64,000 nucleotides of DNA. It comes from Nitrosopumilus sp. Its GTDB lineage: Archaea > Thermoproteota > Nitrososphaeria > Nitrososphaerales > Nitrosopumilaceae. The stretch's first letter is position 1; each line of letters starts with the position of its first letter. The notes beneath the pieces were generated by a model. The model had not been told where the DNA came from. It did no database searches and saw nothing but the letters and a program-made list of their open reading frames with translations. Below, piece after piece: positions 1-64,000 of this stretch. The stretch lies in assembly GCA_965197525.1 (NCBI GenBank), contig OZ240211.1, positions 1,856,001 to 1,920,000 on the forward strand. Direction: 5' to 3'. Both the position numbers and the translations under genes were made by a program.

Positions 1-560
1 TCAGTCAGATGGGTTACATCCTGTTTGGTATTGGTTCAATGTCCGTACTAGGGCTTGCCGGAGCTGAGATGATGTATGTGACACACGCAATTGGAAAAGG
101 CATTCTCTTCATGATGGCAGGCATCATCATAGTAAAAGTGGGAACCCGCAGCATCTCAAAACTTGGAGGGCTGGCAGGAAAGATGCCGATAACTGCTGTG
201 TGTGCAGTGATTGGCGCATTGACCATAATGGGCGTTCCACCAACTAGCGGTTTTATGGGTGAGTGGGTATTGTTCTTTGGTGCATTGGAGACTGCAATTC
301 ATGACGGCTCTACACTGCGTGCAGTAACATTTGGTCTGGGTCTTGTTGCGACTGTTCTTACAATGTCTTACATGCTGTGGATGCTAAAACGTGTGTTCTT
401 TGGAAAGACGCCTGAGCATCTTGAGAATGTCAAAGAGGGAAGCTGGTACATGACTGCACCAATGATGGTGCTTGCAGGATTCTCAATAGTTGTTGGAATT
501 TATCCTGACATATTCTTCAATACAATAATTCCGTATATGGGTGGAGTGCTGGGGGCGTAA
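1..560 (+). CDS. nuoM: NADH-quinone oxidoreductase subunit M (5'-truncated by window)
   Basis: Hydrophobic antiporter-like C-terminus (HAIGKGILF, GVPPTSGFMGE) directly upstream of nuoL; frame open to the window edge. Confidence 0.9.
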   Translation, partial: SQMGYILFGIGSMSVLGLAGAEMMYVTHAIGKGILFMMAGIIIVKVGTRSISKLGGLAGKMPITAVCAVIGALTIMGVPPTSGFMGEWVLFFGALETAIHDGSTLRAVTFGLGLVATVLTMSYMLWMLKRVFFGKTPEHLENVKEGSWYMTAPMMVLAGFSIVVGIYPDIFFNTIIPYMGGVLGA

Positions 561-563
561 TGA

Positions 564-2651
564 ATGGCTACTGAAGTTTTAGGAATATCATCTGAGATGG
601 CAGTAGTACTTGCCGGATGGCTAGTATGGATACTGCCGTTTGCAGCAGCGCTAATCATTCCGGGGATTGCAAAATTCTCAAAACATGCCACTGGATACGT
701 TGCAGTAGCGTTTGCTTTGATGAGCGCTCTGTCTGCTGCAACTCTGATTCCTGTTGCTTTGGATGCGCATGAGATACACCATCAAATTATGTGGATAGAT
801 GCAATAGGTCTGGAGGCAGGCATCTTGGCTGATCCGCTCTCCATAATAATGACAAATGTTGTTGCTTGGATATCACTTCTCATCATGATATACAGTACCG
901 GCTATATGAAAGGCGACAAGGCCATCCCACGATTCTGGTTCTGGATGCTGTTCTTTATTGGTTCAATGCAGTTGATTGTACTCTCTGATAACCTCCTTCA
1001 GGTATTCTTTGGTTGGGAAGGTGTCGGACTGGCATCATACGCGCTTATCAGCTTTTGGTACCGTGATAAAAAGAAGGATCACGTAGGTACCGAGGGACGC
1101 ACTGTTCTTGGAATGCTAGACTATTATTCCCCTACACATGCCGGCATGAAGGCGTTTATCATGACCAAAGTGGGTGACGTGATGATGATAGCAGGCATGC
1201 TGTTGATATTCCTGTTTGCAGGCACCTTTGGATTCAGGGAACTAGTAGGTGATACTGCGTGGGCAACTACGATGGCATCCCAAGGCCTGCTTGTTCCTGC
1301 GTTTGTCTTGCTGTTTGGCGGCGCAATAGGAAAGTCCGCACAATTCCCATTAAATGAATGGCTGTTAGAGGCCATGACCGGCCCTACTGCCGTATCTGCA
1401 TTGATTCATGCAGCTACCATGGTAAAGGCAGGCGTATTCTTGGTAGCCCGTATAGGCCCTATCGTATTTGCACTAGGCGCCGCAGGCATCCTTGCAGATC
1501 AGTTCTTTGAGATTGTAGCTTGGGTTGGCGCAATCACTGCGTTGTTACTTGCAACACAGGGAATGGTTAATCCTGAAATTAAAAAAGTACTTGCGTATTC
1601 TACCGGTTCTCAAATTGGCTATATGATGATGGCCTTGGGTGTTGCAGGACTTGCCCACCAGTACGTCGACGGTTACACTGCAGGATTCTTCCATCTTATC
1701 TCGCATGCAATGTTCAAGGCATCCCTGTTTATGGCAGCCGGTTCGCTATTGCACATTGTAGGTTCCAGGTTTATGACTGATATGGGTGGTCTGCGTAAAC
1801 AGATGAAAAAGACATATGCGTTTATGTGGGCAGCAGGTCTTGGCCTGATGGGCGCACCGTTTATCACAACTGGATTTTGGAGCAAGGATGCGATATTTGC
1901 CGCAGTATACGAATCAGGCAACGAGTGGGCATTGCCACTGTTCATTATTGCCGTACTGACTGCAATTATCACGGCATTCTACACAACACGAATGATCGGT
2001 CTGGTATTCTTTGGAGAAAAGAGCGAACACATCAAGCACGTAGAAAAAGATGGAGGACATCTAATCCATGATGCACCAGTATCCATGTGGATTCCATACG
2101 GAATTTTAGCCGTACTGACCATCGGAATAGGCATTATTGGATTATCAGCAGAAGAGGGGCTGCACCATCTCTTTGAAGAATACCTAGAGGAGTCATTTGG
2201 CATTCACACAGAACACGTTTCCATGCAAGCATCATCTATCTTGCCTGAGTTCTTACAAGGCCTCAATCCTGTAGCATTGGGTGCCTCCCTAGTAGCGTTT
2301 GCCACTGGAATTGGACTAGGTTACATATTTTACATTGGCAGATGGGTTGATCCCGTAAGATTTGTCAACTCTAACATCTTCTTTTACTCAATTCATAAAC
2401 TCTTCTTGAACAGATGGTATCTTAATGCAATCGTATACTGGTGTTTTGTTGTAGCACCACTATGGCTTGCAAGAGGCGTGTTTAGATACTTTGAAAAGAC
2501 AGCTATTGACTATGGTATGAACGGCGGAGTTCAGAAAGCAGTTAGTTGGAGTGCAAGAGTCATTCAAGGAACTCAGACTGGAGTATCGCAATCGTATCTA
2601 TTTGTATTTGGAGCAGGATTACTATTTGTAGTCTTGATATTGTTGATATAG
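564..2651 (+). CDS. nuoL: NADH-quinone oxidoreductase subunit L
   Basis: 695 aa; FFGWEGVGLASYALI, GKSAQFPL, AMTGPTAVSALIHAATMVKAG, HAMFKASLF motifs. Confidence 0.95.
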   Translation: MATEVLGISSEMAVVLAGWLVWILPFAAALIIPGIAKFSKHATGYVAVAFALMSALSAATLIPVALDAHEIHHQIMWIDAIGLEAGILADPLSIIMTNVVAWISLLIMIYSTGYMKGDKAIPRFWFWMLFFIGSMQLIVLSDNLLQVFFGWEGVGLASYALISFWYRDKKKDHVGTEGRTVLGMLDYYSPTHAGMKAFIMTKVGDVMMIAGMLLIFLFAGTFGFRELVGDTAWATTMASQGLLVPAFVLLFGGAIGKSAQFPLNEWLLEAMTGPTAVSALIHAATMVKAGVFLVARIGPIVFALGAAGILADQFFEIVAWVGAITALLLATQGMVNPEIKKVLAYSTGSQIGYMMMALGVAGLAHQYVDGYTAGFFHLISHAMFKASLFMAAGSLLHIVGSRFMTDMGGLRKQMKKTYAFMWAAGLGLMGAPFITTGFWSKDAIFAAVYESGNEWALPLFIIAVLTAIITAFYTTRMIGLVFFGEKSEHIKHVEKDGGHLIHDAPVSMWIPYGILAVLTIGIGIIGLSAEEGLHHLFEEYLEESFGIHTEHVSMQASSILPEFLQGLNPVALGASLVAFATGIGLGYIFYIGRWVDPVRFVNSNIFFYSIHKLFLNRWYLNAIVYWCFVVAPLWLARGVFRYFEKTAIDYGMNGGVQKAVSWSARVIQGTQTGVSQSYLFVFGAGLLFVVLILLI

Positions 2652-2663
2652 GTGATTTATGGC

Positions 2664-4136
2664 ATGTTAGAGATTACTTCAACCCCACTGGTCTTAATTG
2701 CGATTCTAGGAACAGTCGGCGTCGTTCTTCCAATAATTAGTATTGCAAGAAAGGAACAGGGTTCTAACTCATTTTATGCCGTAATTGCGTTTGCTGCATT
2801 AATTGTATCGATGGGTTATGTAGGATACCAATTCATCAGTGATAACGTTGCAGCCGGTGCCCTATTCTCAGATGATGTGATAGCAGATGATGCATTTGGC
2901 GGATTCTTTGCCATTGCAATGTTAATTGTCGCAGTCTTCACTACCGTTGGCTCCTTTAACTATATGCGAAAGCATAACTCCCCTGCTGTATACTATTCGT
3001 TAATTCTGCTTGCCACAATAGGTATGGTACTAGTTGCGTATTCGACTGATCTTGTAATGCTGTTTGTGGCATGGGAACTCATGAGTATCCCAACGTATGT
3101 TCTAGTGGGCTACATGAAGAAGAATCCGAGCTCAAATGAGGCTGCTTTAAAGTACTTTTTGTTTGGCGCACTCTCCTCTGCAATAATCGTCTATGGCATC
3201 TCAATTGCATACGGCCTGACAGGCTCTACAAACATTGGCGAGGTAATTGCAGGCTTTGCAGCACTCGATTCATCGTTGCTGCCGTTGGCGCTACTCTCAG
3301 TTGGAATGTTTATTGCAGGATTTGGATTCAAGATGGGTCTTGTCCCATTCCATCAATGGCTTCCTGATACTTATGATGGCGCTCCTCCACCAATCACTGC
3401 TTTACTTGCCGCTGCAACCAAAAAGGCAGGCTTTGCAGCAACAATACGTATCGTAATTCTTGGAATGGTAGTTCTGAATCTTGATTGGACGCTGGCGTTG
3501 GGTATCCTGGCAATTATGACCATGACTGTAGGAAATATTGCAGCAATTATGCAAAAGAGCATATCTCGAATGCTTGCATATTCCAGTATTGCCCATGCAG
3601 GATACATTCTGATTGGATTGGCAGTAGCACCCCACAGTTCGCTTGGTCTGCAAGGATCGCTATATCAGATTATGAATCATGCAGTAATGAAGGGAGCTGC
3701 CTTTATTGCAATTGCAGGAATTGTTACAACTCTTGCAGTAACGCATATTGACAAGCTCAAAGGTCTGGGACGACGAATGCCCATTACTGCACTTGGTCTA
3801 GTCATTGCGTTGTTTGCACTAGCTGGCGTTCCTCCACTATCCGGATTCTGGAGTAAGTTGATGTTGTTTGGCGGTGCTTTGGATGCAAGCTCTGTATTGT
3901 GGTGGGCTCCATGGCTTGCAATTGCAGGCGTTCTAAACAGTGCACTGTCACTTGCGTACTATGGCTGGCTTACAAGAAAGATGTACTTTGAGGGTGAGAA
4001 CGAGAAGCGTGTTAAAGAACCTAGATCCATTATTGCAGTTATGATATTCTCTACAATATTCCTAGTAGGATTCGGCGTGTATCCTGAACCATTGATTCAA
4101 TTCGTTGAATTTGCAGCACCTGTTTTAGGATTTTAA
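2664..4136 (+). CDS. nuoN: NADH-quinone oxidoreductase subunit N
   Basis: WELMSIPTY, EAALKYF, GFKMGLVPFHQWLPDTYDGAP, AYSSIAHAGY; ATG 2664 follows a GGTGA SD-like site (ORF track starts at GTG 2652). Confidence 0.93.
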   Translation: MLEITSTPLVLIAILGTVGVVLPIISIARKEQGSNSFYAVIAFAALIVSMGYVGYQFISDNVAAGALFSDDVIADDAFGGFFAIAMLIVAVFTTVGSFNYMRKHNSPAVYYSLILLATIGMVLVAYSTDLVMLFVAWELMSIPTYVLVGYMKKNPSSNEAALKYFLFGALSSAIIVYGISIAYGLTGSTNIGEVIAGFAALDSSLLPLALLSVGMFIAGFGFKMGLVPFHQWLPDTYDGAPPPITALLAAATKKAGFAATIRIVILGMVVLNLDWTLALGILAIMTMTVGNIAAIMQKSISRMLAYSSIAHAGYILIGLAVAPHSSLGLQGSLYQIMNHAVMKGAAFIAIAGIVTTLAVTHIDKLKGLGRRMPITALGLVIALFALAGVPPLSGFWSKLMLFGGALDASSVLWWAPWLAIAGVLNSALSLAYYGWLTRKMYFEGENEKRVKEPRSIIAVMIFSTIFLVGFGVYPEPLIQFVEFAAPVLGF

Positions 4137-4241
4137 ATGGCGCTGTCTAGATTTTTCCCGGAAAATCACCCCCGATAAGCTTGAAGATCGTGCCGCAACC
4201 TGTTGAAATTCTTATTGATCAAAGATCCCGATGCCATGCTA

Positions 4242-4830
4242 ATGTCAAAACGATACAGACATGACAAGCAAAACAGGCACAGCAGTAGCAGTAGTAATAG
4301 TAACAGTAGCAGCATGATTCACACATCAGAAAATACAAGATACGTCAGTGCCGAAACTATGTGGCATATGAGGTAAGGCGCAGAAACGAGGGCAGAAAGA
4401 TATCGGCGGGACCAAGTCTCAAAAGACTGATCCTCGCCGGATGGAAGGACGTCTCTGAACACGAGCTGCCATACTGTTGTTGTTGTTGTTGTTGTTGTTG
4501 CTGTGTGTGCCTGCCGGACTGCGAGTTTAGGAGGAGGAGAAGGAGAAAGAGAGGATGAGGAGGATGAGGAGGAGGAGGAGGCACTCGTACAGGACGCACG
4601 TGACATACATGGAATTGCATCCAGGTACGGTAAGCATGTGCGGCCTAAAGGATTCCATCAAAATCGTGGCTGCAGACTGTCTGCTGCACTATCAGGTAAG
4701 ACGGATATTATGATGAATTTTCTTCTGGCTCAATCCTGCACCGACGCAGATGGCACGCTTGCAGGCGACTCGTCGGGATTCTCCATAATGAGGTAGACAT
4801 AGGAACCAAAGCTTAATGTGATGATATATG
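4242..4830 (+). pseudogene. Decayed IS5-family-like DDE transposase relic
   Basis: Fragments in several frames, including LAGDSSGFSIMR (resembles the first catalytic D motif, D-S/T-G-F-S); broken by stops, frameshifts and microsatellites. Confidence 0.5.
4475..4580. repeat. Microsatellites: (TGT)8 and a GAG/GGA purine tract
   Basis: (TGT)8 at 4475-4498; gaggaggagaaggagaaagagaggatgaggaggatgaggaggaggagg at about 4529-4580. Confidence 0.9.
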
Positions 4831-5368
4831 TTGGCAGGAAATCCCAACCTTGATGAACTTTCGATTTCAAGTTTTTTACACAAGATAAAAACCTGTTCAG
4901 ATTAAAGATCTAGTAGTGGTTATTGCATAATGTCATTTTGATTGAAAAATGAACAGCTTTTTGTCCAATACTGCCAATAATCTCTAATGTGTACTTACTA
5001 GCCTAAGACTAGTTTAGATGACCTCTTTGTTATATGATGACTGTTTTTAATACTGAGTGTGAATTTTGTAATTCTTTCAAGTAGTGTTGTTACTGATCCC
5101 AATCAAGACAAAGCACTTGGTAAAACTTCAAGTTGTCAAAAATACGATAAAAAAACCTTCAGTCAATTATCGTATCGTTGTTTACAAAATAATGGTGAAA
5201 AATAATGACAAATTATATTAATAATAATAGTAACAACACTGGCAAGTACATTTACAGGAACAATAAAAACAGATTCTGTATACGTGACATCCAATTCTCA
5301 AACTCCTCTCTGACTGCAATATTGACTATAGTTGCTTTAGCTAGTCTGAAGAATGTTGTTGTGGTGGT

Positions 5369-8300
5369 GTGGGGGGGGGGGGTCTGAGGAAGAGAAGAGA
5401 CGGCAGAACCCTTGCAATCACGGCGCTGGCGCTTGTGATGGCGGCTGGGCTCTTGATCACGCAGCCTGGGAGCTGGACTGGCGCGCCCCTGGATGTCGAT
5501 ACTGCCGTTCTGAATGCGTGGCCTCCGTCCGGTGATGCCGTATTCGCGTGGCTGTTGTCAGAATATGCGTTTGCACAGTCTGTAAATGTGGCACCTACCC
5601 TGACACCTGCAGGTCATATCAACACCACCAGCCCCGGCAGTTCCCTGCTTGACACACCGCAGAGCATAGCCGTCTTTGAATCCGGGAACAACAGATACGC
5701 AGCCGTCAAAGCGGTCCATGGCGTCCAGATATTGAACATCACAAACCCTGACAACATTACCGCTACAGACAGCATTGCTGATGGTGGTAGCCGCGTGCTT
5801 TTTGGCTCGGGCTACGTAGATGTCTACATGTCAGGGAACAATCACTACGCAGCCGTTGCAGCAAGAACTGATGACGGCGTCTCGATATTTGACATCACAA
5901 ACCCTGCCAGCATCACACTCGTGGGTCAAATCAAGGACAATACCAGCATCAGACTTGAGGGCCCACGCGGCATCGACGTCTACGAATCTGGAAGCAGCCG
6001 CTACGTGATAGTTGCCACAGATGAGGAAGACGGCGTCCAGATACTGAACATCACAAACCCTGCTAGTATTACTGCAGCAGGTAACATCGCCGAAGATGAC
6101 GATCTCGAGCTTGCCAACCCATACGGCGTCGAGGTCTACAAGTCCAACGACAACATATACGCAATCGTTGCCGGAAACAGTGACGACGGCGTCCAGATAC
6201 TGAACATCACAAACCCTGCCAGCATTACTGCAACAGATAACCTCGAAAAAAGTGGAACTACCCAGCTTGATGGCGCGCGTGACGTTGCCATCTTTGAGTC
6301 CGGGAACAGCATATACGCAGCCGTCACCGCAAGCAATGATCACGCCGTCCAGATACTTGACATCACAGACCCTGCCAACATCATCGAAGCTGACAGCATC
6401 AGAGATACTACCAATCTTCGAAGCGCGTGGGGAATTGACATCTTCGAGTCCGGTGACAGCCGCTACGCAGTCGTCGCCGCCTCAAGCAGCCACCGCGTCC
6501 ATATACTAAACATCACAAACCCTGACAGTATCACCAAAGCCGGCAGCATCGTCGACACTAACGACCTCATACTTGAAACTCCTATCGGCATCGCAGTCTT
6601 CGAGTCAGGTGGCAGCCTCTACACAGCCGTTGTCTCACAAGCTGAAAACGGCGTCCAGATAATAGGTCTGGGGGTGATGTCAGCAGAGATGGTTGTTCCT
6701 CCTATCCCTCCTACCAACACCCCTCCTACAGTTACTACAGGTCCGGACCTGCTCGTGACCAAGGGGCTGTCAGTCCACCTGACAGGGGCCTCTGCCGCAG
6801 ATGTCGACTCTGATGATGTGCTCTCTTATTCATGGTCACAAAATCCTACCGGCACCGTCACTTTCGATGATGCAACCTCGCTTAACCCTACCGTTACAGC
6901 TCCCTTGAGCGGTACTGCCACCTCTGTTGCACTGACACTGTCTGTAAATGACGGCACAAATGATGCCGTAACTGATACTATGACACTGACCATACAGGAC
7001 CCTCCCCCAAGCTTTGTCTCTTCCATCCTCAACTCCACATCAGGCGCACTTGCAATAACTTTTTCAGAGGACATCGATGTAACACCTGCCACAAACGTTG
7101 TTCCGGCCAAGATACACATAAGGGAGTCTGGTAATTACACAGGCGGCGGGATAACCTTGAATGCAGCCGAACTTGACACTACAGTTGATGGTACCACCAT
7201 ATCGTTTGCATTGAATGCATCGCGTCTTGCTACAGTTGTAGCACTGACTGTGCCGGAACTGACGATCGAGCCGGGGGCAGTACAGGATACGTCCGGCACC
7301 CTCATCGACGGCACCTTTGACGTCTCCACCGCTGTCTTCGTCGACGCCACCTCAATCTCAGCCAAGGAGGACGCTCCAAGAGGTCTGGCGTTCTCAAGCG
7401 ACGGCACCAAGATGTTTGTAGTAGGCTATCAAAATGCCGAGGTACACAAATACACGCTATCTACCGCCTTTGATGCATCCACTAGAAGTTTTGTTGATTC
7501 CTTCACAGGGCTCATAAGCGATGAACAACAGCCGCAAGACGTGACATTCTCGAATGACGGCACCAGGATGTTCGTATTGGGCAATGAGAACGACGAGATA
7601 CACGAATACACGCTGTCCACGGCCTTTGATTCACGCAATGCAGTCCGAGCTAGCGCCACCTCAATCTCAGAGGAATCTAACCCGCTAGGCATGGCGTTCT
7701 CAAGCGACGGCACCAAGATGTTCGTAATAGGCAATAGTGGCATGGATGTAAACGAATACGCCCTGTCCACGGCCTTTAATACAACCACTGCAGTCTTTGT
7801 AGATGACACCTCAATCTCAGGTCAGGACCCTGTTCCGACAGGCATGGCGTTCTCAAGCGACGGCACCAAGATGTTCGTAATAGGCAATCAAAACGACGCC
7901 GTAAACGAGTACGCGCTGACTACCACATTTGATGCCTCCACCCTAACCTTCGTGCATGCCGCCGATGTCTCGCAAGAGGAATTAGGCCCACAAGACGTGG
8001 CGTTCTCAAGCGACGGCGCCAAGATGTTTGTAATAGGTAGTGCTGGAGACGACGTAAACGAGTATACATTAAGCTCAGTCTACCCAATTACCGTGATCTC
8101 CGCTGCAGACGCCTTTATCACCACGTGGCAGACGACTTTAGCCAACCAGCCAATAAAAATACCTGTAGAGGTACATTCAGGAAAAGACTTTATCATAGAT
8201 TGGGGTGATGGTAATACAACCACAGTAACTGCTAACGGCATACAGTCACATACATACGCTACAGCTGATACCTACCGAGTCACCATGACTGGTGATCTGT

Positions 8301-11300
8301 CACGGATAAATCTTGGTGGTTCTGGCTCTACACCTGCGTTACTTCACTCAATTAACCAATGGGGGGACATCAAGTGGTCTAGCATGAATGGTGCATTCGG
8401 TGGTGCTACTACAATGACCCACAACGCCACTGACACACCGGATCTATCACAGGTTACTGACATGTCCCACATGTTTAACGATGCCCACGCATTTAACGGA
8501 GACATCTCTACCTGGAACACCTCGTCTGTTACCAACATGTCCCACATGTTTAACGATGCCAGTGAATTTAACAGAAACCTCTCTACCTGGAACACCTCAT
8601 CCGTTACCAACATGTCCTACATGTTCACCTCTGCCAACGACTTTAATGGAGATCTCTCTACCTGGAACACCTCGTCCGTTACCAACATGCGCGACATGTT
8701 CTCATTTGCCGCTGTATTTAACGGAGACATCTCCGGCTGGGATACCTCCTCAATCACCTCCATGTCCCACATGTTCGATGGTGCCGCCGCCTTCACGGGT
8801 GACCTCTCTGGATGGAATGTCTCACAGGTCATCACCATGTCCTACATGTTCTCGGACGCCCAATCATTTAACGGCGACCTCTCCGAATGGGATGTCTCAC
8901 AGGTTCAGAGCATGCAAAACATGTTCTCGGACGCCCAATCATTTAACGGCGACCTCTCCGAATGGGATGTCTCGAAGGTTAAATACATGGACTTTATGTT
9001 CCGTGGTGCCTTTGGCTTTGACAGCGACATCTCCGAATGGAACGTCTCACAGGTCACCACCATGTCCCACATGTTCTCCTCCGCCTTTGCCTTTGACAGC
9101 GACATCTCCGAATGGAACATCTCAAAGGTTACCGACATGGAAAACATGTTCTACTTTGCCACCAGTTTCGACCAGAACCTGGGCCCATGGTACATCGTAC
9201 TTGATAACGATTTCATAGATTTGAGGGATGCCGACACCACCACCATAGGCGTCATCTCCCCGCAGAACTCTGCGCTTGCAGGCCAGAACGGCGCGTACGG
9301 CATCGGTCAAAACCATGACTCTGACATGTTTGAGATTAACGGCACCAGCCTTGACATCAAGGCAGACGCAGACTATACTGCAAAGACTGATTATACCATC
9401 AACATAACCTCCACCCATCCCTATGGAACCGACAACCACCACCTAGTTGATGTGACAGTTACCGAGTCAGTCGATCCTGCCACGACGTTTGTCACCACCT
9501 GGCAGACCACCTCTGCCGGCGAGTCCATAACCATCCCAGTGGGAGATGCCACGGGCAACTATACTGTACACTGGGGCGATGACAGCACCAGCACACACAT
9601 AACTGATGCTGACCACACATACACACAGGCCGGCAGTCACACGGTCAGCATATCGGGCGATTTTACCCGGATACACCTTTTTGATGATGCAAACAACGCA
9701 GGCAAGCTCGCATCCATAGACCAGTGGGGCGACATATCGTGGACTACGATGCAGGATGCATTCAGGGGCGCGTCTAACATGGCATACAACGCCGATGACG
9801 CCCCAAATCTATCCGGGGCCACCTCTATGCACTCCATGTTCCGCGACACCTCCTTTAGCGCCGACCTTTCTACCTGGAACGTATCATCAGTTACCGATAC
9901 GAGCCGGATGTTCCAGAGCAGCTCCTTTAACGGCGACCTCTCCGGATGGAATGTCTCACAGGTTCAGAGCATGCGAAGCATGTTCTCCGATGCCTCCTCC
10001 TTCAACCAGCCCCTTGACACCTGGAACGTCTCCTCAGTTACCAACATGGCCTACATGTTCTACGATGCTGGCAGCTTCAACCAGGATCTGGACACCTGGA
10101 CTGTCTCAAGTGTTGAGACTATGGAATACATGTTCGGCTCCTCATCCACCTTCAATTCTGTCTTCAACGGCGACATCTCTACCTGGAACGTCTCCTCAGT
10201 TACCAACATGGAATTCATGTTCAATCATGCCTCCTCCTTCAACCAGCCCCTTGACACCTGGAATGTCTCGCAGGTCCAGAGCATGCGAAGCATGTTCTCA
10301 GGCGCCTCCTCCTTCAACCAGCCCCTTGACACCTGGAACGTCTCCTCAGTCACCAACATGTCCAACATGTTCTACAATGCTGCCAACTTTGATCAGAATC
10401 TGGGTCCATGGTACATTACACCGGATTCTGTAGACTTTCCTTATGTTGACTCACTTAACGTCACTGATATAACGCCCCAGAATAACGTACTTGCAGGACA
10501 CAACCCGGTATACGACATCGTAGCAGGTGGTAACTTTACACTGTTTGAGATAGTGTCCGGTTCTGACACTCTGGCATTCAAGGCAACACCAACCAGTAAC
10601 GGTCTCCATCAGGTCAACGTGACTGCCACTGGAGGCTCTGTCTTTGAGAGTGGCAACAATTACCACATAATGCAAATAACTGTATCTGACATTCTGACAG
10701 ATAATACTCCACCCCGTGTTGCCTCCATACTGCGTGATACTCCTAGCGTTGCATCCACACCTCTTACTACACTAGTGTTTAATGTCACATTTAATGAACC
10801 AGTAACCAATGTGAATGATGATGACTTTACAGTAACGGGCACCGGCACAGGTACAATATCTGGCGTATCAGGTTCTGGTACATCATACCAGGTGACAGTC
10901 ACAGTAGCCGCTGTTGGAACCATCGGCTTGGATATCGCATCAGGACACAACATACAGGATGCTGCAAACAACGGTCTGACTGACCTGACAACGACTGGCT
11001 CTGATGAGACCTACACGGTAACAGACAGTACTCCGCCTCGTGTTACATCCATACTGCGTGATACTCCTAGCGTTGCATCCACATCTGCTACCACCCTGGT
11101 GTTTGCTGTCACGTTTGATGAACCAGTAATCAATGTGAGTAATGCCGACTTTGCAGTAACGGGCACCGGCACAGGTACAATATCTGGCGTATCAGGTTCT
11201 GGTACATCATACCAGGTGACAGTCACAGTAGCCGCTGTTGGAACCATCGGCTTGGATATCGCATCAGGACACAACATACAGGATGCTGCAAACAACGGTC

Positions 11301-14300
11301 TGACTGACCTGACAACGACTGGCTCTGATGAGACCTACACGGTAACAGACAATAACTCATTTCTGACTACGTGGGAGACTACTGCGGCCAACCCCGCAGT
11401 AAGTATACCTGTAGAGGTACATTCAGGAGAAACCTTTACCATAGATTGGGGTGATGGTACCCCAACTGCCACGGTCAACTCTAACGGCACACAGTCACAT
11501 ACATACGCTACAGCTGGTTCTTATCGTGTCACCATGACTGGTGATCTGTCACGGATAAATCTTGGCGGTTCTGGCTCTACACCTACACTACTTGACTCAA
11601 TTAACCAATGGGGTGACATCCAGTGGTCTACCATGAATAGTGCATTCCGTGGTGCCAGTGATATGACATACAACGCAGCTGATACACCGGATCTATCACA
11701 GGTTACTGACATGTCTGACATGTTCAGACTTGCCACCGCATTTAACGGGGATATCTCTGACTGGGACGTCTCGTCAGTTACTGACATGTCCTCCCTGTTC
11801 TCTGGTGCCAACGCATTTAACAAAAGCCTCGTTGACTGGGACGTCTCGTCAGTTACTGACATGTCCAACATGTTCTACTTTGCCCGCGCATTTAACGGGG
11901 ATATCTCTGGCTGGAACACCTCGTCAGTTACTGACATGTCTCAAATGTTCGATTCTGCCGACACATTTAACGGAGACATCTCTGGCTGGAACACCTCGTC
12001 AGTTACCAACATGTCTGGCATGTTTGACTTTGCCGAAAAATTTAACAGAGACATCTCTGGCTGGGATGTCTCCTCAGTTACCAACATGGACGACATGTTC
12101 GACCATGCAGATGACTTTGACCAAAACTTGGGTCCATGGTACATTACACCGGATTCTGTAGACTTTTCTTATGTTGATTCCCTCAATGTCACTGATATAA
12201 CTCCACAGAATGACGCACTTGCAGGACACAACCCGGTATACGACATCGGAACGGGCGGCAACTTTACCCTCTTTGAGATAGTGTCCGGTTCTGACACCCT
12301 GGCATTCAAGGCAACACCAACCAGTACAGGTGTATATGATGTCAGCGTGACTGCCTCTGACGGCACAGTTTTTGAGGATGGTAATAATCACCGCGTCATC
12401 CGGGTAACTGTATCTGACATTCTGATAGACAGTACGCCACCTCGTGTTGCCTCCATACTGCGTGATACTCCTAGCGTTCCATCCACACCTCTTACCACAC
12501 TAGTGTTTAATGTCACATTTAATGAACCAGTAATCAACGTGGATGCTGCTGACTTTGCAGTAACAGGCACCGGTACAGGTACAGTAACTGACGTATCAGG
12601 TGATGGTACATCATACCTGGTAACAGTCACAGTAGATAATGTTGGAATAATCGGCTTGGATATCGCATCAGGACACGACATACAGGATGCTGCAAACAAC
12701 CCTTTGGACAACCCGACACCGACTGGCTCTGATGAGACCTACACGGTAACAGACAGTACTCCGCCCCGTGTTACATCCATACTGCGTGATACTCCTAGCG
12801 TTGCATCCACAACTGCTACCACCTTGGTGTTTAATGTCACATTTAACGAACCAGTTATCAATGTGGGCGTTGCTGACTTTGATGTAGCAGGCAACGGTAC
12901 AGGTTCAATATCTAACGTATCAGGTTCTGGTGCGTCATACACCGTAACAGTCACAGTAACCGGTGCTGGAACCATAGGATTGGATATCGCATCAGGACAC
13001 GACATACAGGATGCTGCAAACAACCCTTTGGCCAACCTGACACCGACTGGTTCTGATGAGACCTACACGGTAACAGAGACTACGGTACCAGACAGTACTC
13101 CGCCCCGTGTTACATCCATACTGCGTGATACTCCTAGCGTTGCATCCACAACTGCTACCACCCTGGTGTTTGCTGTCACGTTTGATGAGCCGGTAACCAA
13201 CGTTGATGCTGCTGACTTTACGGTAACAGGCACTGGCACCGGCACAATATCTGGCGTATCAGGTTCCGGTGCATCATACCGGGTAATAGTCACAGTAGAT
13301 AATGTTGGAATAATCGGCTTGGATATCGCATCAGGACACGACATACAGGATGCTGCAAACAACCCTTTGGACAACCCGACACCGACTGGCTCTGATGAGA
13401 CCTACACGGTAGCAGAGACTACGGCACCAGACAGTACTCCACCACATGTTGTCTCCATACTGCGCAACACCCCTCTCGCTGAATCCACAACTGCTACCAC
13501 CCTGGTGTTTGCTGTCACGTTTGATGAGCCGGTAACCAACGTTGATGCTGCTGACTTTACAGTAACAGGCACCGGCACAGGTACAATATCTGGAGTAACA
13601 GGCACCGATACGTCATACACCGTAACAGTTACAGTAACTGATGTTGGAACCATCGGCTTGGATATTGTATTAAACCACGACATCAAGGATACTACAAACA
13701 ACGATCTGACCGACCTAGCACCTACCGACAATGATGAGACCTACACAGTCACGGTAACAGACAATACTCCGCCCCATGTTGCCTCCATACTGCGCAACAC
13801 CCCTCTCGCTGAATCCACAACTGCTACCACCCTAGTGTTTGCTGTCACGTTTGATGAATCAGTCATCAATGTGAATGATACTGCTGACTTTACAGTAACA
13901 GGCACCGGCACAGGTACAATATCTGGCGTATCAGGTTCAGGTGCATCATACCGGGTAACAGTCACAGTAACCGCTAGTGGAACCATAGGATTGGATATCG
14001 CATCCGGACACGACATCAAGGATACTGCAGACAACGATCTGACTGACACTACAGTGGTAGGCTCTAATGAGACCTACATAGTCAACCAGCTACCCGTACT
14101 GAATAATATCCCATCACAGACTGGAGATGAGCTTACACCCCTCACGTTCACTGCTGAAGCAACTGATCGTGATAACGATCCCCTGACATACTCCCTTATC
14201 GGGACGATACCTGACGGTGCCACGATGGATACTAATACTGGAGTGTTCTCATGGACGCCAACTGAGACGCAGGATGGCATCCACACCGTAACCGTACAGG

Positions 14301-15730
14301 TCTCTGACGGTAACGGCGGCGGCGGCACTGACTTGCAGGACGTCACGATAACTGTAACTGAGGTAAATCAGAATCCTGTACTTGATTCAATAGGTGGACA
14401 GACCATAGATGAGACAGACACACTCAAGTTTGATGCAACAGCCAGGGACGACGACATATACCAAGGCTCTCCTAACTCCCTGACATTCTCACTTGGTGAC
14501 GGGGCAGACAGACCACGCGGTGCATCAATCACCCGTGACGGCTCGTTCTCTTGGAGGCCTGACCAGTCCCAGGACGGCGTATACTCTATTAATGTGACTG
14601 TCTCTGACGGCCGGGGCGGCACCGCATCCGAACTGGTATCAGTTACAATAAATGACATAGCTCCGCGTCTTGTATCGGTACGGGGATCTGACTCTTCTAT
14701 AACGTTGACATTCTCTGAGCCAGTTAACACCCGCGGAACAGGCTCCGGCGGATTTACAGTATCTTCTTCTTCTTCTTCTGGTAATACAGTCACAGTGGAA
14801 TCCATCACCGGAAGTGGCACCGACACCCTTACGTTACTACTTGATGGTCCACTGTCTCGTGGGGACACGCTCTCATACGACAGTAGCACAGGCGATATTG
14901 TAGACGAGTTCAACAAAGATTTGGAATCATTTGTTGATGCTGCCATACTGCTCAAGTCCAAAAAGTCAGGTACCGCACCACCGTCTGTGGATACACTTGA
15001 GATAAACGGCCAGAGTTACAATGCTCAAAACAGGGTAAACCATAATGCCACGCCGCTGGAGGTTGCAGTAGATCAACCCATATCCATAAGTTTTACGGCA
15101 CACGACAGACTTGACATACTCTACTTTGCAGTATACCTGAACCTTCAAGATGACGACATGTCATACACGAACAGTGATACGTACGTGGAATACAACAGAG
15201 GTCAAACAAATATCACTGATCCTCAAGACTTGCTGTCAGATGCCTCTCTCACCGTGTCAACTGACCCTGATGATTCCACTGAGAAGACAGTCACACTTGA
15301 TATCACGTTTGCAGAGCCAATAGGGAATACCAACATGGTAATCAGGACTTGGAATGCAGACAACGAGTCTTCAATCGTCATAATCGTTGATGCACTAAAT
15401 GTCATACCCATGGAGGTGGATCCAGAGCCACAAGTAACAGAGGTGGACCCAGAGCCACAGTTACCGGCAGTACCTAATCCAGAACCTGAGACTGAGACTT
15501 TTGCTGATGACTTTGACTATGACCGTGCATTGTTTGTACTGCGCATGTGGTCTGGATTTGAATCTGAGATAGCAGATGACAATCAACTGTTAACTGTCAT
15601 GGGCCTGACTCACATGGGAACAGACATACCTGCCTGGGTCATGACTGATCTTGCACCACTAGTGGTAAAAGAACTGATAACCCTAGACGAGTTTAGAGTT
15701 GCATTAGAGTACGTGATGGGAAATACCTGA
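5369..15730 (+). CDS. Giant (3453 aa) modular surface protein: signal/TM, LVIVD-like propeller, Ig/PKD, second propeller, three DUF285/BspA cassettes, 7 Ig-like repeats, cadherin/putative-Ig domains, thaumarchaeal C-terminal domain
   Basis: RKRR + hydrophobic TLAITALALVMAAGLL; 7x VQILNITNP-type repeats; 5x FSSDGTKMFV; WxVSxVTxMxxMF 25-aa repeats; TPPRVxSILRDTP repeats; C-terminal IPAWVMTDLAPLVVKELITLDEF. Start codon uncertain. Confidence 0.9.
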   Translation: MGGGGLRKRRDGRTLAITALALVMAAGLLITQPGSWTGAPLDVDTAVLNAWPPSGDAVFAWLLSEYAFAQSVNVAPTLTPAGHINTTSPGSSLLDTPQSIAVFESGNNRYAAVKAVHGVQILNITNPDNITATDSIADGGSRVLFGSGYVDVYMSGNNHYAAVAARTDDGVSIFDITNPASITLVGQIKDNTSIRLEGPRGIDVYESGSSRYVIVATDEEDGVQILNITNPASITAAGNIAEDDDLELANPYGVEVYKSNDNIYAIVAGNSDDGVQILNITNPASITATDNLEKSGTTQLDGARDVAIFESGNSIYAAVTASNDHAVQILDITDPANIIEADSIRDTTNLRSAWGIDIFESGDSRYAVVAASSSHRVHILNITNPDSITKAGSIVDTNDLILETPIGIAVFESGGSLYTAVVSQAENGVQIIGLGVMSAEMVVPPIPPTNTPPTVTTGPDLLVTKGLSVHLTGASAADVDSDDVLSYSWSQNPTGTVTFDDATSLNPTVTAPLSGTATSVALTLSVNDGTNDAVTDTMTLTIQDPPPSFVSSILNSTSGALAITFSEDIDVTPATNVVPAKIHIRESGNYTGGGITLNAAELDTTVDGTTISFALNASRLATVVALTVPELTIEPGAVQDTSGTLIDGTFDVSTAVFVDATSISAKEDAPRGLAFSSDGTKMFVVGYQNAEVHKYTLSTAFDASTRSFVDSFTGLISDEQQPQDVTFSNDGTRMFVLGNENDEIHEYTLSTAFDSRNAVRASATSISEESNPLGMAFSSDGTKMFVIGNSGMDVNEYALSTAFNTTTAVFVDDTSISGQDPVPTGMAFSSDGTKMFVIGNQNDAVNEYALTTTFDASTLTFVHAADVSQEELGPQDVAFSSDGAKMFVIGSAGDDVNEYTLSSVYPITVISAADAFITTWQTTLANQPIKIPVEVHSGKDFIIDWGDGNTTTVTANGIQSHTYATADTYRVTMTGDLSRINLGGSGSTPALLHSINQWGDIKWSSMNGAFGGATTMTHNATDTPDLSQVTDMSHMFNDAHAFNGDISTWNTSSVTNMSHMFNDASEFNRNLSTWNTSSVTNMSYMFTSANDFNGDLSTWNTSSVTNMRDMFSFAAVFNGDISGWDTSSITSMSHMFDGAAAFTGDLSGWNVSQVITMSYMFSDAQSFNGDLSEWDVSQVQSMQNMFSDAQSFNGDLSEWDVSKVKYMDFMFRGAFGFDSDISEWNVSQVTTMSHMFSSAFAFDSDISEWNISKVTDMENMFYFATSFDQNLGPWYIVLDNDFIDLRDADTTTIGVISPQNSALAGQNGAYGIGQNHDSDMFEINGTSLDIKADADYTAKTDYTINITSTHPYGTDNHHLVDVTVTESVDPATTFVTTWQTTSAGESITIPVGDATGNYTVHWGDDSTSTHITDADHTYTQAGSHTVSISGDFTRIHLFDDANNAGKLASIDQWGDISWTTMQDAFRGASNMAYNADDAPNLSGATSMHSMFRDTSFSADLSTWNVSSVTDTSRMFQSSSFNGDLSGWNVSQVQSMRSMFSDASSFNQPLDTWNVSSVTNMAYMFYDAGSFNQDLDTWTVSSVETMEYMFGSSSTFNSVFNGDISTWNVSSVTNMEFMFNHASSFNQPLDTWNVSQVQSMRSMFSGASSFNQPLDTWNVSSVTNMSNMFYNAANFDQNLGPWYITPDSVDFPYVDSLNVTDITPQNNVLAGHNPVYDIVAGGNFTLFEIVSGSDTLAFKATPTSNGLHQVNVTATGGSVFESGNNYHIMQITVSDILTDNTPPRVASILRDTPSVASTPLTTLVFNVTFNEPVTNVNDDDFTVTGTGTGTISGVSGSGTSYQVTVTVAAVGTIGLDIASGHNIQDAANNGLTDLTTTGSDETYTVTDSTPPRVTSILRDTPSVASTSATTLVFAVTFDEPVINVSNADFAVTGTGTGTISGVSGSGTSYQVTVTVAAVGTIGLDIASGHNIQDAANNGLTDLTTTGSDETYTVTDNNSFLTTWETTAANPAVSIPVEVHSGETFTIDWGDGTPTATVNSNGTQSHTYATAGSYRVTMTGDLSRINLGGSGSTPTLLDSINQWGDIQWSTMNSAFRGASDMTYNAADTPDLSQVTDMSDMFRLATAFNGDISDWDVSSVTDMSSLFSGANAFNKSLVDWDVSSVTDMSNMFYFARAFNGDISGWNTSSVTDMSQMFDSADTFNGDISGWNTSSVTNMSGMFDFAEKFNRDISGWDVSSVTNMDDMFDHADDFDQNLGPWYITPDSVDFSYVDSLNVTDITPQNDALAGHNPVYDIGTGGNFTLFEIVSGSDTLAFKATPTSTGVYDVSVTASDGTVFEDGNNHRVIRVTVSDILIDSTPPRVASILRDTPSVPSTPLTTLVFNVTFNEPVINVDAADFAVTGTGTGTVTDVSGDGTSYLVTVTVDNVGIIGLDIASGHDIQDAANNPLDNPTPTGSDETYTVTDSTPPRVTSILRDTPSVASTTATTLVFNVTFNEPVINVGVADFDVAGNGTGSISNVSGSGASYTVTVTVTGAGTIGLDIASGHDIQDAANNPLANLTPTGSDETYTVTETTVPDSTPPRVTSILRDTPSVASTTATTLVFAVTFDEPVTNVDAADFTVTGTGTGTISGVSGSGASYRVIVTVDNVGIIGLDIASGHDIQDAANNPLDNPTPTGSDETYTVAETTAPDSTPPHVVSILRNTPLAESTTATTLVFAVTFDEPVTNVDAADFTVTGTGTGTISGVTGTDTSYTVTVTVTDVGTIGLDIVLNHDIKDTTNNDLTDLAPTDNDETYTVTVTDNTPPHVASILRNTPLAESTTATTLVFAVTFDESVINVNDTADFTVTGTGTGTISGVSGSGASYRVTVTVTASGTIGLDIASGHDIKDTADNDLTDTTVVGSNETYIVNQLPVLNNIPSQTGDELTPLTFTAEATDRDNDPLTYSLIGTIPDGATMDTNTGVFSWTPTETQDGIHTVTVQVSDGNGGGGTDLQDVTITVTEVNQNPVLDSIGGQTIDETDTLKFDATARDDDIYQGSPNSLTFSLGDGADRPRGASITRDGSFSWRPDQSQDGVYSINVTVSDGRGGTASELVSVTINDIAPRLVSVRGSDSSITLTFSEPVNTRGTGSGGFTVSSSSSSGNTVTVESITGSGTDTLTLLLDGPLSRGDTLSYDSSTGDIVDEFNKDLESFVDAAILLKSKKSGTAPPSVDTLEINGQSYNAQNRVNHNATPLEVAVDQPISISFTAHDRLDILYFAVYLNLQDDDMSYTNSDTYVEYNRGQTNITDPQDLLSDASLTVSTDPDDSTEKTVTLDITFAEPIGNTNMVIRTWNADNESSIVIIVDALNVIPMEVDPEPQVTEVDPEPQLPAVPNPEPETETFADDFDYDRALFVLRMWSGFESEIADDNQLLTVMGLTHMGTDIPAWVMTDLAPLVVKELITLDEFRVALEYVMGNT
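5371..5382 (+). promoter_or_regulatory. G12 homopolymer at the 5' end of the giant surface-protein gene (candidate phase-variation tract)
   Basis: 12 consecutive G between candidate start codons (5205, 5353, 5369; three different frames) and the signal-peptide coding sequence. Confidence 0.6.
5640..6665 (+). repeat. Seven LVIVD-like repeats (about 52 aa), probable beta-propeller
   Basis: Recurring GGCGTCCAGATACTGAACATCACAAACCCTG / VQILNITNP. Boundaries approximate. Confidence 0.75.
8410..9190 (+). repeat. DUF285 cassette 1: nine 75-bp repeats plus FDQNLGPW cap
   Basis: FNGD(I/L)SxW(N/D)xSxVTxMxxMF with 25-aa period. Confidence 0.85.
9790..10410 (+). repeat. DUF285 cassette 2: seven repeats plus cap
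   Basis: FNQPLDTWNVSSVTNM-type units. Confidence 0.85.
10700..14080 (+). repeat. Seven Ig-like repeats of about 325 bp (2 before cassette 3, 5 after)
   Basis: DxTPP(R/H)VxSILR(D/N)TP...TLVFxVTFxEPV...TIGLDI; 10830-11027 is identical to 11154-11351. Confidence 0.85.
11660..12140 (+). repeat. DUF285 cassette 3: five repeats plus cap
   Basis: FNGDISGWNTSSVTDM-type units. Confidence 0.85.
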
Positions 15731-16033
15731 AGAAGCATCTAGTTTTTCAGATCGTATGCATGTGCAACAGACAGGTTGTACATATCCTTGCACTCAGTCA
15801 GTGTCTTATGTATCTTCTCGGAGATGGCGGAGTCCTAGCAAAAATCTAATTTGTATGTAAGTATCAACAAACAAGCATTCTCTTTAGATTCTAAAAAGAT
15901 TGTTAATGAGTCTAGTCTACTCAAGTATATAATCCCCTTGATTATCTTGCTTGATTGAATTACTTTTGCACTCGTCTGTACCTTATTTTTATCTGATGTT
16001 GAATCCAAACTACTTTCAAGTTAACTTGGTTGT

Positions 16034-16900
16034 TTACAGCTTGAATGATGCAAATTTTATTAGATTATACAAATTCGCCTTTGCATCGCTTTCTGGAATT
16101 TTTCTTAAACTGGTTTTTGCCTGCTCTGAATATTTCTTTAGCAATTCCTCCATCATGTTAAACACATCTCTTGGATCGGAACTTTTTTTGATTAGCAAGT
16201 TAAACAGCTTGTCTTCATTCTTCCAATCCAACAGGTCATCTCGAATCTGATACGCTATTCCTATATTCTTTCCATACTCTGTTAATGCTTCTATCTGTTC
16301 TTCATCTCCGTTTGCAATAATTGCTCCTATCCTTGCCGCTACTTCAAACGCAGTCGCTGTTTTATACTCGATTACTTTGAGATAGTCATCAAACGTTACA
16401 TCCTCACTGGTCTCTAACCTACTCTCAATCATCTCTCCTTCACTCATCATCATGGCAGTAGTTGCCAAGTCTTTTGTAATTCTGGCGTTGTCTAACTTTG
16501 ATGATATTGCAAGAATCAATCCTAAAACAAAATCTCCTGTAAGCACACTTGTGTTATAGCCATATTTTATATGAAAAGGATCTTTCTGTCTTCGCATTGT
16601 CTCATTATCAATGATATCGTCGTGAATAATTGACTCCATGTGCAAAAATTCGATGGCACACGATGCCGTTAGCGTGTTCTCATCCATCTTGCCGACACAT
16701 TCTGCTGCCAAATTCAAAATAACTGGTCTAATTCGCTTGCCGCCTTCAAGGGAGTATCTTAATGGCTCGATAAACTCTGACTCTGAATAAATAGCTAATT
16801 CGTTTTCCAGAGCTTGGTCGATCTTTTCAATATATCTTCCATATGATTCAAGTAAGGGATTTATCTCTACATTCTTTCTATCCAATATGACCCTCATCAA
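16034..16900 (-). CDS. Polyprenyl diphosphate synthase (GGPP synthase-like)
   Basis: GGKRIRP, HDDIID (FARM), YKTA, QIRDDLLD (SARM). Confidence 0.9.
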   Translation of the reverse strand: MMRVILDRKNVEINPLLESYGRYIEKIDQALENELAIYSESEFIEPLRYSLEGGKRIRPVILNLAAECVGKMDENTLTASCAIEFLHMESIIHDDIIDNETMRRQKDPFHIKYGYNTSVLTGDFVLGLILAISSKLDNARITKDLATTAMMMSEGEMIESRLETSEDVTFDDYLKVIEYKTATAFEVAARIGAIIANGDEEQIEALTEYGKNIGIAYQIRDDLLDWKNEDKLFNLLIKKSSDPRDVFNMMEELLKKYSEQAKTSLRKIPESDAKANLYNLIKFASFKL

Positions 16901-16995
16901 AAATTTTAATTGTTAGTAAATAAATCTTAGGCAGTATCTTCTGTAGATGCCAAAGATCTTGTATACAGTCTCTTTTGTTAATGGAGAAATCTAAG

Positions 16996-17086
16996 TGCTC
17001 CAGCCGGGATTTTCATCGTTTGATTTTGAACCCGGGATCACTGCCTTGAAAGGGCAGTATGCTTGACCGGTCTACACCACTGGAAC
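16996..17086 (-). tRNA. trnE: tRNA-Glu(TTC) with a 15-nt intron in the T-loop (59/60)
   Basis: GTTCCAG/CTGGAGC acceptor; CTGCC-CTTTCAA-GGCAG anticodon arm; 22-nt T-loop folds as a bulge-helix-bulge whose excision restores TTCAAAT. Confidence 0.92.
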
Positions 17087-17166
17087 CTATAAAAAATCTG
17101 TTCTTTGACCATAAAATCTTTTGTAACTCGCAAAGATTTTTTTAATGGTAGTATTGTTGATGAATC

Positions 17167-17805
17167 ATGAATATAATAAAAAAGATTGATGACATTATTG
17201 AAGAAAATAGTTTACTAAAACACAAGTTCTATCAGATGTGGTCTGACGGCAACCTGACTCTGGATTCTCTTGCAGGCTATTCCAAAGAATACTTTCAACT
17301 CGTCAAGGCAGTCCCTTCTTTTATGACCTGTATTATTGATGATTCATCTGATGAGTCTGTATTGCCAGAGTTAATCGCAAATCAGCAAGAGGAATTTGAT
17401 CACATCCGACCTTGGGTTGCATTTGCAGATCAATTAGGAGTGTCAGAAGCCGATCTAACATCGTATCCTGGTTCTGATAAAACGTGTCAAGCAGTATCTG
17501 ATCTGAATAATTTGATGGATACTTTTGATGGCGGTTCTTGTGCAATGTATGCATTTGAAAAAGAAATTCCTAAACTCAGCCAAACCAAACTTGACGGATT
17601 GGCAAAATTCTATGGAATTACAAGCGATGCTGCAACAGAATACTTCAAGCTTCACACAGAGGCTGACATTAGACATGCTGCATCATGGAAAAAGATACTT
17701 GAAGGATCGTCTCTTGGTTCTGACCGACTACTAGACATTACAGAGCGTTCCGTTGCTGCACAAAACCTGCTGCTAGATAGTTGTTACGAGCAGTATTGCA
17801 GCTAA
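17167..17805 (+). CDS. CADD/CT610-like heme-oxygenase-like diiron protein (TenA/PqqC superfamily), candidate pABA synthase
   Basis: HKFYQMW, EEFDHIRPW, YAFEKEIP, QTKLDGL, EYFKLHTEADIRH align with the CADD metal ligands. Confidence 0.75.
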   Translation: MNIIKKIDDIIEENSLLKHKFYQMWSDGNLTLDSLAGYSKEYFQLVKAVPSFMTCIIDDSSDESVLPELIANQQEEFDHIRPWVAFADQLGVSEADLTSYPGSDKTCQAVSDLNNLMDTFDGGSCAMYAFEKEIPKLSQTKLDGLAKFYGITSDAATEYFKLHTEADIRHAASWKKILEGSSLGSDRLLDITERSVAAQNLLLDSCYEQYCS

Positions 17806-17847
17806 ACTAGCAACGTTTTTTATCTGAGAAAAATTTCATCTGCATGG

Positions 17848-17921
17848 GGGCCCGTAACTCAGCTTGGTAGAGTAACCGGCTCATAACCGGTGAGCCAAGG
17901 GATCGAAGCCCTTCGGGCCCA
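17848..17921 (+). tRNA. tRNA with CAT anticodon, probably tRNA-Ile2 (agmatidine-modified) rather than Met
   Basis: GGGCCCG/CGGGCCC acceptor, ACCGG-CTCATAA-CCGGT, AAGGG/CCCTT T-stem, A73; acceptor pattern matches archaeal Ile2 and lacks initiator A1:U72. Confidence 0.85.
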
Positions 17922-18191
17922 TTATTTCCAATGTGCGGAGCCGCAAAAATTACGGTAGGCAAGACAACTAAAGTAAGACTATTCTTTGACTATGGCATCG
18001 CTTGAGTGATCATTGTTGTATCTGGAATCATTCACATACGAGTTTTCAAAGACATCAAAGAGAATCAACGTTTTATCAGGACATCATAATAAAAAACAAC
18101 GTGTGCCTTTATCTCATATTTGCATGCTCTAATTGCAAAATACATTTTTTGTGCATGATGATACGATGATATAATTTGTTAGAGTCCTGAG

Positions 18192-18467
18192 ATGGATGAT
18201 AATTGTAAGACAGATGGTATGAATCAACACAGACGTATAATTCTAGATGACATGCCCAAAAAAACGTCTTTGGCCTTGAGTAAAAAACTATTTGTTACCT
18301 ATGATGTAATGTATGGCATGCAATCACTAAAATCCTTTGCCGATCAAACTATCAAGAAAGGCAGAGAAGATATCAAGAATTTTGATGAATTCAAAAAAAT
18401 ACTGGATATTCTAGGCGCAAATGAAAAACCAACATATCTAAAATATAAAACCCATTCCAACACATGA
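18192..18467 (+). CDS. Hypothetical protein (91 aa) in the tRNA-adjacent islet
   Basis: ORF only. Confidence 0.35.
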   Translation: MDDNCKTDGMNQHRRIILDDMPKKTSLALSKKLFVTYDVMYGMQSLKSFADQTIKKGREDIKNFDEFKKILDILGANEKPTYLKYKTHSNT

Positions 18468-18597
18468 GCGATATTACAGCAGATTCAATCTTTACAAATA
18501 TTCGAAATGAGGACAAACATGAAAAATGCAAGCATCTGATTAAATCCATAGAAGATAAGATGGGAGGAAAGATAAATGCTATTTTGGTAAACGGCTT

Positions 18598-18726
18598 GTA
18601 CATCTGGACATACACCACATACTTGCACGGGTAAGGCATCCGAAGACAAACGACAAACTGGAATGGCTGTACGAGGAGATCGAGCGTCACCTGTACAAGT
18701 TTGAAGACGAATCTGCAGAAAGGTGA
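18598..18726 (+). pseudogene. Relic of an integrase-core (rve; IS481/IS3-like) transposase C-terminus
   Basis: In-frame LDIHHILARVRHPKTNDKLEWLYEEIERHL resembles HILARxxHPQTNGKLER. Confidence 0.6.
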
Positions 18727-18825
18727 GGAATATGATGTTCAGTCGAGATGTATACTCCTTTCAGGATCCTACGTCCTCATACGTATATTAGAAACTAATA
18801 TACTGTAGATACTCTAACACATGCC

Positions 18826-19302
18826 ATGGACAAGACACTCCCGGCGTTTATTGAGTTTTTAGAACGTCATGATTTGGTAGCGTTTGATATTGATGGAGAG
18901 AGCGAGGATCAGTTTAACAACAGACTTAAGATACAAAAATACGTGTTTCTATCAAAGAAATTCGGCATGCCGTTTACTTATACATTTAACATGTACATGT
19001 ATGGTCCATACTCTCCTTCCCTCACAACAGACTATTACGAATTAGCAAAAGACAACGATGCAAAAATAAGTAACTCTATGGCGCTACCTGTAGAGTTCAG
19101 ACAAGATGAGTTTCTGACATCTTTGAAAAACGACCCCCAATGGCTTGAGATTGCAACCACGCTGATAGATCGAAATCATGTAATTCACAGTCGTGACACT
19201 TTGGTAAACAGGGTCTACCACATAAAATCTCATTTCAATCTACAATTCATACATTCCGTATTGGACGATCTTGTAAAACATAACTTAGTCAAGACATCGT
19301 AG
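18826..19302 (+). CDS. YwgA/SocA (Panacea, DUF4065)-like antitoxin-fold protein
   Basis: RLKIQKYVFL...YTFNMYMYGPYSPSL matches the LQK...YGP pattern. Confidence 0.6.
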   Translation: MDKTLPAFIEFLERHDLVAFDIDGESEDQFNNRLKIQKYVFLSKKFGMPFTYTFNMYMYGPYSPSLTTDYYELAKDNDAKISNSMALPVEFRQDEFLTSLKNDPQWLEIATTLIDRNHVIHSRDTLVNRVYHIKSHFNLQFIHSVLDDLVKHNLVKTS

Positions 19303-19303
19303 A

Positions 19304-19774
19304 TTATATGCTATCTTGTATGATCATCTCCACGCTACGTTTATCGTTATCTCTCAACTCTTTTTCAATGTCTTCAATTACCTGATTGCCAATTAATTTA
19401 GAATCACTTGTGAAAAAAAATTTAGAATTTGGATCGGCGAGCGCATGCGATACTATCATGGTGTCAGTTGGATCCAAATCCGTTTTTGACGATAATAGCG
19501 TCATTATATCAAAAGCCTCCTTGGGTGGAGGTTTCATGTTATCACTACCTATACCATACTTGTCCATTTTACTGTATAATTTTCTTATAATCTCGGACGG
19601 ATCATTATTTTTTTTCGTTATTACTGCTATGGATTCACCTAGTACAATCTGAGATATGATAATGTGGTACGTGTTGTACCGAAGTCTCGATAAAAATTTG
19701 GTTATATCGTGCGACGGTTTCTTTGTTAATTCTATCAAATAAAACGAATCAAGGTATACTATGACAGATGGCAC
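19304..19774 (-). CDS. PIN-domain (VapC-like) nuclease
   Basis: VYLDSFYL, IVLGES, DPTDTMIVSHAL, FFTSD: the acidic PIN tetrad. Confidence 0.75.
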   Translation of the reverse strand: MPSVIVYLDSFYLIELTKKPSHDITKFLSRLRYNTYHIIISQIVLGESIAVITKKNNDPSEIIRKLYSKMDKYGIGSDNMKPPPKEAFDIMTLLSSKTDLDPTDTMIVSHALADPNSKFFFTSDSKLIGNQVIEDIEKELRDNDKRSVEMIIQDSI

Positions 19775-19822
19775 AATTCATGCATGTCTTTCTACCATAT
19801 CATTGTATGGATGTAGACGCAA

Positions 19823-20203
19823 ATGACTAACGGACATAATTTTCATGTACTACAAGGAGAGAATGGATACATAAATTATCCATTTCATGTAACTAATCTC
19901 CCTTTAGATGAGAGAAAGGTGACACCAAATATATGGCTAGGTCCACAGGAAACAAAACTACTGTTCATTTTAGAGACGAAGAAAATGAGTGTCTTTGCCT
20001 TTGATGGTGTCAGAAGTATTCTTGAAGGAACGGATTTGACTATCTGGAATGTAATTGAAGGATTAAAAAAAAGAAGAGATTACAACTTCTGCCTTTGCAA
20101 GAACGTCTGTCTGCACCAGCGTTATGGCACTGGATGGTCACATACCGTTAGCGCGACTTGTGGCAAATTTCGGACTGTTGTGAGTGCGGGTTTTTTTAGC
20201 TAA
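19823..20203 (+). pseudogene. Possible truncated AbiEi-type (type IV TA) antitoxin N-terminal wHTH
   Basis: LGPQETKLLFILE...SVFAFDGVRSIL...IWNVIEGLKKR; similarity is lost at the A8 run near 20065. Confidence 0.4.
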
Positions 20204-20348
20204 CGCAGTAGCATCTGACATTCTTTTCTAGGCATATCTGCTATTTCAGTTAGTTTTAAAATGAGCTGTTTTAAAATTAACTGGCTGCAATGAAGAATCA
20301 GAGTTATATCTGAATTGATGATTGAAAGGCATTTGTCTGAGCTGCCAT

Positions 20349-20957
20349 CTAACTTTTTATCTGCGTTCTTACTTTTTCTAAAATAGTTTTGTCTATCAGA
20401 TTCTGTTCGTGCAATGCTTCTGTGATCTGTAAAATATTTAAAATTGCATGCATCTTTACGCCTACCTCTGATAATGCATCTTGTGCCCCCTGCATTCTGT
20501 CAACAATAACGTATGCATGTTTTACTGTTACTTTTGCATCTTTGAGTATATTTACTGCGTTTACAACCGAACCTCCTGTTGTTGCAACATCATCAACCAT
20601 TACTGCGTTGATACCTTGATTGGGTATTACTCCTTCCACTGATTTTGATGTGCCGTAATCTTTTGGTTTACTTCGCACATAGATTAGGGGTTTTAGTGTC
20701 TGAGCAGCTAACGCAGTTCCAATTATTAATCCTCCCGTAGGAACTGACACAATCGTGTCAAATTCATCTAATCCGATATTTTGTATAATCTCGCTTTGAA
20801 GATATTTTATCATGGTTCTAAATTCATGAGGATAGCTAGGAACTAGCCTCAAATCTACGTAGTATGGACTCTTTTTGCCACTAGCAAGCGTAAATTCACC
20901 GAACTTTATGATGCCTTTTTGATGTAAAAATACTGCAAATTCTTTTACAAACTCCAT
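20349..20957 (-). CDS. pyrE: Orotate phosphoribosyltransferase
   Basis: FTLASGKKSPYYVDLR; VMVDDVATTGGS PRPP motif. Confidence 0.95.
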   Translation of the reverse strand: MEFVKEFAVFLHQKGIIKFGEFTLASGKKSPYYVDLRLVPSYPHEFRTMIKYLQSEIIQNIGLDEFDTIVSVPTGGLIIGTALAAQTLKPLIYVRSKPKDYGTSKSVEGVIPNQGINAVMVDDVATTGGSVVNAVNILKDAKVTVKHAYVIVDRMQGAQDALSEVGVKMHAILNILQITEALHEQNLIDKTILEKVRTQIKS

Positions 20958-21007
20958 AATGTTATCAACTACACTTGATTTATTTTAGTTTGTATTGTAT
21001 ACCAAGC

Positions 21008-22132
21008 ATGCCTGAAATTTGGTTAAACTATGGTGTTACAGATGTTGTTCTGGATATAAAAACAGAGAATTTGGAACATAGGATTGATTCTACAGGCAAA
21101 ATTTTAGATGATGATGCCATAAACGAGAAACTAAACACGCTTGATCTGTCAAAACCAATGGACCTTGTTGTATTACACAACTCTAAAGCAATTCAAAAGA
21201 TAATATCGTCCCTGTTTTTACTGTGTGAACAAAAATCAAAACCGTTTCCAAATATTCTAGCCGAGAAGGGCATATTAAATCTGGTACAATCTCAAATGCC
21301 TGAAGGGAGCTCAATTAGCGAATTTGATATGGGCAGTAGAAACAACAACAGTAGCGATGCAGGTAATAACAGTCTCTCAAACTCTAATCTTGTGTTTATG
21401 GGCGAGATGGAGTTTGACGGACTGTTTGGATACAAGACTATTGCCACACGTCTTGTCAAAAAATTCAGCCAAGAATCCATGCTTTTAGCATACGCAAAAC
21501 GACAAGGCAACCTTCCTGCTCCTGGTAAATCTTCTGAGAGTCTGGCTGAGGCAAAAAAGTTTACAGATAATTTTGAGATTCAAGGCATTGAGCTAGTGGC
21601 AAACTCTGATGGCATTGTGGATTTTACAATAGATCATCCCTCAAAGACTATTGCAACAACAACCAAGGTTTTGGAGTCTCACGGAGTCAAGGATATAGGT
21701 CCACAACAAAAGACGATGGTAATCAGTACCGGTAAAGATTCAAGCAATGATACCCTTGGTAACTCTCTCTCCTCTTTGTGGAACTGTTTTAATGCAGTCA
21801 AAAAAGACGGTCTTGCAATCTTGGTATCTGAATGTAAGGGTGGTTTGGGTTCTGATGCGCTTCAACAATACATTGAAGGTAGATTAACTCTTGAACAGCT
21901 GCGAAACCCCACTCGATACGTTGGTGGAATGGAGGATCTGCTATTCTTATCTGAGATTAGAAAGAACTTTCAAATAGGACTAGTCTCAATTCTGCCTGAA
22001 TTTTATACAAAGAAACTCGGCATGATCCCGCTGGCTGGAATAAAATACTCACTTGACTATATCCTTAAAACGCAAGGTGCAAGACAAAAAGTCAGTATCG
22101 TTACTGACGGTGCTAGACTCTTGTTAAGGTAG
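21008..22132 (+). CDS. LarA-like (DUF2088) domain protein
   Basis: MPEIWLNYG start; GLAILVSECKGGLG C-terminal motif; catalytic status unclear. Confidence 0.55.
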   Translation: MPEIWLNYGVTDVVLDIKTENLEHRIDSTGKILDDDAINEKLNTLDLSKPMDLVVLHNSKAIQKIISSLFLLCEQKSKPFPNILAEKGILNLVQSQMPEGSSISEFDMGSRNNNSSDAGNNSLSNSNLVFMGEMEFDGLFGYKTIATRLVKKFSQESMLLAYAKRQGNLPAPGKSSESLAEAKKFTDNFEIQGIELVANSDGIVDFTIDHPSKTIATTTKVLESHGVKDIGPQQKTMVISTGKDSSNDTLGNSLSSLWNCFNAVKKDGLAILVSECKGGLGSDALQQYIEGRLTLEQLRNPTRYVGGMEDLLFLSEIRKNFQIGLVSILPEFYTKKLGMIPLAGIKYSLDYILKTQGARQKVSIVTDGARLLLR

Positions 22133-23257
22133 GATGCCTGATAACAGATCATGTGGCAGCGGAGCACACAAAATTGCCAATCCTACAATTCCAATGTATG
22201 CCAACTTTCTATTCCTTGAGAGTGGTGAGATATCATCAAGCGGCGTAGCACTGGGATTTCTTAAACCCATTACAAAGATCAAGGCTGCCATCAACCAATA
22301 GTTTAACAGAACTAGAATTACCATACTTGCATAGGTGGCGTATTTGTGCAGTTTTACACCTAGTAGCGTTCTTGCCATGTGCCCACCATCTAACTGCCAC
22401 GCAGGCAACAAATTCAAGAATGTAATCAGGAATCCTATCCATGCTGCAAACATCACAGGAGTCAGGATTATCTGCTGTTCTGCCCCTCCTTTGCCAAACA
22501 ATGCCAAGCTCGCAGTCATTAGTAATGGCTCTCCCCAATCCCAATCACTTAACACATCATTTCTAAATAATTCATTTGCAACTCCGGGTTCTAAAACCGG
22601 TGCTGTATAAGCTCCATACATCGAAACTATTACTGCGATGATCAACCCTGCAATAGGACCTGCAATTGCAACATCAAACAATATCTCTCTGTTAATTGTC
22701 AATCCTTTTGACTGGATAAACGCACCAAATGTGGGGATGCCAAATATCGGTATTCCAGGAATAAAGTAAGGCCAAGTTGTCTTCAATCCATGTATCTTTG
22801 CTGCAACAATGTGTCCCAACTCATGCACTCCCAAAATTCCCAGCAGTGATACTGTATAGATTATTGCTATCTCTAGGGGCTGACCTATTGGTATTATCGA
22901 ATTTGTCAGAGAAGCTCTATGATATCCATCAATCATTACAAATGCTATAACGACTGCAAACAAAATACGTGGAGTCCACGTGGCACTCATCCATCTTCCC
23001 TGTTTTTTTGGCGTGAATTTTTGTATCATTACATAAATTTCTACATCGTTTACTTTTTGCAAACTACACATATATCTCATATTTTCCAATCTTTTTGCCA
23101 GATTTTCAAACTTTGATTTAAAATCCGCATCCTCTATCCTAAACTCCAAGGAGAATTCCGTCTTTACAAAGTCACTGACCTCAAATATGGAATTGACTAT
23201 GGCGATTACGTCTTCCTGTGAAGAGGGGTCTTCTTCCATACTTGTGGTCGTTTTCAT
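22124..23257 (-). CDS. Site-2 protease (M50) intramembrane metalloprotease
   Basis: HELGH, AGP, NLLPAWQLDGGH. Confidence 0.92.
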   Translation of the reverse strand: MKTTTSMEEDPSSQEDVIAIVNSIFEVSDFVKTEFSLEFRIEDADFKSKFENLAKRLENMRYMCSLQKVNDVEIYVMIQKFTPKKQGRWMSATWTPRILFAVVIAFVMIDGYHRASLTNSIIPIGQPLEIAIIYTVSLLGILGVHELGHIVAAKIHGLKTTWPYFIPGIPIFGIPTFGAFIQSKGLTINREILFDVAIAGPIAGLIIAVIVSMYGAYTAPVLEPGVANELFRNDVLSDWDWGEPLLMTASLALFGKGGAEQQIILTPVMFAAWIGFLITFLNLLPAWQLDGGHMARTLLGVKLHKYATYASMVILVLLNYWLMAALIFVMGLRNPSATPLDDISPLSRNRKLAYIGIVGLAILCAPLPHDLLSGILP

Positions 23258-23314
23258 CCATTAATGATCTTTTTGTTTAAAATTAAATATTGATGGTTTT
23301 ATAGTCATTATATA

Positions 23315-23812
23315 ATGCAGGTAATTCTCAGACAGCTAGGCAACTGTGATATACGACGAGCAGGGCCAAGCGATCTAATCTCAGTCATGGAGATCAACCT
23401 AAAGACCCTGCCTGAACACTATTCTGATTATTTCTATGAGAGCCTGTTATCAGAACTCCCTGAAGCGTTCTTGGTAGCAGAGATTGGCAACAAACATGTC
23501 GGATACATCATGTGTAAGACTGAATTTGGCTTTTCGAATTTTAAAAAATTAGGCTTTGTTAAAAAAGGCCACGTGGTTTCTATTGCGGTTCTTGATGAGT
23601 ATCGTCGTAAAGGTATTGGCAATGCGTTAGTAGAGGAATCAGTCAATGGTGTAAAGATACGAAACTGTGATGAATTTTATCTAGAGGTAAGGTGTAGTAA
23701 CATTGCTGCTGTCAGGCTATATGAGAAACTCGGATTTGCCATTAGGCAGCAATTAAACGCATACTATCGAGACGGCGAGGACGCCTATCTTATGGCCATC
23801 GAACTAGATTAG
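23315..23812 (+). CDS. rimI: N-terminal acetyltransferase (RimI/Ard1 GNAT)
   Basis: LPEHYS, GHVVSIAV, RRKGIG, LEVRCSN, YYRDGEDA. Confidence 0.88.
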   Translation: MQVILRQLGNCDIRRAGPSDLISVMEINLKTLPEHYSDYFYESLLSELPEAFLVAEIGNKHVGYIMCKTEFGFSNFKKLGFVKKGHVVSIAVLDEYRRKGIGNALVEESVNGVKIRNCDEFYLEVRCSNIAAVRLYEKLGFAIRQQLNAYYRDGEDAYLMAIELD

Positions 23813-23850
23813 TTCAAACCAATAAATAACTCACAAAAAAATTATTTTAT

Positions 23851-24069
23851 ATGAACAGACGAAAAGGGGTCGGAATTACTATTTTTATACTGTGTATAGG
23901 CGGCTTTTTTCTTTATGCGTATTTATTAATGCTGTCTGAGTGGAGTCCCATAGTATTGCAATTGTCTGTCTTGATGATTGCAGGCGGAATCTTGGGGGTA
24001 GTTGCATGGATTGGTTATGTAATGGCAACAACAAAGCCGTCCCCTGCATCAATTACATCTGATGATTAG
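23851..24069 (+). CDS. Small two-TM membrane protein
   Basis: 72 aa with two hydrophobic helices, ending WIGYVMATT. Confidence 0.65.
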   Translation: MNRRKGVGITIFILCIGGFFLYAYLLMLSEWSPIVLQLSVLMIAGGILGVVAWIGYVMATTKPSPASITSDD

Positions 24070-24092
24070 GGCAATGGAACAAGAAGACACTA

Positions 24093-24932
24093 CTATTTGA
24101 AAATTTTTACGTCAACTACTGTCTGATAGTATCGTGGACCTACGGGTCTTACTATCTTTGAGTATAGAATTTCTGATTTGACAGGTGTAATATCCATATA
24201 GTGTTCTTCTGAGAGTCTGCCTGCATCTGATTTCTTGTCTGCATGAATGTGTGAGTAATAATGAATAACACCGCCATCCTTTGTCGTATTGATTGCAGTC
24301 TCTAAAAACTCATCTGATCTCTCAGGCAACAACATCAATGTTCTATCTGACTCTTTGATCAGTTTGTTTTTGATGATCTCTGCCGTATCACCGTTTATTG
24401 ACACTACCTGACCTCGCATCTTCTTATTTAGTTTGATGTTTGCCTCACACAGTCTTGATGCCACAGGATTGATATCAAGACTATACACCATACATCTTTT
24501 ATTTTTAGCAGCCATTATGGAGAACATTCCAACTCCTGCAAACATGTTAGTAACCACCTCTCCGTCCTTGACTAGATTTGCTATACGTTCTCTCTCAGTT
24601 GACAATCGGGGTGAAAAAAATGCGTTTTTTACATCCACTCTGAACCTGCATCCAAACTCTTTGTACTCTGTCTCTGTATTGTCCTCTCCTGCAAGAATTT
24701 CTAGACTCCTTGTACGAAAATCTCCCTCTACTGCTGTACTCTGGTAAAACACGCTCTTTGCTATGCTTACCTCGTCTAGCAGTGTCTTGCCAATAATCTT
24801 CTTTTTTGATAACAGTGGCTCTGGAATTCTAATAATAATTATATTGCCAATCTGATCAAATGCTGAAACCAGCTCCTCTCTCTCCTTTACCGTTAGAATA
24901 TCTTCTAGTGCCTTTTTTAGCATTCTAGTCAT
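24093..24932 (-). CDS. Trm5/TYW2-family SAM-dependent tRNA methyltransferase
   Basis: FDQIGNIII, FFSPRLSTER, NMFAGVG, DINP. Confidence 0.85.
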   Translation of the reverse strand: MTRMLKKALEDILTVKEREELVSAFDQIGNIIIIRIPEPLLSKKKIIGKTLLDEVSIAKSVFYQSTAVEGDFRTRSLEILAGEDNTETEYKEFGCRFRVDVKNAFFSPRLSTERERIANLVKDGEVVTNMFAGVGMFSIMAAKNKRCMVYSLDINPVASRLCEANIKLNKKMRGQVVSINGDTAEIIKNKLIKESDRTLMLLPERSDEFLETAINTTKDGGVIHYYSHIHADKKSDAGRLSEEHYMDITPVKSEILYSKIVRPVGPRYYQTVVDVKIFK

Positions 24933-25028
24933 CGTTTGTGATGCTATAACATCAAATATAATTTCTAGGCGACATTGTTTTTCAGTCTTTTTTTTTGCTG
25001 ATACGATAAATACAGCCGTTTTTGTACA

Positions 25029-26816
25029 TCAATTCTTGTAGTAGAAATTTCCAGTAATCTTTTGCTCTTTGTCTAATCTGCTCTCTAGTTTATTTACACG
25101 TGGTCTCTGACTTTTTTCATCTCTTCTAAATGATATATCAAGTGATTTGAGAAATCTATTCATCGCATCTGATTTTGGCATTGGCGATGTAGCAGTTCCT
25201 GATATACCTGACACGCCTTCAAAGATTATCATCGTATCTGATACTAGATCCATCAGTTGCAAGTCATGATCAATTATGACTGCAGATCTTCCAAAAGAAC
25301 GCACAAACTTTTGCAGAAATTTTGCAATAGCGATTCTATCTTCTACATCCAAAAACGCAGAGGGCTCATCTAATGCATACAAGTCAACTTTCTGTAACAG
25401 ACACGACGCAACTGCCACTTTTTGCAGCTCTCCTCCTGAGAGATTCTTTATAGATTTGTTGTAGAGTTTTTTAATCTTCAACGGATCTAGTATCTGTTCT
25501 TCTTGCATGCTGCCCTCAATCGGATCCTCGTTTACTTTCTCTAATAGTGATATGACTTCCACATCGAGATTATTTTGAAGATATTGTGGCTTGTATGCTA
25601 TCTTGATCTTTTTATCAATACTGCCTGTATCTGGTTTTTGAACTCCTGCAATCATCTTCATCATGGTTGTTTTACCTAGCGCATTAGCACCCATTATGCC
25701 TAAAATCTCTCCTTTTCTTACCTGACCTGGCTGAATTTCTACTGAAAACGAAGGGTATCTCTTCTCTAGTCTTGGATATGTGACAACTTCACTGTCTTTT
25801 TGAAATATCTCAGTAGTTGACGTTGAGACGTCAAATGAGAATTTCTTGTCCCGAAACCTTACATTCTCGTTTGGCAGATACCCGTCAAGAAATACGTTGA
25901 TTCCAACCTTGGTTGATAAAATATTTGAGACGATTCCATATGCTGCTGGTTCTCCGTATAACACCTCTATGTAGTCACTTAGGAAATCCAATAACGTTAG
26001 ATCGTGCTCCACTACCATTACACTCTTCCCAATCCTTGCCAAGTTTTGTATGACTCTTGCAACTCCTGTTCTCTGAAAGACATCATTGTATGATGACGGT
26101 TCATCAAAAAAGTAAAACTCTGTATCCTTTGCTGCAGCAACTGCTACTGCAATTCTTTGCAGTTCTCCTCCACTCAATTCCTTTAAATCCTGTTCCATGG
26201 AGTTTTGCAATCCTAATTCTCTGATCAACTCTCTTGATACTCCTCTCTGATCATATTTGTCAAGTAACTCATTTCCTGTTCCGTTAAACGCCTGTGCAAT
26301 CTGATGAACTTGTTGCGGTTTGATTGATGCTCTGATCTGGTTTTGCTGTATCTTTTCAAAATGCGCTTTGAGCTCTGTTCCGCTATAATATTTTAAAATC
26401 TCATCCCACTGTGGCGGATTGTCATATCGTCCCAAGTTTGGTTTTAGGTTTCCTGATAGGATGTTGACTACTGTACTCTTTCCCATTCCGTTTCTTCCTA
26501 ACAGTCCTACAACCTCTCCCTTCTTTGGCGTAGGCAATCTGTAAAGTCGAAATGAGTTGTTTCCATATTGGTGAATTTTGTCAGTTGCCAGTTCGCTTGC
26601 CAGGTTTACTATTGTTATTGCATCAAATGGGCACACCTTGACACATATTCCACACCCATTACAGATATCTTCGTCAATCTGGGCCTTTTTTGATTCTTCA
26701 TTTAGAATGATACATTCAGCACCTGATTTGTTGACTGGACAGTACTTTATACACTCTAAACCGCATTTTTTTGGTTGGCACAAATCCTTGTCTAATACTG
26801 CTACTCTATGTGTCAT
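25029..26816 (-). CDS. rli: ABCE1/Rli1 ribosome recycling ATPase
   Basis: N-terminal 2x[4Fe-4S] Cys clusters; GRNGMGKS and GANALGKT Walker A; LSGGELQ twice. Confidence 0.96.
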   Translation of the reverse strand: MTHRVAVLDKDLCQPKKCGLECIKYCPVNKSGAECIILNEESKKAQIDEDICNGCGICVKVCPFDAITIVNLASELATDKIHQYGNNSFRLYRLPTPKKGEVVGLLGRNGMGKSTVVNILSGNLKPNLGRYDNPPQWDEILKYYSGTELKAHFEKIQQNQIRASIKPQQVHQIAQAFNGTGNELLDKYDQRGVSRELIRELGLQNSMEQDLKELSGGELQRIAVAVAAAKDTEFYFFDEPSSYNDVFQRTGVARVIQNLARIGKSVMVVEHDLTLLDFLSDYIEVLYGEPAAYGIVSNILSTKVGINVFLDGYLPNENVRFRDKKFSFDVSTSTTEIFQKDSEVVTYPRLEKRYPSFSVEIQPGQVRKGEILGIMGANALGKTTMMKMIAGVQKPDTGSIDKKIKIAYKPQYLQNNLDVEVISLLEKVNEDPIEGSMQEEQILDPLKIKKLYNKSIKNLSGGELQKVAVASCLLQKVDLYALDEPSAFLDVEDRIAIAKFLQKFVRSFGRSAVIIDHDLQLMDLVSDTMIIFEGVSGISGTATSPMPKSDAMNRFLKSLDISFRRDEKSQRPRVNKLESRLDKEQKITGNFYYKN

Positions 26817-27398
26817 GTTGTAACTGGATATCTTCTTTGTTTTATACCTATTTTGGGCATTATGGGAGATGATCTGCTACTCTAACTGCATGTCTTGTTA
26901 TGTTCATAGGCATGCTTGAATCTTACTTGTAAGTGGCTACCATCTTGAGGCAACAAGTCAGCATACAGTCATGCCTTACTTGTTTTATCATGTAGAGCAT
27001 CCATTTGACGCATAAGATGTGCTTGGATTTTTTCTTTGTGCCCTATACAAACCAAGAGTTGTATGCACAGTCTCTGCATACTGGCAGTGCTTGCACATGT
27101 CAAAGAATCGGTCCAAAAAGTCGCCATAACCGTACCAAAACGTTGTGCTTCTCAGAGAATTAAATCTCTAGGTTTGACAAAAATAACGCACTCATACTTT
27201 TAAATGCCTTTTCTGTGTAGACTTGTTGGAATTTGCGGTTTTATTTCACACGGTTTTATTTCATGCAGTTATGAGAAACTCACATTCTCCACTTTACCTC
27301 CACATCTACAAAAATGTTGTTTTCGATGCGTTTTTATTCATAAATTATGATGATTTAGGAAAAAATACATCCCATCTACTGATTTAAGGAAGAAAAAG

Positions 27399-28271
27399 CT
27401 ATTGATATTTTTTATGATCTCTTAGATATTTTGATACAAACCATTTCACAAAAATCATGCTGTTGTTTTGTATCTGTGACGCCTCTAATTTTTTAATGTA
27501 TGTGAGTTTTTCTTTTGGTAAGATGTTCATTAAAGGGTATCCATTTTTGTGTAAAATTAGCAACATCAACAATCTACCAATCCTACCATTTCCATCTATG
27601 AACGGGTGTATCATCTCAAATCTTTTATGAAATATTGCAGATAATATCACTGGATTTAATTTATTTTTATTTTTAGAGTGCCATTTCAAAAGTTTCTCCA
27701 CATCTGGAATCACATCTGCCCACAATACATATTCTGTTTTTCCTCCATACACAGCAACGTCTTCTCGTCTAAAACTTCCCGCATTATTTGTGTCTGTTTT
27801 TTCAAATAGTTTTTCATGCCAATCAAGAATTAATTTTTTGGAAATGTCGGATTTTATTACAAGTAACTCGTCAAATATTTTTTCTATTTGTTTAACTTCT
27901 ATAATATGCTCTGTTGCAGTGTCTTTTGGAGATAAATTGTATTCTAGTAGTTTTTTTGTCTGTCCGTATGTCATGGTACTGCCCTCTATTCTTTGCGTAC
28001 TGTAGATGTGATGTATTTTGAATTCATGATTCTCAGATTGTATGATTTTTGGATCTACTGCAATGATACGCTTTGAATAATTATCACGTATTTCCTCCAA
28101 TAATGGGATGTTCTCTTTTGCAAACATCTCTTCTTCAAATCCTAGTTTGATTGAACCAATGTTTTTTGGGATTTGTTTGCCAAGGTATCTTTCATGTAGA
28201 GTTTTGCCTGAATGGTAAATCAAATAGTAATAATACTCATTTCCGATTTTTCTTTTGATTATTGAAACCAT
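27399..28271 (-). CDS. Fic-domain protein (AMPylase family)
   Basis: Canonical HPFIDGNGRIGR motif. Confidence 0.92.
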   Translation of the reverse strand: MVSIIKRKIGNEYYYYLIYHSGKTLHERYLGKQIPKNIGSIKLGFEEEMFAKENIPLLEEIRDNYSKRIIAVDPKIIQSENHEFKIHHIYSTQRIEGSTMTYGQTKKLLEYNLSPKDTATEHIIEVKQIEKIFDELLVIKSDISKKLILDWHEKLFEKTDTNNAGSFRREDVAVYGGKTEYVLWADVIPDVEKLLKWHSKNKNKLNPVILSAIFHKRFEMIHPFIDGNGRIGRLLMLLILHKNGYPLMNILPKEKLTYIKKLEASQIQNNSMIFVKWFVSKYLRDHKKYQ

Positions 28272-28354
28272 ATGATTCTTTACCCAACTAAACGTTTTAT
28301 CTTTTTTAAAATTATAAAATTATGTTGGGTAATAATTTAATATTATTGATGTTG

Positions 28355-28662
28355 AATCTTGAGAAAATCGACCCACATACAAGTCGACGAAAAGCGGAGA
28401 AGATGTGAGTTGTATCTAAAGATCAAGTGGAATAGAAAATACCTCTTTACCATGCTTGATTTAAAAACAGGATTCTGGTTATCCCATAGTATCAGCACCC
28501 AAGGTAAGTGATGATGTAACTTTGATGTTTAAAGACATCAAAAAGAAGTCAGGTATGGTGCCTGCCAACCTAATCTCTGGGGAGGGGCTGCAAATTTTCA
28601 TCATATCTGAAAGGAGCAATACAAACCAGAGCTTTCTGCACAAGAAAGCAGAACACCAGCCT
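28355..28662 (+). pseudogene. Frameshifted IS6-like DDE transposase relic
   Basis: Across frames: ELYLKIKWNRKYLFTMLD..TGFWL / DDVTLMFK..GMVPANLIS / GAANFHH*KEQY / FLHKKAEHQ. Confidence 0.65.
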
Positions 28663-28736
28663 TTTTTTTTGGCTCTCAATAACCCCACAGAACCATTTTT
28701 CCTAAATTTTTTATATCTTTTAATTATGGCAAAACT

Positions 28737-29183
28737 ATGAAATTATTTATCAAGCAAGCCAAGCGGTCAGATGCTACAGAGTTCTATCGATTAGAGGCAG
28801 AATGTTTTGAGATGAAACGGGATGGTGACGCAATATATTTTTGGGTACCGATGCTCGATCATCAGTTTTGTTTCAAGGCTGTCATTGATGATAAAATAGT
28901 TGGAGGTATCATAGCAATGTCTACCAAAAAAGCGGGCACTCTATACATAAATTCTTTATTTGTTGATCCAAAGTATCGTGGACTCAAAATAGCTAATAAA
29001 TTATTAAAAAAAGTTTTCTCCCTGTCACCAACCAATAATATTGTACTGGAGATGAATCCTGAATTCAAACATCTGTATGCATTATACACAAAACATGGAT
29101 TTAAAAAAACACACTTTTCAAAAAACCACTTTACTGATGGCGAAGATCGTATCTTAATGTTACGAAAACCATCCGTATCTTAG
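28737..29183 (+). CDS. GNAT acetyltransferase
   Basis: YINSLFVDPKYRGLKIA acetyl-CoA motif; LYTKHGF. Confidence 0.8.
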   Translation: MKLFIKQAKRSDATEFYRLEAECFEMKRDGDAIYFWVPMLDHQFCFKAVIDDKIVGGIIAMSTKKAGTLYINSLFVDPKYRGLKIANKLLKKVFSLSPTNNIVLEMNPEFKHLYALYTKHGFKKTHFSKNHFTDGEDRILMLRKPSVS

Positions 29184-29752
29184 GGATTGTTGCATACCAA
29201 ACGCCTATACAGTATTTATAAAATTATTTCTATAAAATATCTATAATCAAACATCTAAAATATATAATTAATGTGTATATGACTAGATATCTTATTTAGA
29301 GTTAGATGATTTTGTATGTTACCGGTATTTTATTTTCCATTTATTTGCACATTGATCTCAAAGCTCTAAAACCAATCTCTTGTTACATTGATTTGGTAGT
29401 TATTCCTCCAACGATTATAATATCATTTTTAATGACGTTCAAAAAATATCTCTGAACTATTTTTCTCTGCTGATTTTACATACTATGGCTTACTCAGACT
29501 ATATGCTATAATTGATATGAACTATTTGCTAAATACACGAGATTTAGACGAACAGATTGCAGATTGACAGCTTGGCATAATTTACTATTCTTGCGTGACT
29601 GACTAGTTGTAACACACAATCTAAATCTAAAATATCTAATCTTTGGTAAAACGTGCTCAATTTGATACTGGTTTACAGATATCTAATGCGTCTGAGACTA
29701 TTGTTCTGTCCTGCGTTATGTTAATAGGTACGAATTTGGCATAGAAATTCAA

Positions 29753-29866
29753 GCCGGCCATAGCGTTAGGGTGCGACCCAATCCCTTTCCGAACTTGGAA
29801 GTCAAACCTGATGTCGCCGTTGTGCTACTAAGATGCGAGAGCTCTTGGGAAGCAACGGTGCTGGCA
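29753..29866 (+). rRNA. rrf: 5S rRNA (unlinked from 16S/23S)
   Basis: GCCGGCCATAGCG...CCCTTTCCGAAC.TGGAAGTCAAACC...GCTGGC; helix I ends pair. Confidence 0.95.
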
Positions 29867-29911
29867 TTCTTCTTCAATCTTTTAATATCTGCATTTATCC
29901 CGTTCTATTAT

Positions 29912-30040
29912 ATGAAAAATTGTACAGTCTGTGGCCAAGAATTTTCTGACGATATCCGTTTTCTAAACCATATGATGGAAAAACATGGTTTTAGGAATCC
30001 AAATGTTGGCAAACCTGATCGAAATAGTAGAGGATACTAA
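29912..30040 (+). CDS. 42-aa C2H2 zinc-finger microprotein
   Basis: MKNCTVCGQEFSDDIRFLNHMMEKH = Cx2Cx12Hx4H. Confidence 0.65.
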   Translation: MKNCTVCGQEFSDDIRFLNHMMEKHGFRNPNVGKPDRNSRGY

Positions 30041-30162
30041 TTCACACTATATCTTTCTCCATCAAATGACGTTGCATCCAAACTCTCAAGACATGTATCA
30101 TATGTTCTATGATCACAGCGTCCTGTTATGACATTTAATTATTAGTATCGTCAAATACAGTC

Positions 30163-30549
30163 ATGAAGCAGTATACCGCGCTTGTCGGGATAGGAATCGG
30201 GGTAATTGGATTGATGGCAGTTATGTTTGGCGCAGATATACTCAAGCTGTCAGTGGCTACACAAAAACACGACATATTTGTAGATCCTATCATTGACAAA
30301 CAAAGTCTGTTTGTGATGGGTCGAGTAACAGTACAAAACACAGGTTCTGAACCCCTTACCAATATTCACATTAATTTTGGAGACGGTGATACACTTGATA
30401 TCGGGGAACTTCGAGCCGGACAGAAGATAATCGTATCGCCTCCGCCGGATAACTCTATGGAATTTGTAATGATCAATGCTGACAACGATGTCTTTGTAAA
30501 CAAATCTTACCGAGAGCTGCCAAAGATGGTGGGCATGATGGGTTCTTGA
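30163..30549 (+). CDS. Membrane-anchored hypothetical protein with an Ig-like fold
   Basis: N-terminal TM; VTVQNTGSEPLTNI. Confidence 0.7.
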   Translation: MKQYTALVGIGIGVIGLMAVMFGADILKLSVATQKHDIFVDPIIDKQSLFVMGRVTVQNTGSEPLTNIHINFGDGDTLDIGELRAGQKIIVSPPPDNSMEFVMINADNDVFVNKSYRELPKMVGMMGS

Positions 30550-30654
30550 CCGATGCCTATTTGCATCTAACACAAAAATGTATATTACACCAATGTGACT
30601 GTTGCAAAAAATGTAACAAAGCATCTTGTCGTGTGTTTTGATGACTTTTTTTGA

Positions 30655-32154
30655 TCATAAATTCTGAATATAGTCTAAAATCAGTCTGACTCCAAAACCA
30701 GTAGCTCCACTGGGATTGTATGATTTCTGAGTTGTTGCTGACTGTGTCCATGCAACTCCTGCAATATCGACGTGCACCCATGGTGTTTTTTCAACAGCGT
30801 TTCTCAAGAATGCAGCAGCAGTAATGGTTCCTGCCGCTCGTCCCATTCCGAGGTTTTTCATATCTGCAACATCTGATTTTATCATATTTCTGTAATCCTG
30901 AGTTAGAGGGAGTTCCCATACTTGTTCTGTGGTTCTCTTCGATGCCTCTGTAATTTTTTTGGTCAATCTTTCATCATTTGATACAATTGCAGCAATGTCA
31001 TTTCCTAACGCTATGATGCACGCACCAGTTAATGTGGCAAAATCAATTATTGCTTTTGGAGCGTAATGCTTCTCACCGTATGCTAGTGCATCAGCTAGAA
31101 TTAGTCTCCCTTCAGCGTCAGTATTTAGTATCTCAGCTGTCTTTCCACTGTATAATTTTATAATGTCTCCGGGTCTGTATGACTCTCCACTTGGCATGTT
31201 CTCCACTGATGGAACAATTCCTACCATGTTGATGGGCAGTCTCAATTCTGAGACTGCCTTCATTATTCCAAGCACTGTGCATCCCCCGCATTTATCAAAC
31301 TTCATCTCATCCATCTTTTCTCCCGGTTTTAGTGATATTCCACCGGTGTCAAACGTTACTGCCTTGCCTACGACAACTATTGGTTTTGCATCCTTTGGTC
31401 CATGGTTGTGCTCTAGTATTATCAGCTTTGACTCGTTTTTACTCCCTTGCCCTACTGCTGAAATTCCTCCAAAACCCTTCTTCTTTAATTCTGGCTCTGA
31501 GACGATGCGGCACGACATTGACTTGTTTTTTTTGGCGATATTTTTTGCAAAATTAGCTAATGTGCTAGGTGTGCATTGGTTTGGCGGTAAATTGGCAATA
31601 CTTTTTGTAAATATTGCACCGTCTGCAATGATCTCAGCTGCTCTTACTGTCTTCTCTGAAATGTCTTTTTCTTTGGAAGAAGAAGAAGAAGAAGAAGTCA
31701 CAATTGTTAGATCAGGCGACTTTTCAATCTTTTCAGTCTTGAACTCTTCGAATTTGTATAGTGCCATCTTGCAGCCTTGTATAATTTGAGTTACTGCTAA
31801 ATCTTGTTGCGTGACAGTATCTGAAGGCACAACTATGGTAAAATCTTTTAATTTTAACTCTCTTGCTTTTTGTGCAATCTTTCCTGAGACATTCATTATA
31901 GTATCTCTTGTAATGTCTTTCTTTTTTCCTATCCCTGCAAGCAAAATTCTTTTGATGCGTCTTTCTTTAGGTGTAGGGATTATGCTCAGCGTTCCTAGCC
32001 GTCCATTCATATCTTTTAGCGTCTGATCTACTGCAAGAGATGTATCCTTGGAATCCATTCTCACTGACTCTGAAACTTTCTTGGAATTTTCTAGTACGAA
32101 TTCGCACCAAAGGCTTGTTTCTACCTTTACAGAACTGCCTGTTTTAACTTTCAT
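30655..32154 (-). CDS. pepA: Leucyl aminopeptidase (M17)
   Basis: VGKAVTFDTGG, MKFDKCG, NTDAEGRL, DFATLTGA. Confidence 0.95.
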   Translation of the reverse strand: MKVKTGSSVKVETSLWCEFVLENSKKVSESVRMDSKDTSLAVDQTLKDMNGRLGTLSIIPTPKERRIKRILLAGIGKKKDITRDTIMNVSGKIAQKARELKLKDFTIVVPSDTVTQQDLAVTQIIQGCKMALYKFEEFKTEKIEKSPDLTIVTSSSSSSSKEKDISEKTVRAAEIIADGAIFTKSIANLPPNQCTPSTLANFAKNIAKKNKSMSCRIVSEPELKKKGFGGISAVGQGSKNESKLIILEHNHGPKDAKPIVVVGKAVTFDTGGISLKPGEKMDEMKFDKCGGCTVLGIMKAVSELRLPINMVGIVPSVENMPSGESYRPGDIIKLYSGKTAEILNTDAEGRLILADALAYGEKHYAPKAIIDFATLTGACIIALGNDIAAIVSNDERLTKKITEASKRTTEQVWELPLTQDYRNMIKSDVADMKNLGMGRAAGTITAAAFLRNAVEKTPWVHVDIAGVAWTQSATTQKSYNPSGATGFGVRLILDYIQNL

Positions 32155-32160
32155 ACTGAT

Positions 32161-32592
32161 TTAACAATTTTTAGTATTATTTAACTTACTAGCATGCGTA
32201 TATGATATTTTTTTACTGTTTGTAAACAGACTAGCAGATCTTACAAATACCGACGTTACCGTCTTACAATCCTGATTGCACGTGCTGTCTATTCTAACGG
32301 ACTCTGTCTTTTCTCTCTTTTTTGATAACAGTATTGATTTTACTAGTGGATACAATGCCGCTCTTCCTCCACAAGCTCTTTTCTCATCAATAAACCAAAA
32401 CATCTCTAATGCCGATTCGTCTAAAATCTGTTCCCTTATCTCTTCTCCTAATTTTGAGTAATGCCCTATTATTGTAATCTTGTTTTTAGCAAAAAAGTTA
32501 ACAAATCTTGCAAATTTTGTACACAAATAACACTGATTGTCATACAATACAATTGGAACATTATCTTCAATATCCATGATATTGTATCGCAT
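32161..32592 (-). CDS. DCC1-like thiol-disulfide oxidoreductase (DUF393)
   Basis: VLYDNQCYLC (DxxCxxC). Confidence 0.75.
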   Translation of the reverse strand: MRYNIMDIEDNVPIVLYDNQCYLCTKFARFVNFFAKNKITIIGHYSKLGEEIREQILDESALEMFWFIDEKRACGGRAALYPLVKSILLSKKREKTESVRIDSTCNQDCKTVTSVFVRSASLFTNSKKISYTHASKLNNTKNC

Positions 32593-32749
32593 CTATCAAA
32601 TTAAAATTTTTACCACCACAACTTTGCATTACGCTTAGTGTGGTAATCGTCTGATGTGATTAATCACATTCATTCAAAATATGTAATAATACAGTAAAAC
32701 CTTGCAGAAATAGATTTTTATTCAATTTACAAAAATATTGATAGTAGAT

Positions 32750-34417
32750 ATGAGACTTAATTATTGCCAGATTAAACAAAATGTTCTCAAGGCTCGTAAA
32801 CTAGTAATTAAAGGAACCAACGCTGCAGGCTCTGGTCATCCGGGTGGCTCCTTTTCCATGGCAGAGATTCTAGGGTGCCTGTTTTACAAACATCTGAAAT
32901 TTGATCCTAAAAACCCTCTATGGGAGGACAGAGACCGACTGGTACTTTCTAAAGGTCATGCCTCGCCCGGTTTGTTCTCTAATATGGCAGTCGCAGGCTA
33001 TTTTCCGGACTCTGAGATTGATACACTAAGACAGTTTGGTAGCAGACTACAGGGACATCCGGATTTGAAATGTCCAGGAGTAGAATTCTGTGGCGGTTCT
33101 TTGGGGACCGGATTGTCATATTCCATTGGGATTGCACTAGCTGCAAAAATTGACTCCAAAGATTATCATGTGTATACTATTGTAGGAGATGGCGAATGTG
33201 ACGAAGGTCAAATCTGGGAGGCCGCAATGACTGCTGCAAAATACAATGTTGATAATCTCACTGTATTCCTTGATAGGAATTTTATTCAACAAGATTCGTA
33301 CACTGAAAAAGTTATGCCGCTTGACAAAACACTCCAAAGCGATGATCTGTCTGAGATGTGGAATGACTCATCGCGATGGAGAACAGGTGACAAGTGGCGA
33401 TCTTTTGGCTGGAACACCATTGAGATTGATGGGCATAGAATCGAGCAAATTGATGATGCCATTAAAAAAGCAAAAAAACTCAAAGGCTCACCTACCATAA
33501 TAATATCTCGCACGACAAAAGGAAGATCGTTGGAGCATATGGAGAATAATCCTCAATGGCATGGCAAAGCTCCTGATTCTGACGTACTCCCTATGATTAA
33601 CCTGGAGTTGGATTCTCAAATTATGATTGCACCCTCTATTATTGCAGGCGATATGACAAATCTTGAAAACGAGATCAAACGTTGCATACATGGAAAAGCA
33701 GATCTTATTCATCTTGATGTAATGGACGGCCAGTTTGTCTCAACGAAGACTTTTGATCATGCAAAGATCAAACAGCTTCGGAGTCTGACTATTATTCCAT
33801 TTGATACTCATCTGATGATCAACCAACCAGTCAAGCATATCCAAGATTACATTGATGCAGGCAGTGATATTATTACAGTTCATGCCGAAGTTACAGACGA
33901 GTCAAGTTTCGGGGAGATCTGCGACACGCTTAAAGCAAATCAAGTAGGTGTAGGTTTTGCCATTAATCCTGATACTGAATTACCTCAATGGTCTTACAAA
34001 TTTTTATCTTCAATTGACCAGTTAATTGTAATGTCTGTTGTGCCTGGCAAATCAGGTCAAAAATACATTGAAAACACGCATGCAAGGATGAAGAGTCTAT
34101 CGCCTCTTTTACAAAAATATGGTTTTTCGGGACATATTGAGGCTGATGGCGGCGTTAACGCTGAAAATATTGGTTCAATATTTGCCGATGGTGCACGTGC
34201 TTTTGTTGGTGGTGGCGCAATAATTGGGCAGCAAGACATTTTATCTGCGATTAATAGTTTTAAAAGCCAAGTTCTAAGATCCAAACGTCGCAGTCTGCTT
34301 GATACTGCACATGATCTTGGCGGCGCTGATTTAGTTAACAAATGGATTAATTTACACACAGTGGATCAAGATCGACTCACAATCAAAGAGATTGCACAGG
34401 AGGCCAAATACATTTGA
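32750..34417 (+). CDS. Transketolase N-terminal (TPP) subunit fused to ribulose-phosphate 3-epimerase
   Basis: GHPGGS, LSKGHA, GDGECDEG; then IAPSII, HLDVMDG, DTHLMI, ITVHAE, EADGGV. Confidence 0.9.
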   Translation: MRLNYCQIKQNVLKARKLVIKGTNAAGSGHPGGSFSMAEILGCLFYKHLKFDPKNPLWEDRDRLVLSKGHASPGLFSNMAVAGYFPDSEIDTLRQFGSRLQGHPDLKCPGVEFCGGSLGTGLSYSIGIALAAKIDSKDYHVYTIVGDGECDEGQIWEAAMTAAKYNVDNLTVFLDRNFIQQDSYTEKVMPLDKTLQSDDLSEMWNDSSRWRTGDKWRSFGWNTIEIDGHRIEQIDDAIKKAKKLKGSPTIIISRTTKGRSLEHMENNPQWHGKAPDSDVLPMINLELDSQIMIAPSIIAGDMTNLENEIKRCIHGKADLIHLDVMDGQFVSTKTFDHAKIKQLRSLTIIPFDTHLMINQPVKHIQDYIDAGSDIITVHAEVTDESSFGEICDTLKANQVGVGFAINPDTELPQWSYKFLSSIDQLIVMSVVPGKSGQKYIENTHARMKSLSPLLQKYGFSGHIEADGGVNAENIGSIFADGARAFVGGGAIIGQQDILSAINSFKSQVLRSKRRSLLDTAHDLGGADLVNKWINLHTVDQDRLTIKEIAQEAKYI

Positions 34418-35391
34418 ATGAACCTGTCATGACTGATATGCGCTCTGCATACTCTAAATCTTTAATTGAACTTGGTTCAAAGTACTCAAACCTTGTTGTT
34501 TTAGGAGCCGATACTACTAATTCACTTAAAACTTTTGCATTTCAAAAACACTTTCCCCATAGATTCTTTAATGTTGGAATTGCTGAAGCAAATCTTGTAA
34601 CTATCTCATCTGGATTGGCAATATCTGGAAAGATCTCTTTTGCAAGTACCTATGCAATATTTCTGCCGGGTAGAGCAGTTGATCAAATTCGTAATAATAT
34701 TGCATATCCTTCCATTTCTGGTAAAAACGGTCTTAATGTAAAACTAGTCTCATCTCATGGTGGTCTGTCAGTCGGACCTGATGGTGGCTCACATCAGCAA
34801 TTAGAGGATATTGCAATAATGAGAGCAATTCCAAACTTTCGAGTCTTTATTCCTGCTGATACAGTCGCAGTCTCTGCACTGACTCGTTTGATGGCAAGTG
34901 AATATGGGCCATTTTACATGAGAATGGCACGATCTAAAACCCCTCTTATTCATACTGATTCTCAGGATTTTCAGATAGGTCGTGGTATCACACTAAGGGA
35001 CGGTTCTGACTGTACCATTGCTGCTTGCGGCATTACAGTACGAATGGCCTTGGAGGCAGCTGATATGCTATCTCAGAGTGACGGCATATCTTGCAGGGTC
35101 CTAGACATGTTTTCTATAAAGCCAATCGATAACCAAATACTTGCCAAGGCAGCAAAGGAGACTGGATGCATTGTTACAGCAGAAGAACACAACATTATTG
35201 GAGGAATGGGATCAGCAGTTGCAGAATCCGTCTCTGAGTCTTATCCTGTTCCCGTTAAGAGGATTGGCGCTTTAGATATGTTCGGAGAGTCTGCACGAGA
35301 CGATGAGATTCCTCGACTATTGGAGAAGCATGGCATAACATCTTTTAATATGGCACAACAAGTCAAAAACATTAGGAGCAAAAAACTATGA
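34414..35391 (+). CDS. Transketolase C-terminal subunit
   Basis: RFFNVGIAE, VGPDGGSHQ, EEHNIIGG; 4-bp overlap with the upstream gene. Confidence 0.92.
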   Translation: MNEPVMTDMRSAYSKSLIELGSKYSNLVVLGADTTNSLKTFAFQKHFPHRFFNVGIAEANLVTISSGLAISGKISFASTYAIFLPGRAVDQIRNNIAYPSISGKNGLNVKLVSSHGGLSVGPDGGSHQQLEDIAIMRAIPNFRVFIPADTVAVSALTRLMASEYGPFYMRMARSKTPLIHTDSQDFQIGRGITLRDGSDCTIAACGITVRMALEAADMLSQSDGISCRVLDMFSIKPIDNQILAKAAKETGCIVTAEEHNIIGGMGSAVAESVSESYPVPVKRIGALDMFGESARDDEIPRLLEKHGITSFNMAQQVKNIRSKKL

Positions 35392-36056
35392 AGATATTTC
35401 TTGATACTGCGAATCTTGAATCTATAAAACGATTCAACGACATGGGATTACTAGACGGCATTACAACTAATCCTTCCTTGTTATCAAAAGAAGGAGGAAA
35501 CCCAAAAGATGCTATGGCAGAGATTACAAAAATTATCGCAGGTGATGTAAGCTTGGAAGTTGTCAGTACGGATTATTCTGGAATGATGCAAGAAGGTAAG
35601 CGTCTTTGTGAATATGGAAAAAATGTTGTAGTCAAAGTTCCTATGACTGGTGACGGTCTCAAAGCTTGCAAATCTCTTTCATCTCAAGGAATTCCGGTTA
35701 ATGTCACTTTGATCTTTTCTGCAAACCAAGCTTTACTTGCCGCAAAAGCTGGTGCAAAATATGTTAGTCCATTTATTGGAAGATTGGATGATATAGGCCA
35801 AGACGGAATACATCTAATTAAGCAAATTAAAGAGATCTTTTCTCATTATGATTTTAAAACTATGATTCTTGTTGCAAGCGTACGTCATCCGATACATGTA
35901 GTTGATGCTGCAAAGATTGGAGCAGATGTAGTGACATTGCCTCCTACAGTTTTAGACAAGATGTTAAAGCATCCGTTAACTAACATCGGTTTGGAGAATT
36001 TTCTTGCAGATTGGGAAACACTAAAAACTAAAAATAATAGCGATATACAGATTTAA
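35388..36056 (+). CDS. tal: Transaldolase (TalC/FSA family)
   Basis: FLDTA, GITTNPSL, VVKVP, NVTLIFS, SPFIGRLDD. Confidence 0.93.
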   Translation: MKIFLDTANLESIKRFNDMGLLDGITTNPSLLSKEGGNPKDAMAEITKIIAGDVSLEVVSTDYSGMMQEGKRLCEYGKNVVVKVPMTGDGLKACKSLSSQGIPVNVTLIFSANQALLAAKAGAKYVSPFIGRLDDIGQDGIHLIKQIKEIFSHYDFKTMILVASVRHPIHVVDAAKIGADVVTLPPTVLDKMLKHPLTNIGLENFLADWETLKTKNNSDIQI

Positions 36057-36143
36057 CTCTGTTTTTTGCAAGATTATCTGAATCAAACATATACACAAAA
36101 ATTAAAAAATAAAAATAAATAACAAAAATGAAAAAAGCAGTGC

Positions 36144-36419
36144 TTATTTACTTGTACCTTTGTTTCTACTCTTTCTAGAACCAGTTCCTCTACCTGTAAC
36201 TCTGGTCATTCCTTCTGTCGAAGGTCTTGCCTTTGGTTCAGGCATATCTCCTAGTCTTCTCGTTCCAGTTCCTCTACCAGTATGAACCATTCTGTTTGCA
36301 GCAGCTTTCTTTCTTGCAGCTTGGATCTTTTTAAAATCGTCTCCAGACCATTTTTTAGGATCGTCGTCAACTTCAATAGTTCCAGTTCCTCTACCGGTCC
36401 GAATTCTTATTTTAGCCAT
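36144..36419 (-). CDS. Small basic protein with three TGRGTG repeats
   Basis: 91 aa, Arg/Lys-rich; the motif recurs three times. Confidence 0.6.
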   Translation of the reverse strand: MAKIRIRTGRGTGTIEVDDDPKKWSGDDFKKIQAARKKAAANRMVHTGRGTGTRRLGDMPEPKARPSTEGMTRVTGRGTGSRKSRNKGTSK

Positions 36420-36736
36420 ACCATTGATAAAAACAACTCGTATTTATCTAAATCTCATTGTTGTAATTAATCAAAATATCCTCAATTTGGTGATAAATTT
36501 GTCTTACTATCTCTGATTTGAATCGGTGTTATCTTGATTTGTACCCGCACTGTTTCTTTTGTCTATTTACGCTGTTTAATCTTAGAATTTGAGGTGCTGT
36601 AACTTGAATGTATGTAAAAACACCCTCGTCGTAGTACAAACGATGGATCACGGTGATCTCAATGGTATAATGAAAGTATGAACTAGATACTATACAATTG
36701 GGTCAGAATTGTGGCAGGTTACGAAACAAGCTATAC

Positions 36737-36832
36737 ATAACACAAATGTTATATAACACAAATGTTATATAACACAAATGTTATATAACATAAATGTTAT
36801 ATAACGAAATCATTATATAACAAATATGTTAT
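36737..36832. promoter_or_regulatory. Six tandem 16-bp palindromes ATAACA-N4-TGTTAT, 8 bp upstream of the ATPase operon
   Basis: Three exact ATAACACAAATGTTAT plus three variants; junctions create TTATATAA. Confidence 0.8.
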
Positions 36833-36840
36833 AAAAAAAC

Positions 36841-38013
36841 ATGCTTTCATGTATTATTGGCCCACCAGTTTCAGGAAAAGAACATTTTGGAAGAGACAGT
36901 GAATTAGAAGCAATCTGGGAGTCTGTCAAAAACGGAAGTGTTTTGCTAGTTTCCCCAAGAAGATTTGGAAAAACAAGCCTTGCCTTCAATGTACGGGATT
37001 TTCCAAAATCAGGCTATCGTGTATTTTATTTAGATGTTGAATATCTAGATCGTCCAGAAAATTTCATCGTGGAGATAATGGACAAAACAACGAGTCTAAA
37101 AGACACCAAAACCAAATTCATGGAGGGGCTCTCCTCAATTTTAAAAATGATTGAAGAGGTAGGGGTAATGGATGTCAAATTAAAATTACGAGAGTACATA
37201 AAACCGGATTGGGAAAATAAAGGAAACCATATTTTTCAAAAACTGACAGCTGAAAGTGAACTTAAACCTATTTTTATTGTGGATGAGCTGCCTTTGATGA
37301 TACTTAACATGATAGACAACAACGATAATGGAATCCAAATAGCAAAATTATTTCTAAATTGGCTACGACAGCTTAGAATTAGTTATGACATACGATTTAT
37401 TATTTGTGGATCGATAGGACTTGATCAAGTGATAACAGAGTGCAATGCAGTGGATACAATCAATGATCTTAAACGAATTATGGTAAATCCACTACCTGAA
37501 TCCAAATCTAAAGACATGATTAAACAGTTGTTTGAGGGACTGAATATTTCTGTCGATGCAGAAATAATTCAAAAAATTTATGAGCAGGTAGGTGTCGGTG
37601 TACCATTTTTTATTAAAATAATGATACAGGCAGTTGTTAATGAAATGAACGAAAATGAATCCAAATTATCTGTAGATATAATTGAAAAAGCATACAATGA
37701 AAAAGTGCTAGGGGTAGGCGGAAGATGATATTTTGAACATTATTTTACAAGACTGGGTAATTATCATAAAAATGGATTGGGAAAAATAGCAATGTCAATT
37801 TTAGATCATCTTGCAATTCATCAGGTAGTGTCTTTGGAAGAATTAAAACAGTTGTTTTTTCGAATAACTAAATCCAATGATGCCACCAAATTTAAAGCAT
37901 TGGTAAACAGATTAGAAGGTGATTTCTATCTAACTGTGGATACTTCCTCTAGAGACTGTCGTTTTTACACCAAAGTTTTAGGAGACTTGTGGAGGAATAG
38001 GCGAGGACTATAG
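36841..38013 (+). pseudogene. AAA/STAND-like ATPase with C-terminal wHTH, split by one in-frame TGA (37726-37728)
   Basis: SPRRFGKT Walker A, FIVDE Walker B; the same frame continues YFEHYFTRL after the TGA. Confidence 0.8.
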
Positions 38014-38016
38014 ATC

Positions 38017-40359
38017 ATGTTCTACAAATTTACTCCTGATTTAATGTCTAAGGAAGATTTGGAATACATTTCTACTGGAAGGGAGAAGACAGTGGCCAAT
38101 ATCGTCAAAAAGCTTCAAAATTCGATTTCAAGTAATTTAGCTACACATATCTTACTAGTAGGCCAACGAGGAATCGGAAAAACACACACGTTACTACAAA
38201 TATATCACAAATTAAATGAATTCAATAACTTTACAACTATACGGTTATCTGAGGAAGAATATTCTGTAACAAGTGTCGAAGGTTTACTCAAAAGAATTTT
38301 AGAAGAGCTTGACGTTGAATTTGATGAAAATAATGTTGAAGCGACCGCATTAAATGCATTTAATAACCTTAAAAATCAAAAAAAATTTCCAGTAATCTTT
38401 GTCGATAACTTACAAATGTTATTTGAACAAATGGGAGATGAGTTACCAAAGCTAAGATCTATTTTACAAGAACATAATCCCTTTTGCATAGTCGGTTCAG
38501 CCTTGACAGTATTTCATGAAATTTCCTCACATGATGAGCCGTTTTATAATTTTATGGATGTAACATTTTTGAAAGGACTGAGTGTTAAAGTAATGAGAGC
38601 GTTAATTAAAAAAAGATTTGAACGTGGAGGAGAAAAAGAACTGCTTGAAAATTTTGAAAAATACACAAAACGAGTTAATGGGATACGCATTCTTACTGGT
38701 GGAAACCCTCGGTTAACTCATGCTCTTTGTGAGATATTACTTCAAAAACATTCATTGGCAGATTTGGAATCCAATCTTCTTGAATTACTGGATCAACTCA
38801 CTCCATATTATCAAGTTCGAATGGAACAATTGCCTGTATCTCAAAGAAAGATTGTGGATACGCTGTCTCAAGAAAAAGGACCGATATCGCCCACAGAACT
38901 GGCACAAATAACTAAAATGGAAGTAGCAAGTGTGGTCACCCAATTGCGTCGTTTAGAAAATAACGGCATAGTAGAGGCAATAAAATTTAGAGATAAGAAG
39001 AAAACATCATATCAAGTAACTGAAAGACTATATAGAATTTGGAGAGAGATGCGTTCCCCAATTGGTTCAAAAAGGATCAGTTTGTTTATTAATTTCTTAA
39101 AAATTTGGTACACCAGAAAAGAAAAACTTTTTGAATACAGGCAATTCTCAGATAGATTTTTTGACATATCTGCACATTCTGAGGAAGACGCTAAAAAGCG
39201 TCTTGTTTACGCATGCTACCTTTTAGCTACTATGCCTGATATGAAAATTCTTGATTTGGAAAACACAGTGCAAAGATTTATCTTCTTAGGAGATTTTGAT
39301 TCTGCACTCCTTGAAGTAACAAATATGGAAAAATTTAACAAACAAATGCCTGATAAGATAGTTTCTTTGGCAGCTGAACTATCAATAGCTTATGCCAGGT
39401 ATTTTCTATCTGAGGCATCTGAAAAATATGGACATCTAAGCGATGCTGTAAAGAAAAGAGATCTGATTGAAAGCAAGTTAATGAGAATCACTAAAAAGTA
39501 TCAAAACAAACCAGATTCTAAGGAACAAAAATGGCTTCATCAAATGTATCACAAACTAACATCATACTATCTACAAAAAAATGAACTAGACAAGGCTGAA
39601 AAATATATTAATTTATCTATGGCCGTAATTAACTATTCTTGTCCTTCATCTATGATAGAAAAATCTAGAATGACGATCCGCAGAAAGGATTTCAAAAAAG
39701 CTCTAAAAATATTATCAGAGATTCCGAAAGACAAAGTTGGAAGGGACGTGAATATTTTACGGCTTGGATGCTTAGGGGAGATCAACAAAGTCCAAGATGC
39801 TGAAAAAACAGCCATTGATTTGATAAATAGCGGTTTTGAAGATTTCTTTAGAATTCTTGATGCAGTAGGAGGCGCAAACGATCTCGGGTTATTATCAAAA
39901 GTAGTTGATACCACGTTTGATAATTTGTCAAATTTGGATGAAGAGTCACAAAAAAAACTTGTGCCAGAAATTGCTAGAGATATTACTCATTACGCAGCTC
40001 ATACAATGGCAGAAAACAAAAATAAATTTACGGAAATGTTGTTTGATTCATTAGAAACACTTGCACGAAGATATACAATCGATGCATATTTCATATCATT
40101 ATTACCTGTTACAGAACTGGTTAAAGATGATAAATTGGAAAAAGCTATTTTGTTTATGGATAAAATCCTAAAAATAGATTCTTTTTCTGAAGAATCTGTG
40201 TTGCCGATCAATCTTGCATTAAATTATATTAAAACAGAAAATTCAGATATCTTAGAAAAAGTTCACAAGGAATATAGAGATTTAATTACAAATATGATTT
40301 TAGCGTTCTCCCCCACCACCAAGATTCCCCAGCAAATTATAGATTCACTGCAACAATAA
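38017..40359 (+). CDS. STAND-like ATPase with MarR-like wHTH and a helical (TPR-like) C-terminus
   Basis: GQRGIGKT, IFVDN, TGGNPR, ISPTELAQ...QLRRLE. Confidence 0.8.
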   Translation: MFYKFTPDLMSKEDLEYISTGREKTVANIVKKLQNSISSNLATHILLVGQRGIGKTHTLLQIYHKLNEFNNFTTIRLSEEEYSVTSVEGLLKRILEELDVEFDENNVEATALNAFNNLKNQKKFPVIFVDNLQMLFEQMGDELPKLRSILQEHNPFCIVGSALTVFHEISSHDEPFYNFMDVTFLKGLSVKVMRALIKKRFERGGEKELLENFEKYTKRVNGIRILTGGNPRLTHALCEILLQKHSLADLESNLLELLDQLTPYYQVRMEQLPVSQRKIVDTLSQEKGPISPTELAQITKMEVASVVTQLRRLENNGIVEAIKFRDKKKTSYQVTERLYRIWREMRSPIGSKRISLFINFLKIWYTRKEKLFEYRQFSDRFFDISAHSEEDAKKRLVYACYLLATMPDMKILDLENTVQRFIFLGDFDSALLEVTNMEKFNKQMPDKIVSLAAELSIAYARYFLSEASEKYGHLSDAVKKRDLIESKLMRITKKYQNKPDSKEQKWLHQMYHKLTSYYLQKNELDKAEKYINLSMAVINYSCPSSMIEKSRMTIRRKDFKKALKILSEIPKDKVGRDVNILRLGCLGEINKVQDAEKTAIDLINSGFEDFFRILDAVGGANDLGLLSKVVDTTFDNLSNLDEESQKKLVPEIARDITHYAAHTMAENKNKFTEMLFDSLETLARRYTIDAYFISLLPVTELVKDDKLEKAILFMDKILKIDSFSEESVLPINLALNYIKTENSDILEKVHKEYRDLITNMILAFSPTTKIPQQIIDSLQQ

Positions 40360-40736
40360 AGATTTAGTATAACCGCTGGGTAATTTTTGTGATCTGATCG
40401 TACGTCAATGCCTATGATATGTCCAGAGTGTAAAAACAAGTTGTGGAATGAGAGGAAAAGATGAGAGCCAAGAAACAATCTAACCCAATTGGGAGTGGGT
40501 GTGTGCGTGTCAATACTAATTCAACCAAATAGAAGAAATTCTACTATGGCGATAATTTAGACATGTCAACAAAACAAACCTAAGATTCATACCAATAATT
40601 CGGGGTTTTTGACTTTCTTGGCTTGTTGCACAACATGCTCAAACCGTAAGAAATCAGTGAATTTATGCCTAAAATCAGAGTTATGTAGCAAACATGTTTA
40701 TCTTTTTGTCATTTTACACGTCTTATCCAACGCGTT

Positions 40737-41066
40737 TTATTTTAACTCGTTCTCCAAACGATTAACTATCTCTAAAAACCTCTCCTTGCTCTTTTGTAGC
40801 AATACTTGAGGATACTCTTTAATTGTAAATACTAGTTGTTGTCCAAAGCTTGGAGGTATGACACCACCTGAGGTCACTGTCTGCTCAATTACATGATCTT
40901 TGGTTAATGTACATATTATCTCCTCATACGAATCGTCTTCTTCTTCTAATACTATTCTGTAAAGTACTATGGGTCTGTCAGTCTTTGCAATAATCTTTGA
41001 CCCCTTCTCTAGTAACACCTCTAGTTGTTTTACCTGCCATGTATCAAGACTGATCTGTTTTACCAT
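40737..41066 (-). CDS. Hypothetical protein (109 aa)
   Basis: Clean ORF with typical composition. Confidence 0.65.
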   Translation of the reverse strand: MVKQISLDTWQVKQLEVLLEKGSKIIAKTDRPIVLYRIVLEEEDDSYEEIICTLTKDHVIEQTVTSGGVIPPSFGQQLVFTIKEYPQVLLQKSKERFLEIVNRLENELK

Positions 41067-41176
41067 ACAATGTATGACATCTATTTCTATTTAACCATGG
41101 CATAATCAATTATTTTGCATCAAAATCATGAATTGTGACAAGAATATAATATAAAGAAAATGTGATTTGGTATCTA

Positions 41177-41758
41177 TTACATATCAAGTGCTCTAGAATG
41201 TTTTTGCGTATGGGGTCTCTCACCTGGATACTTTCGTCTCATGTGTCCTGACGGTCTTCCATATATTAGCTCCAGGAACCATGATTCGTGTTCAACTTCC
41301 TCACTTAGGATGTCTTTTGCAATATCATATGTTACTGGATCCTTTCCAAAGGTCATGTTACATATCTTGTTCCAGTTAACTATTGCACCTTGCTCTGCCT
41401 TGAGGCATTTTTCTAGAATTGCCTTGTGATCGGTTGGGTTTTCAGGAAGTTTCAAAAAGTCACAGCCAGACATCTTGATGAATTCAGTTGCATCATTTGG
41501 GAGGGTGCCACCCAACTGGTATATTCTCTCAAGACATGACTCAAAGTGACTGAGATCCTCTAATCTTGCATCCTCGATGATTCCTTTCAGTCCTTCCCCT
41601 TCCATACCTGTACAATGTGCCCGTAGGTTGGTAAAGTAATAGTATGCAGTAAATTCAACTGCCGCATTCTTAACTAGTTCTTTTACCAATTCGTCAACAT
41701 CCACGCCGTTCTGTTTTAGAACGTTAATTCCCACAACGTTTTGATTTGATTCAACCAT
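41177..41758 (-). CDS. dps: Dps-like (DpsL) ferritin-like protein
   Basis: VEFTAYYYF, EDARLEDLSHFE, AEQGAI, EEVEHESWF. Confidence 0.92.
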   Translation of the reverse strand: MVESNQNVVGINVLKQNGVDVDELVKELVKNAAVEFTAYYYFTNLRAHCTGMEGEGLKGIIEDARLEDLSHFESCLERIYQLGGTLPNDATEFIKMSGCDFLKLPENPTDHKAILEKCLKAEQGAIVNWNKICNMTFGKDPVTYDIAKDILSEEVEHESWFLELIYGRPSGHMRRKYPGERPHTQKHSRALDM

Positions 41759-41800
41759 TTACTCTTCAAAATTATAGTTGTAATAAAAATATTGCATTTA

Positions 41801-44800
41801 TTATGGGATTTCTTCTATTGATATTCTAATCTTTTGCCCGTCAATGTCTACTTGTTTGTATTCTTTGCAAGTTTCTGTAAAATTAACCTGTTTTACTCTG
41901 ACTAGGAACGCTAACTCCTCGGATCTCTGTTTTATCATGTCAAGTGATTCCTCCTTCAAATCCAAAATTGACGCAACCTCCAAAACGTCAGTAGGCGTAT
42001 ATCCTCTCTCTTTTCTTAATTCCTGCAGTCGTCGTGCGATATCTTTTACCAATCCTTTTGCAATCATATCTTTATTTCGTAATGTTGAGATTATTACAAT
42101 ATAGCCGTCTCTCTTTGCTAGTGCAAAATCAGTATCAGCATCAAAGTCTAGTACAAAATCTTCTGTATCAAGTGAAATCGTGTTTCCATCTATATCAAAG
42201 TCGTATCTGCTGTATTTTTGCAATGATGATACAATCTCTTTTGGTGATGTCTTGTTAAATATTTCAACTAATCTTCCCATGTGCTGTTTTACTTTGGGCC
42301 CTATCTCCTTTCTCTTTAATTCTATCATTGGTTTGATGGGCAATCCTAACCCTTTGTCTAACTCTATTATCTGCTCTAATCCTGTCTTGGAGTCATTATC
42401 ATCATCATCATCGCCATCTTTTACCTCAATAATACTAAAGCCCTCTACATTTAGTTGAGCCTGCAGTAACTCTGATAGTGACTCTAGCTTGGCTTTTTGG
42501 CCTTTTTTTACACAAATCTGTGCTTTATCAAGTGGCCATCTTCTCTTTAGTTTACCCTTCATTCTTGCAGCAGCTGACAGTGATACAACATTTGTCATAA
42601 TATCAAATGCCTCTTCAATCTCTTCATCCACTAGTTCTTCTTGGTACAAAGGCCATTGTTCAAGTAATATGCTAGGCTTTCTCTGGAATACTGTTTGGTA
42701 AAAGTATTCGCTGGTAAATGGGCAGAACGGATGTATCAACACGTCTAACGTCTCCAGTACTATATTCAATACCGCATATATTGCAAGTCTTCTGTCTTTT
42801 TGAGATTCATCCTCATTCCACAACTCTCCCCTTGTAATTGGGATGTATGTCTTGCTTAGAGTATTTATTATAAAGTCATCTATTGCTCTTGCGCTCTCAT
42901 GAAATCTACTAGTTTGGTTTTTTTCAGTCATCTTTTGAATTAATTTTTGCAGTTTTGATAGTAGCCAAATCTCAGGAGGAGTCAACAATCCTTTCTGTTT
43001 GACCCACTGCATCGTGTAATCTTTGTTGAAATTATCATATTGACTATTTTGTTTAAAGTATAGATGCAGGTTAAACAGTGTATCAATCACTTGGTAGGGT
43101 CTTAGCATCAACTCATCCGTACTGAAACTTAGTTGCTCTATCGGACTTGCTTTCCACATAAAATAGAATCTAATCAAATCTACTGGATATTTTTCAAGCA
43201 GCTCTTCTCCTTCCAACACATTTCCCTTGCTTTTGCTCATCTTACCTCCTTTTTCATCTAACACATGACCTTGAAATAAAAATGCCTTGTAGGGAGGTAT
43301 TGACGCATTGTTTAAAATTACATTCTCAATTAGTAATGTGTATGCCCATCCTCTGGTCTGATCGATTCCTTCCGTGAAGAATGGTGCAGGTATATCTTTT
43401 GTGTATTCGTCCTCAGTCAGTGATGCGTATGGAGCTGCACCGCTGTTGTGCCATGTATCTAATACGTATTCCTCTCTTTTTGTATTTACTCCATTGCAAT
43501 TCTTACATCTTATTGTAATGTTGTCAATCCACGGTCGGTGTAATTCAAAGTTTGGACCATCAGGCAGCTTGTCTGCTGACTTTACTATGTCCTCTCTTGT
43601 AAAGAACCAGTTCTTTTCATTACAGTCGTTGCAGTCCCACACAGGTAGGGGACAACCCCATACTCTCTCTCGTGAGATGCACCATGGGTGTCGTTCTTTG
43701 ATAATGCCTAGGAACCTGTTTCTTGGCTGCTCAAAAAAGTATTCCACGCTTGATGCTGCATCAATTGCTTTGTCTTCTAGCCTGTCTAATTTGTAAAACC
43801 ATCCTCGCCTTGCAAGCCATACGATTCTGTGGTGCGATCTCCAGCATAAGGGATACTTGTGTTTGATTCTGCCTATCTTCACTAGTGCATTACAGTCTTT
43901 TAGATCTTCTACTATTGGCCTGTCTGCATCTCTAACAAACATCCCTTGGTATTTTTTTCCTGCTTTTTGCGTGAATTTTACCTCGTCATCTATTGGACTA
44001 AAAACCTTGACATGGCGTTTGTTTGCAATCTTGATGTCCTCTTCTCCGTTTGCAGGGGAGAGATGAACTAGACCGCTACCTGCACTTACATCAACAAATG
44101 GTTCAGATATTGCAACATGATAATTATCTGCTTTGGCATGCTCTGCTAGTTCCGGAATCAACTCTAACAACGGATGGATGTATTTTTTTCCTTCAAACTC
44201 TGTCCCCTTTGCAGTCTTTAATATCTGATAGTCCGTAATGTCCATCTCTGCCATACATTCTTCTAATCGGGTCTTTCCAATTACCCATGTCTCATTGCCT
44301 ACTTTTACAAAGGCATAATCTTCCTTTGGTTGCAGTCCCACCATTGCGTCAGTTACCAGTGTAAATGGCATTGTAGTCCATACTATCAAAAACACATCTT
44401 CTTCTTCATCAACTAGCTTTACCTTGTAGTATAGCGATGGATCCTTTACTTCCTCATATCCTTGGTTTACTTCTGCATGACTGAGTGATGTCTGACAGCT
44501 TGGACAGTACGCTATTACGGTATAATCTTCTTCTAAAATTTTATTCTCGTATGCCTTTTTTAGAACTTGCCACTCTCGTTGAATAAATTCGTCCCTAAAA
44601 GTCCAGTACGCTTTCTCGTGATTAAATGACATTCCAAGCAAGTCATCAACTTTTACCCATATCTCGTTGAATCTCTGCACGACTTTTTTACACTCTTGTA
44701 CAATCCTTTCTACCCCAAATTCCTTGATGGCCTCGGTTTTTCCTCCTTTTACTCCTAGCTCTTTTTCAACTTGTAGCTCTACTGGAAGTCCCTGCGTGTC

Positions 44801-45046
44801 CCATCCTCCATTAAATTCGATCTTCTTTCCTTGTAGTGTGTTGAACCTGTACCAGAAATCCTTGATTACCCGTCCTCTTAGGTGTCCTGCATGTGGTATG
44901 CCATTCATGGTGGGTGGACCTTCAATGAATCTGATTGTTTCAGGTTTGTCTGATGCAAAAATTTGCTTCTCCAAATCAATTGATTTTATGTATTGCTTTA
45001 TCTGTGATTCAACTGCCTTTGCATCAAATTTGTTTGCAAGTTCCAT
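41801..45046 (-). CDS. ileS: Isoleucyl-tRNA synthetase
   Basis: EGPPTMNGIPHAGH, WTTMPFTL, WCISRER, EGIDQTRGW, KMSKS. Confidence 0.95.
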   Translation of the reverse strand: MELANKFDAKAVESQIKQYIKSIDLEKQIFASDKPETIRFIEGPPTMNGIPHAGHLRGRVIKDFWYRFNTLQGKKIEFNGGWDTQGLPVELQVEKELGVKGGKTEAIKEFGVERIVQECKKVVQRFNEIWVKVDDLLGMSFNHEKAYWTFRDEFIQREWQVLKKAYENKILEEDYTVIAYCPSCQTSLSHAEVNQGYEEVKDPSLYYKVKLVDEEEDVFLIVWTTMPFTLVTDAMVGLQPKEDYAFVKVGNETWVIGKTRLEECMAEMDITDYQILKTAKGTEFEGKKYIHPLLELIPELAEHAKADNYHVAISEPFVDVSAGSGLVHLSPANGEEDIKIANKRHVKVFSPIDDEVKFTQKAGKKYQGMFVRDADRPIVEDLKDCNALVKIGRIKHKYPLCWRSHHRIVWLARRGWFYKLDRLEDKAIDAASSVEYFFEQPRNRFLGIIKERHPWCISRERVWGCPLPVWDCNDCNEKNWFFTREDIVKSADKLPDGPNFELHRPWIDNITIRCKNCNGVNTKREEYVLDTWHNSGAAPYASLTEDEYTKDIPAPFFTEGIDQTRGWAYTLLIENVILNNASIPPYKAFLFQGHVLDEKGGKMSKSKGNVLEGEELLEKYPVDLIRFYFMWKASPIEQLSFSTDELMLRPYQVIDTLFNLHLYFKQNSQYDNFNKDYTMQWVKQKGLLTPPEIWLLSKLQKLIQKMTEKNQTSRFHESARAIDDFIINTLSKTYIPITRGELWNEDESQKDRRLAIYAVLNIVLETLDVLIHPFCPFTSEYFYQTVFQRKPSILLEQWPLYQEELVDEEIEEAFDIMTNVVSLSAAARMKGKLKRRWPLDKAQICVKKGQKAKLESLSELLQAQLNVEGFSIIEVKDGDDDDDNDSKTGLEQIIELDKGLGLPIKPMIELKRKEIGPKVKQHMGRLVEIFNKTSPKEIVSSLQKYSRYDFDIDGNTISLDTEDFVLDFDADTDFALAKRDGYIVIISTLRNKDMIAKGLVKDIARRLQELRKERGYTPTDVLEVASILDLKEESLDMIKQRSEELAFLVRVKQVNFTETCKEYKQVDIDGQKIRISIEEIP

Positions 45047-45304
45047 CTAGATTTTGATTTATGTGTGGCATTATAAAGCTAAATTGTCGATGATACACAA
45101 CAGGTTGCTGTCATCAGAAACAGTACCACACTGTTAAAAAGTCGAGATTTTAGTGATATGGCACCTTGGTAGTTCTTGTCGCCATCGTGGCAGTTACTCT
45201 AGTTTGTACTTTTGATTTTCTTATTCTTGCTGTTCTTGCCGTCATTGTATCATAAATCAAACCCTCACAGCATATTTTTAAGGGTATTTTAAAAAATCTT
45301 GAGT

Positions 45305-46657
45305 ATGGGCAAAACTAAATTTCTGATTGTAGGGGGTGGAGGACGTGAGTGTGCCTTTGCACTCAGACTTGTAACAGACACACAACTATACGCTGTTATT
45401 AGTCATGATAACCCTCTCATTGTGGATTGTGTTAAACAGTCAGGTGGCAGATATTTGATTGGTGACGTAAATGATCCTCATGTGGTTTTGAATTTTGTCA
45501 AAGAACATGCAATTGACTATACTTTTGTTAATGCTGATCAGCCATTGGCAAACGGCGTAGTTGATATCTTACTTGAGAATAACTTTAAGGCTATTGGGGG
45601 AACAAAGCAAGCAACTCGTATTGAATGGGATAAAGTATATTCCATTGAAATGATGCAAAAGGTCTGCCCTGAATTTACACCATTTTACAGAATTGTCTCA
45701 AATACTGCTGAACTAAAAGATGCCATATCAGAGTTTGAGTCTCTTGGGCTTGATATAGTGGTAAAACCTCAAGGACTTACAGGTGGCAAGGGTGTAAAAG
45801 TAATGCCTGAGCATCTTCTCACATATCAGCACTGCTCTGATTATGCCTCTCTACTTCTTGAGAAGAATCAGGATGAACAGGTTCTGCTAGTTGAACGATT
45901 AGACGGCATCGAGTTTACCATCATGGGTATTACTGATGGCAAGAATCTCGTAATCTCTCCTGCAAGCTATGACTATCCATTTAGGTATGAAGATGATAAA
46001 GGTGCAGGAACTGGAGGTATGGGGTGTTTTACTAGTTCAGAGAAGAAACTTCCGTTTATGAGTGATAAAGATTTGGATGACTGTCGATTAATAATGCATA
46101 GGATAATAGACGAGATGAGATCAAAGAATCTCTTTTTCAACGGTGTCCTCAATGGTGGGTTCTTTAAAACTAAAAAAGGTATACAATTTATGGAATTTAA
46201 TGGTCGTTTTGGAGATCCTGAAGTACTAAACATCCTGAGTGTTCTTGAGGGGTCTTTTTCTGATTTGTTAATACACATTTGGAACAAGACACTATCTGAT
46301 GATGTGGTCTCTTTTGCTAAAAAAGCATGTGTTACCAAATATTTGGTTGCAAAAGAGTATCCTGATCCCAGTAAACAAGCAACATCTTTTACTCTTGATG
46401 AAAAGGCTATTGCTGATCTTGGTGTGACAACGTTTTTTGCCTCTTGTATAAAAACAGACGAACACAAATACGAAACATTGAAAAAATCACGAGCTATTGC
46501 ATTTGGTGCTGTCTCAGATACCATTGATGATGCCTCATCCTTGGTAAACCAAGTTATTGACACTTATGTTACAGGTGTATTGGAGTACCGACGTGATATT
46601 GGTTCTAAAAAGAGCTTACAAAAATTGGAAACAATTAACGCAGGCCTGATTTTATAA
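45305..46657 (+). CDS. purD: PurD-like ATP-grasp ligase (divergent phosphoribosylamine-glycine ligase)
   Basis: GGGGRE, VKPQGLTGGKGV, TGGMG, EFNGRFGDPE; the QDHKR motif is replaced. Confidence 0.7.
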   Translation: MGKTKFLIVGGGGRECAFALRLVTDTQLYAVISHDNPLIVDCVKQSGGRYLIGDVNDPHVVLNFVKEHAIDYTFVNADQPLANGVVDILLENNFKAIGGTKQATRIEWDKVYSIEMMQKVCPEFTPFYRIVSNTAELKDAISEFESLGLDIVVKPQGLTGGKGVKVMPEHLLTYQHCSDYASLLLEKNQDEQVLLVERLDGIEFTIMGITDGKNLVISPASYDYPFRYEDDKGAGTGGMGCFTSSEKKLPFMSDKDLDDCRLIMHRIIDEMRSKNLFFNGVLNGGFFKTKKGIQFMEFNGRFGDPEVLNILSVLEGSFSDLLIHIWNKTLSDDVVSFAKKACVTKYLVAKEYPDPSKQATSFTLDEKAIADLGVTTFFASCIKTDEHKYETLKKSRAIAFGAVSDTIDDASSLVNQVIDTYVTGVLEYRRDIGSKKSLQKLETINAGLIL

Positions 46658-46749
46658 TAGACTAGTATTATTTTTTGTAACTTGCAACTTTGTGTGCATG
46701 TGTATTTTTTAGGATTGTTATTGCGTCTTGGAAATATTATGGCGCCCCA

Positions 46750-47337
46750 TTATTTACTGTAGTGATTCTTGCTTGTTTTACTAGTCTGTATTGTTCTATT
46801 CTCAGTTACTATCCAATCAATAATAATATCGTGCTCTGAGATTGGAATTTTTTTTACAATTTGTTTCTCTAGTGTAAGCGAGATTGTTACTGTTTTATTA
46901 TCTGCTAAAAATCTGTCATAGTATCCATGGCCATAACCCAGTCTGACGCCTGTAGGAGTTATCGCTACGGTGGGTACTAGAACTACATCTAGTTTGTTGT
47001 CTGTCTCACAACTGTCTTTAGGCTCCATTATCCCAAAATTGCCTATCTCTAGGCTTGAAAAATCAGCAATCTTTCTAAATTCCATGTCTTCTTCTCTTGT
47101 TTTTGGCAGGAACACCTCTCTTCCTTGACTGAGCAGCTCTTGGATGATGTCCTGTGTAAGAATTTCACTTCCTATCGGATAGTAGACCCCAATCTTTTGA
47201 GCGTTTTTGAATGCGTAAACCCTTTTCAATTTTTTCTGTATTCTTTCACTTGCAATCTTCATTAGATCAAAAGACGTGTTGTCTCTTTTCTCTAATAGAA
47301 GATGTCTTAGTGATTCTTTCTCAGGATTGTCTTTCAA
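46750..47337 (-). CDS. 5-formyltetrahydrofolate cyclo-ligase
   Basis: DVVLVP, RLGYGHGYYDR. Confidence 0.92.
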   Translation of the reverse strand: MKDNPEKESLRHLLLEKRDNTSFDLMKIASERIQKKLKRVYAFKNAQKIGVYYPIGSEILTQDIIQELLSQGREVFLPKTREEDMEFRKIADFSSLEIGNFGIMEPKDSCETDNKLDVVLVPTVAITPTGVRLGYGHGYYDRFLADNKTVTISLTLEKQIVKKIPISEHDIIIDWIVTENRTIQTSKTSKNHYSK

Positions 47338-48220
47338 TTTTAATACCCAAAGATGCCGTTTTCGTTGTAATTGTAGCTGCTGCTGCCGCTGTAACTGTAT
47401 TTTTTAATAGCATTGCAACAGTCATTGGCCCTACTCCTCCAGGAACAGGTGTTGCAAAAGATGCTTTTTGAATTATCTGCTCAAAATCTGAATCACCAAC
47501 TAGTTTATCCTGATATCGTGATATTGCCACATCAACTACAACTGCGTCCTTGTTTATCATATCAGGTGTCAGTGTAAATTTTGCTCTATTGCCAACTGCC
47601 GTAATTACAACATCTGCCATTTGGCACAATTCTGTTAGATTTTCGGTTTTGGAATGGCATGTTATGACAGTTGCATTTTTTTCTAGCAACAAGTGATACA
47701 AAGGTTTTCCAACCAGGTTGCTTCTGTTGATTAACACTACATTTTTTCTCTCTAAATCAATTCCATGGTAATCAAACATCTCCATTATCCCTAACGGTGT
47801 ACATGCAATTAATGACGCCCTTCTCATTGCAAGCAGTCCTGCGTTGTGTGGTGTCAGCCCATCTACATCCTTTGATGGCAATATCTTTGATATTGCATCA
47901 AACTCGTCTAACTGTTTGGGCAGTGGCAGCTGAATCAGTATTCCGTGTACTGACACATCTGAGTTTAACTCTTTGATAATGTCAGTTAGTTTTGCTTGGG
48001 TGGTCATGGCATCTAACTTGTAATCCTTTGTTGTTATTCCTACCTCTTGACATGCCTTGTGTTTATTTCTGACATATGTGGCAGAGGCTTGGTCTTCTCC
48101 TACTAGTATTGTTGCCAAGCAAGGAACAACATTGTGCTTGTTTAACTCTTTTACGTTCATTTTGATTCGTTCCTTGACTGCCTTGGCGATAACTATACCG
48201 TCAATCCTAATCCCTGCCAT
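47321..48220 (-). CDS. folD: Methylenetetrahydrofolate dehydrogenase/cyclohydrolase
   Basis: YVRNK, IQLPLP, KDVDG, CTPLG, TPVPGGVGPMT. Confidence 0.95.
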   Translation of the reverse strand: MAGIRIDGIVIAKAVKERIKMNVKELNKHNVVPCLATILVGEDQASATYVRNKHKACQEVGITTKDYKLDAMTTQAKLTDIIKELNSDVSVHGILIQLPLPKQLDEFDAISKILPSKDVDGLTPHNAGLLAMRRASLIACTPLGIMEMFDYHGIDLERKNVVLINRSNLVGKPLYHLLLEKNATVITCHSKTENLTELCQMADVVITAVGNRAKFTLTPDMINKDAVVVDVAISRYQDKLVGDSDFEQIIQKASFATPVPGGVGPMTVAMLLKNTVTAAAAATITTKTASLGIKIERQS

Positions 48221-48518
48221 ATACTGATCTTAGTTTGTAGATATTTAATTCTTGGAGAACTCACATACTATGCACTCAGATTCCATCTAGTTCTAGGCGT
48301 GATTTTACAATGTGCTACGTTTTTTTGTGCCTACGCAGACACCGGACCTACGCATACCACTCGCTCATCGAATATTTTATTAGTGTATTGAAAAAAAAAA
48401 ATACTGTACGCTTGATATGGTTGGTTTGCTGATATATACTAATCACTATCAAACCCGTCCTCTGATTAGACGCAACAGTCGGAGGATGCTTTTTATCATC
48501 TGCATTAAAATATTCGTT

Positions 48519-48601
48519 GCTCAGATAGCCTAGTCTGGTAGGGCGTCTGACTTCTAATCCGATCATGTTGCGTGACGAGGGTTCGAATCTCTCTCTGAGC
48601 G
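48519..48601 (+). tRNA. Class II tRNA with a Ser-type body but a TCT (Arg) anticodon
   Basis: GCTCAGA/TCTGAGC acceptor, G73, GCCT/GGGC D-stem, TCTGA-CTTCTAA-TCCGA anticodon arm, 14-nt variable arm, GAGGG-TTCGAAT-CTCTC T-arm. Confidence 0.85.
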
Positions 48602-48740
48602 TTTTTGTTATGCTGGATTTTCTTTGTGAAGGCTCGCATTTTGAATCAGCACAACCTTTTGAACCTGCGTTCACTAATGTATGTAATCCCAATAAATATC
48701 TGTAAAGCAATTAAATAATGGCATCTTTGCTGTTTAGAGT

Positions 48741-49028
48741 ATGTTTGTAATGATGGCAAAAGTGAAACTAAATTCAGGTGTAGATGCTCAGTTTAAGAGT
48801 TGGTTCTCCGAATCAAACAAGGCATTATCTGCATTTCCTGGATTTATCTCTAGACGATTGTTGCAATCAGCTGACGATGGCAGTTATACAGTAATTGTAG
48901 AACATGAGAGTAAAGAGAGTTTTATCAAGATGCATCAGAGTCCGGAACATCAAAAAGTTCATCCGATAGGCCGTTCTTTTATGAGTGCTGATCCTATAAA
49001 ACAAGCATACACACTGGCAGCATCATAA
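48741..49028 (+). CDS. Antibiotic biosynthesis monooxygenase (ABM) family protein
   Basis: FPGFISRRLL...HQSPEH pattern; 95 aa. Confidence 0.8.
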   Translation: MFVMMAKVKLNSGVDAQFKSWFSESNKALSAFPGFISRRLLQSADDGSYTVIVEHESKESFIKMHQSPEHQKVHPIGRSFMSADPIKQAYTLAAS

Positions 49029-49029
49029 A

Positions 49030-49356
49030 TTGAAACTCGAGTTTACTTTAGATTCATATCTTGACAAGATTAAAAACAGCGATTCCTATTTTTACACTTT
49101 TATAAACAAAGATAGCTTGGCTGCAGGTGTTCTAGTGCTTGAGCCGGGGGACACAGATACACAAACACCTCACGACAGCGATGAGGTGTATTACGTCATC
49201 TCAGGTGACGGGTTTTTAAAGATTAGAGACAAAGATTACAATGTTGCAAAAGACAAGTTATATTTTGTAAAACAGGGAGTAGAGCATTTTTTTCATGGTA
49301 ATAAAACAGAGTTGGTAGTATTGTATTTTTTTGGCAGACCAGATGATTCTGATTAA
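49030..49356 (+). CDS. Cupin-domain protein
   Basis: QTPHDSDEVYYVISGDG...GVEHFF. Confidence 0.85.
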   Translation: MKLEFTLDSYLDKIKNSDSYFYTFINKDSLAAGVLVLEPGDTDTQTPHDSDEVYYVISGDGFLKIRDKDYNVAKDKLYFVKQGVEHFFHGNKTELVVLYFFGRPDDSD

Positions 49357-49970
49357 CTGATAACTACTCTTCCCTTGATAACCCTGATCTTTTTTCTTGC
49401 AAAGAGATCTATTGCCAGTGGGTATATTCGATGCTCTTCTTTTAGAATCTTTGCTGATAACGTCTCCTCTGTATCGCCTTCGTTAACTTTGACTATTGAT
49501 TGTACTATTATTGGACCTGTGTCTACTCCGTCATCAACAAAATGTACTGTACATCCTGAATACTTTACCCCGCGCTGTACAGCTTGTCTTTGTGCGTTTA
49601 GCCCTGGAAACGATGGTAGCAATGCAGGATGCATGTTCATTATTCTATTTTTGTATCTCTTTACAAACTCTGGACTAATGATTCTCATAAATCCTGCAAA
49701 ACATACTAGACCGTTTCTTGGAGTGACTCTATATCTTGACAGGATATCTATCAATGCCTTGTCATACTCTGTTCTGTCGCCTTTGAAGTCTTTACTCTCT
49801 AGAACCTCTACTGCCACGCCTAATTTCTTTGCAATTCTTATGCCTGCTGCATCTTGTTTGTTTGAAATAACTATTGTAGGGTTGATTGGAATCTTCTTTC
49901 TCTTTACTGCCTTTAGAATGGATTCCATGTTGCTTCCACGACCTGATATCAGAATTCCTAAATTTAACAA
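49353..49970 (-). CDS. purN: Phosphoribosylglycinamide formyltransferase
   Basis: ISGRGSNM, AGFMRII, NMHPALLPSFPG, VDTGPII. Confidence 0.95.
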   Translation of the reverse strand: MLNLGILISGRGSNMESILKAVKRKKIPINPTIVISNKQDAAGIRIAKKLGVAVEVLESKDFKGDRTEYDKALIDILSRYRVTPRNGLVCFAGFMRIISPEFVKRYKNRIMNMHPALLPSFPGLNAQRQAVQRGVKYSGCTVHFVDDGVDTGPIIVQSIVKVNEGDTEETLSAKILKEEHRIYPLAIDLFARKKIRVIKGRVVIS

Positions 49971-50287
49971 CTAGTTTTTGTGTGCTGTATCTATAATTAA
50001 TGTATATGCCGATTTTAGCTTTAGACTCTCCATCCATGTTTTATCTTGTGTGAAGAGCAGTTCGTCTTTCTGTATGTAAAATGCACCGCAAGTAAATGCG
50101 TCAGCATTGGGATTATTGGAAAAATGACTGCGATGTCTAACAAAGGAGATGCTGTTATTGATGGAAAGTCAGGAGAAAAGTCCGATGTAAATAAGAAAGT
50201 AGACTGTTTTCTGATTAAAGTTTATTGGAATGATCTGAAACTATCAACGTATGCAAGCCAAGAATTGCCAGGATGTGATATGGCAGT

Positions 50288-51733
50288 ATGAATGAATCTG
50301 TAGTAGAAGATCTAGAATCAGCTATCCGTGGAGAAGTGATGCTTCAAGATGAGATCAGACAGTTATACTCGCTTGATGCAAGTGCATACCAGATTGTCCC
50401 TGACGTAGTTGTGGTTCCTACAGACGAAGACGATGTGGTCAGTGCAATCACGATAGCCAAGAGGACTAGAACCCCTATTACGCCGCGAGGAGCGGGCACT
50501 GGACTGGTAGGAGGTGCATTGAACACAGGCATCATACTTGATATGAAGAACTTTGACACAGTCAACGTCGATGGGAGTAGAGCTGTTGTAGGTGTGGGTG
50601 TGCGCAAAGGGCGGCTTGATCAGATACTTGGTAGGCACGGGAAGATTTTTGCCCCTAATCCGTCAGTAGGCGCGTTCTGTTCTATTGGGGGCATGCTGGG
50701 AAACAATGCTGGAGGAAGCAGGAGTGTCAAATACGGCAGCACGGTAGACAATGTCACAAAGGTCAGATTTGTAGATGGAACAGGCAAGACTGTCACCCTG
50801 CCAGATGACAGACAGGTAGGGGAGAAGATCCTAAAGATTGCAGGTTCTGCCCAAATAGAGATGTTTCCGCAGGTGACCAAGAATTCTTCAGGATACCGGC
50901 TAGACAAAGTAAGGACTATTGATGAGACGCACAGGATTCTTGTTGGTTCTGAAGGAACACTTGGGATAATTCTGTCAGCAGAATTATGTCTGATAGACGA
51001 ATCTGCGTACAAGCGTCTCTTTGTACTCAGGTATGACTCCCTTGCAACTGCCATGTCTGACTGCGTCAGGATCGTAAAGACTGGGCCGTCGGCTTTGGAG
51101 TTCGTGGATCGCCATGTGATCGAGAAGATGAATGTGGAGATAGGTCAAGATGCCGAATGTATCTTACTAGTAGAATATGATGAGCATATTCGAGACGATG
51201 CAGAAATTCTCAAAACATTCACAGGCAGAATCACGGCAGATTTGGAGGATGCCGCAGAGATAGACTGGTGGTGGAACCACAGGAATGCCGCACTACACTA
51301 CAGCATGAGTGCTGTGCCGCTACAATTGCGTACGCCCCACATAATTGATGATGCTGCCGTGCCGTTAGAAAGAATCAACGATCTATTTTGCATATTAGAT
51401 GATATAAACAAAAAGTACAAGACCAGTACTATCACGTTTGGACATGCAGGAGATGGAAACATCCATGCCCGCCTCATCTTGGATAACATGGATACCAAGA
51501 TCCTCAAGAGGATAGCAAGTCAATACTATGTGGGTATCAACCGTCTGGGCGGCACCATTACTGCAGAACACGGAGACGGATTTGTATCATCAGAGTTTGT
51601 CAGGAGACAGTATGGCCACCTAAACTACAAGGCATTTCAGGAAGTAAAGCAGATATTTGATCCGTGCAACATACTAAACCCTGACAAAAAGATAACTAGC
51701 AAGAGTAGCATAGTAGAGAATCTGTTATTGTAA
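50288..51733 (+). CDS. FAD-linked oxidase (GlcD/D-lactate dehydrogenase family)
   Basis: PRGAGTGLVGG, VGSEGTLG, GHAGDGNIH, TAEHGDG, NILNPDK. Confidence 0.88.
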   Translation: MNESVVEDLESAIRGEVMLQDEIRQLYSLDASAYQIVPDVVVVPTDEDDVVSAITIAKRTRTPITPRGAGTGLVGGALNTGIILDMKNFDTVNVDGSRAVVGVGVRKGRLDQILGRHGKIFAPNPSVGAFCSIGGMLGNNAGGSRSVKYGSTVDNVTKVRFVDGTGKTVTLPDDRQVGEKILKIAGSAQIEMFPQVTKNSSGYRLDKVRTIDETHRILVGSEGTLGIILSAELCLIDESAYKRLFVLRYDSLATAMSDCVRIVKTGPSALEFVDRHVIEKMNVEIGQDAECILLVEYDEHIRDDAEILKTFTGRITADLEDAAEIDWWWNHRNAALHYSMSAVPLQLRTPHIIDDAAVPLERINDLFCILDDINKKYKTSTITFGHAGDGNIHARLILDNMDTKILKRIASQYYVGINRLGGTITAEHGDGFVSSEFVRRQYGHLNYKAFQEVKQIFDPCNILNPDKKITSKSSIVENLLL

Positions 51734-51746
51734 CGCGCCTTGTGTA

Positions 51747-52220
51747 TTAAGAGAAGTCTCTGTCTCTTTCTATTGATACAGTATAGTACGGTTTGTCTGC
51801 CCTTCTCTTCTTTGATACAGTAGTTGTAATCTGTGCATCGTCTGCTATTATTAGCTGTCTGTCGTGTCTTATCTCGTCATTATTTTTTAATTTAGGATCA
51901 ACTATCAAGCCGTTATTCTCGGGTGGTGATGCCTGCAGCACCTCAAAGACTCCTCCAGTCAAGTTGTCTAAATCTCCAAGATAGTCAGGCCTGTCTATCC
52001 TTGTTTCAGGATTGGGGTCATAGACTGTCAACTCTAGTTTTATTGGGCCTTTTAGATACTCACCTTTCAATTTTTTACTTTCCTTGTATGCTCTTTGTCT
52101 TAGATTGACTACCAGCTGAATTTGATTATTGCCAGCAGACCACAGTGACGGTTTGGTTTTCTTTGGAGGTTTTCCTTCTACTCTAAATTCAATCTTGTCT
52201 CTCTTTCTTAGAAAATTCAT
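51747..52220 (-). CDS. RusA-like Holliday-junction resolvase fold protein
   Basis: FRVEGKPP, DLDNL and DDAQI resemble the RusA catalytic motifs. Confidence 0.55.
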   Translation of the reverse strand: MNFLRKRDKIEFRVEGKPPKKTKPSLWSAGNNQIQLVVNLRQRAYKESKKLKGEYLKGPIKLELTVYDPNPETRIDRPDYLGDLDNLTGGVFEVLQASPPENNGLIVDPKLKNNDEIRHDRQLIIADDAQITTTVSKKRRADKPYYTVSIERDRDFS

Positions 52221-52424
52221 CTGATATTCTTATCTCGATTTGTATATGTCATAATAATAATATACGTCTACTGTCTTTGCATTTGCTTGTTTATTGATTC
52301 AAATGTGTTGCCACTCCCACAAATCCCAGGATCAAAAATAGTTTGATCTCTAGCTAATATTTGACAAACTTTTAATTTATATCAAATTCATTCTTCTTGT
52401 CTTTCATTGTCACCGAAAGTCAGC

Positions 52425-53375
52425 ATGACAAAAAATGGAATCTTGTGTGTCTTAAAGACCGGGCGTGTAAGCCTTGATCCGAAAAACGGTGACATGACTG
52501 GGATCAACTTTGTATCTCACGCTCATTCTGACCATCTTCCCTCAAGAAATAGTGGTGGTACTATGCTGTCATCCATTGAGACAAACGAGATTGCAAATTT
52601 GCGCGGCTTTAAGATGAAGAATCACGTGGATTCACTTGATGATTTTTCCTTGATTGATAGTGGACATATTCTTGGCGCAAAAGGATTACTATTTGATGAT
52701 ATCTTTTATACTGGTGATATCTGTACCCGAGATCGTGGATTTCTCAAGGGTGCCAAGATTCCTGCATGCAAAACTCTGATTACTGAATGCACGTTTGGGT
52801 TGCCAGAGTTTGTATTCCCAGAACTCGATGTCGTATTAAAGCAGGTAAATGAGCTAATATCTGAACTTTATGCAAAGGGCATTCCCATAATTTTAATGGG
52901 TTATCAATTAGGCAAGGCGCAGACTATCACCCAGTTCTTTGATCACTGGGGACCTATGTATCTTCATGATTCTGTAAAACATATGAATTCACTACATCGC
53001 AAATTTAATGTTCAAATCAAAGATGGTATTGGTCATACTCTTGCAGAGGAAAAGGGTCTACTGGACCAAAAGCCTTGGATTATGGTTGCTCCGTTAATGT
53101 CTAATAGGAGTAAATTTGTTCAAGAGATGAAATCCAAATACGGTGCAGTCACAATTGGTTTTAGTGGATGGGCCCAATCGCAAAAATTTTCTTTTGGACG
53201 GTGTACTGATTACTCTTTTCCCATAAGTGATCACTGTGATTACAATGAACTAGTAGATATGGTTAAACAATCTGGCGCTGAACAAGTGTATACTATACAT
53301 GGTTTTGTCAATGAGTTCGCAGAAGATCTTGAAAAAATCGGTATTAGTGCACGACCATTGCTGAAAGAAGATTAG
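52425..53375 (+). CDS. MBL/beta-CASP-like exonuclease
   Basis: SHAHSDH, SGHILGA, YTGD, ECTFG, SDHCDY. Confidence 0.85.
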   Translation: MTKNGILCVLKTGRVSLDPKNGDMTGINFVSHAHSDHLPSRNSGGTMLSSIETNEIANLRGFKMKNHVDSLDDFSLIDSGHILGAKGLLFDDIFYTGDICTRDRGFLKGAKIPACKTLITECTFGLPEFVFPELDVVLKQVNELISELYAKGIPIILMGYQLGKAQTITQFFDHWGPMYLHDSVKHMNSLHRKFNVQIKDGIGHTLAEEKGLLDQKPWIMVAPLMSNRSKFVQEMKSKYGAVTIGFSGWAQSQKFSFGRCTDYSFPISDHCDYNELVDMVKQSGAEQVYTIHGFVNEFAEDLEKIGISARPLLKED

Positions 53376-53385
53376 TCGAGTACTC

Positions 53386-53622
53386 TTATTTTATATATTT
53401 ACTACAGTTACAATCAGTAGCTAAACATATCTCTGTGTTTCTGATATGATCGTGTGAAAAATGTTTACACTCTTCGTTTTTGCATGTTCTTCTCTCTGTC
53501 TCTTTTTTTACTACCGCTTGAGCTATCTCGTTTGCCTTGTCTTTTGAAAATCCTTTCTTATCAATGTAAAAATGAACTACTGTATTGTATAGCAGATCTG
53601 GTTTGAATGGTTTTTCTAGCAA
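53386..53622 (-). CDS. Small protein with a Cys/His cluster
   Basis: CKNEECKHFSHDH...CLATDCNC. Confidence 0.65.
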   Translation of the reverse strand: MLEKPFKPDLLYNTVVHFYIDKKGFSKDKANEIAQAVVKKETERRTCKNEECKHFSHDHIRNTEICLATDCNCSKYIK

Positions 53623-54687
53623 GATTATCTGATTAGATTACCCCTTTCATATATAAAAATACAATGACCGGAAATATATTTGAAGCATCGATTTTGAGGC
53701 TAACTTGTGTTTATTGCCAAATCAATCAGATCTATTCTTGTGTATCTATGTGAAATGGACACATCAAAGTTTTGATCCTATTTACACTTGCTATTAATTT
53801 TTTTTATATTTGGTATCCTGCGTTAGAACAAGTGTACACAATACTAAATAAATAAAATAAATCAATGCTGATTCTAGATATATGCTTGTACTTTTATTTG
53901 GTCGTTTGCATAGAACTAACCGACTAAACTAAAACATATACAACAAACTAGATTGTCATAGACGCATTTGCTGCAATATCTAACAAGTGATGCTGTAACT
54001 AATAGAATTCTATCTTTTGGATCTTCTCATCTGCCAGATATCTCTCTTTAACAGTATTGCCTCTTTTTATTCCCTCTTCTAAAATATGTCCCCTTGTGGC
54101 AATCACACTTACATGATTCATCATTACAAAATCCCTTACCATCTTCTAGCATATCTCTATTACCACTTCATCATATTTGAAACATTAGTCTTTTCGAATA
54201 TGTTTTGACAGGTTATTGAAATTTCACTCAGATTTGATCTTGAAATATCTATAATACAGCCCTGCCAAGTTGCTGTTACCTGATTCTTCTTGTCATAGAT
54301 GATAATCAAAGCGAATATCTTTGGTGTGGATAAGAATCAAAAGCTTGTGGAGACAACAAAACTTTCCATGCTTCTTAAATAAACAGCATCACTGAAAGAA
54401 AGAAGATTGCCTAGTCTTTTTGATAGTAGTATCGACATTGGAAACAGCACGGTAAAAAAATTCCTCAAGACAAATTACCAGAAGAACTCAGATTAAACGA
54501 TCACATGCTCATACTGAACTATCTTTTAATCATACCACTTTGAGAGAAATCTTTATCATGGTAAGGAGATATCTAGGCGTGGAATGGTGGTGGTATTATC
54601 AAGAGCGCAACATGGTAAAAAAATGATCAGATGGTAAAAAAATAATGACGAAGCAAATATTAAATATCCACTTTGAGACAGTATGTC

Positions 54688-54879
54688 ATGAAACAAGCGG
54701 TGTCATTAACTCAATACGGTAAGATCGTATTGACAAAGGATCAAATTGACGAAGTTCACACGTTCAAAACAAATTTACAACATGGCTCTGCCGATATTTC
54801 CTTTGAGGGTTCTCTCATAGAGGGCACAGCATATCTTAAGGGATTGGCAGAAATTGTGGAAGCTACTAATCACTCATAA
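54688..54879 (+). CDS. Short hypothetical ORF
   Basis: ORF only. Confidence 0.3.
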   Translation: MKQAVSLTQYGKIVLTKDQIDEVHTFKTNLQHGSADISFEGSLIEGTAYLKGLAEIVEATNHS

Positions 54880-55163
54880 CTTCATCACTCAATTTTTGAA
54901 GTTGTAAAGAGGTCAGCATGTCTTTATCTTGGATTCTCTACGTTTTCTAGTTGATGTCCTGAATCTGGATGCTGAACCAGAGTTTGAGGTGATTGATGAC
55001 TATACTAACTCCCATGAATCCATGCCATTTCCGATCACGTATCATATAGATTACGATAATGAGCGGTTGTATCTAATCTCAATTGAAAAACATTTGATCA
55101 AATAGTATTATAATTGAATCCTAAACTGTTAAAAAGGGTATTAGTGGCAAACGCACTAAAGAC

Positions 55164-55834
55164 ATGACTCATGAAATTTTAAAAAATCCAACTGGACTAA
55201 TCGAATTTACCCTAAACAGAGGTGAAAGGGTGACTGCAGAATCTGCAGCTATGGTATACATTCAAGGCGATATTGAAACTGAAACCAAGATGCGAAAAGG
55301 CGGTTTTCTTAAATCGTTAAAGGCTGCAGCGCTAGGTGGCGAATCATTTTTTGTCAATGAGTTTATTGCACACGATGATAACTGCAAGTTGGGATTAACA
55401 GGGAACATGCTTGGTGATATTGAGGTCATTCCAGTCAGTGATGAATTCATTGTCCAGTCAGGTGCATTTGTCTGCTCTACTGGTGACTTGACACTTGATA
55501 CGCAGTGGCAAGGATTTTCAAAGGGGATATTTGGCAGCAATCTGTTTATGCTAAAGACAGTTGGCTCTGGAGAGATGTTTGTCAATGCGTGGGGTGGAAT
55601 TATCAAAAAGATCTCGAATCTGGTCAAAAAATGATAGTTGACAACTATCAACTAGTAGCACTAAGTTCTAGTGCAGAGTATAGGGTGACAAAACACGGTA
55701 GTCTAAAGACAACTTTGTTTGGTGGGGAAGCCCTAGTAATTGAGATTACCGGTCCGGGTACAGTATACCTGCAGACTAAAAACATCATGGAATTTACAAG
55801 GGCAATAATTCCATTTTTGCCCAAAAGACACTAG
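55164..55834 (+). pseudogene. AIM24/TIGR00266-family gene with a single-base frameshift at A5 (55605-55609)
   Basis: AESAAMVY, GGESFF, FGSNLF; the C-terminal half (FGGEAL...GPGTVYLQT) is in the -1 frame. Confidence 0.85.
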
Positions 55835-55951
55835 CTGACAATGGTTTAGAGCCTGACTTGCAGGATTTTATTAATTGAGACTTGAATATCTGTCTTTTAG
55901 ACCATGTTCTGAATCTGATAATATCAACTTGCAAACAGATACTCTTGCATC

Positions 55952-57232
55952 TTACTTTAAAATTACGCCTATGTCCATCAAATTGGTGTGGGTTGGACCT
56001 GTAATGATGTTGTTTTTTTGTTTTTGAAAATATCTTCCCGAATCGCTATTTTTTAGAAATTCTTTGATTGTATCTGTATCTACTTTGACATTATCCGTAA
56101 TTGCTCCTGCAAAGACAGAGTTACCGTCAATACCGTCTGTACCAATAGATGCTATGACCATCCTGTCTAACTTTTGAGTATTCTTTAGCATTCTTAAAAC
56201 TAGTTCTTGATTTCTTCCGCCCATTCCTTTTCCTAAAACACGAAGCGTTGTCTCTCCTCCAAAGATAATGCAGTCATTCTCTTCATTTGCAATCTCTTTT
56301 AGAATCTCTTTGACTGAGTCTTTGATATCTCCAAAAACCTGCATCTTGTAGACTGTACACCCTAACTGTTCTGCAGTTTTCTGCATTATTCTTAGACAGT
56401 CATTGTTGTTTACTATTATGTAATTATCCATCTTTGTTTTTTTAGGCGTCTCTCCGTTTTCTCCTAGCTCTTCTCCTTTTTTTAGAACTCGCAATACGTC
56501 TGTGGGAATCTTTGATCTTATCTTGTACTTGTCTATGATCTGTAGCGCATCTGCATAGGTCGTATCATCCATGTATGTAGTTCCTGATGCAATAGATGAC
56601 AGATCATCTCCTTGAACATCTGACATTACCAAGCCTATTCCTGCACATCTCATATTCTGAATTAATCTGCCTCCTTTGATCTTTGATAGATGTTTTCTAA
56701 TACAGTTGAACTCTTGAATTGTGGCCCCTGATTTTAGCAGTACGTCAGTTACGTATATCTTATCCTCAAGCGTAATGTTGTCAGGCATTGCAAGAAGAGA
56801 TGACCCTCCTCCTGAGATTAAAAAAATTACCAACTCGTCTTCTCGTCTATTCTCCACAAACTTCATCACCTCTTTTGCGGCCTTTACGCTTGTTTTGTCT
56901 GGTTTTGGATGCCTTGAATTAAAAATATGAAATTTCTTTCCCTTGATTACTGATTTAGAACCCTTGGGAATTACAATAATTCCGCTTTTTATAGGAACAA
57001 CGTTGTTTATTGCCCTAGTCATTGAATCTCCTGCCTTCCCAAACGCAACTGTATGGATGGCAGAATACTTTGTCATATCCCATATGTTGCCACCAATCAC
57101 TATTTTAGTTGGTGTAACATACTTTGAGATGATCCTCTCCGGATCTGCTGCCTGCAGACCTGACTCTAAAATCTTTAAAACTGCTTCTCTATTTTTAGTC
57201 GTTGCAAGCTCTTTGTAATTCTTAATAATCAT
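55952..57232 (-). CDS. Glycerate 2-kinase (MOFRL/TtuD family)
   Basis: FGKAG, LISGGGSSL, KHLSKIKGG, GGETT, GGRNQE, GTDGIDG, TNLMD. Confidence 0.92.
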   Translation of the reverse strand: MIIKNYKELATTKNREAVLKILESGLQAADPERIISKYVTPTKIVIGGNIWDMTKYSAIHTVAFGKAGDSMTRAINNVVPIKSGIIVIPKGSKSVIKGKKFHIFNSRHPKPDKTSVKAAKEVMKFVENRREDELVIFLISGGGSSLLAMPDNITLEDKIYVTDVLLKSGATIQEFNCIRKHLSKIKGGRLIQNMRCAGIGLVMSDVQGDDLSSIASGTTYMDDTTYADALQIIDKYKIRSKIPTDVLRVLKKGEELGENGETPKKTKMDNYIIVNNNDCLRIMQKTAEQLGCTVYKMQVFGDIKDSVKEILKEIANEENDCIIFGGETTLRVLGKGMGGRNQELVLRMLKNTQKLDRMVIASIGTDGIDGNSVFAGAITDNVKVDTDTIKEFLKNSDSGRYFQKQKNNIITGPTHTNLMDIGVILK

Positions 57233-57285
57233 ACCATCATCTATGAATTGTAAGATATAATAATAATCAATATTGTTGTTGATTT

Positions 57286-58230
57286 ATGCAAACAGTACGT
57301 ATTCCAAAAGTTATTCATTTTGGAGAAGACGCACTTGGTCAAACAGAGTATCCTAACAATGCCCTAGTTGTCACAACTGTTCCACCAGAACTATCTGATA
57401 AATGGCTGGCAAAAATGGGCATCAAAGACTACATGTTGTACGATCAAGTAAAACCTGAACCCTCAATTGAGGATGTCAATACTGTTATTTCCCAATTCAA
57501 AGACAAGGACCCATCTGTTCTTATAGGACTCGGTGGCGGAAGTTCGATGGATGTAGTAAAATATGCTGCACCTGAGATGAAAAAAGAGAAGATCTTAATT
57601 CCAACAACGTTTGGAACCGGTGCTGAAATGACAACTTATTGTGTCCTGAAATTCGATGGAAAAAAGAAGTTGTTGCGTGAAGACAGATTTTTAGCCGATA
57701 TGGCAGTAGTCGATTCGTATTTTATGGATGGAACTCCGGAGCAGGTTTTAAAGAATTCTGTATGTGATGCGTGCGCTCAAGCTACTGAAGGATATGATAG
57801 CAAGCTCGGTAGTGACTTGACTAGAACACTATGCAAACAAGCATTTGACATTCTCTATGATGCAATCATCAACGACAAACCAGAGAACTATCCATACGGT
57901 TCCATGTTATCTGGAATGGGATTTGGTAACTGTTCTACAACACTGGGGCATGCTTTATCATATGTGTTCTCAAATGAGGGTGTACCACATGGGTATTCCT
58001 TATCATCTTGTACTACAGTCGCACACAAACATAACAAGTCAATCTTTTATGATCGATTCAAAGAGGCTATGGATAAACTTGGATTTGACAAGCTAGATCT
58101 CAAAGCTGACGTCTCAGAAGCTGCTGATATCGTAATGACTGATAAAGGTCACTTGGATCCAAATCCAATTCCGATATCTAAAGATGATGTAATACAGTGT
58201 CTAGAAGATATCAAAGCAGGAAGTCTGTAA
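57286..58230 (+). CDS. Fe-containing alcohol dehydrogenase, malonic semialdehyde reductase type (3HP/4HB cycle)
   Basis: GLGGGSSMD, PTTFGTGAE, GHALSY..GVPHG; closely resembles the Nitrosopumilus MSR as recalled. The succinic semialdehyde reductase paralogue is not excluded. Confidence 0.8.
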   Translation: MQTVRIPKVIHFGEDALGQTEYPNNALVVTTVPPELSDKWLAKMGIKDYMLYDQVKPEPSIEDVNTVISQFKDKDPSVLIGLGGGSSMDVVKYAAPEMKKEKILIPTTFGTGAEMTTYCVLKFDGKKKLLREDRFLADMAVVDSYFMDGTPEQVLKNSVCDACAQATEGYDSKLGSDLTRTLCKQAFDILYDAIINDKPENYPYGSMLSGMGFGNCSTTLGHALSYVFSNEGVPHGYSLSSCTTVAHKHNKSIFYDRFKEAMDKLGFDKLDLKADVSEAADIVMTDKGHLDPNPIPISKDDVIQCLEDIKAGSL

Positions 58231-58322
58231 AAACATCTTTGCTTTTTTTTATTTATTTTTTATATTCCTACAACAATCTACGAAATCAGTACCTTGACTA
58301 AACTTTTTATTCTAAGACTCTC

Positions 58323-59435
58323 ATGGAAAAGTACGTGACTGAAAATAAACTAAAATTTGGTATTCAAAACGGATTAAACGTTGCAAGAGCAGGCTATACT
58401 GAGGATCAGATCCTGACTGCATGTATGTTAGCTGACAAGACTGGATATGACTCCATATTCTATATGGATCATACCAACGTCCCACAATGGAAGAATGCCA
58501 TAGTCTTGGATCCGTGGGTTATGTTATCTGCAATTGCTGCAGTAACCAACAATGTAGAACTTGGAACATGTGTTACTGATGCCATCAGACGTCATCCGTC
58601 TAACATTGCACTAGCTGCCATTACACTTGACAGGGTCTCAAAAGGCCGCGCAATACTCGGAATTGGCGCAGGCGAAGCTCAAAACCTCAAAGAGTTTTGT
58701 ATTCCATTTGAAAAACCTGTTTCAAAATGGGCAGAACAGATTGAGGCTATTCATACATTATACGATTCAACTCCTGATAATACGGTCAACTATACGGGCA
58801 AATACTATCAACTAGAGGGCGCATGTCTGCAGGCACCTCCGATTAGAAAACCCCGTCCTCCTACATATATGGCAGCAGGTGGAAAACGTACACTTGCGTT
58901 AACTGGAAAACTTGGAGACGGTTGGCTGCCAATAGGATACACTCCTGAACTCTTCGAAGATCACGCAAAGCAGATAAAAGCATCCATGGAGAAGAACAAC
59001 AGAACGCAGGATGAGAAAGACAGATTCCAATATGCACTTGATATTGATGTGTATTTCTCAGATGACGCAGAAGCATCATGGGCACGAATGAAAGAAGCAG
59101 TAAAGGTCAGTCTGTTCAAGCCTGAGGTCTTACGAGTCCATGGACTAAAGGATATCGAGGGATTTGACTTTGTGAAATACTTTACAGAGTATTCAATGTC
59201 AAATCAAGACTGGATTGTACAGATGAGAGAGGCTGCAACAAAGATACCTGATGGCATAGCACGTTCGTCAACTGCTGTTGGTACACCTGAGGATGTCATT
59301 CCTACATTTGAGAGATTCATGGATGCTGGCGTAAACCACTTTGTAATCCGATTCTGGGGCAAGAACTACTTTGGCTCCATTGACAAGTTTGCAAGTCATG
59401 TGATGCCTGTACTACGAGAGCGTGCCAAAAAATAA
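58323..59435 (+). CDS. LLM-class (F420/flavin-dependent) oxidoreductase
   Basis: DPWVMLSAIA, LDRVSKGRAILGIGAGE, GKLGDGWLP. Confidence 0.9.
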   Translation: MEKYVTENKLKFGIQNGLNVARAGYTEDQILTACMLADKTGYDSIFYMDHTNVPQWKNAIVLDPWVMLSAIAAVTNNVELGTCVTDAIRRHPSNIALAAITLDRVSKGRAILGIGAGEAQNLKEFCIPFEKPVSKWAEQIEAIHTLYDSTPDNTVNYTGKYYQLEGACLQAPPIRKPRPPTYMAAGGKRTLALTGKLGDGWLPIGYTPELFEDHAKQIKASMEKNNRTQDEKDRFQYALDIDVYFSDDAEASWARMKEAVKVSLFKPEVLRVHGLKDIEGFDFVKYFTEYSMSNQDWIVQMREAATKIPDGIARSSTAVGTPEDVIPTFERFMDAGVNHFVIRFWGKNYFGSIDKFASHVMPVLRERAKK

Positions 59436-59474
59436 GCTGTAGAAAGCCATTTACATTACTGCTTTTAATAGAGT

Positions 59475-59741
59475 TTGTTGGAGAACATTGATAATACTGA
59501 CTATGATGATGATGGCGATTTTTCTACTCTAGTCCAAGAATGTATTGACATCCTAGATGAAAATGTTGATGTTTTGGCAGATATCGAGTTTGACCTTCGA
59601 CATGAGCATGAAGATGAAGACGAGTTGACCCCTAACATACAACTGCACGATCTATATGATATGGCAGACGATGCTGCAGAGTCTGCAAAACTCAAGCGTG
59701 CCGAATTCAGCTTCTCTCAAAGACAACTTGACAATCTATGA
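59475..59741 (+). CDS. Small acidic hypothetical protein
   Basis: 88 aa, D/E-rich; TTG start. Confidence 0.4.
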   Translation: MLENIDNTDYDDDGDFSTLVQECIDILDENVDVLADIEFDLRHEHEDEDELTPNIQLHDLYDMADDAAESAKLKRAEFSFSQRQLDNL

Positions 59742-60161
59742 TTTGTGCGGTCTCTTACTTTTTGTAAATGATTTTGATCGGCGTCTGTTTTTCTGTTTTT
59801 CTAACCTCTTTCTCGTACGCTCTGTCGCCTTGGTTGATCCTTGAATGACCTTTGTCTTGCTGCCATCCTTTAGCATAATCTCTTTTCCCTTGAATCTGAA
59901 CTCAATATCTCTGCACTTGACATAGTATTTCCTAAGACAGAAAAATATCCTGTTGTTTGTCCCGTGCATCTCTTTTACTTCTCTTGATTTCTTTAACTCG
60001 TTTAGAATATTTCGTAGTACGCCCTTGTCGATATCTGTGATTCTATGCAACTCTCTGAACCAAATGAATTTTGATTTAGAACCCCATTCCTCCAAGACAT
60101 CTAACGTTTTACGCATGTCTGTATCTCTTTGTATTTGAATGTCAGTATCTGCCACCATCAT
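59736..60161 (-). CDS. Winged-helix-like protein with a basic tail
   Basis: WFRELHRITDIDKGVLRNILNELK HTH-like pattern. Confidence 0.5.
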   Translation of the reverse strand: MMVADTDIQIQRDTDMRKTLDVLEEWGSKSKFIWFRELHRITDIDKGVLRNILNELKKSREVKEMHGTNNRIFFCLRKYYVKCRDIEFRFKGKEIMLKDGSKTKVIQGSTKATERTRKRLEKQKNRRRSKSFTKSKRPHKS

Positions 60162-60338
60162 CTATACAGTCTTTTTTATCCCTCATTTATAGTCCGTTGC
60201 ATAACTCATCATACCTATCATTAAAATTACTAGATCCTTCTAGCTACCAACTATCCTTACAAAATAAGCATATAACCTAGCTATTTACTCAAATTTTATT
60301 CTGTAATCATTCTTTAAAATGATCTATAAAGTAACCAT

Positions 60339-60584
60339 ATGGCCAAACAAGCCAAAAAACGAACCAAACGAAAGATAAATTACGCACAACAGGATGCCAA
60401 ATACATCGCCCAGGGTAAAGAGATGGGCAGATATATCGAAGAGATCATGAAATCACAGATTGAAAGGGACAAAAGCGGTTTTATGAAAAACTGTGATGGG
60501 ATGACTAGACTCTTACTTGCAGCAGAAGAATATCACAGAAATCCACTCGTGTTCTCGAATGATAAAAAGACATCATCATCATGA
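60339..60584 (+). pseudogene. Truncated N-terminus of the outer element's transposase
   Basis: KRTKRKINYAQQDAKYIAQGKEM aligns with KRTKKKIDHTHNDTVQIHIGEM in the intact transposase. Confidence 0.55.
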
Positions 60585-60595
60585 CATAATGGCGA

Positions 60596-61756
60596 TTATA
60601 CGGATGAAGTGGCGCTATGTTGTGAAAAGCGTCTTACACTGTTGTAGATATCTATCTTTAGTCTGATCTCATGAATGATGTTTTGCATGGTAATAGCTTT
60701 GACTGAATGCCCAAACATTCGTTTGAATGTAGAGAATGTAATCTCTACTAACCATCGCCTGCTGTAACCCGCCTGTTTCTTCCATTTGTTCCTGTTCTTC
60801 TGACGATCTTCTGCGCTGATCTTGTCCATCTCTTTTGGATTGGTAGTATGCCCGCCTAACTGTTCTAGTATTGCACAATCGCGGCTTGTATGCAGATATC
60901 TGCCATTCTCATCAGATGTGCACTTTGCATTGTTTCGTATTCGTATATACGGGGTTATTCTCATGGATTCACAGTAATCAAAGATCTCTTTAGAGTCATA
61001 TCCCCCATCTGCACGCATCTCAACTTCGATATTTGGTCCACGACCACCTTTTGTCATATCTTCCATCTCTTTACGACGTTTTTTCGGATCTATTCCAAGG
61101 CATACTAGTGCGTCATTTATCATCAGAATGCATTGAGGAGCATCGCCTGTATGCTCATCAGTCACTCTAAAGGCAAGTATCTCTTGAGTCTCTTGACTTG
61201 TCATTATACTGAGCCTGATGAATCCCAGCTTTGTTTTGTATTTGTGATGTCTCCAAAAACTATAGTCAGAAGGTGACAGACCCGTACCATCTGGAACTAG
61301 CTGTACAAACATCCCCTTTCGCTCTATTTTGATTGAATATATTGATGGCAAGAGATCTATCTTGTTTACCCTTCTGCACAGTACCGAATAATCAGGAGTT
61401 CTCTCTTCTCCTATCTGTTTCTTTACCATTCCAACACATTTACGATAGGTTGTGTCCAAAATAAGCTTCAAAATTGCAATCTCCTTTATCATACTATTCG
61501 TATATTTGAATTTTGCACCTTCTTTTCCTTTGTTCATATCTGCAAGCTCTGCACGTTCATCATCAACGGATGCAAACTTTGGTTGTGCCATTTCACCAAT
61601 ATGGATTTGCACTGTATCATTATGGGTATGGTCTATCTTCTTTTTAGTACGTTTGGGGTACTGGTTATACGGTGAATTTTTGGATTCGTTCTTCTTCTTC
61701 TTTTCCTGTTTTCCAACACTTTTCTTGGAATTCTTCTTCTTTGTTTTTAACATCAA
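60596..61756 (-). CDS. IS5-family DDE transposase (intact)
   Basis: PDYSVLCRR, VPDGTG (D1), RADGGYD (D2), YSRRWLVEITFSTFKR (YREK/E). Confidence 0.92.
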   Translation of the reverse strand: MMLKTKKKNSKKSVGKQEKKKKNESKNSPYNQYPKRTKKKIDHTHNDTVQIHIGEMAQPKFASVDDERAELADMNKGKEGAKFKYTNSMIKEIAILKLILDTTYRKCVGMVKKQIGEERTPDYSVLCRRVNKIDLLPSIYSIKIERKGMFVQLVPDGTGLSPSDYSFWRHHKYKTKLGFIRLSIMTSQETQEILAFRVTDEHTGDAPQCILMINDALVCLGIDPKKRRKEMEDMTKGGRGPNIEVEMRADGGYDSKEIFDYCESMRITPYIRIRNNAKCTSDENGRYLHTSRDCAILEQLGGHTTNPKEMDKISAEDRQKNRNKWKKQAGYSRRWLVEITFSTFKRMFGHSVKAITMQNIIHEIRLKIDIYNSVRRFSQHSATSSV

Positions 61757-61810
61757 GATACGCTCTCAAAATAATTTTAAAACGATATGACTTGAAATTT
61801 CACAACATAG
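60615..61810 (-). mobile_element. Inner IS5-family element with 13-bp IRs
   Basis: CTATGTTGTGAAA (60615-60627) and TTTCACAACATAG (61798-61810) flank the transposase. Confidence 0.7.
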
Positions 61811-62057
61811 TTTGTTGTATTTATATACTAATTCTGAATTATTAATTGACTGACTGCGGTAGTAGTTAGAATATGGGTAGGAATAAGGAGTTATGCAACG
61901 GACTACTAATTTGGGAACATAATCGACTAAATTTTAGGCACATTTCCATCTACTAATGTTGGGAAAAAATATTCTATTAGTTGATATTTTTAAACTTGAT
62001 CTGTTATCCTAAACTATAATTATAAAATCAATATGACAAGCAGGCGCGTAACATAAT

Positions 62058-64000
62058 ATGGTGTATAAAAAGTGGGCTATTTTTACGGTCTCATGCGTTT
62101 TATTTCTCGTTTCATCTTCTGTCACTGTGTCCGCATCTGCCACTACTTATTCTACAACAGGCGCGTTTATTACCACATGGGAGACTACCTCTCCAAACGA
62201 GTCGATAACTATCCCTGTGGGTGGGTTCAGCGGCAATTATACCGTAAACTGGGGCGACGACAGCACAGATACAAACGTCTCGGGGGATCGGACGCATCTA
62301 TATTCCGCACTTGGCAACCACACTGTCATCATATCGGGCAATTTTTCCAAGATATATCTGGGTGGTGATCAGAACAATGCTGCCAAGCTGAGGTCTATCG
62401 ACCAGTGGGGCTCTGCTCAGTGGACCTCTATGGAAGGTGCATTCAAGGGAGCATCCAACATGGTTTATCGCGCAATTGATTCCCCAGACCTTTTGCGCGT
62501 CACCAACACGGCCTCCATGTTCCACGACGCTGTTATCTTCAACGGTAACCTCTCCGGCTGGGATGTCTCACATGTCACCTACATGTCTAACATGTTCAAA
62601 AATGCCGACTCCTTCAACGGTAACCTCTCCGGCTGGGATGTCTCACATGTCACCGACATGTCTGACATGTTTCTCAGTGCCGACTCTTTTGCCGGCAACC
62701 TCTCCGGCTGGGATGTCTCATCTGTAACCGACATGTCCCGTATGTTTTGGTTTGCAACCAACTTTAACAGTGACCTCTCCGGCTGGGATGTCCAATCGGT
62801 GGAAAACATGGGTGAGATGTTTGCTTTTGCATTTGTCTTTACTAGCGACCTCTCCGGCTGGGATGTCTCACGCGTCACCGACATGCGTTATATGTTCCAA
62901 CACGCATTTGTCTTTACTAGCGACCTCTCCGGCTGGGATGTCTCACGCGTCACCGACATGCGTTATATGTTTAATGACGTCGCCAACTTTACTAGCGACC
63001 TCTCCGGCTGGGATGTCTCACGCGTCACCAACATGCGTTCTATGTTTCATGGCGCCGACTTCTTTAACAGCGACATCTCCAACTGGAACATTACTAGTGT
63101 TACAGACATAACAGGCATATTTAGCAGTAACTCTGCTTTTGTTCAGAACCTTGGCAAGTGGTATATCGTGTTAGACGATGCTACTATTGATATGGACGAT
63201 ATTCCTAGGAGGGCATATATATTTCCACAGACTGAGGCGCTTACAGGCGGCGAGCGCCCTAGTTACAAAATGGGATCCGGAGACGACTCGGGCTCGTTTC
63301 GTATTATTGCCCGCAACCAACTGTGGATGAATTTGACCCCTGATAGAGACTTGTACACTGTCCACATTACTTATGGCGGATCGCTTGGCACCAACAACCA
63401 TCGTGTATATAACATAACGGTGACCAACGTAGACCCTGATTCTGCAACCGCTCCAATTGTCACATCGATCACAAGAAGCAGTCCCTCAGATGCAACAACT
63501 AGTAAGCAGGCACTAGTCTTCAAGGTCACGTTCAGTGAGAATGTCATCGGTGTGGACGCCAATGATTTTGTACTCTCTTCAGAGAGCACTGGAGCAGGTA
63601 GCGTGGTAAGCCTGAAAGGCTCTGGTAGCGTGTACTATGTGACAGTTTATGCCACGCAGAGAGGGACATACAACCTTGATCTTGTCTCATCTGGCCACGG
63701 CATAACAGATACTGCAGACAATCCCCTAACCAACACCGTCCCCGCCACCGGAACAGACCACACATATACTGCCAACATTGCAGCTGCAGACACTGCTGCC
63801 CCCACACTTGCATCAATCCAGAGAAGTAATCCTGCCGTCGCAAATACCAACAGCCAGACCCTGATATACGAAGTGACCTTCAGTGAGGATGTGAAAGGAG
63901 TGGATGCATCTGACTTTGTTCTGTCTTCTGATAGCACGGGTACTGCTGCTAATTCTGTAACCTCCATATCTGGTTCTGGCAGCCAGTACTTTGTGACAGT
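62058..64000 (+). CDS. Second DUF285/BspA surface protein (3'-truncated by window; absent from the ORF track)
   Basis: ATG 62058: signal peptide MVYKKWAIFTVSCVLFLVSS, FITTWETT-PKD cap, 8 DUF285 repeats, FVQNLGKW cap, then Ig-like repeats; frame open to 64000. Confidence 0.9.
   Translation, partial: MVYKKWAIFTVSCVLFLVSSSVTVSASATTYSTTGAFITTWETTSPNESITIPVGGFSGNYTVNWGDDSTDTNVSGDRTHLYSALGNHTVIISGNFSKIYLGGDQNNAAKLRSIDQWGSAQWTSMEGAFKGASNMVYRAIDSPDLLRVTNTASMFHDAVIFNGNLSGWDVSHVTYMSNMFKNADSFNGNLSGWDVSHVTDMSDMFLSADSFAGNLSGWDVSSVTDMSRMFWFATNFNSDLSGWDVQSVENMGEMFAFAFVFTSDLSGWDVSRVTDMRYMFQHAFVFTSDLSGWDVSRVTDMRYMFNDVANFTSDLSGWDVSRVTNMRSMFHGADFFNSDISNWNITSVTDITGIFSSNSAFVQNLGKWYIVLDDATIDMDDIPRRAYIFPQTEALTGGERPSYKMGSGDDSGSFRIIARNQLWMNLTPDRDLYTVHITYGGSLGTNNHRVYNITVTNVDPDSATAPIVTSITRSSPSDATTSKQALVFKVTFSENVIGVDANDFVLSSESTGAGSVVSLKGSGSVYYVTVYATQRGTYNLDLVSSGHGITDTADNPLTNTVPATGTDHTYTANIAAADTAAPTLASIQRSNPAVANTNSQTLIYEVTFSEDVKGVDASDFVLSSDSTGTAANSVTSISGSGSQYFVT
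62535..63160 (+). repeat. DUF285 cassette 4: eight 75-bp repeats
   Basis: CTCTCCGGCTGGGATGTC is invariant in 7 units; units 5-7 are near-identical. Confidence 0.9.

What the first reader, a model, noticed from the sequence alone, without database searches (positions are those of the whole stretch)
8100..63430. DUF285 cassettes look combinatorially shuffled: all four N-cap/C-cap pairings are present
Each of four cassettes is N-cap (FxTTWxTT-PKD-SIxQWG), then n 25-aa repeats (n = 9, 7, 5, 8), then C-cap (FxQNLGxWYI plus linker). There are two N-cap types: A (IPVEVHSG..GDLSRINLGGSGSTP; cassettes 1 and 3, close at DNA level) and B (SITIPVG..NYTVxWGDDST..NNAxKLxSIDQWG; cassette 2 and gene 2). There are two C-cap types: X (WYIVLD..; cassette 1 and gene 2) and Y (WYITPDSVDF..; cassettes 2 and 3). 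So the cassettes are A+X, B+Y, A+Y and B+X, a four-gamete pattern that simple duplication does not easily give and that implies crossovers inside the 75-bp arrays, including between two loci about 50 kb apart. Repeat frameworks are conserved at DNA level, while variation concentrates in the residues flanking MF and the conserved Ala. Inference: a repeat-recombination diversification system for archaeal adhesins, architecturally analogous to cap-variable-cap LRR receptors such as lamprey VLRs.
Basis: partly seen in the sequence, partly recalled or inferred. Interest (0 to 1): 0.82.

Follow-up and report, generated by a model that had tools for sequence, protein, structure and literature searches.

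The report
Recombining LRR adhesin cassettes in an archaeon
Two giant secreted surface-protein genes of a Nitrosopumilus-like archaeon, probably sponge-associated, carry four PKD-DUF285(LRR)-Ig cassettes that are mosaics made by ordinary homologous recombination among 27 such cassettes in the genome; this is a normal way for repeat adhesin families to evolve, not a dedicated VLR-like diversification machine.

Summary
The four cassettes, their repeat counts (9, 7, 5, 8), cap type A (cassettes 1 and 3) and cap type Y (cassettes 2 and 3) are real. Type X is not: the C-caps of cassette 1 and gene 2 are 43% identical, against 35-41% across types. The cassettes belong to a family of 15 genes and 27 cassettes.

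Genome-wide N-cap and C-cap trees are incongruent (AU p = 4.5e-32 and 2.9e-5), so A/non-A by Y/non-Y is a true four-gamete pattern. Cassette 1 switches from A-type repeats (r1-r3) to non-A repeats (r5-r9), which puts a breakpoint inside the array. A 235-nt identical tract shared with a paralog 225 kb away (P about 5e-9) shows recent gene conversion.

Gene 2 is not a partner of gene 1. A syntenic ortholog from another assembly keeps the same cap pairings and repeat numbers. Its arrays are only 79-86% identical where caps and flanks are 96-100%, and two units have been homogenised. That rules out an assembly chimera and fast cap swapping. No reverse transcriptase and no APOBEC_N (AID/APOBEC-family) deaminase domain was found.

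Verdict: mosaic evolution of a BspA/DUF285 LRR family by unequal crossing-over and gene conversion. First-stage readers made similar notes on other DUF285 genes of this genome.

The parts
5369..15730 (+). Gene 1: 3453-aa secreted giant surface protein. It has an N-terminal hydrophobic leader, two kinds of non-DUF285 repeat modules, three PKD-DUF285-Ig cassettes, about 8 Ig-like ~113-aa domains, and He_PIG/Big_9/PKD domains.
8114..8503 (+). Cassette 1 N-cap, type A (PKD-like sandwich plus the first degenerate LRR turns)
   Evidence: 73% aa to the cassette 3 N-cap
8504..9157 (+). Cassette 1 array, 9 units. r1-r3 are A-type, r4 is neutral, r5-r9 are non-A type, so there is an internal recombination breakpoint. 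This array is a strain-level hot spot (window 8828-9127 is 79% identical to the ortholog).
9158..9475 (+). Cassette 1 C-cap, non-Y ('X'), with the Ig-like domain. There is no close relative in the genome (best 49% aa).
9488..9868 (+). Cassette 2 N-cap, non-A ('B'); sister to the cassette 1 N-cap of the paralog g15 (support 99/94)
9869..10378 (+). Cassette 2 array, 7 units (24-29 aa). r2r3 and r6r7 are an internal duplication (r3/r7 91% nt). r7 resembles repeats of A+Y arrays.
10379..10696 (+). Cassette 2 C-cap, type Y; sister to the g15 cassette 2 C-cap (93/92), with a 96-98% identical tract
11360..11752 (+). Cassette 3 N-cap, type A
11753..12106 (+). Cassette 3 array, 5 units, colinear with g15 cassette 3 (88-96% per unit)
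12107..12424 (+). Cassette 3 C-cap, type Y
12077..12311 (+). 235-nt tract identical to the paralog at genome 2.093 Mb, inside an alignment that is 89% identical overall: a recent gene-conversion tract
   Evidence: P about 5.5e-9
11124..15727 (+). 3' 4.6 kb of gene 1 (cassette 3 plus all downstream domains): a colinear segmental copy of the 3' end of paralog g15 (89% nt)
62058..64000 (+). Gene 2 (runs past the window end; the stop-to-stop frame is 951 aa): signal peptide, one cassette, then Ig-like domains that are 95-97% identical to copies in many other genes
62166..62549 (+). Gene 2 N-cap, non-A (53% aa to the cassette 2 N-cap)
62550..63128 (+). Gene 2 array, 8 units. r1/r2 and r5-r7 are 85-89% identical to one another (intra-array duplication). 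No unit is more than 76% identical to any other cassette.
63129..63446 (+). Gene 2 C-cap, non-Y; long branch, best match 43% aa
60596..61756 (-). DDE transposase (IS4/IS5-type) 300 bp upstream of gene 2

Best explanation
The four cassettes belong to a lineage-specific family: 15 genes, 27 N-caps and 26 C-caps. The genes encode giant secreted surface proteins. Each cassette is a PKD/Ig-like N-cap, a DUF285 (BspA/TpLRR-type leucine-rich-repeat) solenoid of 2-21 turns of 25 aa, and an Ig-like C-cap. The family evolves by ordinary homologous recombination.

The near-invariant 75-bp repeat framework and the conserved cap motifs (FxTTWxTT, SIxQWG, NLGxWY) supply the homology. They allow (i) unequal crossing-over and intra-array conversion, which change and homogenise repeats, (ii) non-allelic gene conversion between paralogs hundreds of kb apart, and (iii) gain or loss of whole cassettes at the FxTTW motif. 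These events uncouple N-caps from C-caps and produce the A+nonY, nonA+Y, A+Y and nonA+nonY pairings.

On top of this, residues 8-18 of each turn (8, 10, 11, 14, 15, 17, 18) accumulate substitutions at about the neutral rate or slightly above it, while the framework is under purifying selection. The result is a variable surface on a constant scaffold.

Shown: the mosaicism, the breakpoint position, the conversion tract, the strain-level array turnover and the LRR fold (predicted). Inferred: RadA-type recombination as the mechanism, an adhesin or host-recognition role, and that the variable arc forms one face.
For: Family size and architecture. Y is a clade (99/98). The A versus non-A split has support 89/95. 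AU tests reject congruence: p = 4.5e-32 when the N-cap data are forced to keep Y-bearers together, and p = 2.9e-5 when the C-cap data are forced to keep A-bearers together.

Repeat painting used controls. All repeats of the four pure A+Y control arrays painted score +0.04 or more towards the A+Y pool, and all repeats of the four non-A/non-Y control arrays painted score +0.02 or less. Cassette 1 scores +0.12 to +0.15 for r1-r3, then -0.05 to 0 for r5-r9.

Relative to paralog g15, gene 1 carries one extra cassette bounded by the FxTTWQTT motif on both sides. The cassette 2 N-cap is sister to g15 cassette 1 and its C-cap is sister to g15 cassette 2. A 235-nt identical tract sits in an 89% background, P about 5.5e-9.

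The syntenic ortholog (L043) has flanks about 97% identical and caps 96-100%, with no 75-nt indels. Its arrays are 79% (cassette 1) and 86% (cassette 2) identical. In that strain r5/r6 of cassette 1 are 99% identical to each other, against 87% in the window.

dN/dS is 1.28 at hypervariable positions and 0.20 in the framework. In the strain comparison, hypervariable codons show 32 nonsynonymous and 5 synonymous changes and framework codons show 29 and 29 (Fisher p = 3.7e-4).

The AlphaFold2 model has pLDDT 93.5 and reads Ig, solenoid, Ig. Best structural matches are TpLRR 6mlx (Z 14.5) and the BspA-like BACOVA_04585 4fs7 (Z 12.1).
Against: The parental sequences of the old events are only 70-85% identical to the mosaic segments, so donors, direction and order of events cannot be reconstructed. 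One of the two 'recombinant' pairings could be an ancestral intermediate rather than a recombinant; four gametes require only one event or more.

The N-cap A/non-A split has good but not maximal support (89/95), and the bootstrap had not fully converged. The groups tested by AU were named after looking at the sequences. Nearest-neighbour repeat pairs used for dN/dS are not independent, and the excess over 1 is not significant (binomial p = 0.07).

Function (adhesion, host recognition) is untested. No coordinates were available to place the variable residues on the model.
Confidence: 0.8

Rival explanations
1. A dedicated, programmed diversification system, analogous to lamprey VLR assembly, pilE/pilS or vlsE-type cassette conversion, or a diversity-generating retroelement. 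It would actively shuffle repeats and caps to generate receptor diversity within a population.
For: The architecture is cap, variable LRR, cap. The hagfish VLR is among the structural matches (2o6q, Z 11.0). Variation is confined to one arc of each turn. A truncated promoter-proximal paralog fragment exists (g07). Arrays diverge much faster than caps between strains.
Against: All window cassettes sit in complete, in-frame genes, and no bank of partial donor cassettes flanks them. No reverse transcriptase and no APOBEC_N (AID/APOBEC-family) domain were found in a 99%-complete closed genome. Third-position C bias is general and not specific to variable codons. Cap pairings and repeat numbers are identical in a strain whose flanks have diverged about 3%. 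Non-DUF285 repeat modules of the same gene are even more divergent (66-77%). g07 is simply a gene truncated by an IS element.
Confidence: 0.05
2. The odd cassettes, especially the unique A+nonY cassette 1, or the whole family, came in by horizontal transfer from other members of the same (sponge) community. On this view the mosaic reflects recombination with external donors rather than intragenomic shuffling.
For: GC3 of the DUF285 genes is 0.40-0.68, against 0.355 for background ORFs. The family is found in only 5 of 60 other genomes of the genus. The cassette 1 C-cap has no close relative in the genome. Metagenome contigs matching array segments at 90% or more reach summed depths in the thousands, against 10-20x for contigs of the organism itself. 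An IS transposase lies next to gene 2. The PARCEL literature proposes horizontal transfer (PMC2996958).
Against: Types A and Y are expanded only in this genome: the nearest C-cap in other species of the genus is 56% identical or less, against 72-96% within the genome. The clearest exchange partners (g15, g14, g04/g07) are intragenomic. High depth on conserved framework words may be collapsed repeats. GC3 enrichment could equally come from GC-biased gene conversion.
Confidence: 0.1
3. There was no recombination. The four pairings arose by duplication and divergence with convergence or rate heterogeneity, or they are assembly chimeras across near-identical repeats.
For: Several C-caps sit on long branches. 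Short-read contigs from the source metagenomes cannot span the arrays.
Against: A and Y are defined by 82-84% nt identity over 320-390 nt, which convergence does not produce. AU tests reject congruence. The repeat types switch within cassette 1. An independent assembly from another strain has the same architecture at the syntenic locus. Mosaic segments have no identical donor elsewhere in the genome, as a chimeric assembly would require.
Confidence: 0.03

Closest known systems
PARCEL / DUF285 (PF03382, TIGR02167) repeat surface proteins of Mollicutes and other microbes (Roske et al. 2010, PMC2996958); NCBI 'BspA family leucine-rich repeat surface protein'
   Same: The same 25-residue repeat family, with HMM scores far above cut-off. 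Arrays have variable copy number, a conserved hydrophobic frame and variable hydrophilic positions. The proteins are targeted to the surface. Some copies are associated with mobile elements. 'Intra-genomic shuffling' was already proposed for the family. Many marine Bacteroidota proteins combine DUF285 with PKD domains.
   Different: This one is archaeal; the 2010 survey found none in Archaea. The proteins are giant and multi-cassette, with each LRR array framed by a PKD-like N-cap and an Ig-like C-cap. Here the shuffling is demonstrated quantitatively (tree incongruence, breakpoint, conversion tract, strain comparison) rather than inferred from distribution.
Recombining LRR gene families: plant NLR/RLP resistance-gene clusters and Listeria internalins (background knowledge, not tested here)
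   Same: An LRR solenoid with solvent-exposed hypervariable positions on a conserved frame. Evolution runs by unequal crossing-over, gene conversion and birth-and-death, giving chimeric paralogs. The internalin-like layout (cap, LRR, Ig-like inter-repeat domain) resembles the model.
   Different: A different LRR subclass (TpLRR/BspA-type, 25 aa). The paralogs are dispersed rather than clustered. Several cassettes sit within one polypeptide. The ligand is unknown.
Lamprey and hagfish variable lymphocyte receptors (VLR)
   Same: An LRR fold (hagfish VLR 2o6q, Z 11.0) with a variable number of LRR modules between caps, and diversity created by copying between homologous LRR segments.
   Different: VLRs are assembled somatically from an incomplete germline gene plus flanking donor cassettes by AID/APOBEC-like deaminases. 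Here the genes are complete, no donor bank or APOBEC_N domain was found, and pairings are stable between strains. The resemblance is architectural and evolutionary, not mechanistic.
Eukaryotic-like proteins of sponge symbionts (Haber et al. 2021, PMC7848895)
   Same: That paper lists the DUF285 LRR among eukaryotic-like protein domains enriched in sponge metagenomes and present in two sponge-associated thaumarchaeal genomes. Part of this gene is held by a sponge metatranscriptome run.
   Different: The paper only records domain presence. It contains no cassette anatomy or recombination analysis. The sponge origin of this particular genome was not verified here.

Membership tests
DUF285 / PARCEL (BspA-type LRR) surface proteins | Match to PF03382 / TIGR02167 above the curated cut-off | tested here: met
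   PF03382: 722 bits (gene 1) and 267 bits (gene 2) against a cut-off of 25. TIGR02167: 243 and 114 bits against a cut-off of 30.
DUF285 / PARCEL (BspA-type LRR) surface proteins | Tandem units of about 25 residues with a conserved hydrophobic frame and variable hydrophilic positions | tested here: met
   150 exact 25-aa units genome-wide, with a per-position entropy table.
DUF285 / PARCEL (BspA-type LRR) surface proteins | LRR-type solenoid fold | tested here: met
   AlphaFold2 model pLDDT 93.5. VIA-align matches: TpLRR 6mlx Z 14.5, BACOVA_04585 4fs7 Z 12.1, and many other LRRs at Z 10-13. This is a predicted, not solved, structure. Repeat proteins give inflated Z-scores.
DUF285 / PARCEL (BspA-type LRR) surface proteins | Dyad symmetry of the coding DNA (the 'palindromic' part of PARCEL) | not tested
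   Not examined.
VLR-type somatic LRR assembly | Incomplete expression locus flanked by banks of partial donor LRR cassettes | tested here: not met
   Both genes are complete ORFs. The 46 kb between them holds housekeeping genes.
VLR-type somatic LRR assembly | AID/APOBEC-family cytidine deaminase | tested here: not met
   No PF08210 (APOBEC_N) match in the 99%-complete genome. Other deaminase families were not searched.
VLR-type somatic LRR assembly | Different assembled arrays in different cells of one population | not testable with these tools
   Only short Logan contigs were available, and none spans an array. Between two strains the architecture is identical.
Diversity-generating retroelement (DGR) target | Reverse transcriptase plus a template/variable repeat pair with adenine-specific changes (NNC codons) | tested here: not met
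   No RVT_1 match in the genome. The fraction of C at third positions is 0.33-0.68 at variable codons and up to 0.9 at conserved codons, so there is no variable-codon-specific NNC signature.
Silent-cassette antigenic variation (pilE/pilS, vlsE type) | One expression site plus promoterless silent copies that donate segments | tested here: inconclusive
   The only partial copy found, g07 (L022:1336-2397), keeps its own start and leader and is cut off by an IS element. Every other cassette whose frame was traced lies in a long ORF.

The most novel reading that the evidence does not exclude
The cassettes form a fast-evolving recognition repertoire of a host-associated (sponge) ammonia-oxidising archaeon. 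Intra-array gene conversion, together with diversifying selection on one face of the LRR solenoid, would generate strain-specific binding surfaces. Arrays diverge about 5-7 times more than caps between strains. That would make the family an evolutionary (germline) analogue of LRR immune and adhesion receptors, in Archaea. GC-biased gene conversion may explain its high GC3.
Probability: 0.3. Interest if true: 0.55.

Novelty: new member of a known kind. Interest (0 to 1): 0.4.

Why it matters
The report documents, with formal tests, how a large LRR surface-protein family in an archaeon is built and rebuilt by recombination. It covers cassette-level mosaicism, a recent conversion tract, and array turnover between strains. 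The DUF285/PARCEL family was reported as missing from Archaea in 2010, and in sponge thaumarchaeal symbionts it has only been listed as a 'eukaryotic-like' domain. If the variable face binds host or particle ligands, these genes are candidates for host specificity in sponge-archaeon symbiosis. The result does not reveal a new molecular mechanism.

Tried and rejected
1. There is no reverse transcriptase, and the C3 bias is not specific to variable codons.

2. APOBEC-like deaminase. No match was found.

3. Read-level test for chimeras or variants. The four runs are Logan contigs of at most about 500 nt over this stretch. None spans an array, and the many 'joints' have sides under 36 nt and come from repeats or other organisms. 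The test is uninformative either way.

4. Species-level relatives. Only 4 of 18 genus genomes match the DNA, at 65-72% identity, which is too distant to date events.

5. Sequence search of the PDB. No hit.

6. Foldseek on the whole model. It gave only low TM-scores (0.2-0.3) to LRR+Ig proteins and cadherins. VIA-align was more informative.

7. Mapping variable residues on the model. No coordinates are exposed. Only DSSP is available, and it shows a one-residue beta-bridge at repeat position 8 in each turn. The 'one face' claim therefore rests on sequence periodicity.

8. Gene 2 as a partner of gene 1. Rejected.

Full report
**What is there.** The window lies at 1,856,001-1,920,000 of a closed 2.21-Mb genome that is 99% complete. 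Its relatives form a large genus of small genomes (1-2.4 Mb). NADH dehydrogenase subunit genes lie upstream of gene 1.

Gene 1 (window 5369-15730, +, 3453 aa) and gene 2 (62058 to beyond the window end) start with hydrophobic leaders. Both match Pfam DUF285 (E = 1.5e-221 and 1.8e-80) and the NCBIfam PARCEL repeat. Exact part coordinates were checked by translation.

An AlphaFold2 model of cassette 3 was built from an 18-cassette alignment (pLDDT 93.5, pTM 0.89). It shows a beta-sandwich, a solenoid and a second beta-sandwich. Its best structural matches are LRR proteins: T. pallidum TpLRR 6mlx (Z 14.5), the BspA-like BACOVA_04585 4fs7 (Z 12.1), internalins, and hagfish VLR 2o6q (Z 11.0). Repeat folds inflate Z-scores, so I read this only as 'LRR-type solenoid'.

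**The family context changes the question.** The genome holds 91 DUF285 matches. They lie in 15 long ORFs carrying 27 N-caps and 26 C-caps. In my labels gene 1 is g11 and gene 2 is g12.

N-cap type A occurs in eight cassettes: g04, g07, g11 cassettes 1 and 3, g14 cassettes 1-3, and g15 cassette 3. C-cap type Y occurs in nine: g04, g11 cassettes 2 and 3, g14 cassettes 1-3, and g15 cassettes 1-3.

In maximum-likelihood trees Y is a clade (99/98). The split between A and all other N-caps has support 89/95. The C-caps of cassette 1 and gene 2 are 43% identical in protein, against 35-41% for cross-type pairs. Both sit on long, unresolved branches. 'B' (cassette 2 and gene 2) is only 53% identical. 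The true relatives of the cassette 2 N-cap are the first two cassettes of g15.

**Is the four-gamete pattern real?** Yes, once it is recast as A/non-A by Y/non-Y.
- A+Y: six cassettes.
- A+nonY: g11 cassette 1 only.
- nonA+Y: g11 cassette 2 and g15 cassettes 1 and 2.
- nonA+nonY: gene 2 and about a dozen others.

AU tests reject the trees that would make caps congruent. Forcing Y-bearers together on the N-cap data costs 128.8 log-likelihood units (p = 4.5e-32). Forcing A-bearers together on the C-cap data costs 44.6 units (p = 2.9e-5). The groups were named after I had seen the alignments. Even so, A and Y are defined by 82-84% nucleotide identity over 320-390 nt, which convergence does not explain.

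**Where are the breakpoints?** I painted each 75-nt unit against repeats of pure A+Y arrays and of pure non-A/non-Y arrays.
- Controls behave cleanly. All repeats of the four pure A+Y control arrays painted score +0.04 or more towards the A+Y pool. All repeats of the four non-A/non-Y control arrays painted score +0.02 or less.
- Cassette 1 scores +0.12 to +0.15 for r1-r3, +0.01 for r4, and -0.05 to 0 for r5-r9.
- In g15 cassette 1 the whole array is non-A and the junction lies at the last repeat/C-cap boundary.
- In g11 cassette 2 the last unit (r7) and its internal copy (r3, 91% identical) resemble repeats of A+Y arrays.
- The cassette 2 N-cap is sister to that of g15 cassette 1 (99/94), while its C-cap is sister to that of g15 cassette 2 (93/92).

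Gene 1 and g15 are colinear paralogs. Their 5' flanks match up to the FxTTWQTT motif. Gene 1 then carries one extra whole cassette (A+nonY) before homology resumes at the next FxTTWQTT. Cassettes are therefore also gained or lost as units at that motif.

**Is exchange recent?** The 3' 4.6 kb of gene 1 is an 89% copy of the 3' end of g15, which lies 225 kb away. Inside that copy a 235-nt run (window 12077-12311, in the Y C-cap) is identical. The chance of such a run is about 5.5e-9, so this is a gene-conversion tract.

Gene 2 has no close partner. Its units are at most 76% identical to any other cassette. Within its own array, r1/r2 and r5-r7 are 85-89% identical to one another. The claimed exchange between the two window loci is not supported.

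**Strain comparison.** A database search returned a 3461-aa protein from an independent ENA assembly, 88% identical over its full length. Its contig is syntenic on both sides. In a 25.6-kb alignment:
- Housekeeping flanks are about 97% identical.
- Window 10.6-19.3 kb is 99-100% identical.
- Caps are 96-100% identical.
- No indel is a multiple of 75 nt.

Both strains thus have the same cap pairings and the same 9, 7 and 5 repeats. This argues against an assembly chimera and against rapid cap swapping.

The arrays of cassettes 1 and 2 are only 79% and 86% identical in their most divergent 300-nt windows. In the other strain, r5 and r6 of cassette 1 are 99% identical to each other and 87-88% identical to r4. 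In the window strain the corresponding values are 87% and 64%. This is intra-array conversion since the strains split.

The two non-DUF285 repeat modules of the same gene (window 5561-6748 and 7349-8227) are even more divergent, at 66-83%. Parts of the second one match a paralog near genome 57-59 kb better than they match the ortholog. Fast turnover is therefore a property of internally repetitive DNA in these genes, not of DUF285 specifically.

**Variable positions.** Across 150 units, amino-acid entropy is 2.7-3.8 bits at positions 10, 11, 14, 15, 17 and 18. It is 2.0-2.6 bits at positions 5, 8, 21 and 25, and near zero at W1, S4, V6, M9, M12, F13 and F19.

For 81 nearest-neighbour unit pairs, dN/dS is 1.28 at the six hypervariable codons, 1.00 at the semi-variable codons and 0.20 in the framework. 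Between strains, hypervariable codons show 32 nonsynonymous and 5 synonymous changes, while framework codons show 29 and 29 (Fisher p = 3.7e-4). The excess over the neutral 3:1 expectation is not significant (p = 0.07).

The variable residues occupy one contiguous arc of each 25-residue turn, so by periodicity they stack along one side of the solenoid. I could not verify this on coordinates. I also could not tell whether that side is the concave one.

**No dedicated machinery.** The genome has no RVT_1 match and no APOBEC_N match. Third-position C is common at conserved and variable codons alike.

The 46 kb between the two genes encodes housekeeping enzymes. It also holds a PIN protein, a Fic protein, STAND-type ATPases and a weak RusA-like hit. 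A DDE transposase lies 300 bp upstream of gene 2. The truncated paralog g07 is cut off by an IS element. I conclude that general homologous recombination is sufficient to explain the pattern.

**Comparison with known systems.** The proteins are members of the DUF285/PARCEL (BspA-type LRR) family. For that family, variable arrays and 'intra-genomic shuffling' were proposed in 2010, when no archaeal member was known (PMC2996958). DUF285 LRRs have since been listed among eukaryotic-like domains in two sponge-associated Thaumarchaeota (PMC7848895). A sponge metatranscriptome run holds part of this gene.

From background knowledge, the evolutionary mode matches plant LRR resistance-gene families and internalins. 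The VLR comparison holds for fold and layout but fails the defining features that could be tested: complete genes, no donor banks, no APOBEC_N domain, and stable pairings between strains.

**Verdict.** The 'diversification system' reading is overstated. This is a well-documented archaeal example of a known evolutionary process. First-stage readers made similar notes on other DUF285 genes of the same genome.

Noticed in passing
window 5369-15730 and 62058-64000; genome-wide DUF285 genes: The DUF285 genes are compositionally atypical. Their GC3 is 0.40-0.68, against 0.355 for 949 background long ORFs, and it is highest in the non-A/non-Y genes. Foreign origin and GC-biased gene conversion in a recombining family would both fit.
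   Followed up: partly
window 10600-19300: This stretch is 99-100% identical to the syntenic strain contig L043, while both flanks are about 97% identical. An inter-strain recombination tract of about 9 kb appears to cover the 3' half of gene 1 and the next genes.
   Followed up: no
window 5561-6748 and 7349-8227: Two non-DUF285 repeat modules at the 5' end of gene 1 (VQILNITNP-type and SSDGTKMFV-type repeats) are the most divergent parts between strains, at 66-77% identity. Some segments of the other strain match a paralog near genome 57-59 kb better than the ortholog.
   Followed up: partly
window 60596-61756 (-): An IS4/IS5-type DDE transposase lies 300 bp upstream of gene 2.
   Followed up: partly
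L022:305-3248 (genome about 913.2-916.2 kb): A 353-aa 5' fragment of a g04-like DUF285 gene (leader, type-A N-cap, 6 repeats, no C-cap) is truncated. It is flanked by an IS630-like transposase (HTH plus DDE_3) on one side and a DDE_Tnp_4 transposase on the other. Its repeats are the best matches to r1-r3 of cassette 1.
   Followed up: partly
window 63618-64000 and genome 1,919,618-1,923,989: The ~338-nt Ig-like module downstream of gene 2's cassette recurs at 92-98% identity in many genes across the genome. This suggests concerted evolution. Similar modules continue beyond the stop of the 951-aa frame, so gene 2 may be split or followed by a related ORF.
   Followed up: no
window 8000-12600 in runs X1-X3: Metagenome contigs matching parts of the arrays at 90% or more have summed depths in the thousands, while contigs that are clearly from this organism are at 10-20x. 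Either much more abundant community members carry near-identical DUF285 framework sequence, or repeats are collapsed.
   Followed up: no
window 19304-19774, 27399-28271, 36841-40359, 51747-52220: A PIN-domain protein, a Fic/DOC protein, two archaeal STAND/ATPase_2 proteins and a weak RusA-like ORF lie among the housekeeping genes between the two adhesin genes.
   Followed up: no
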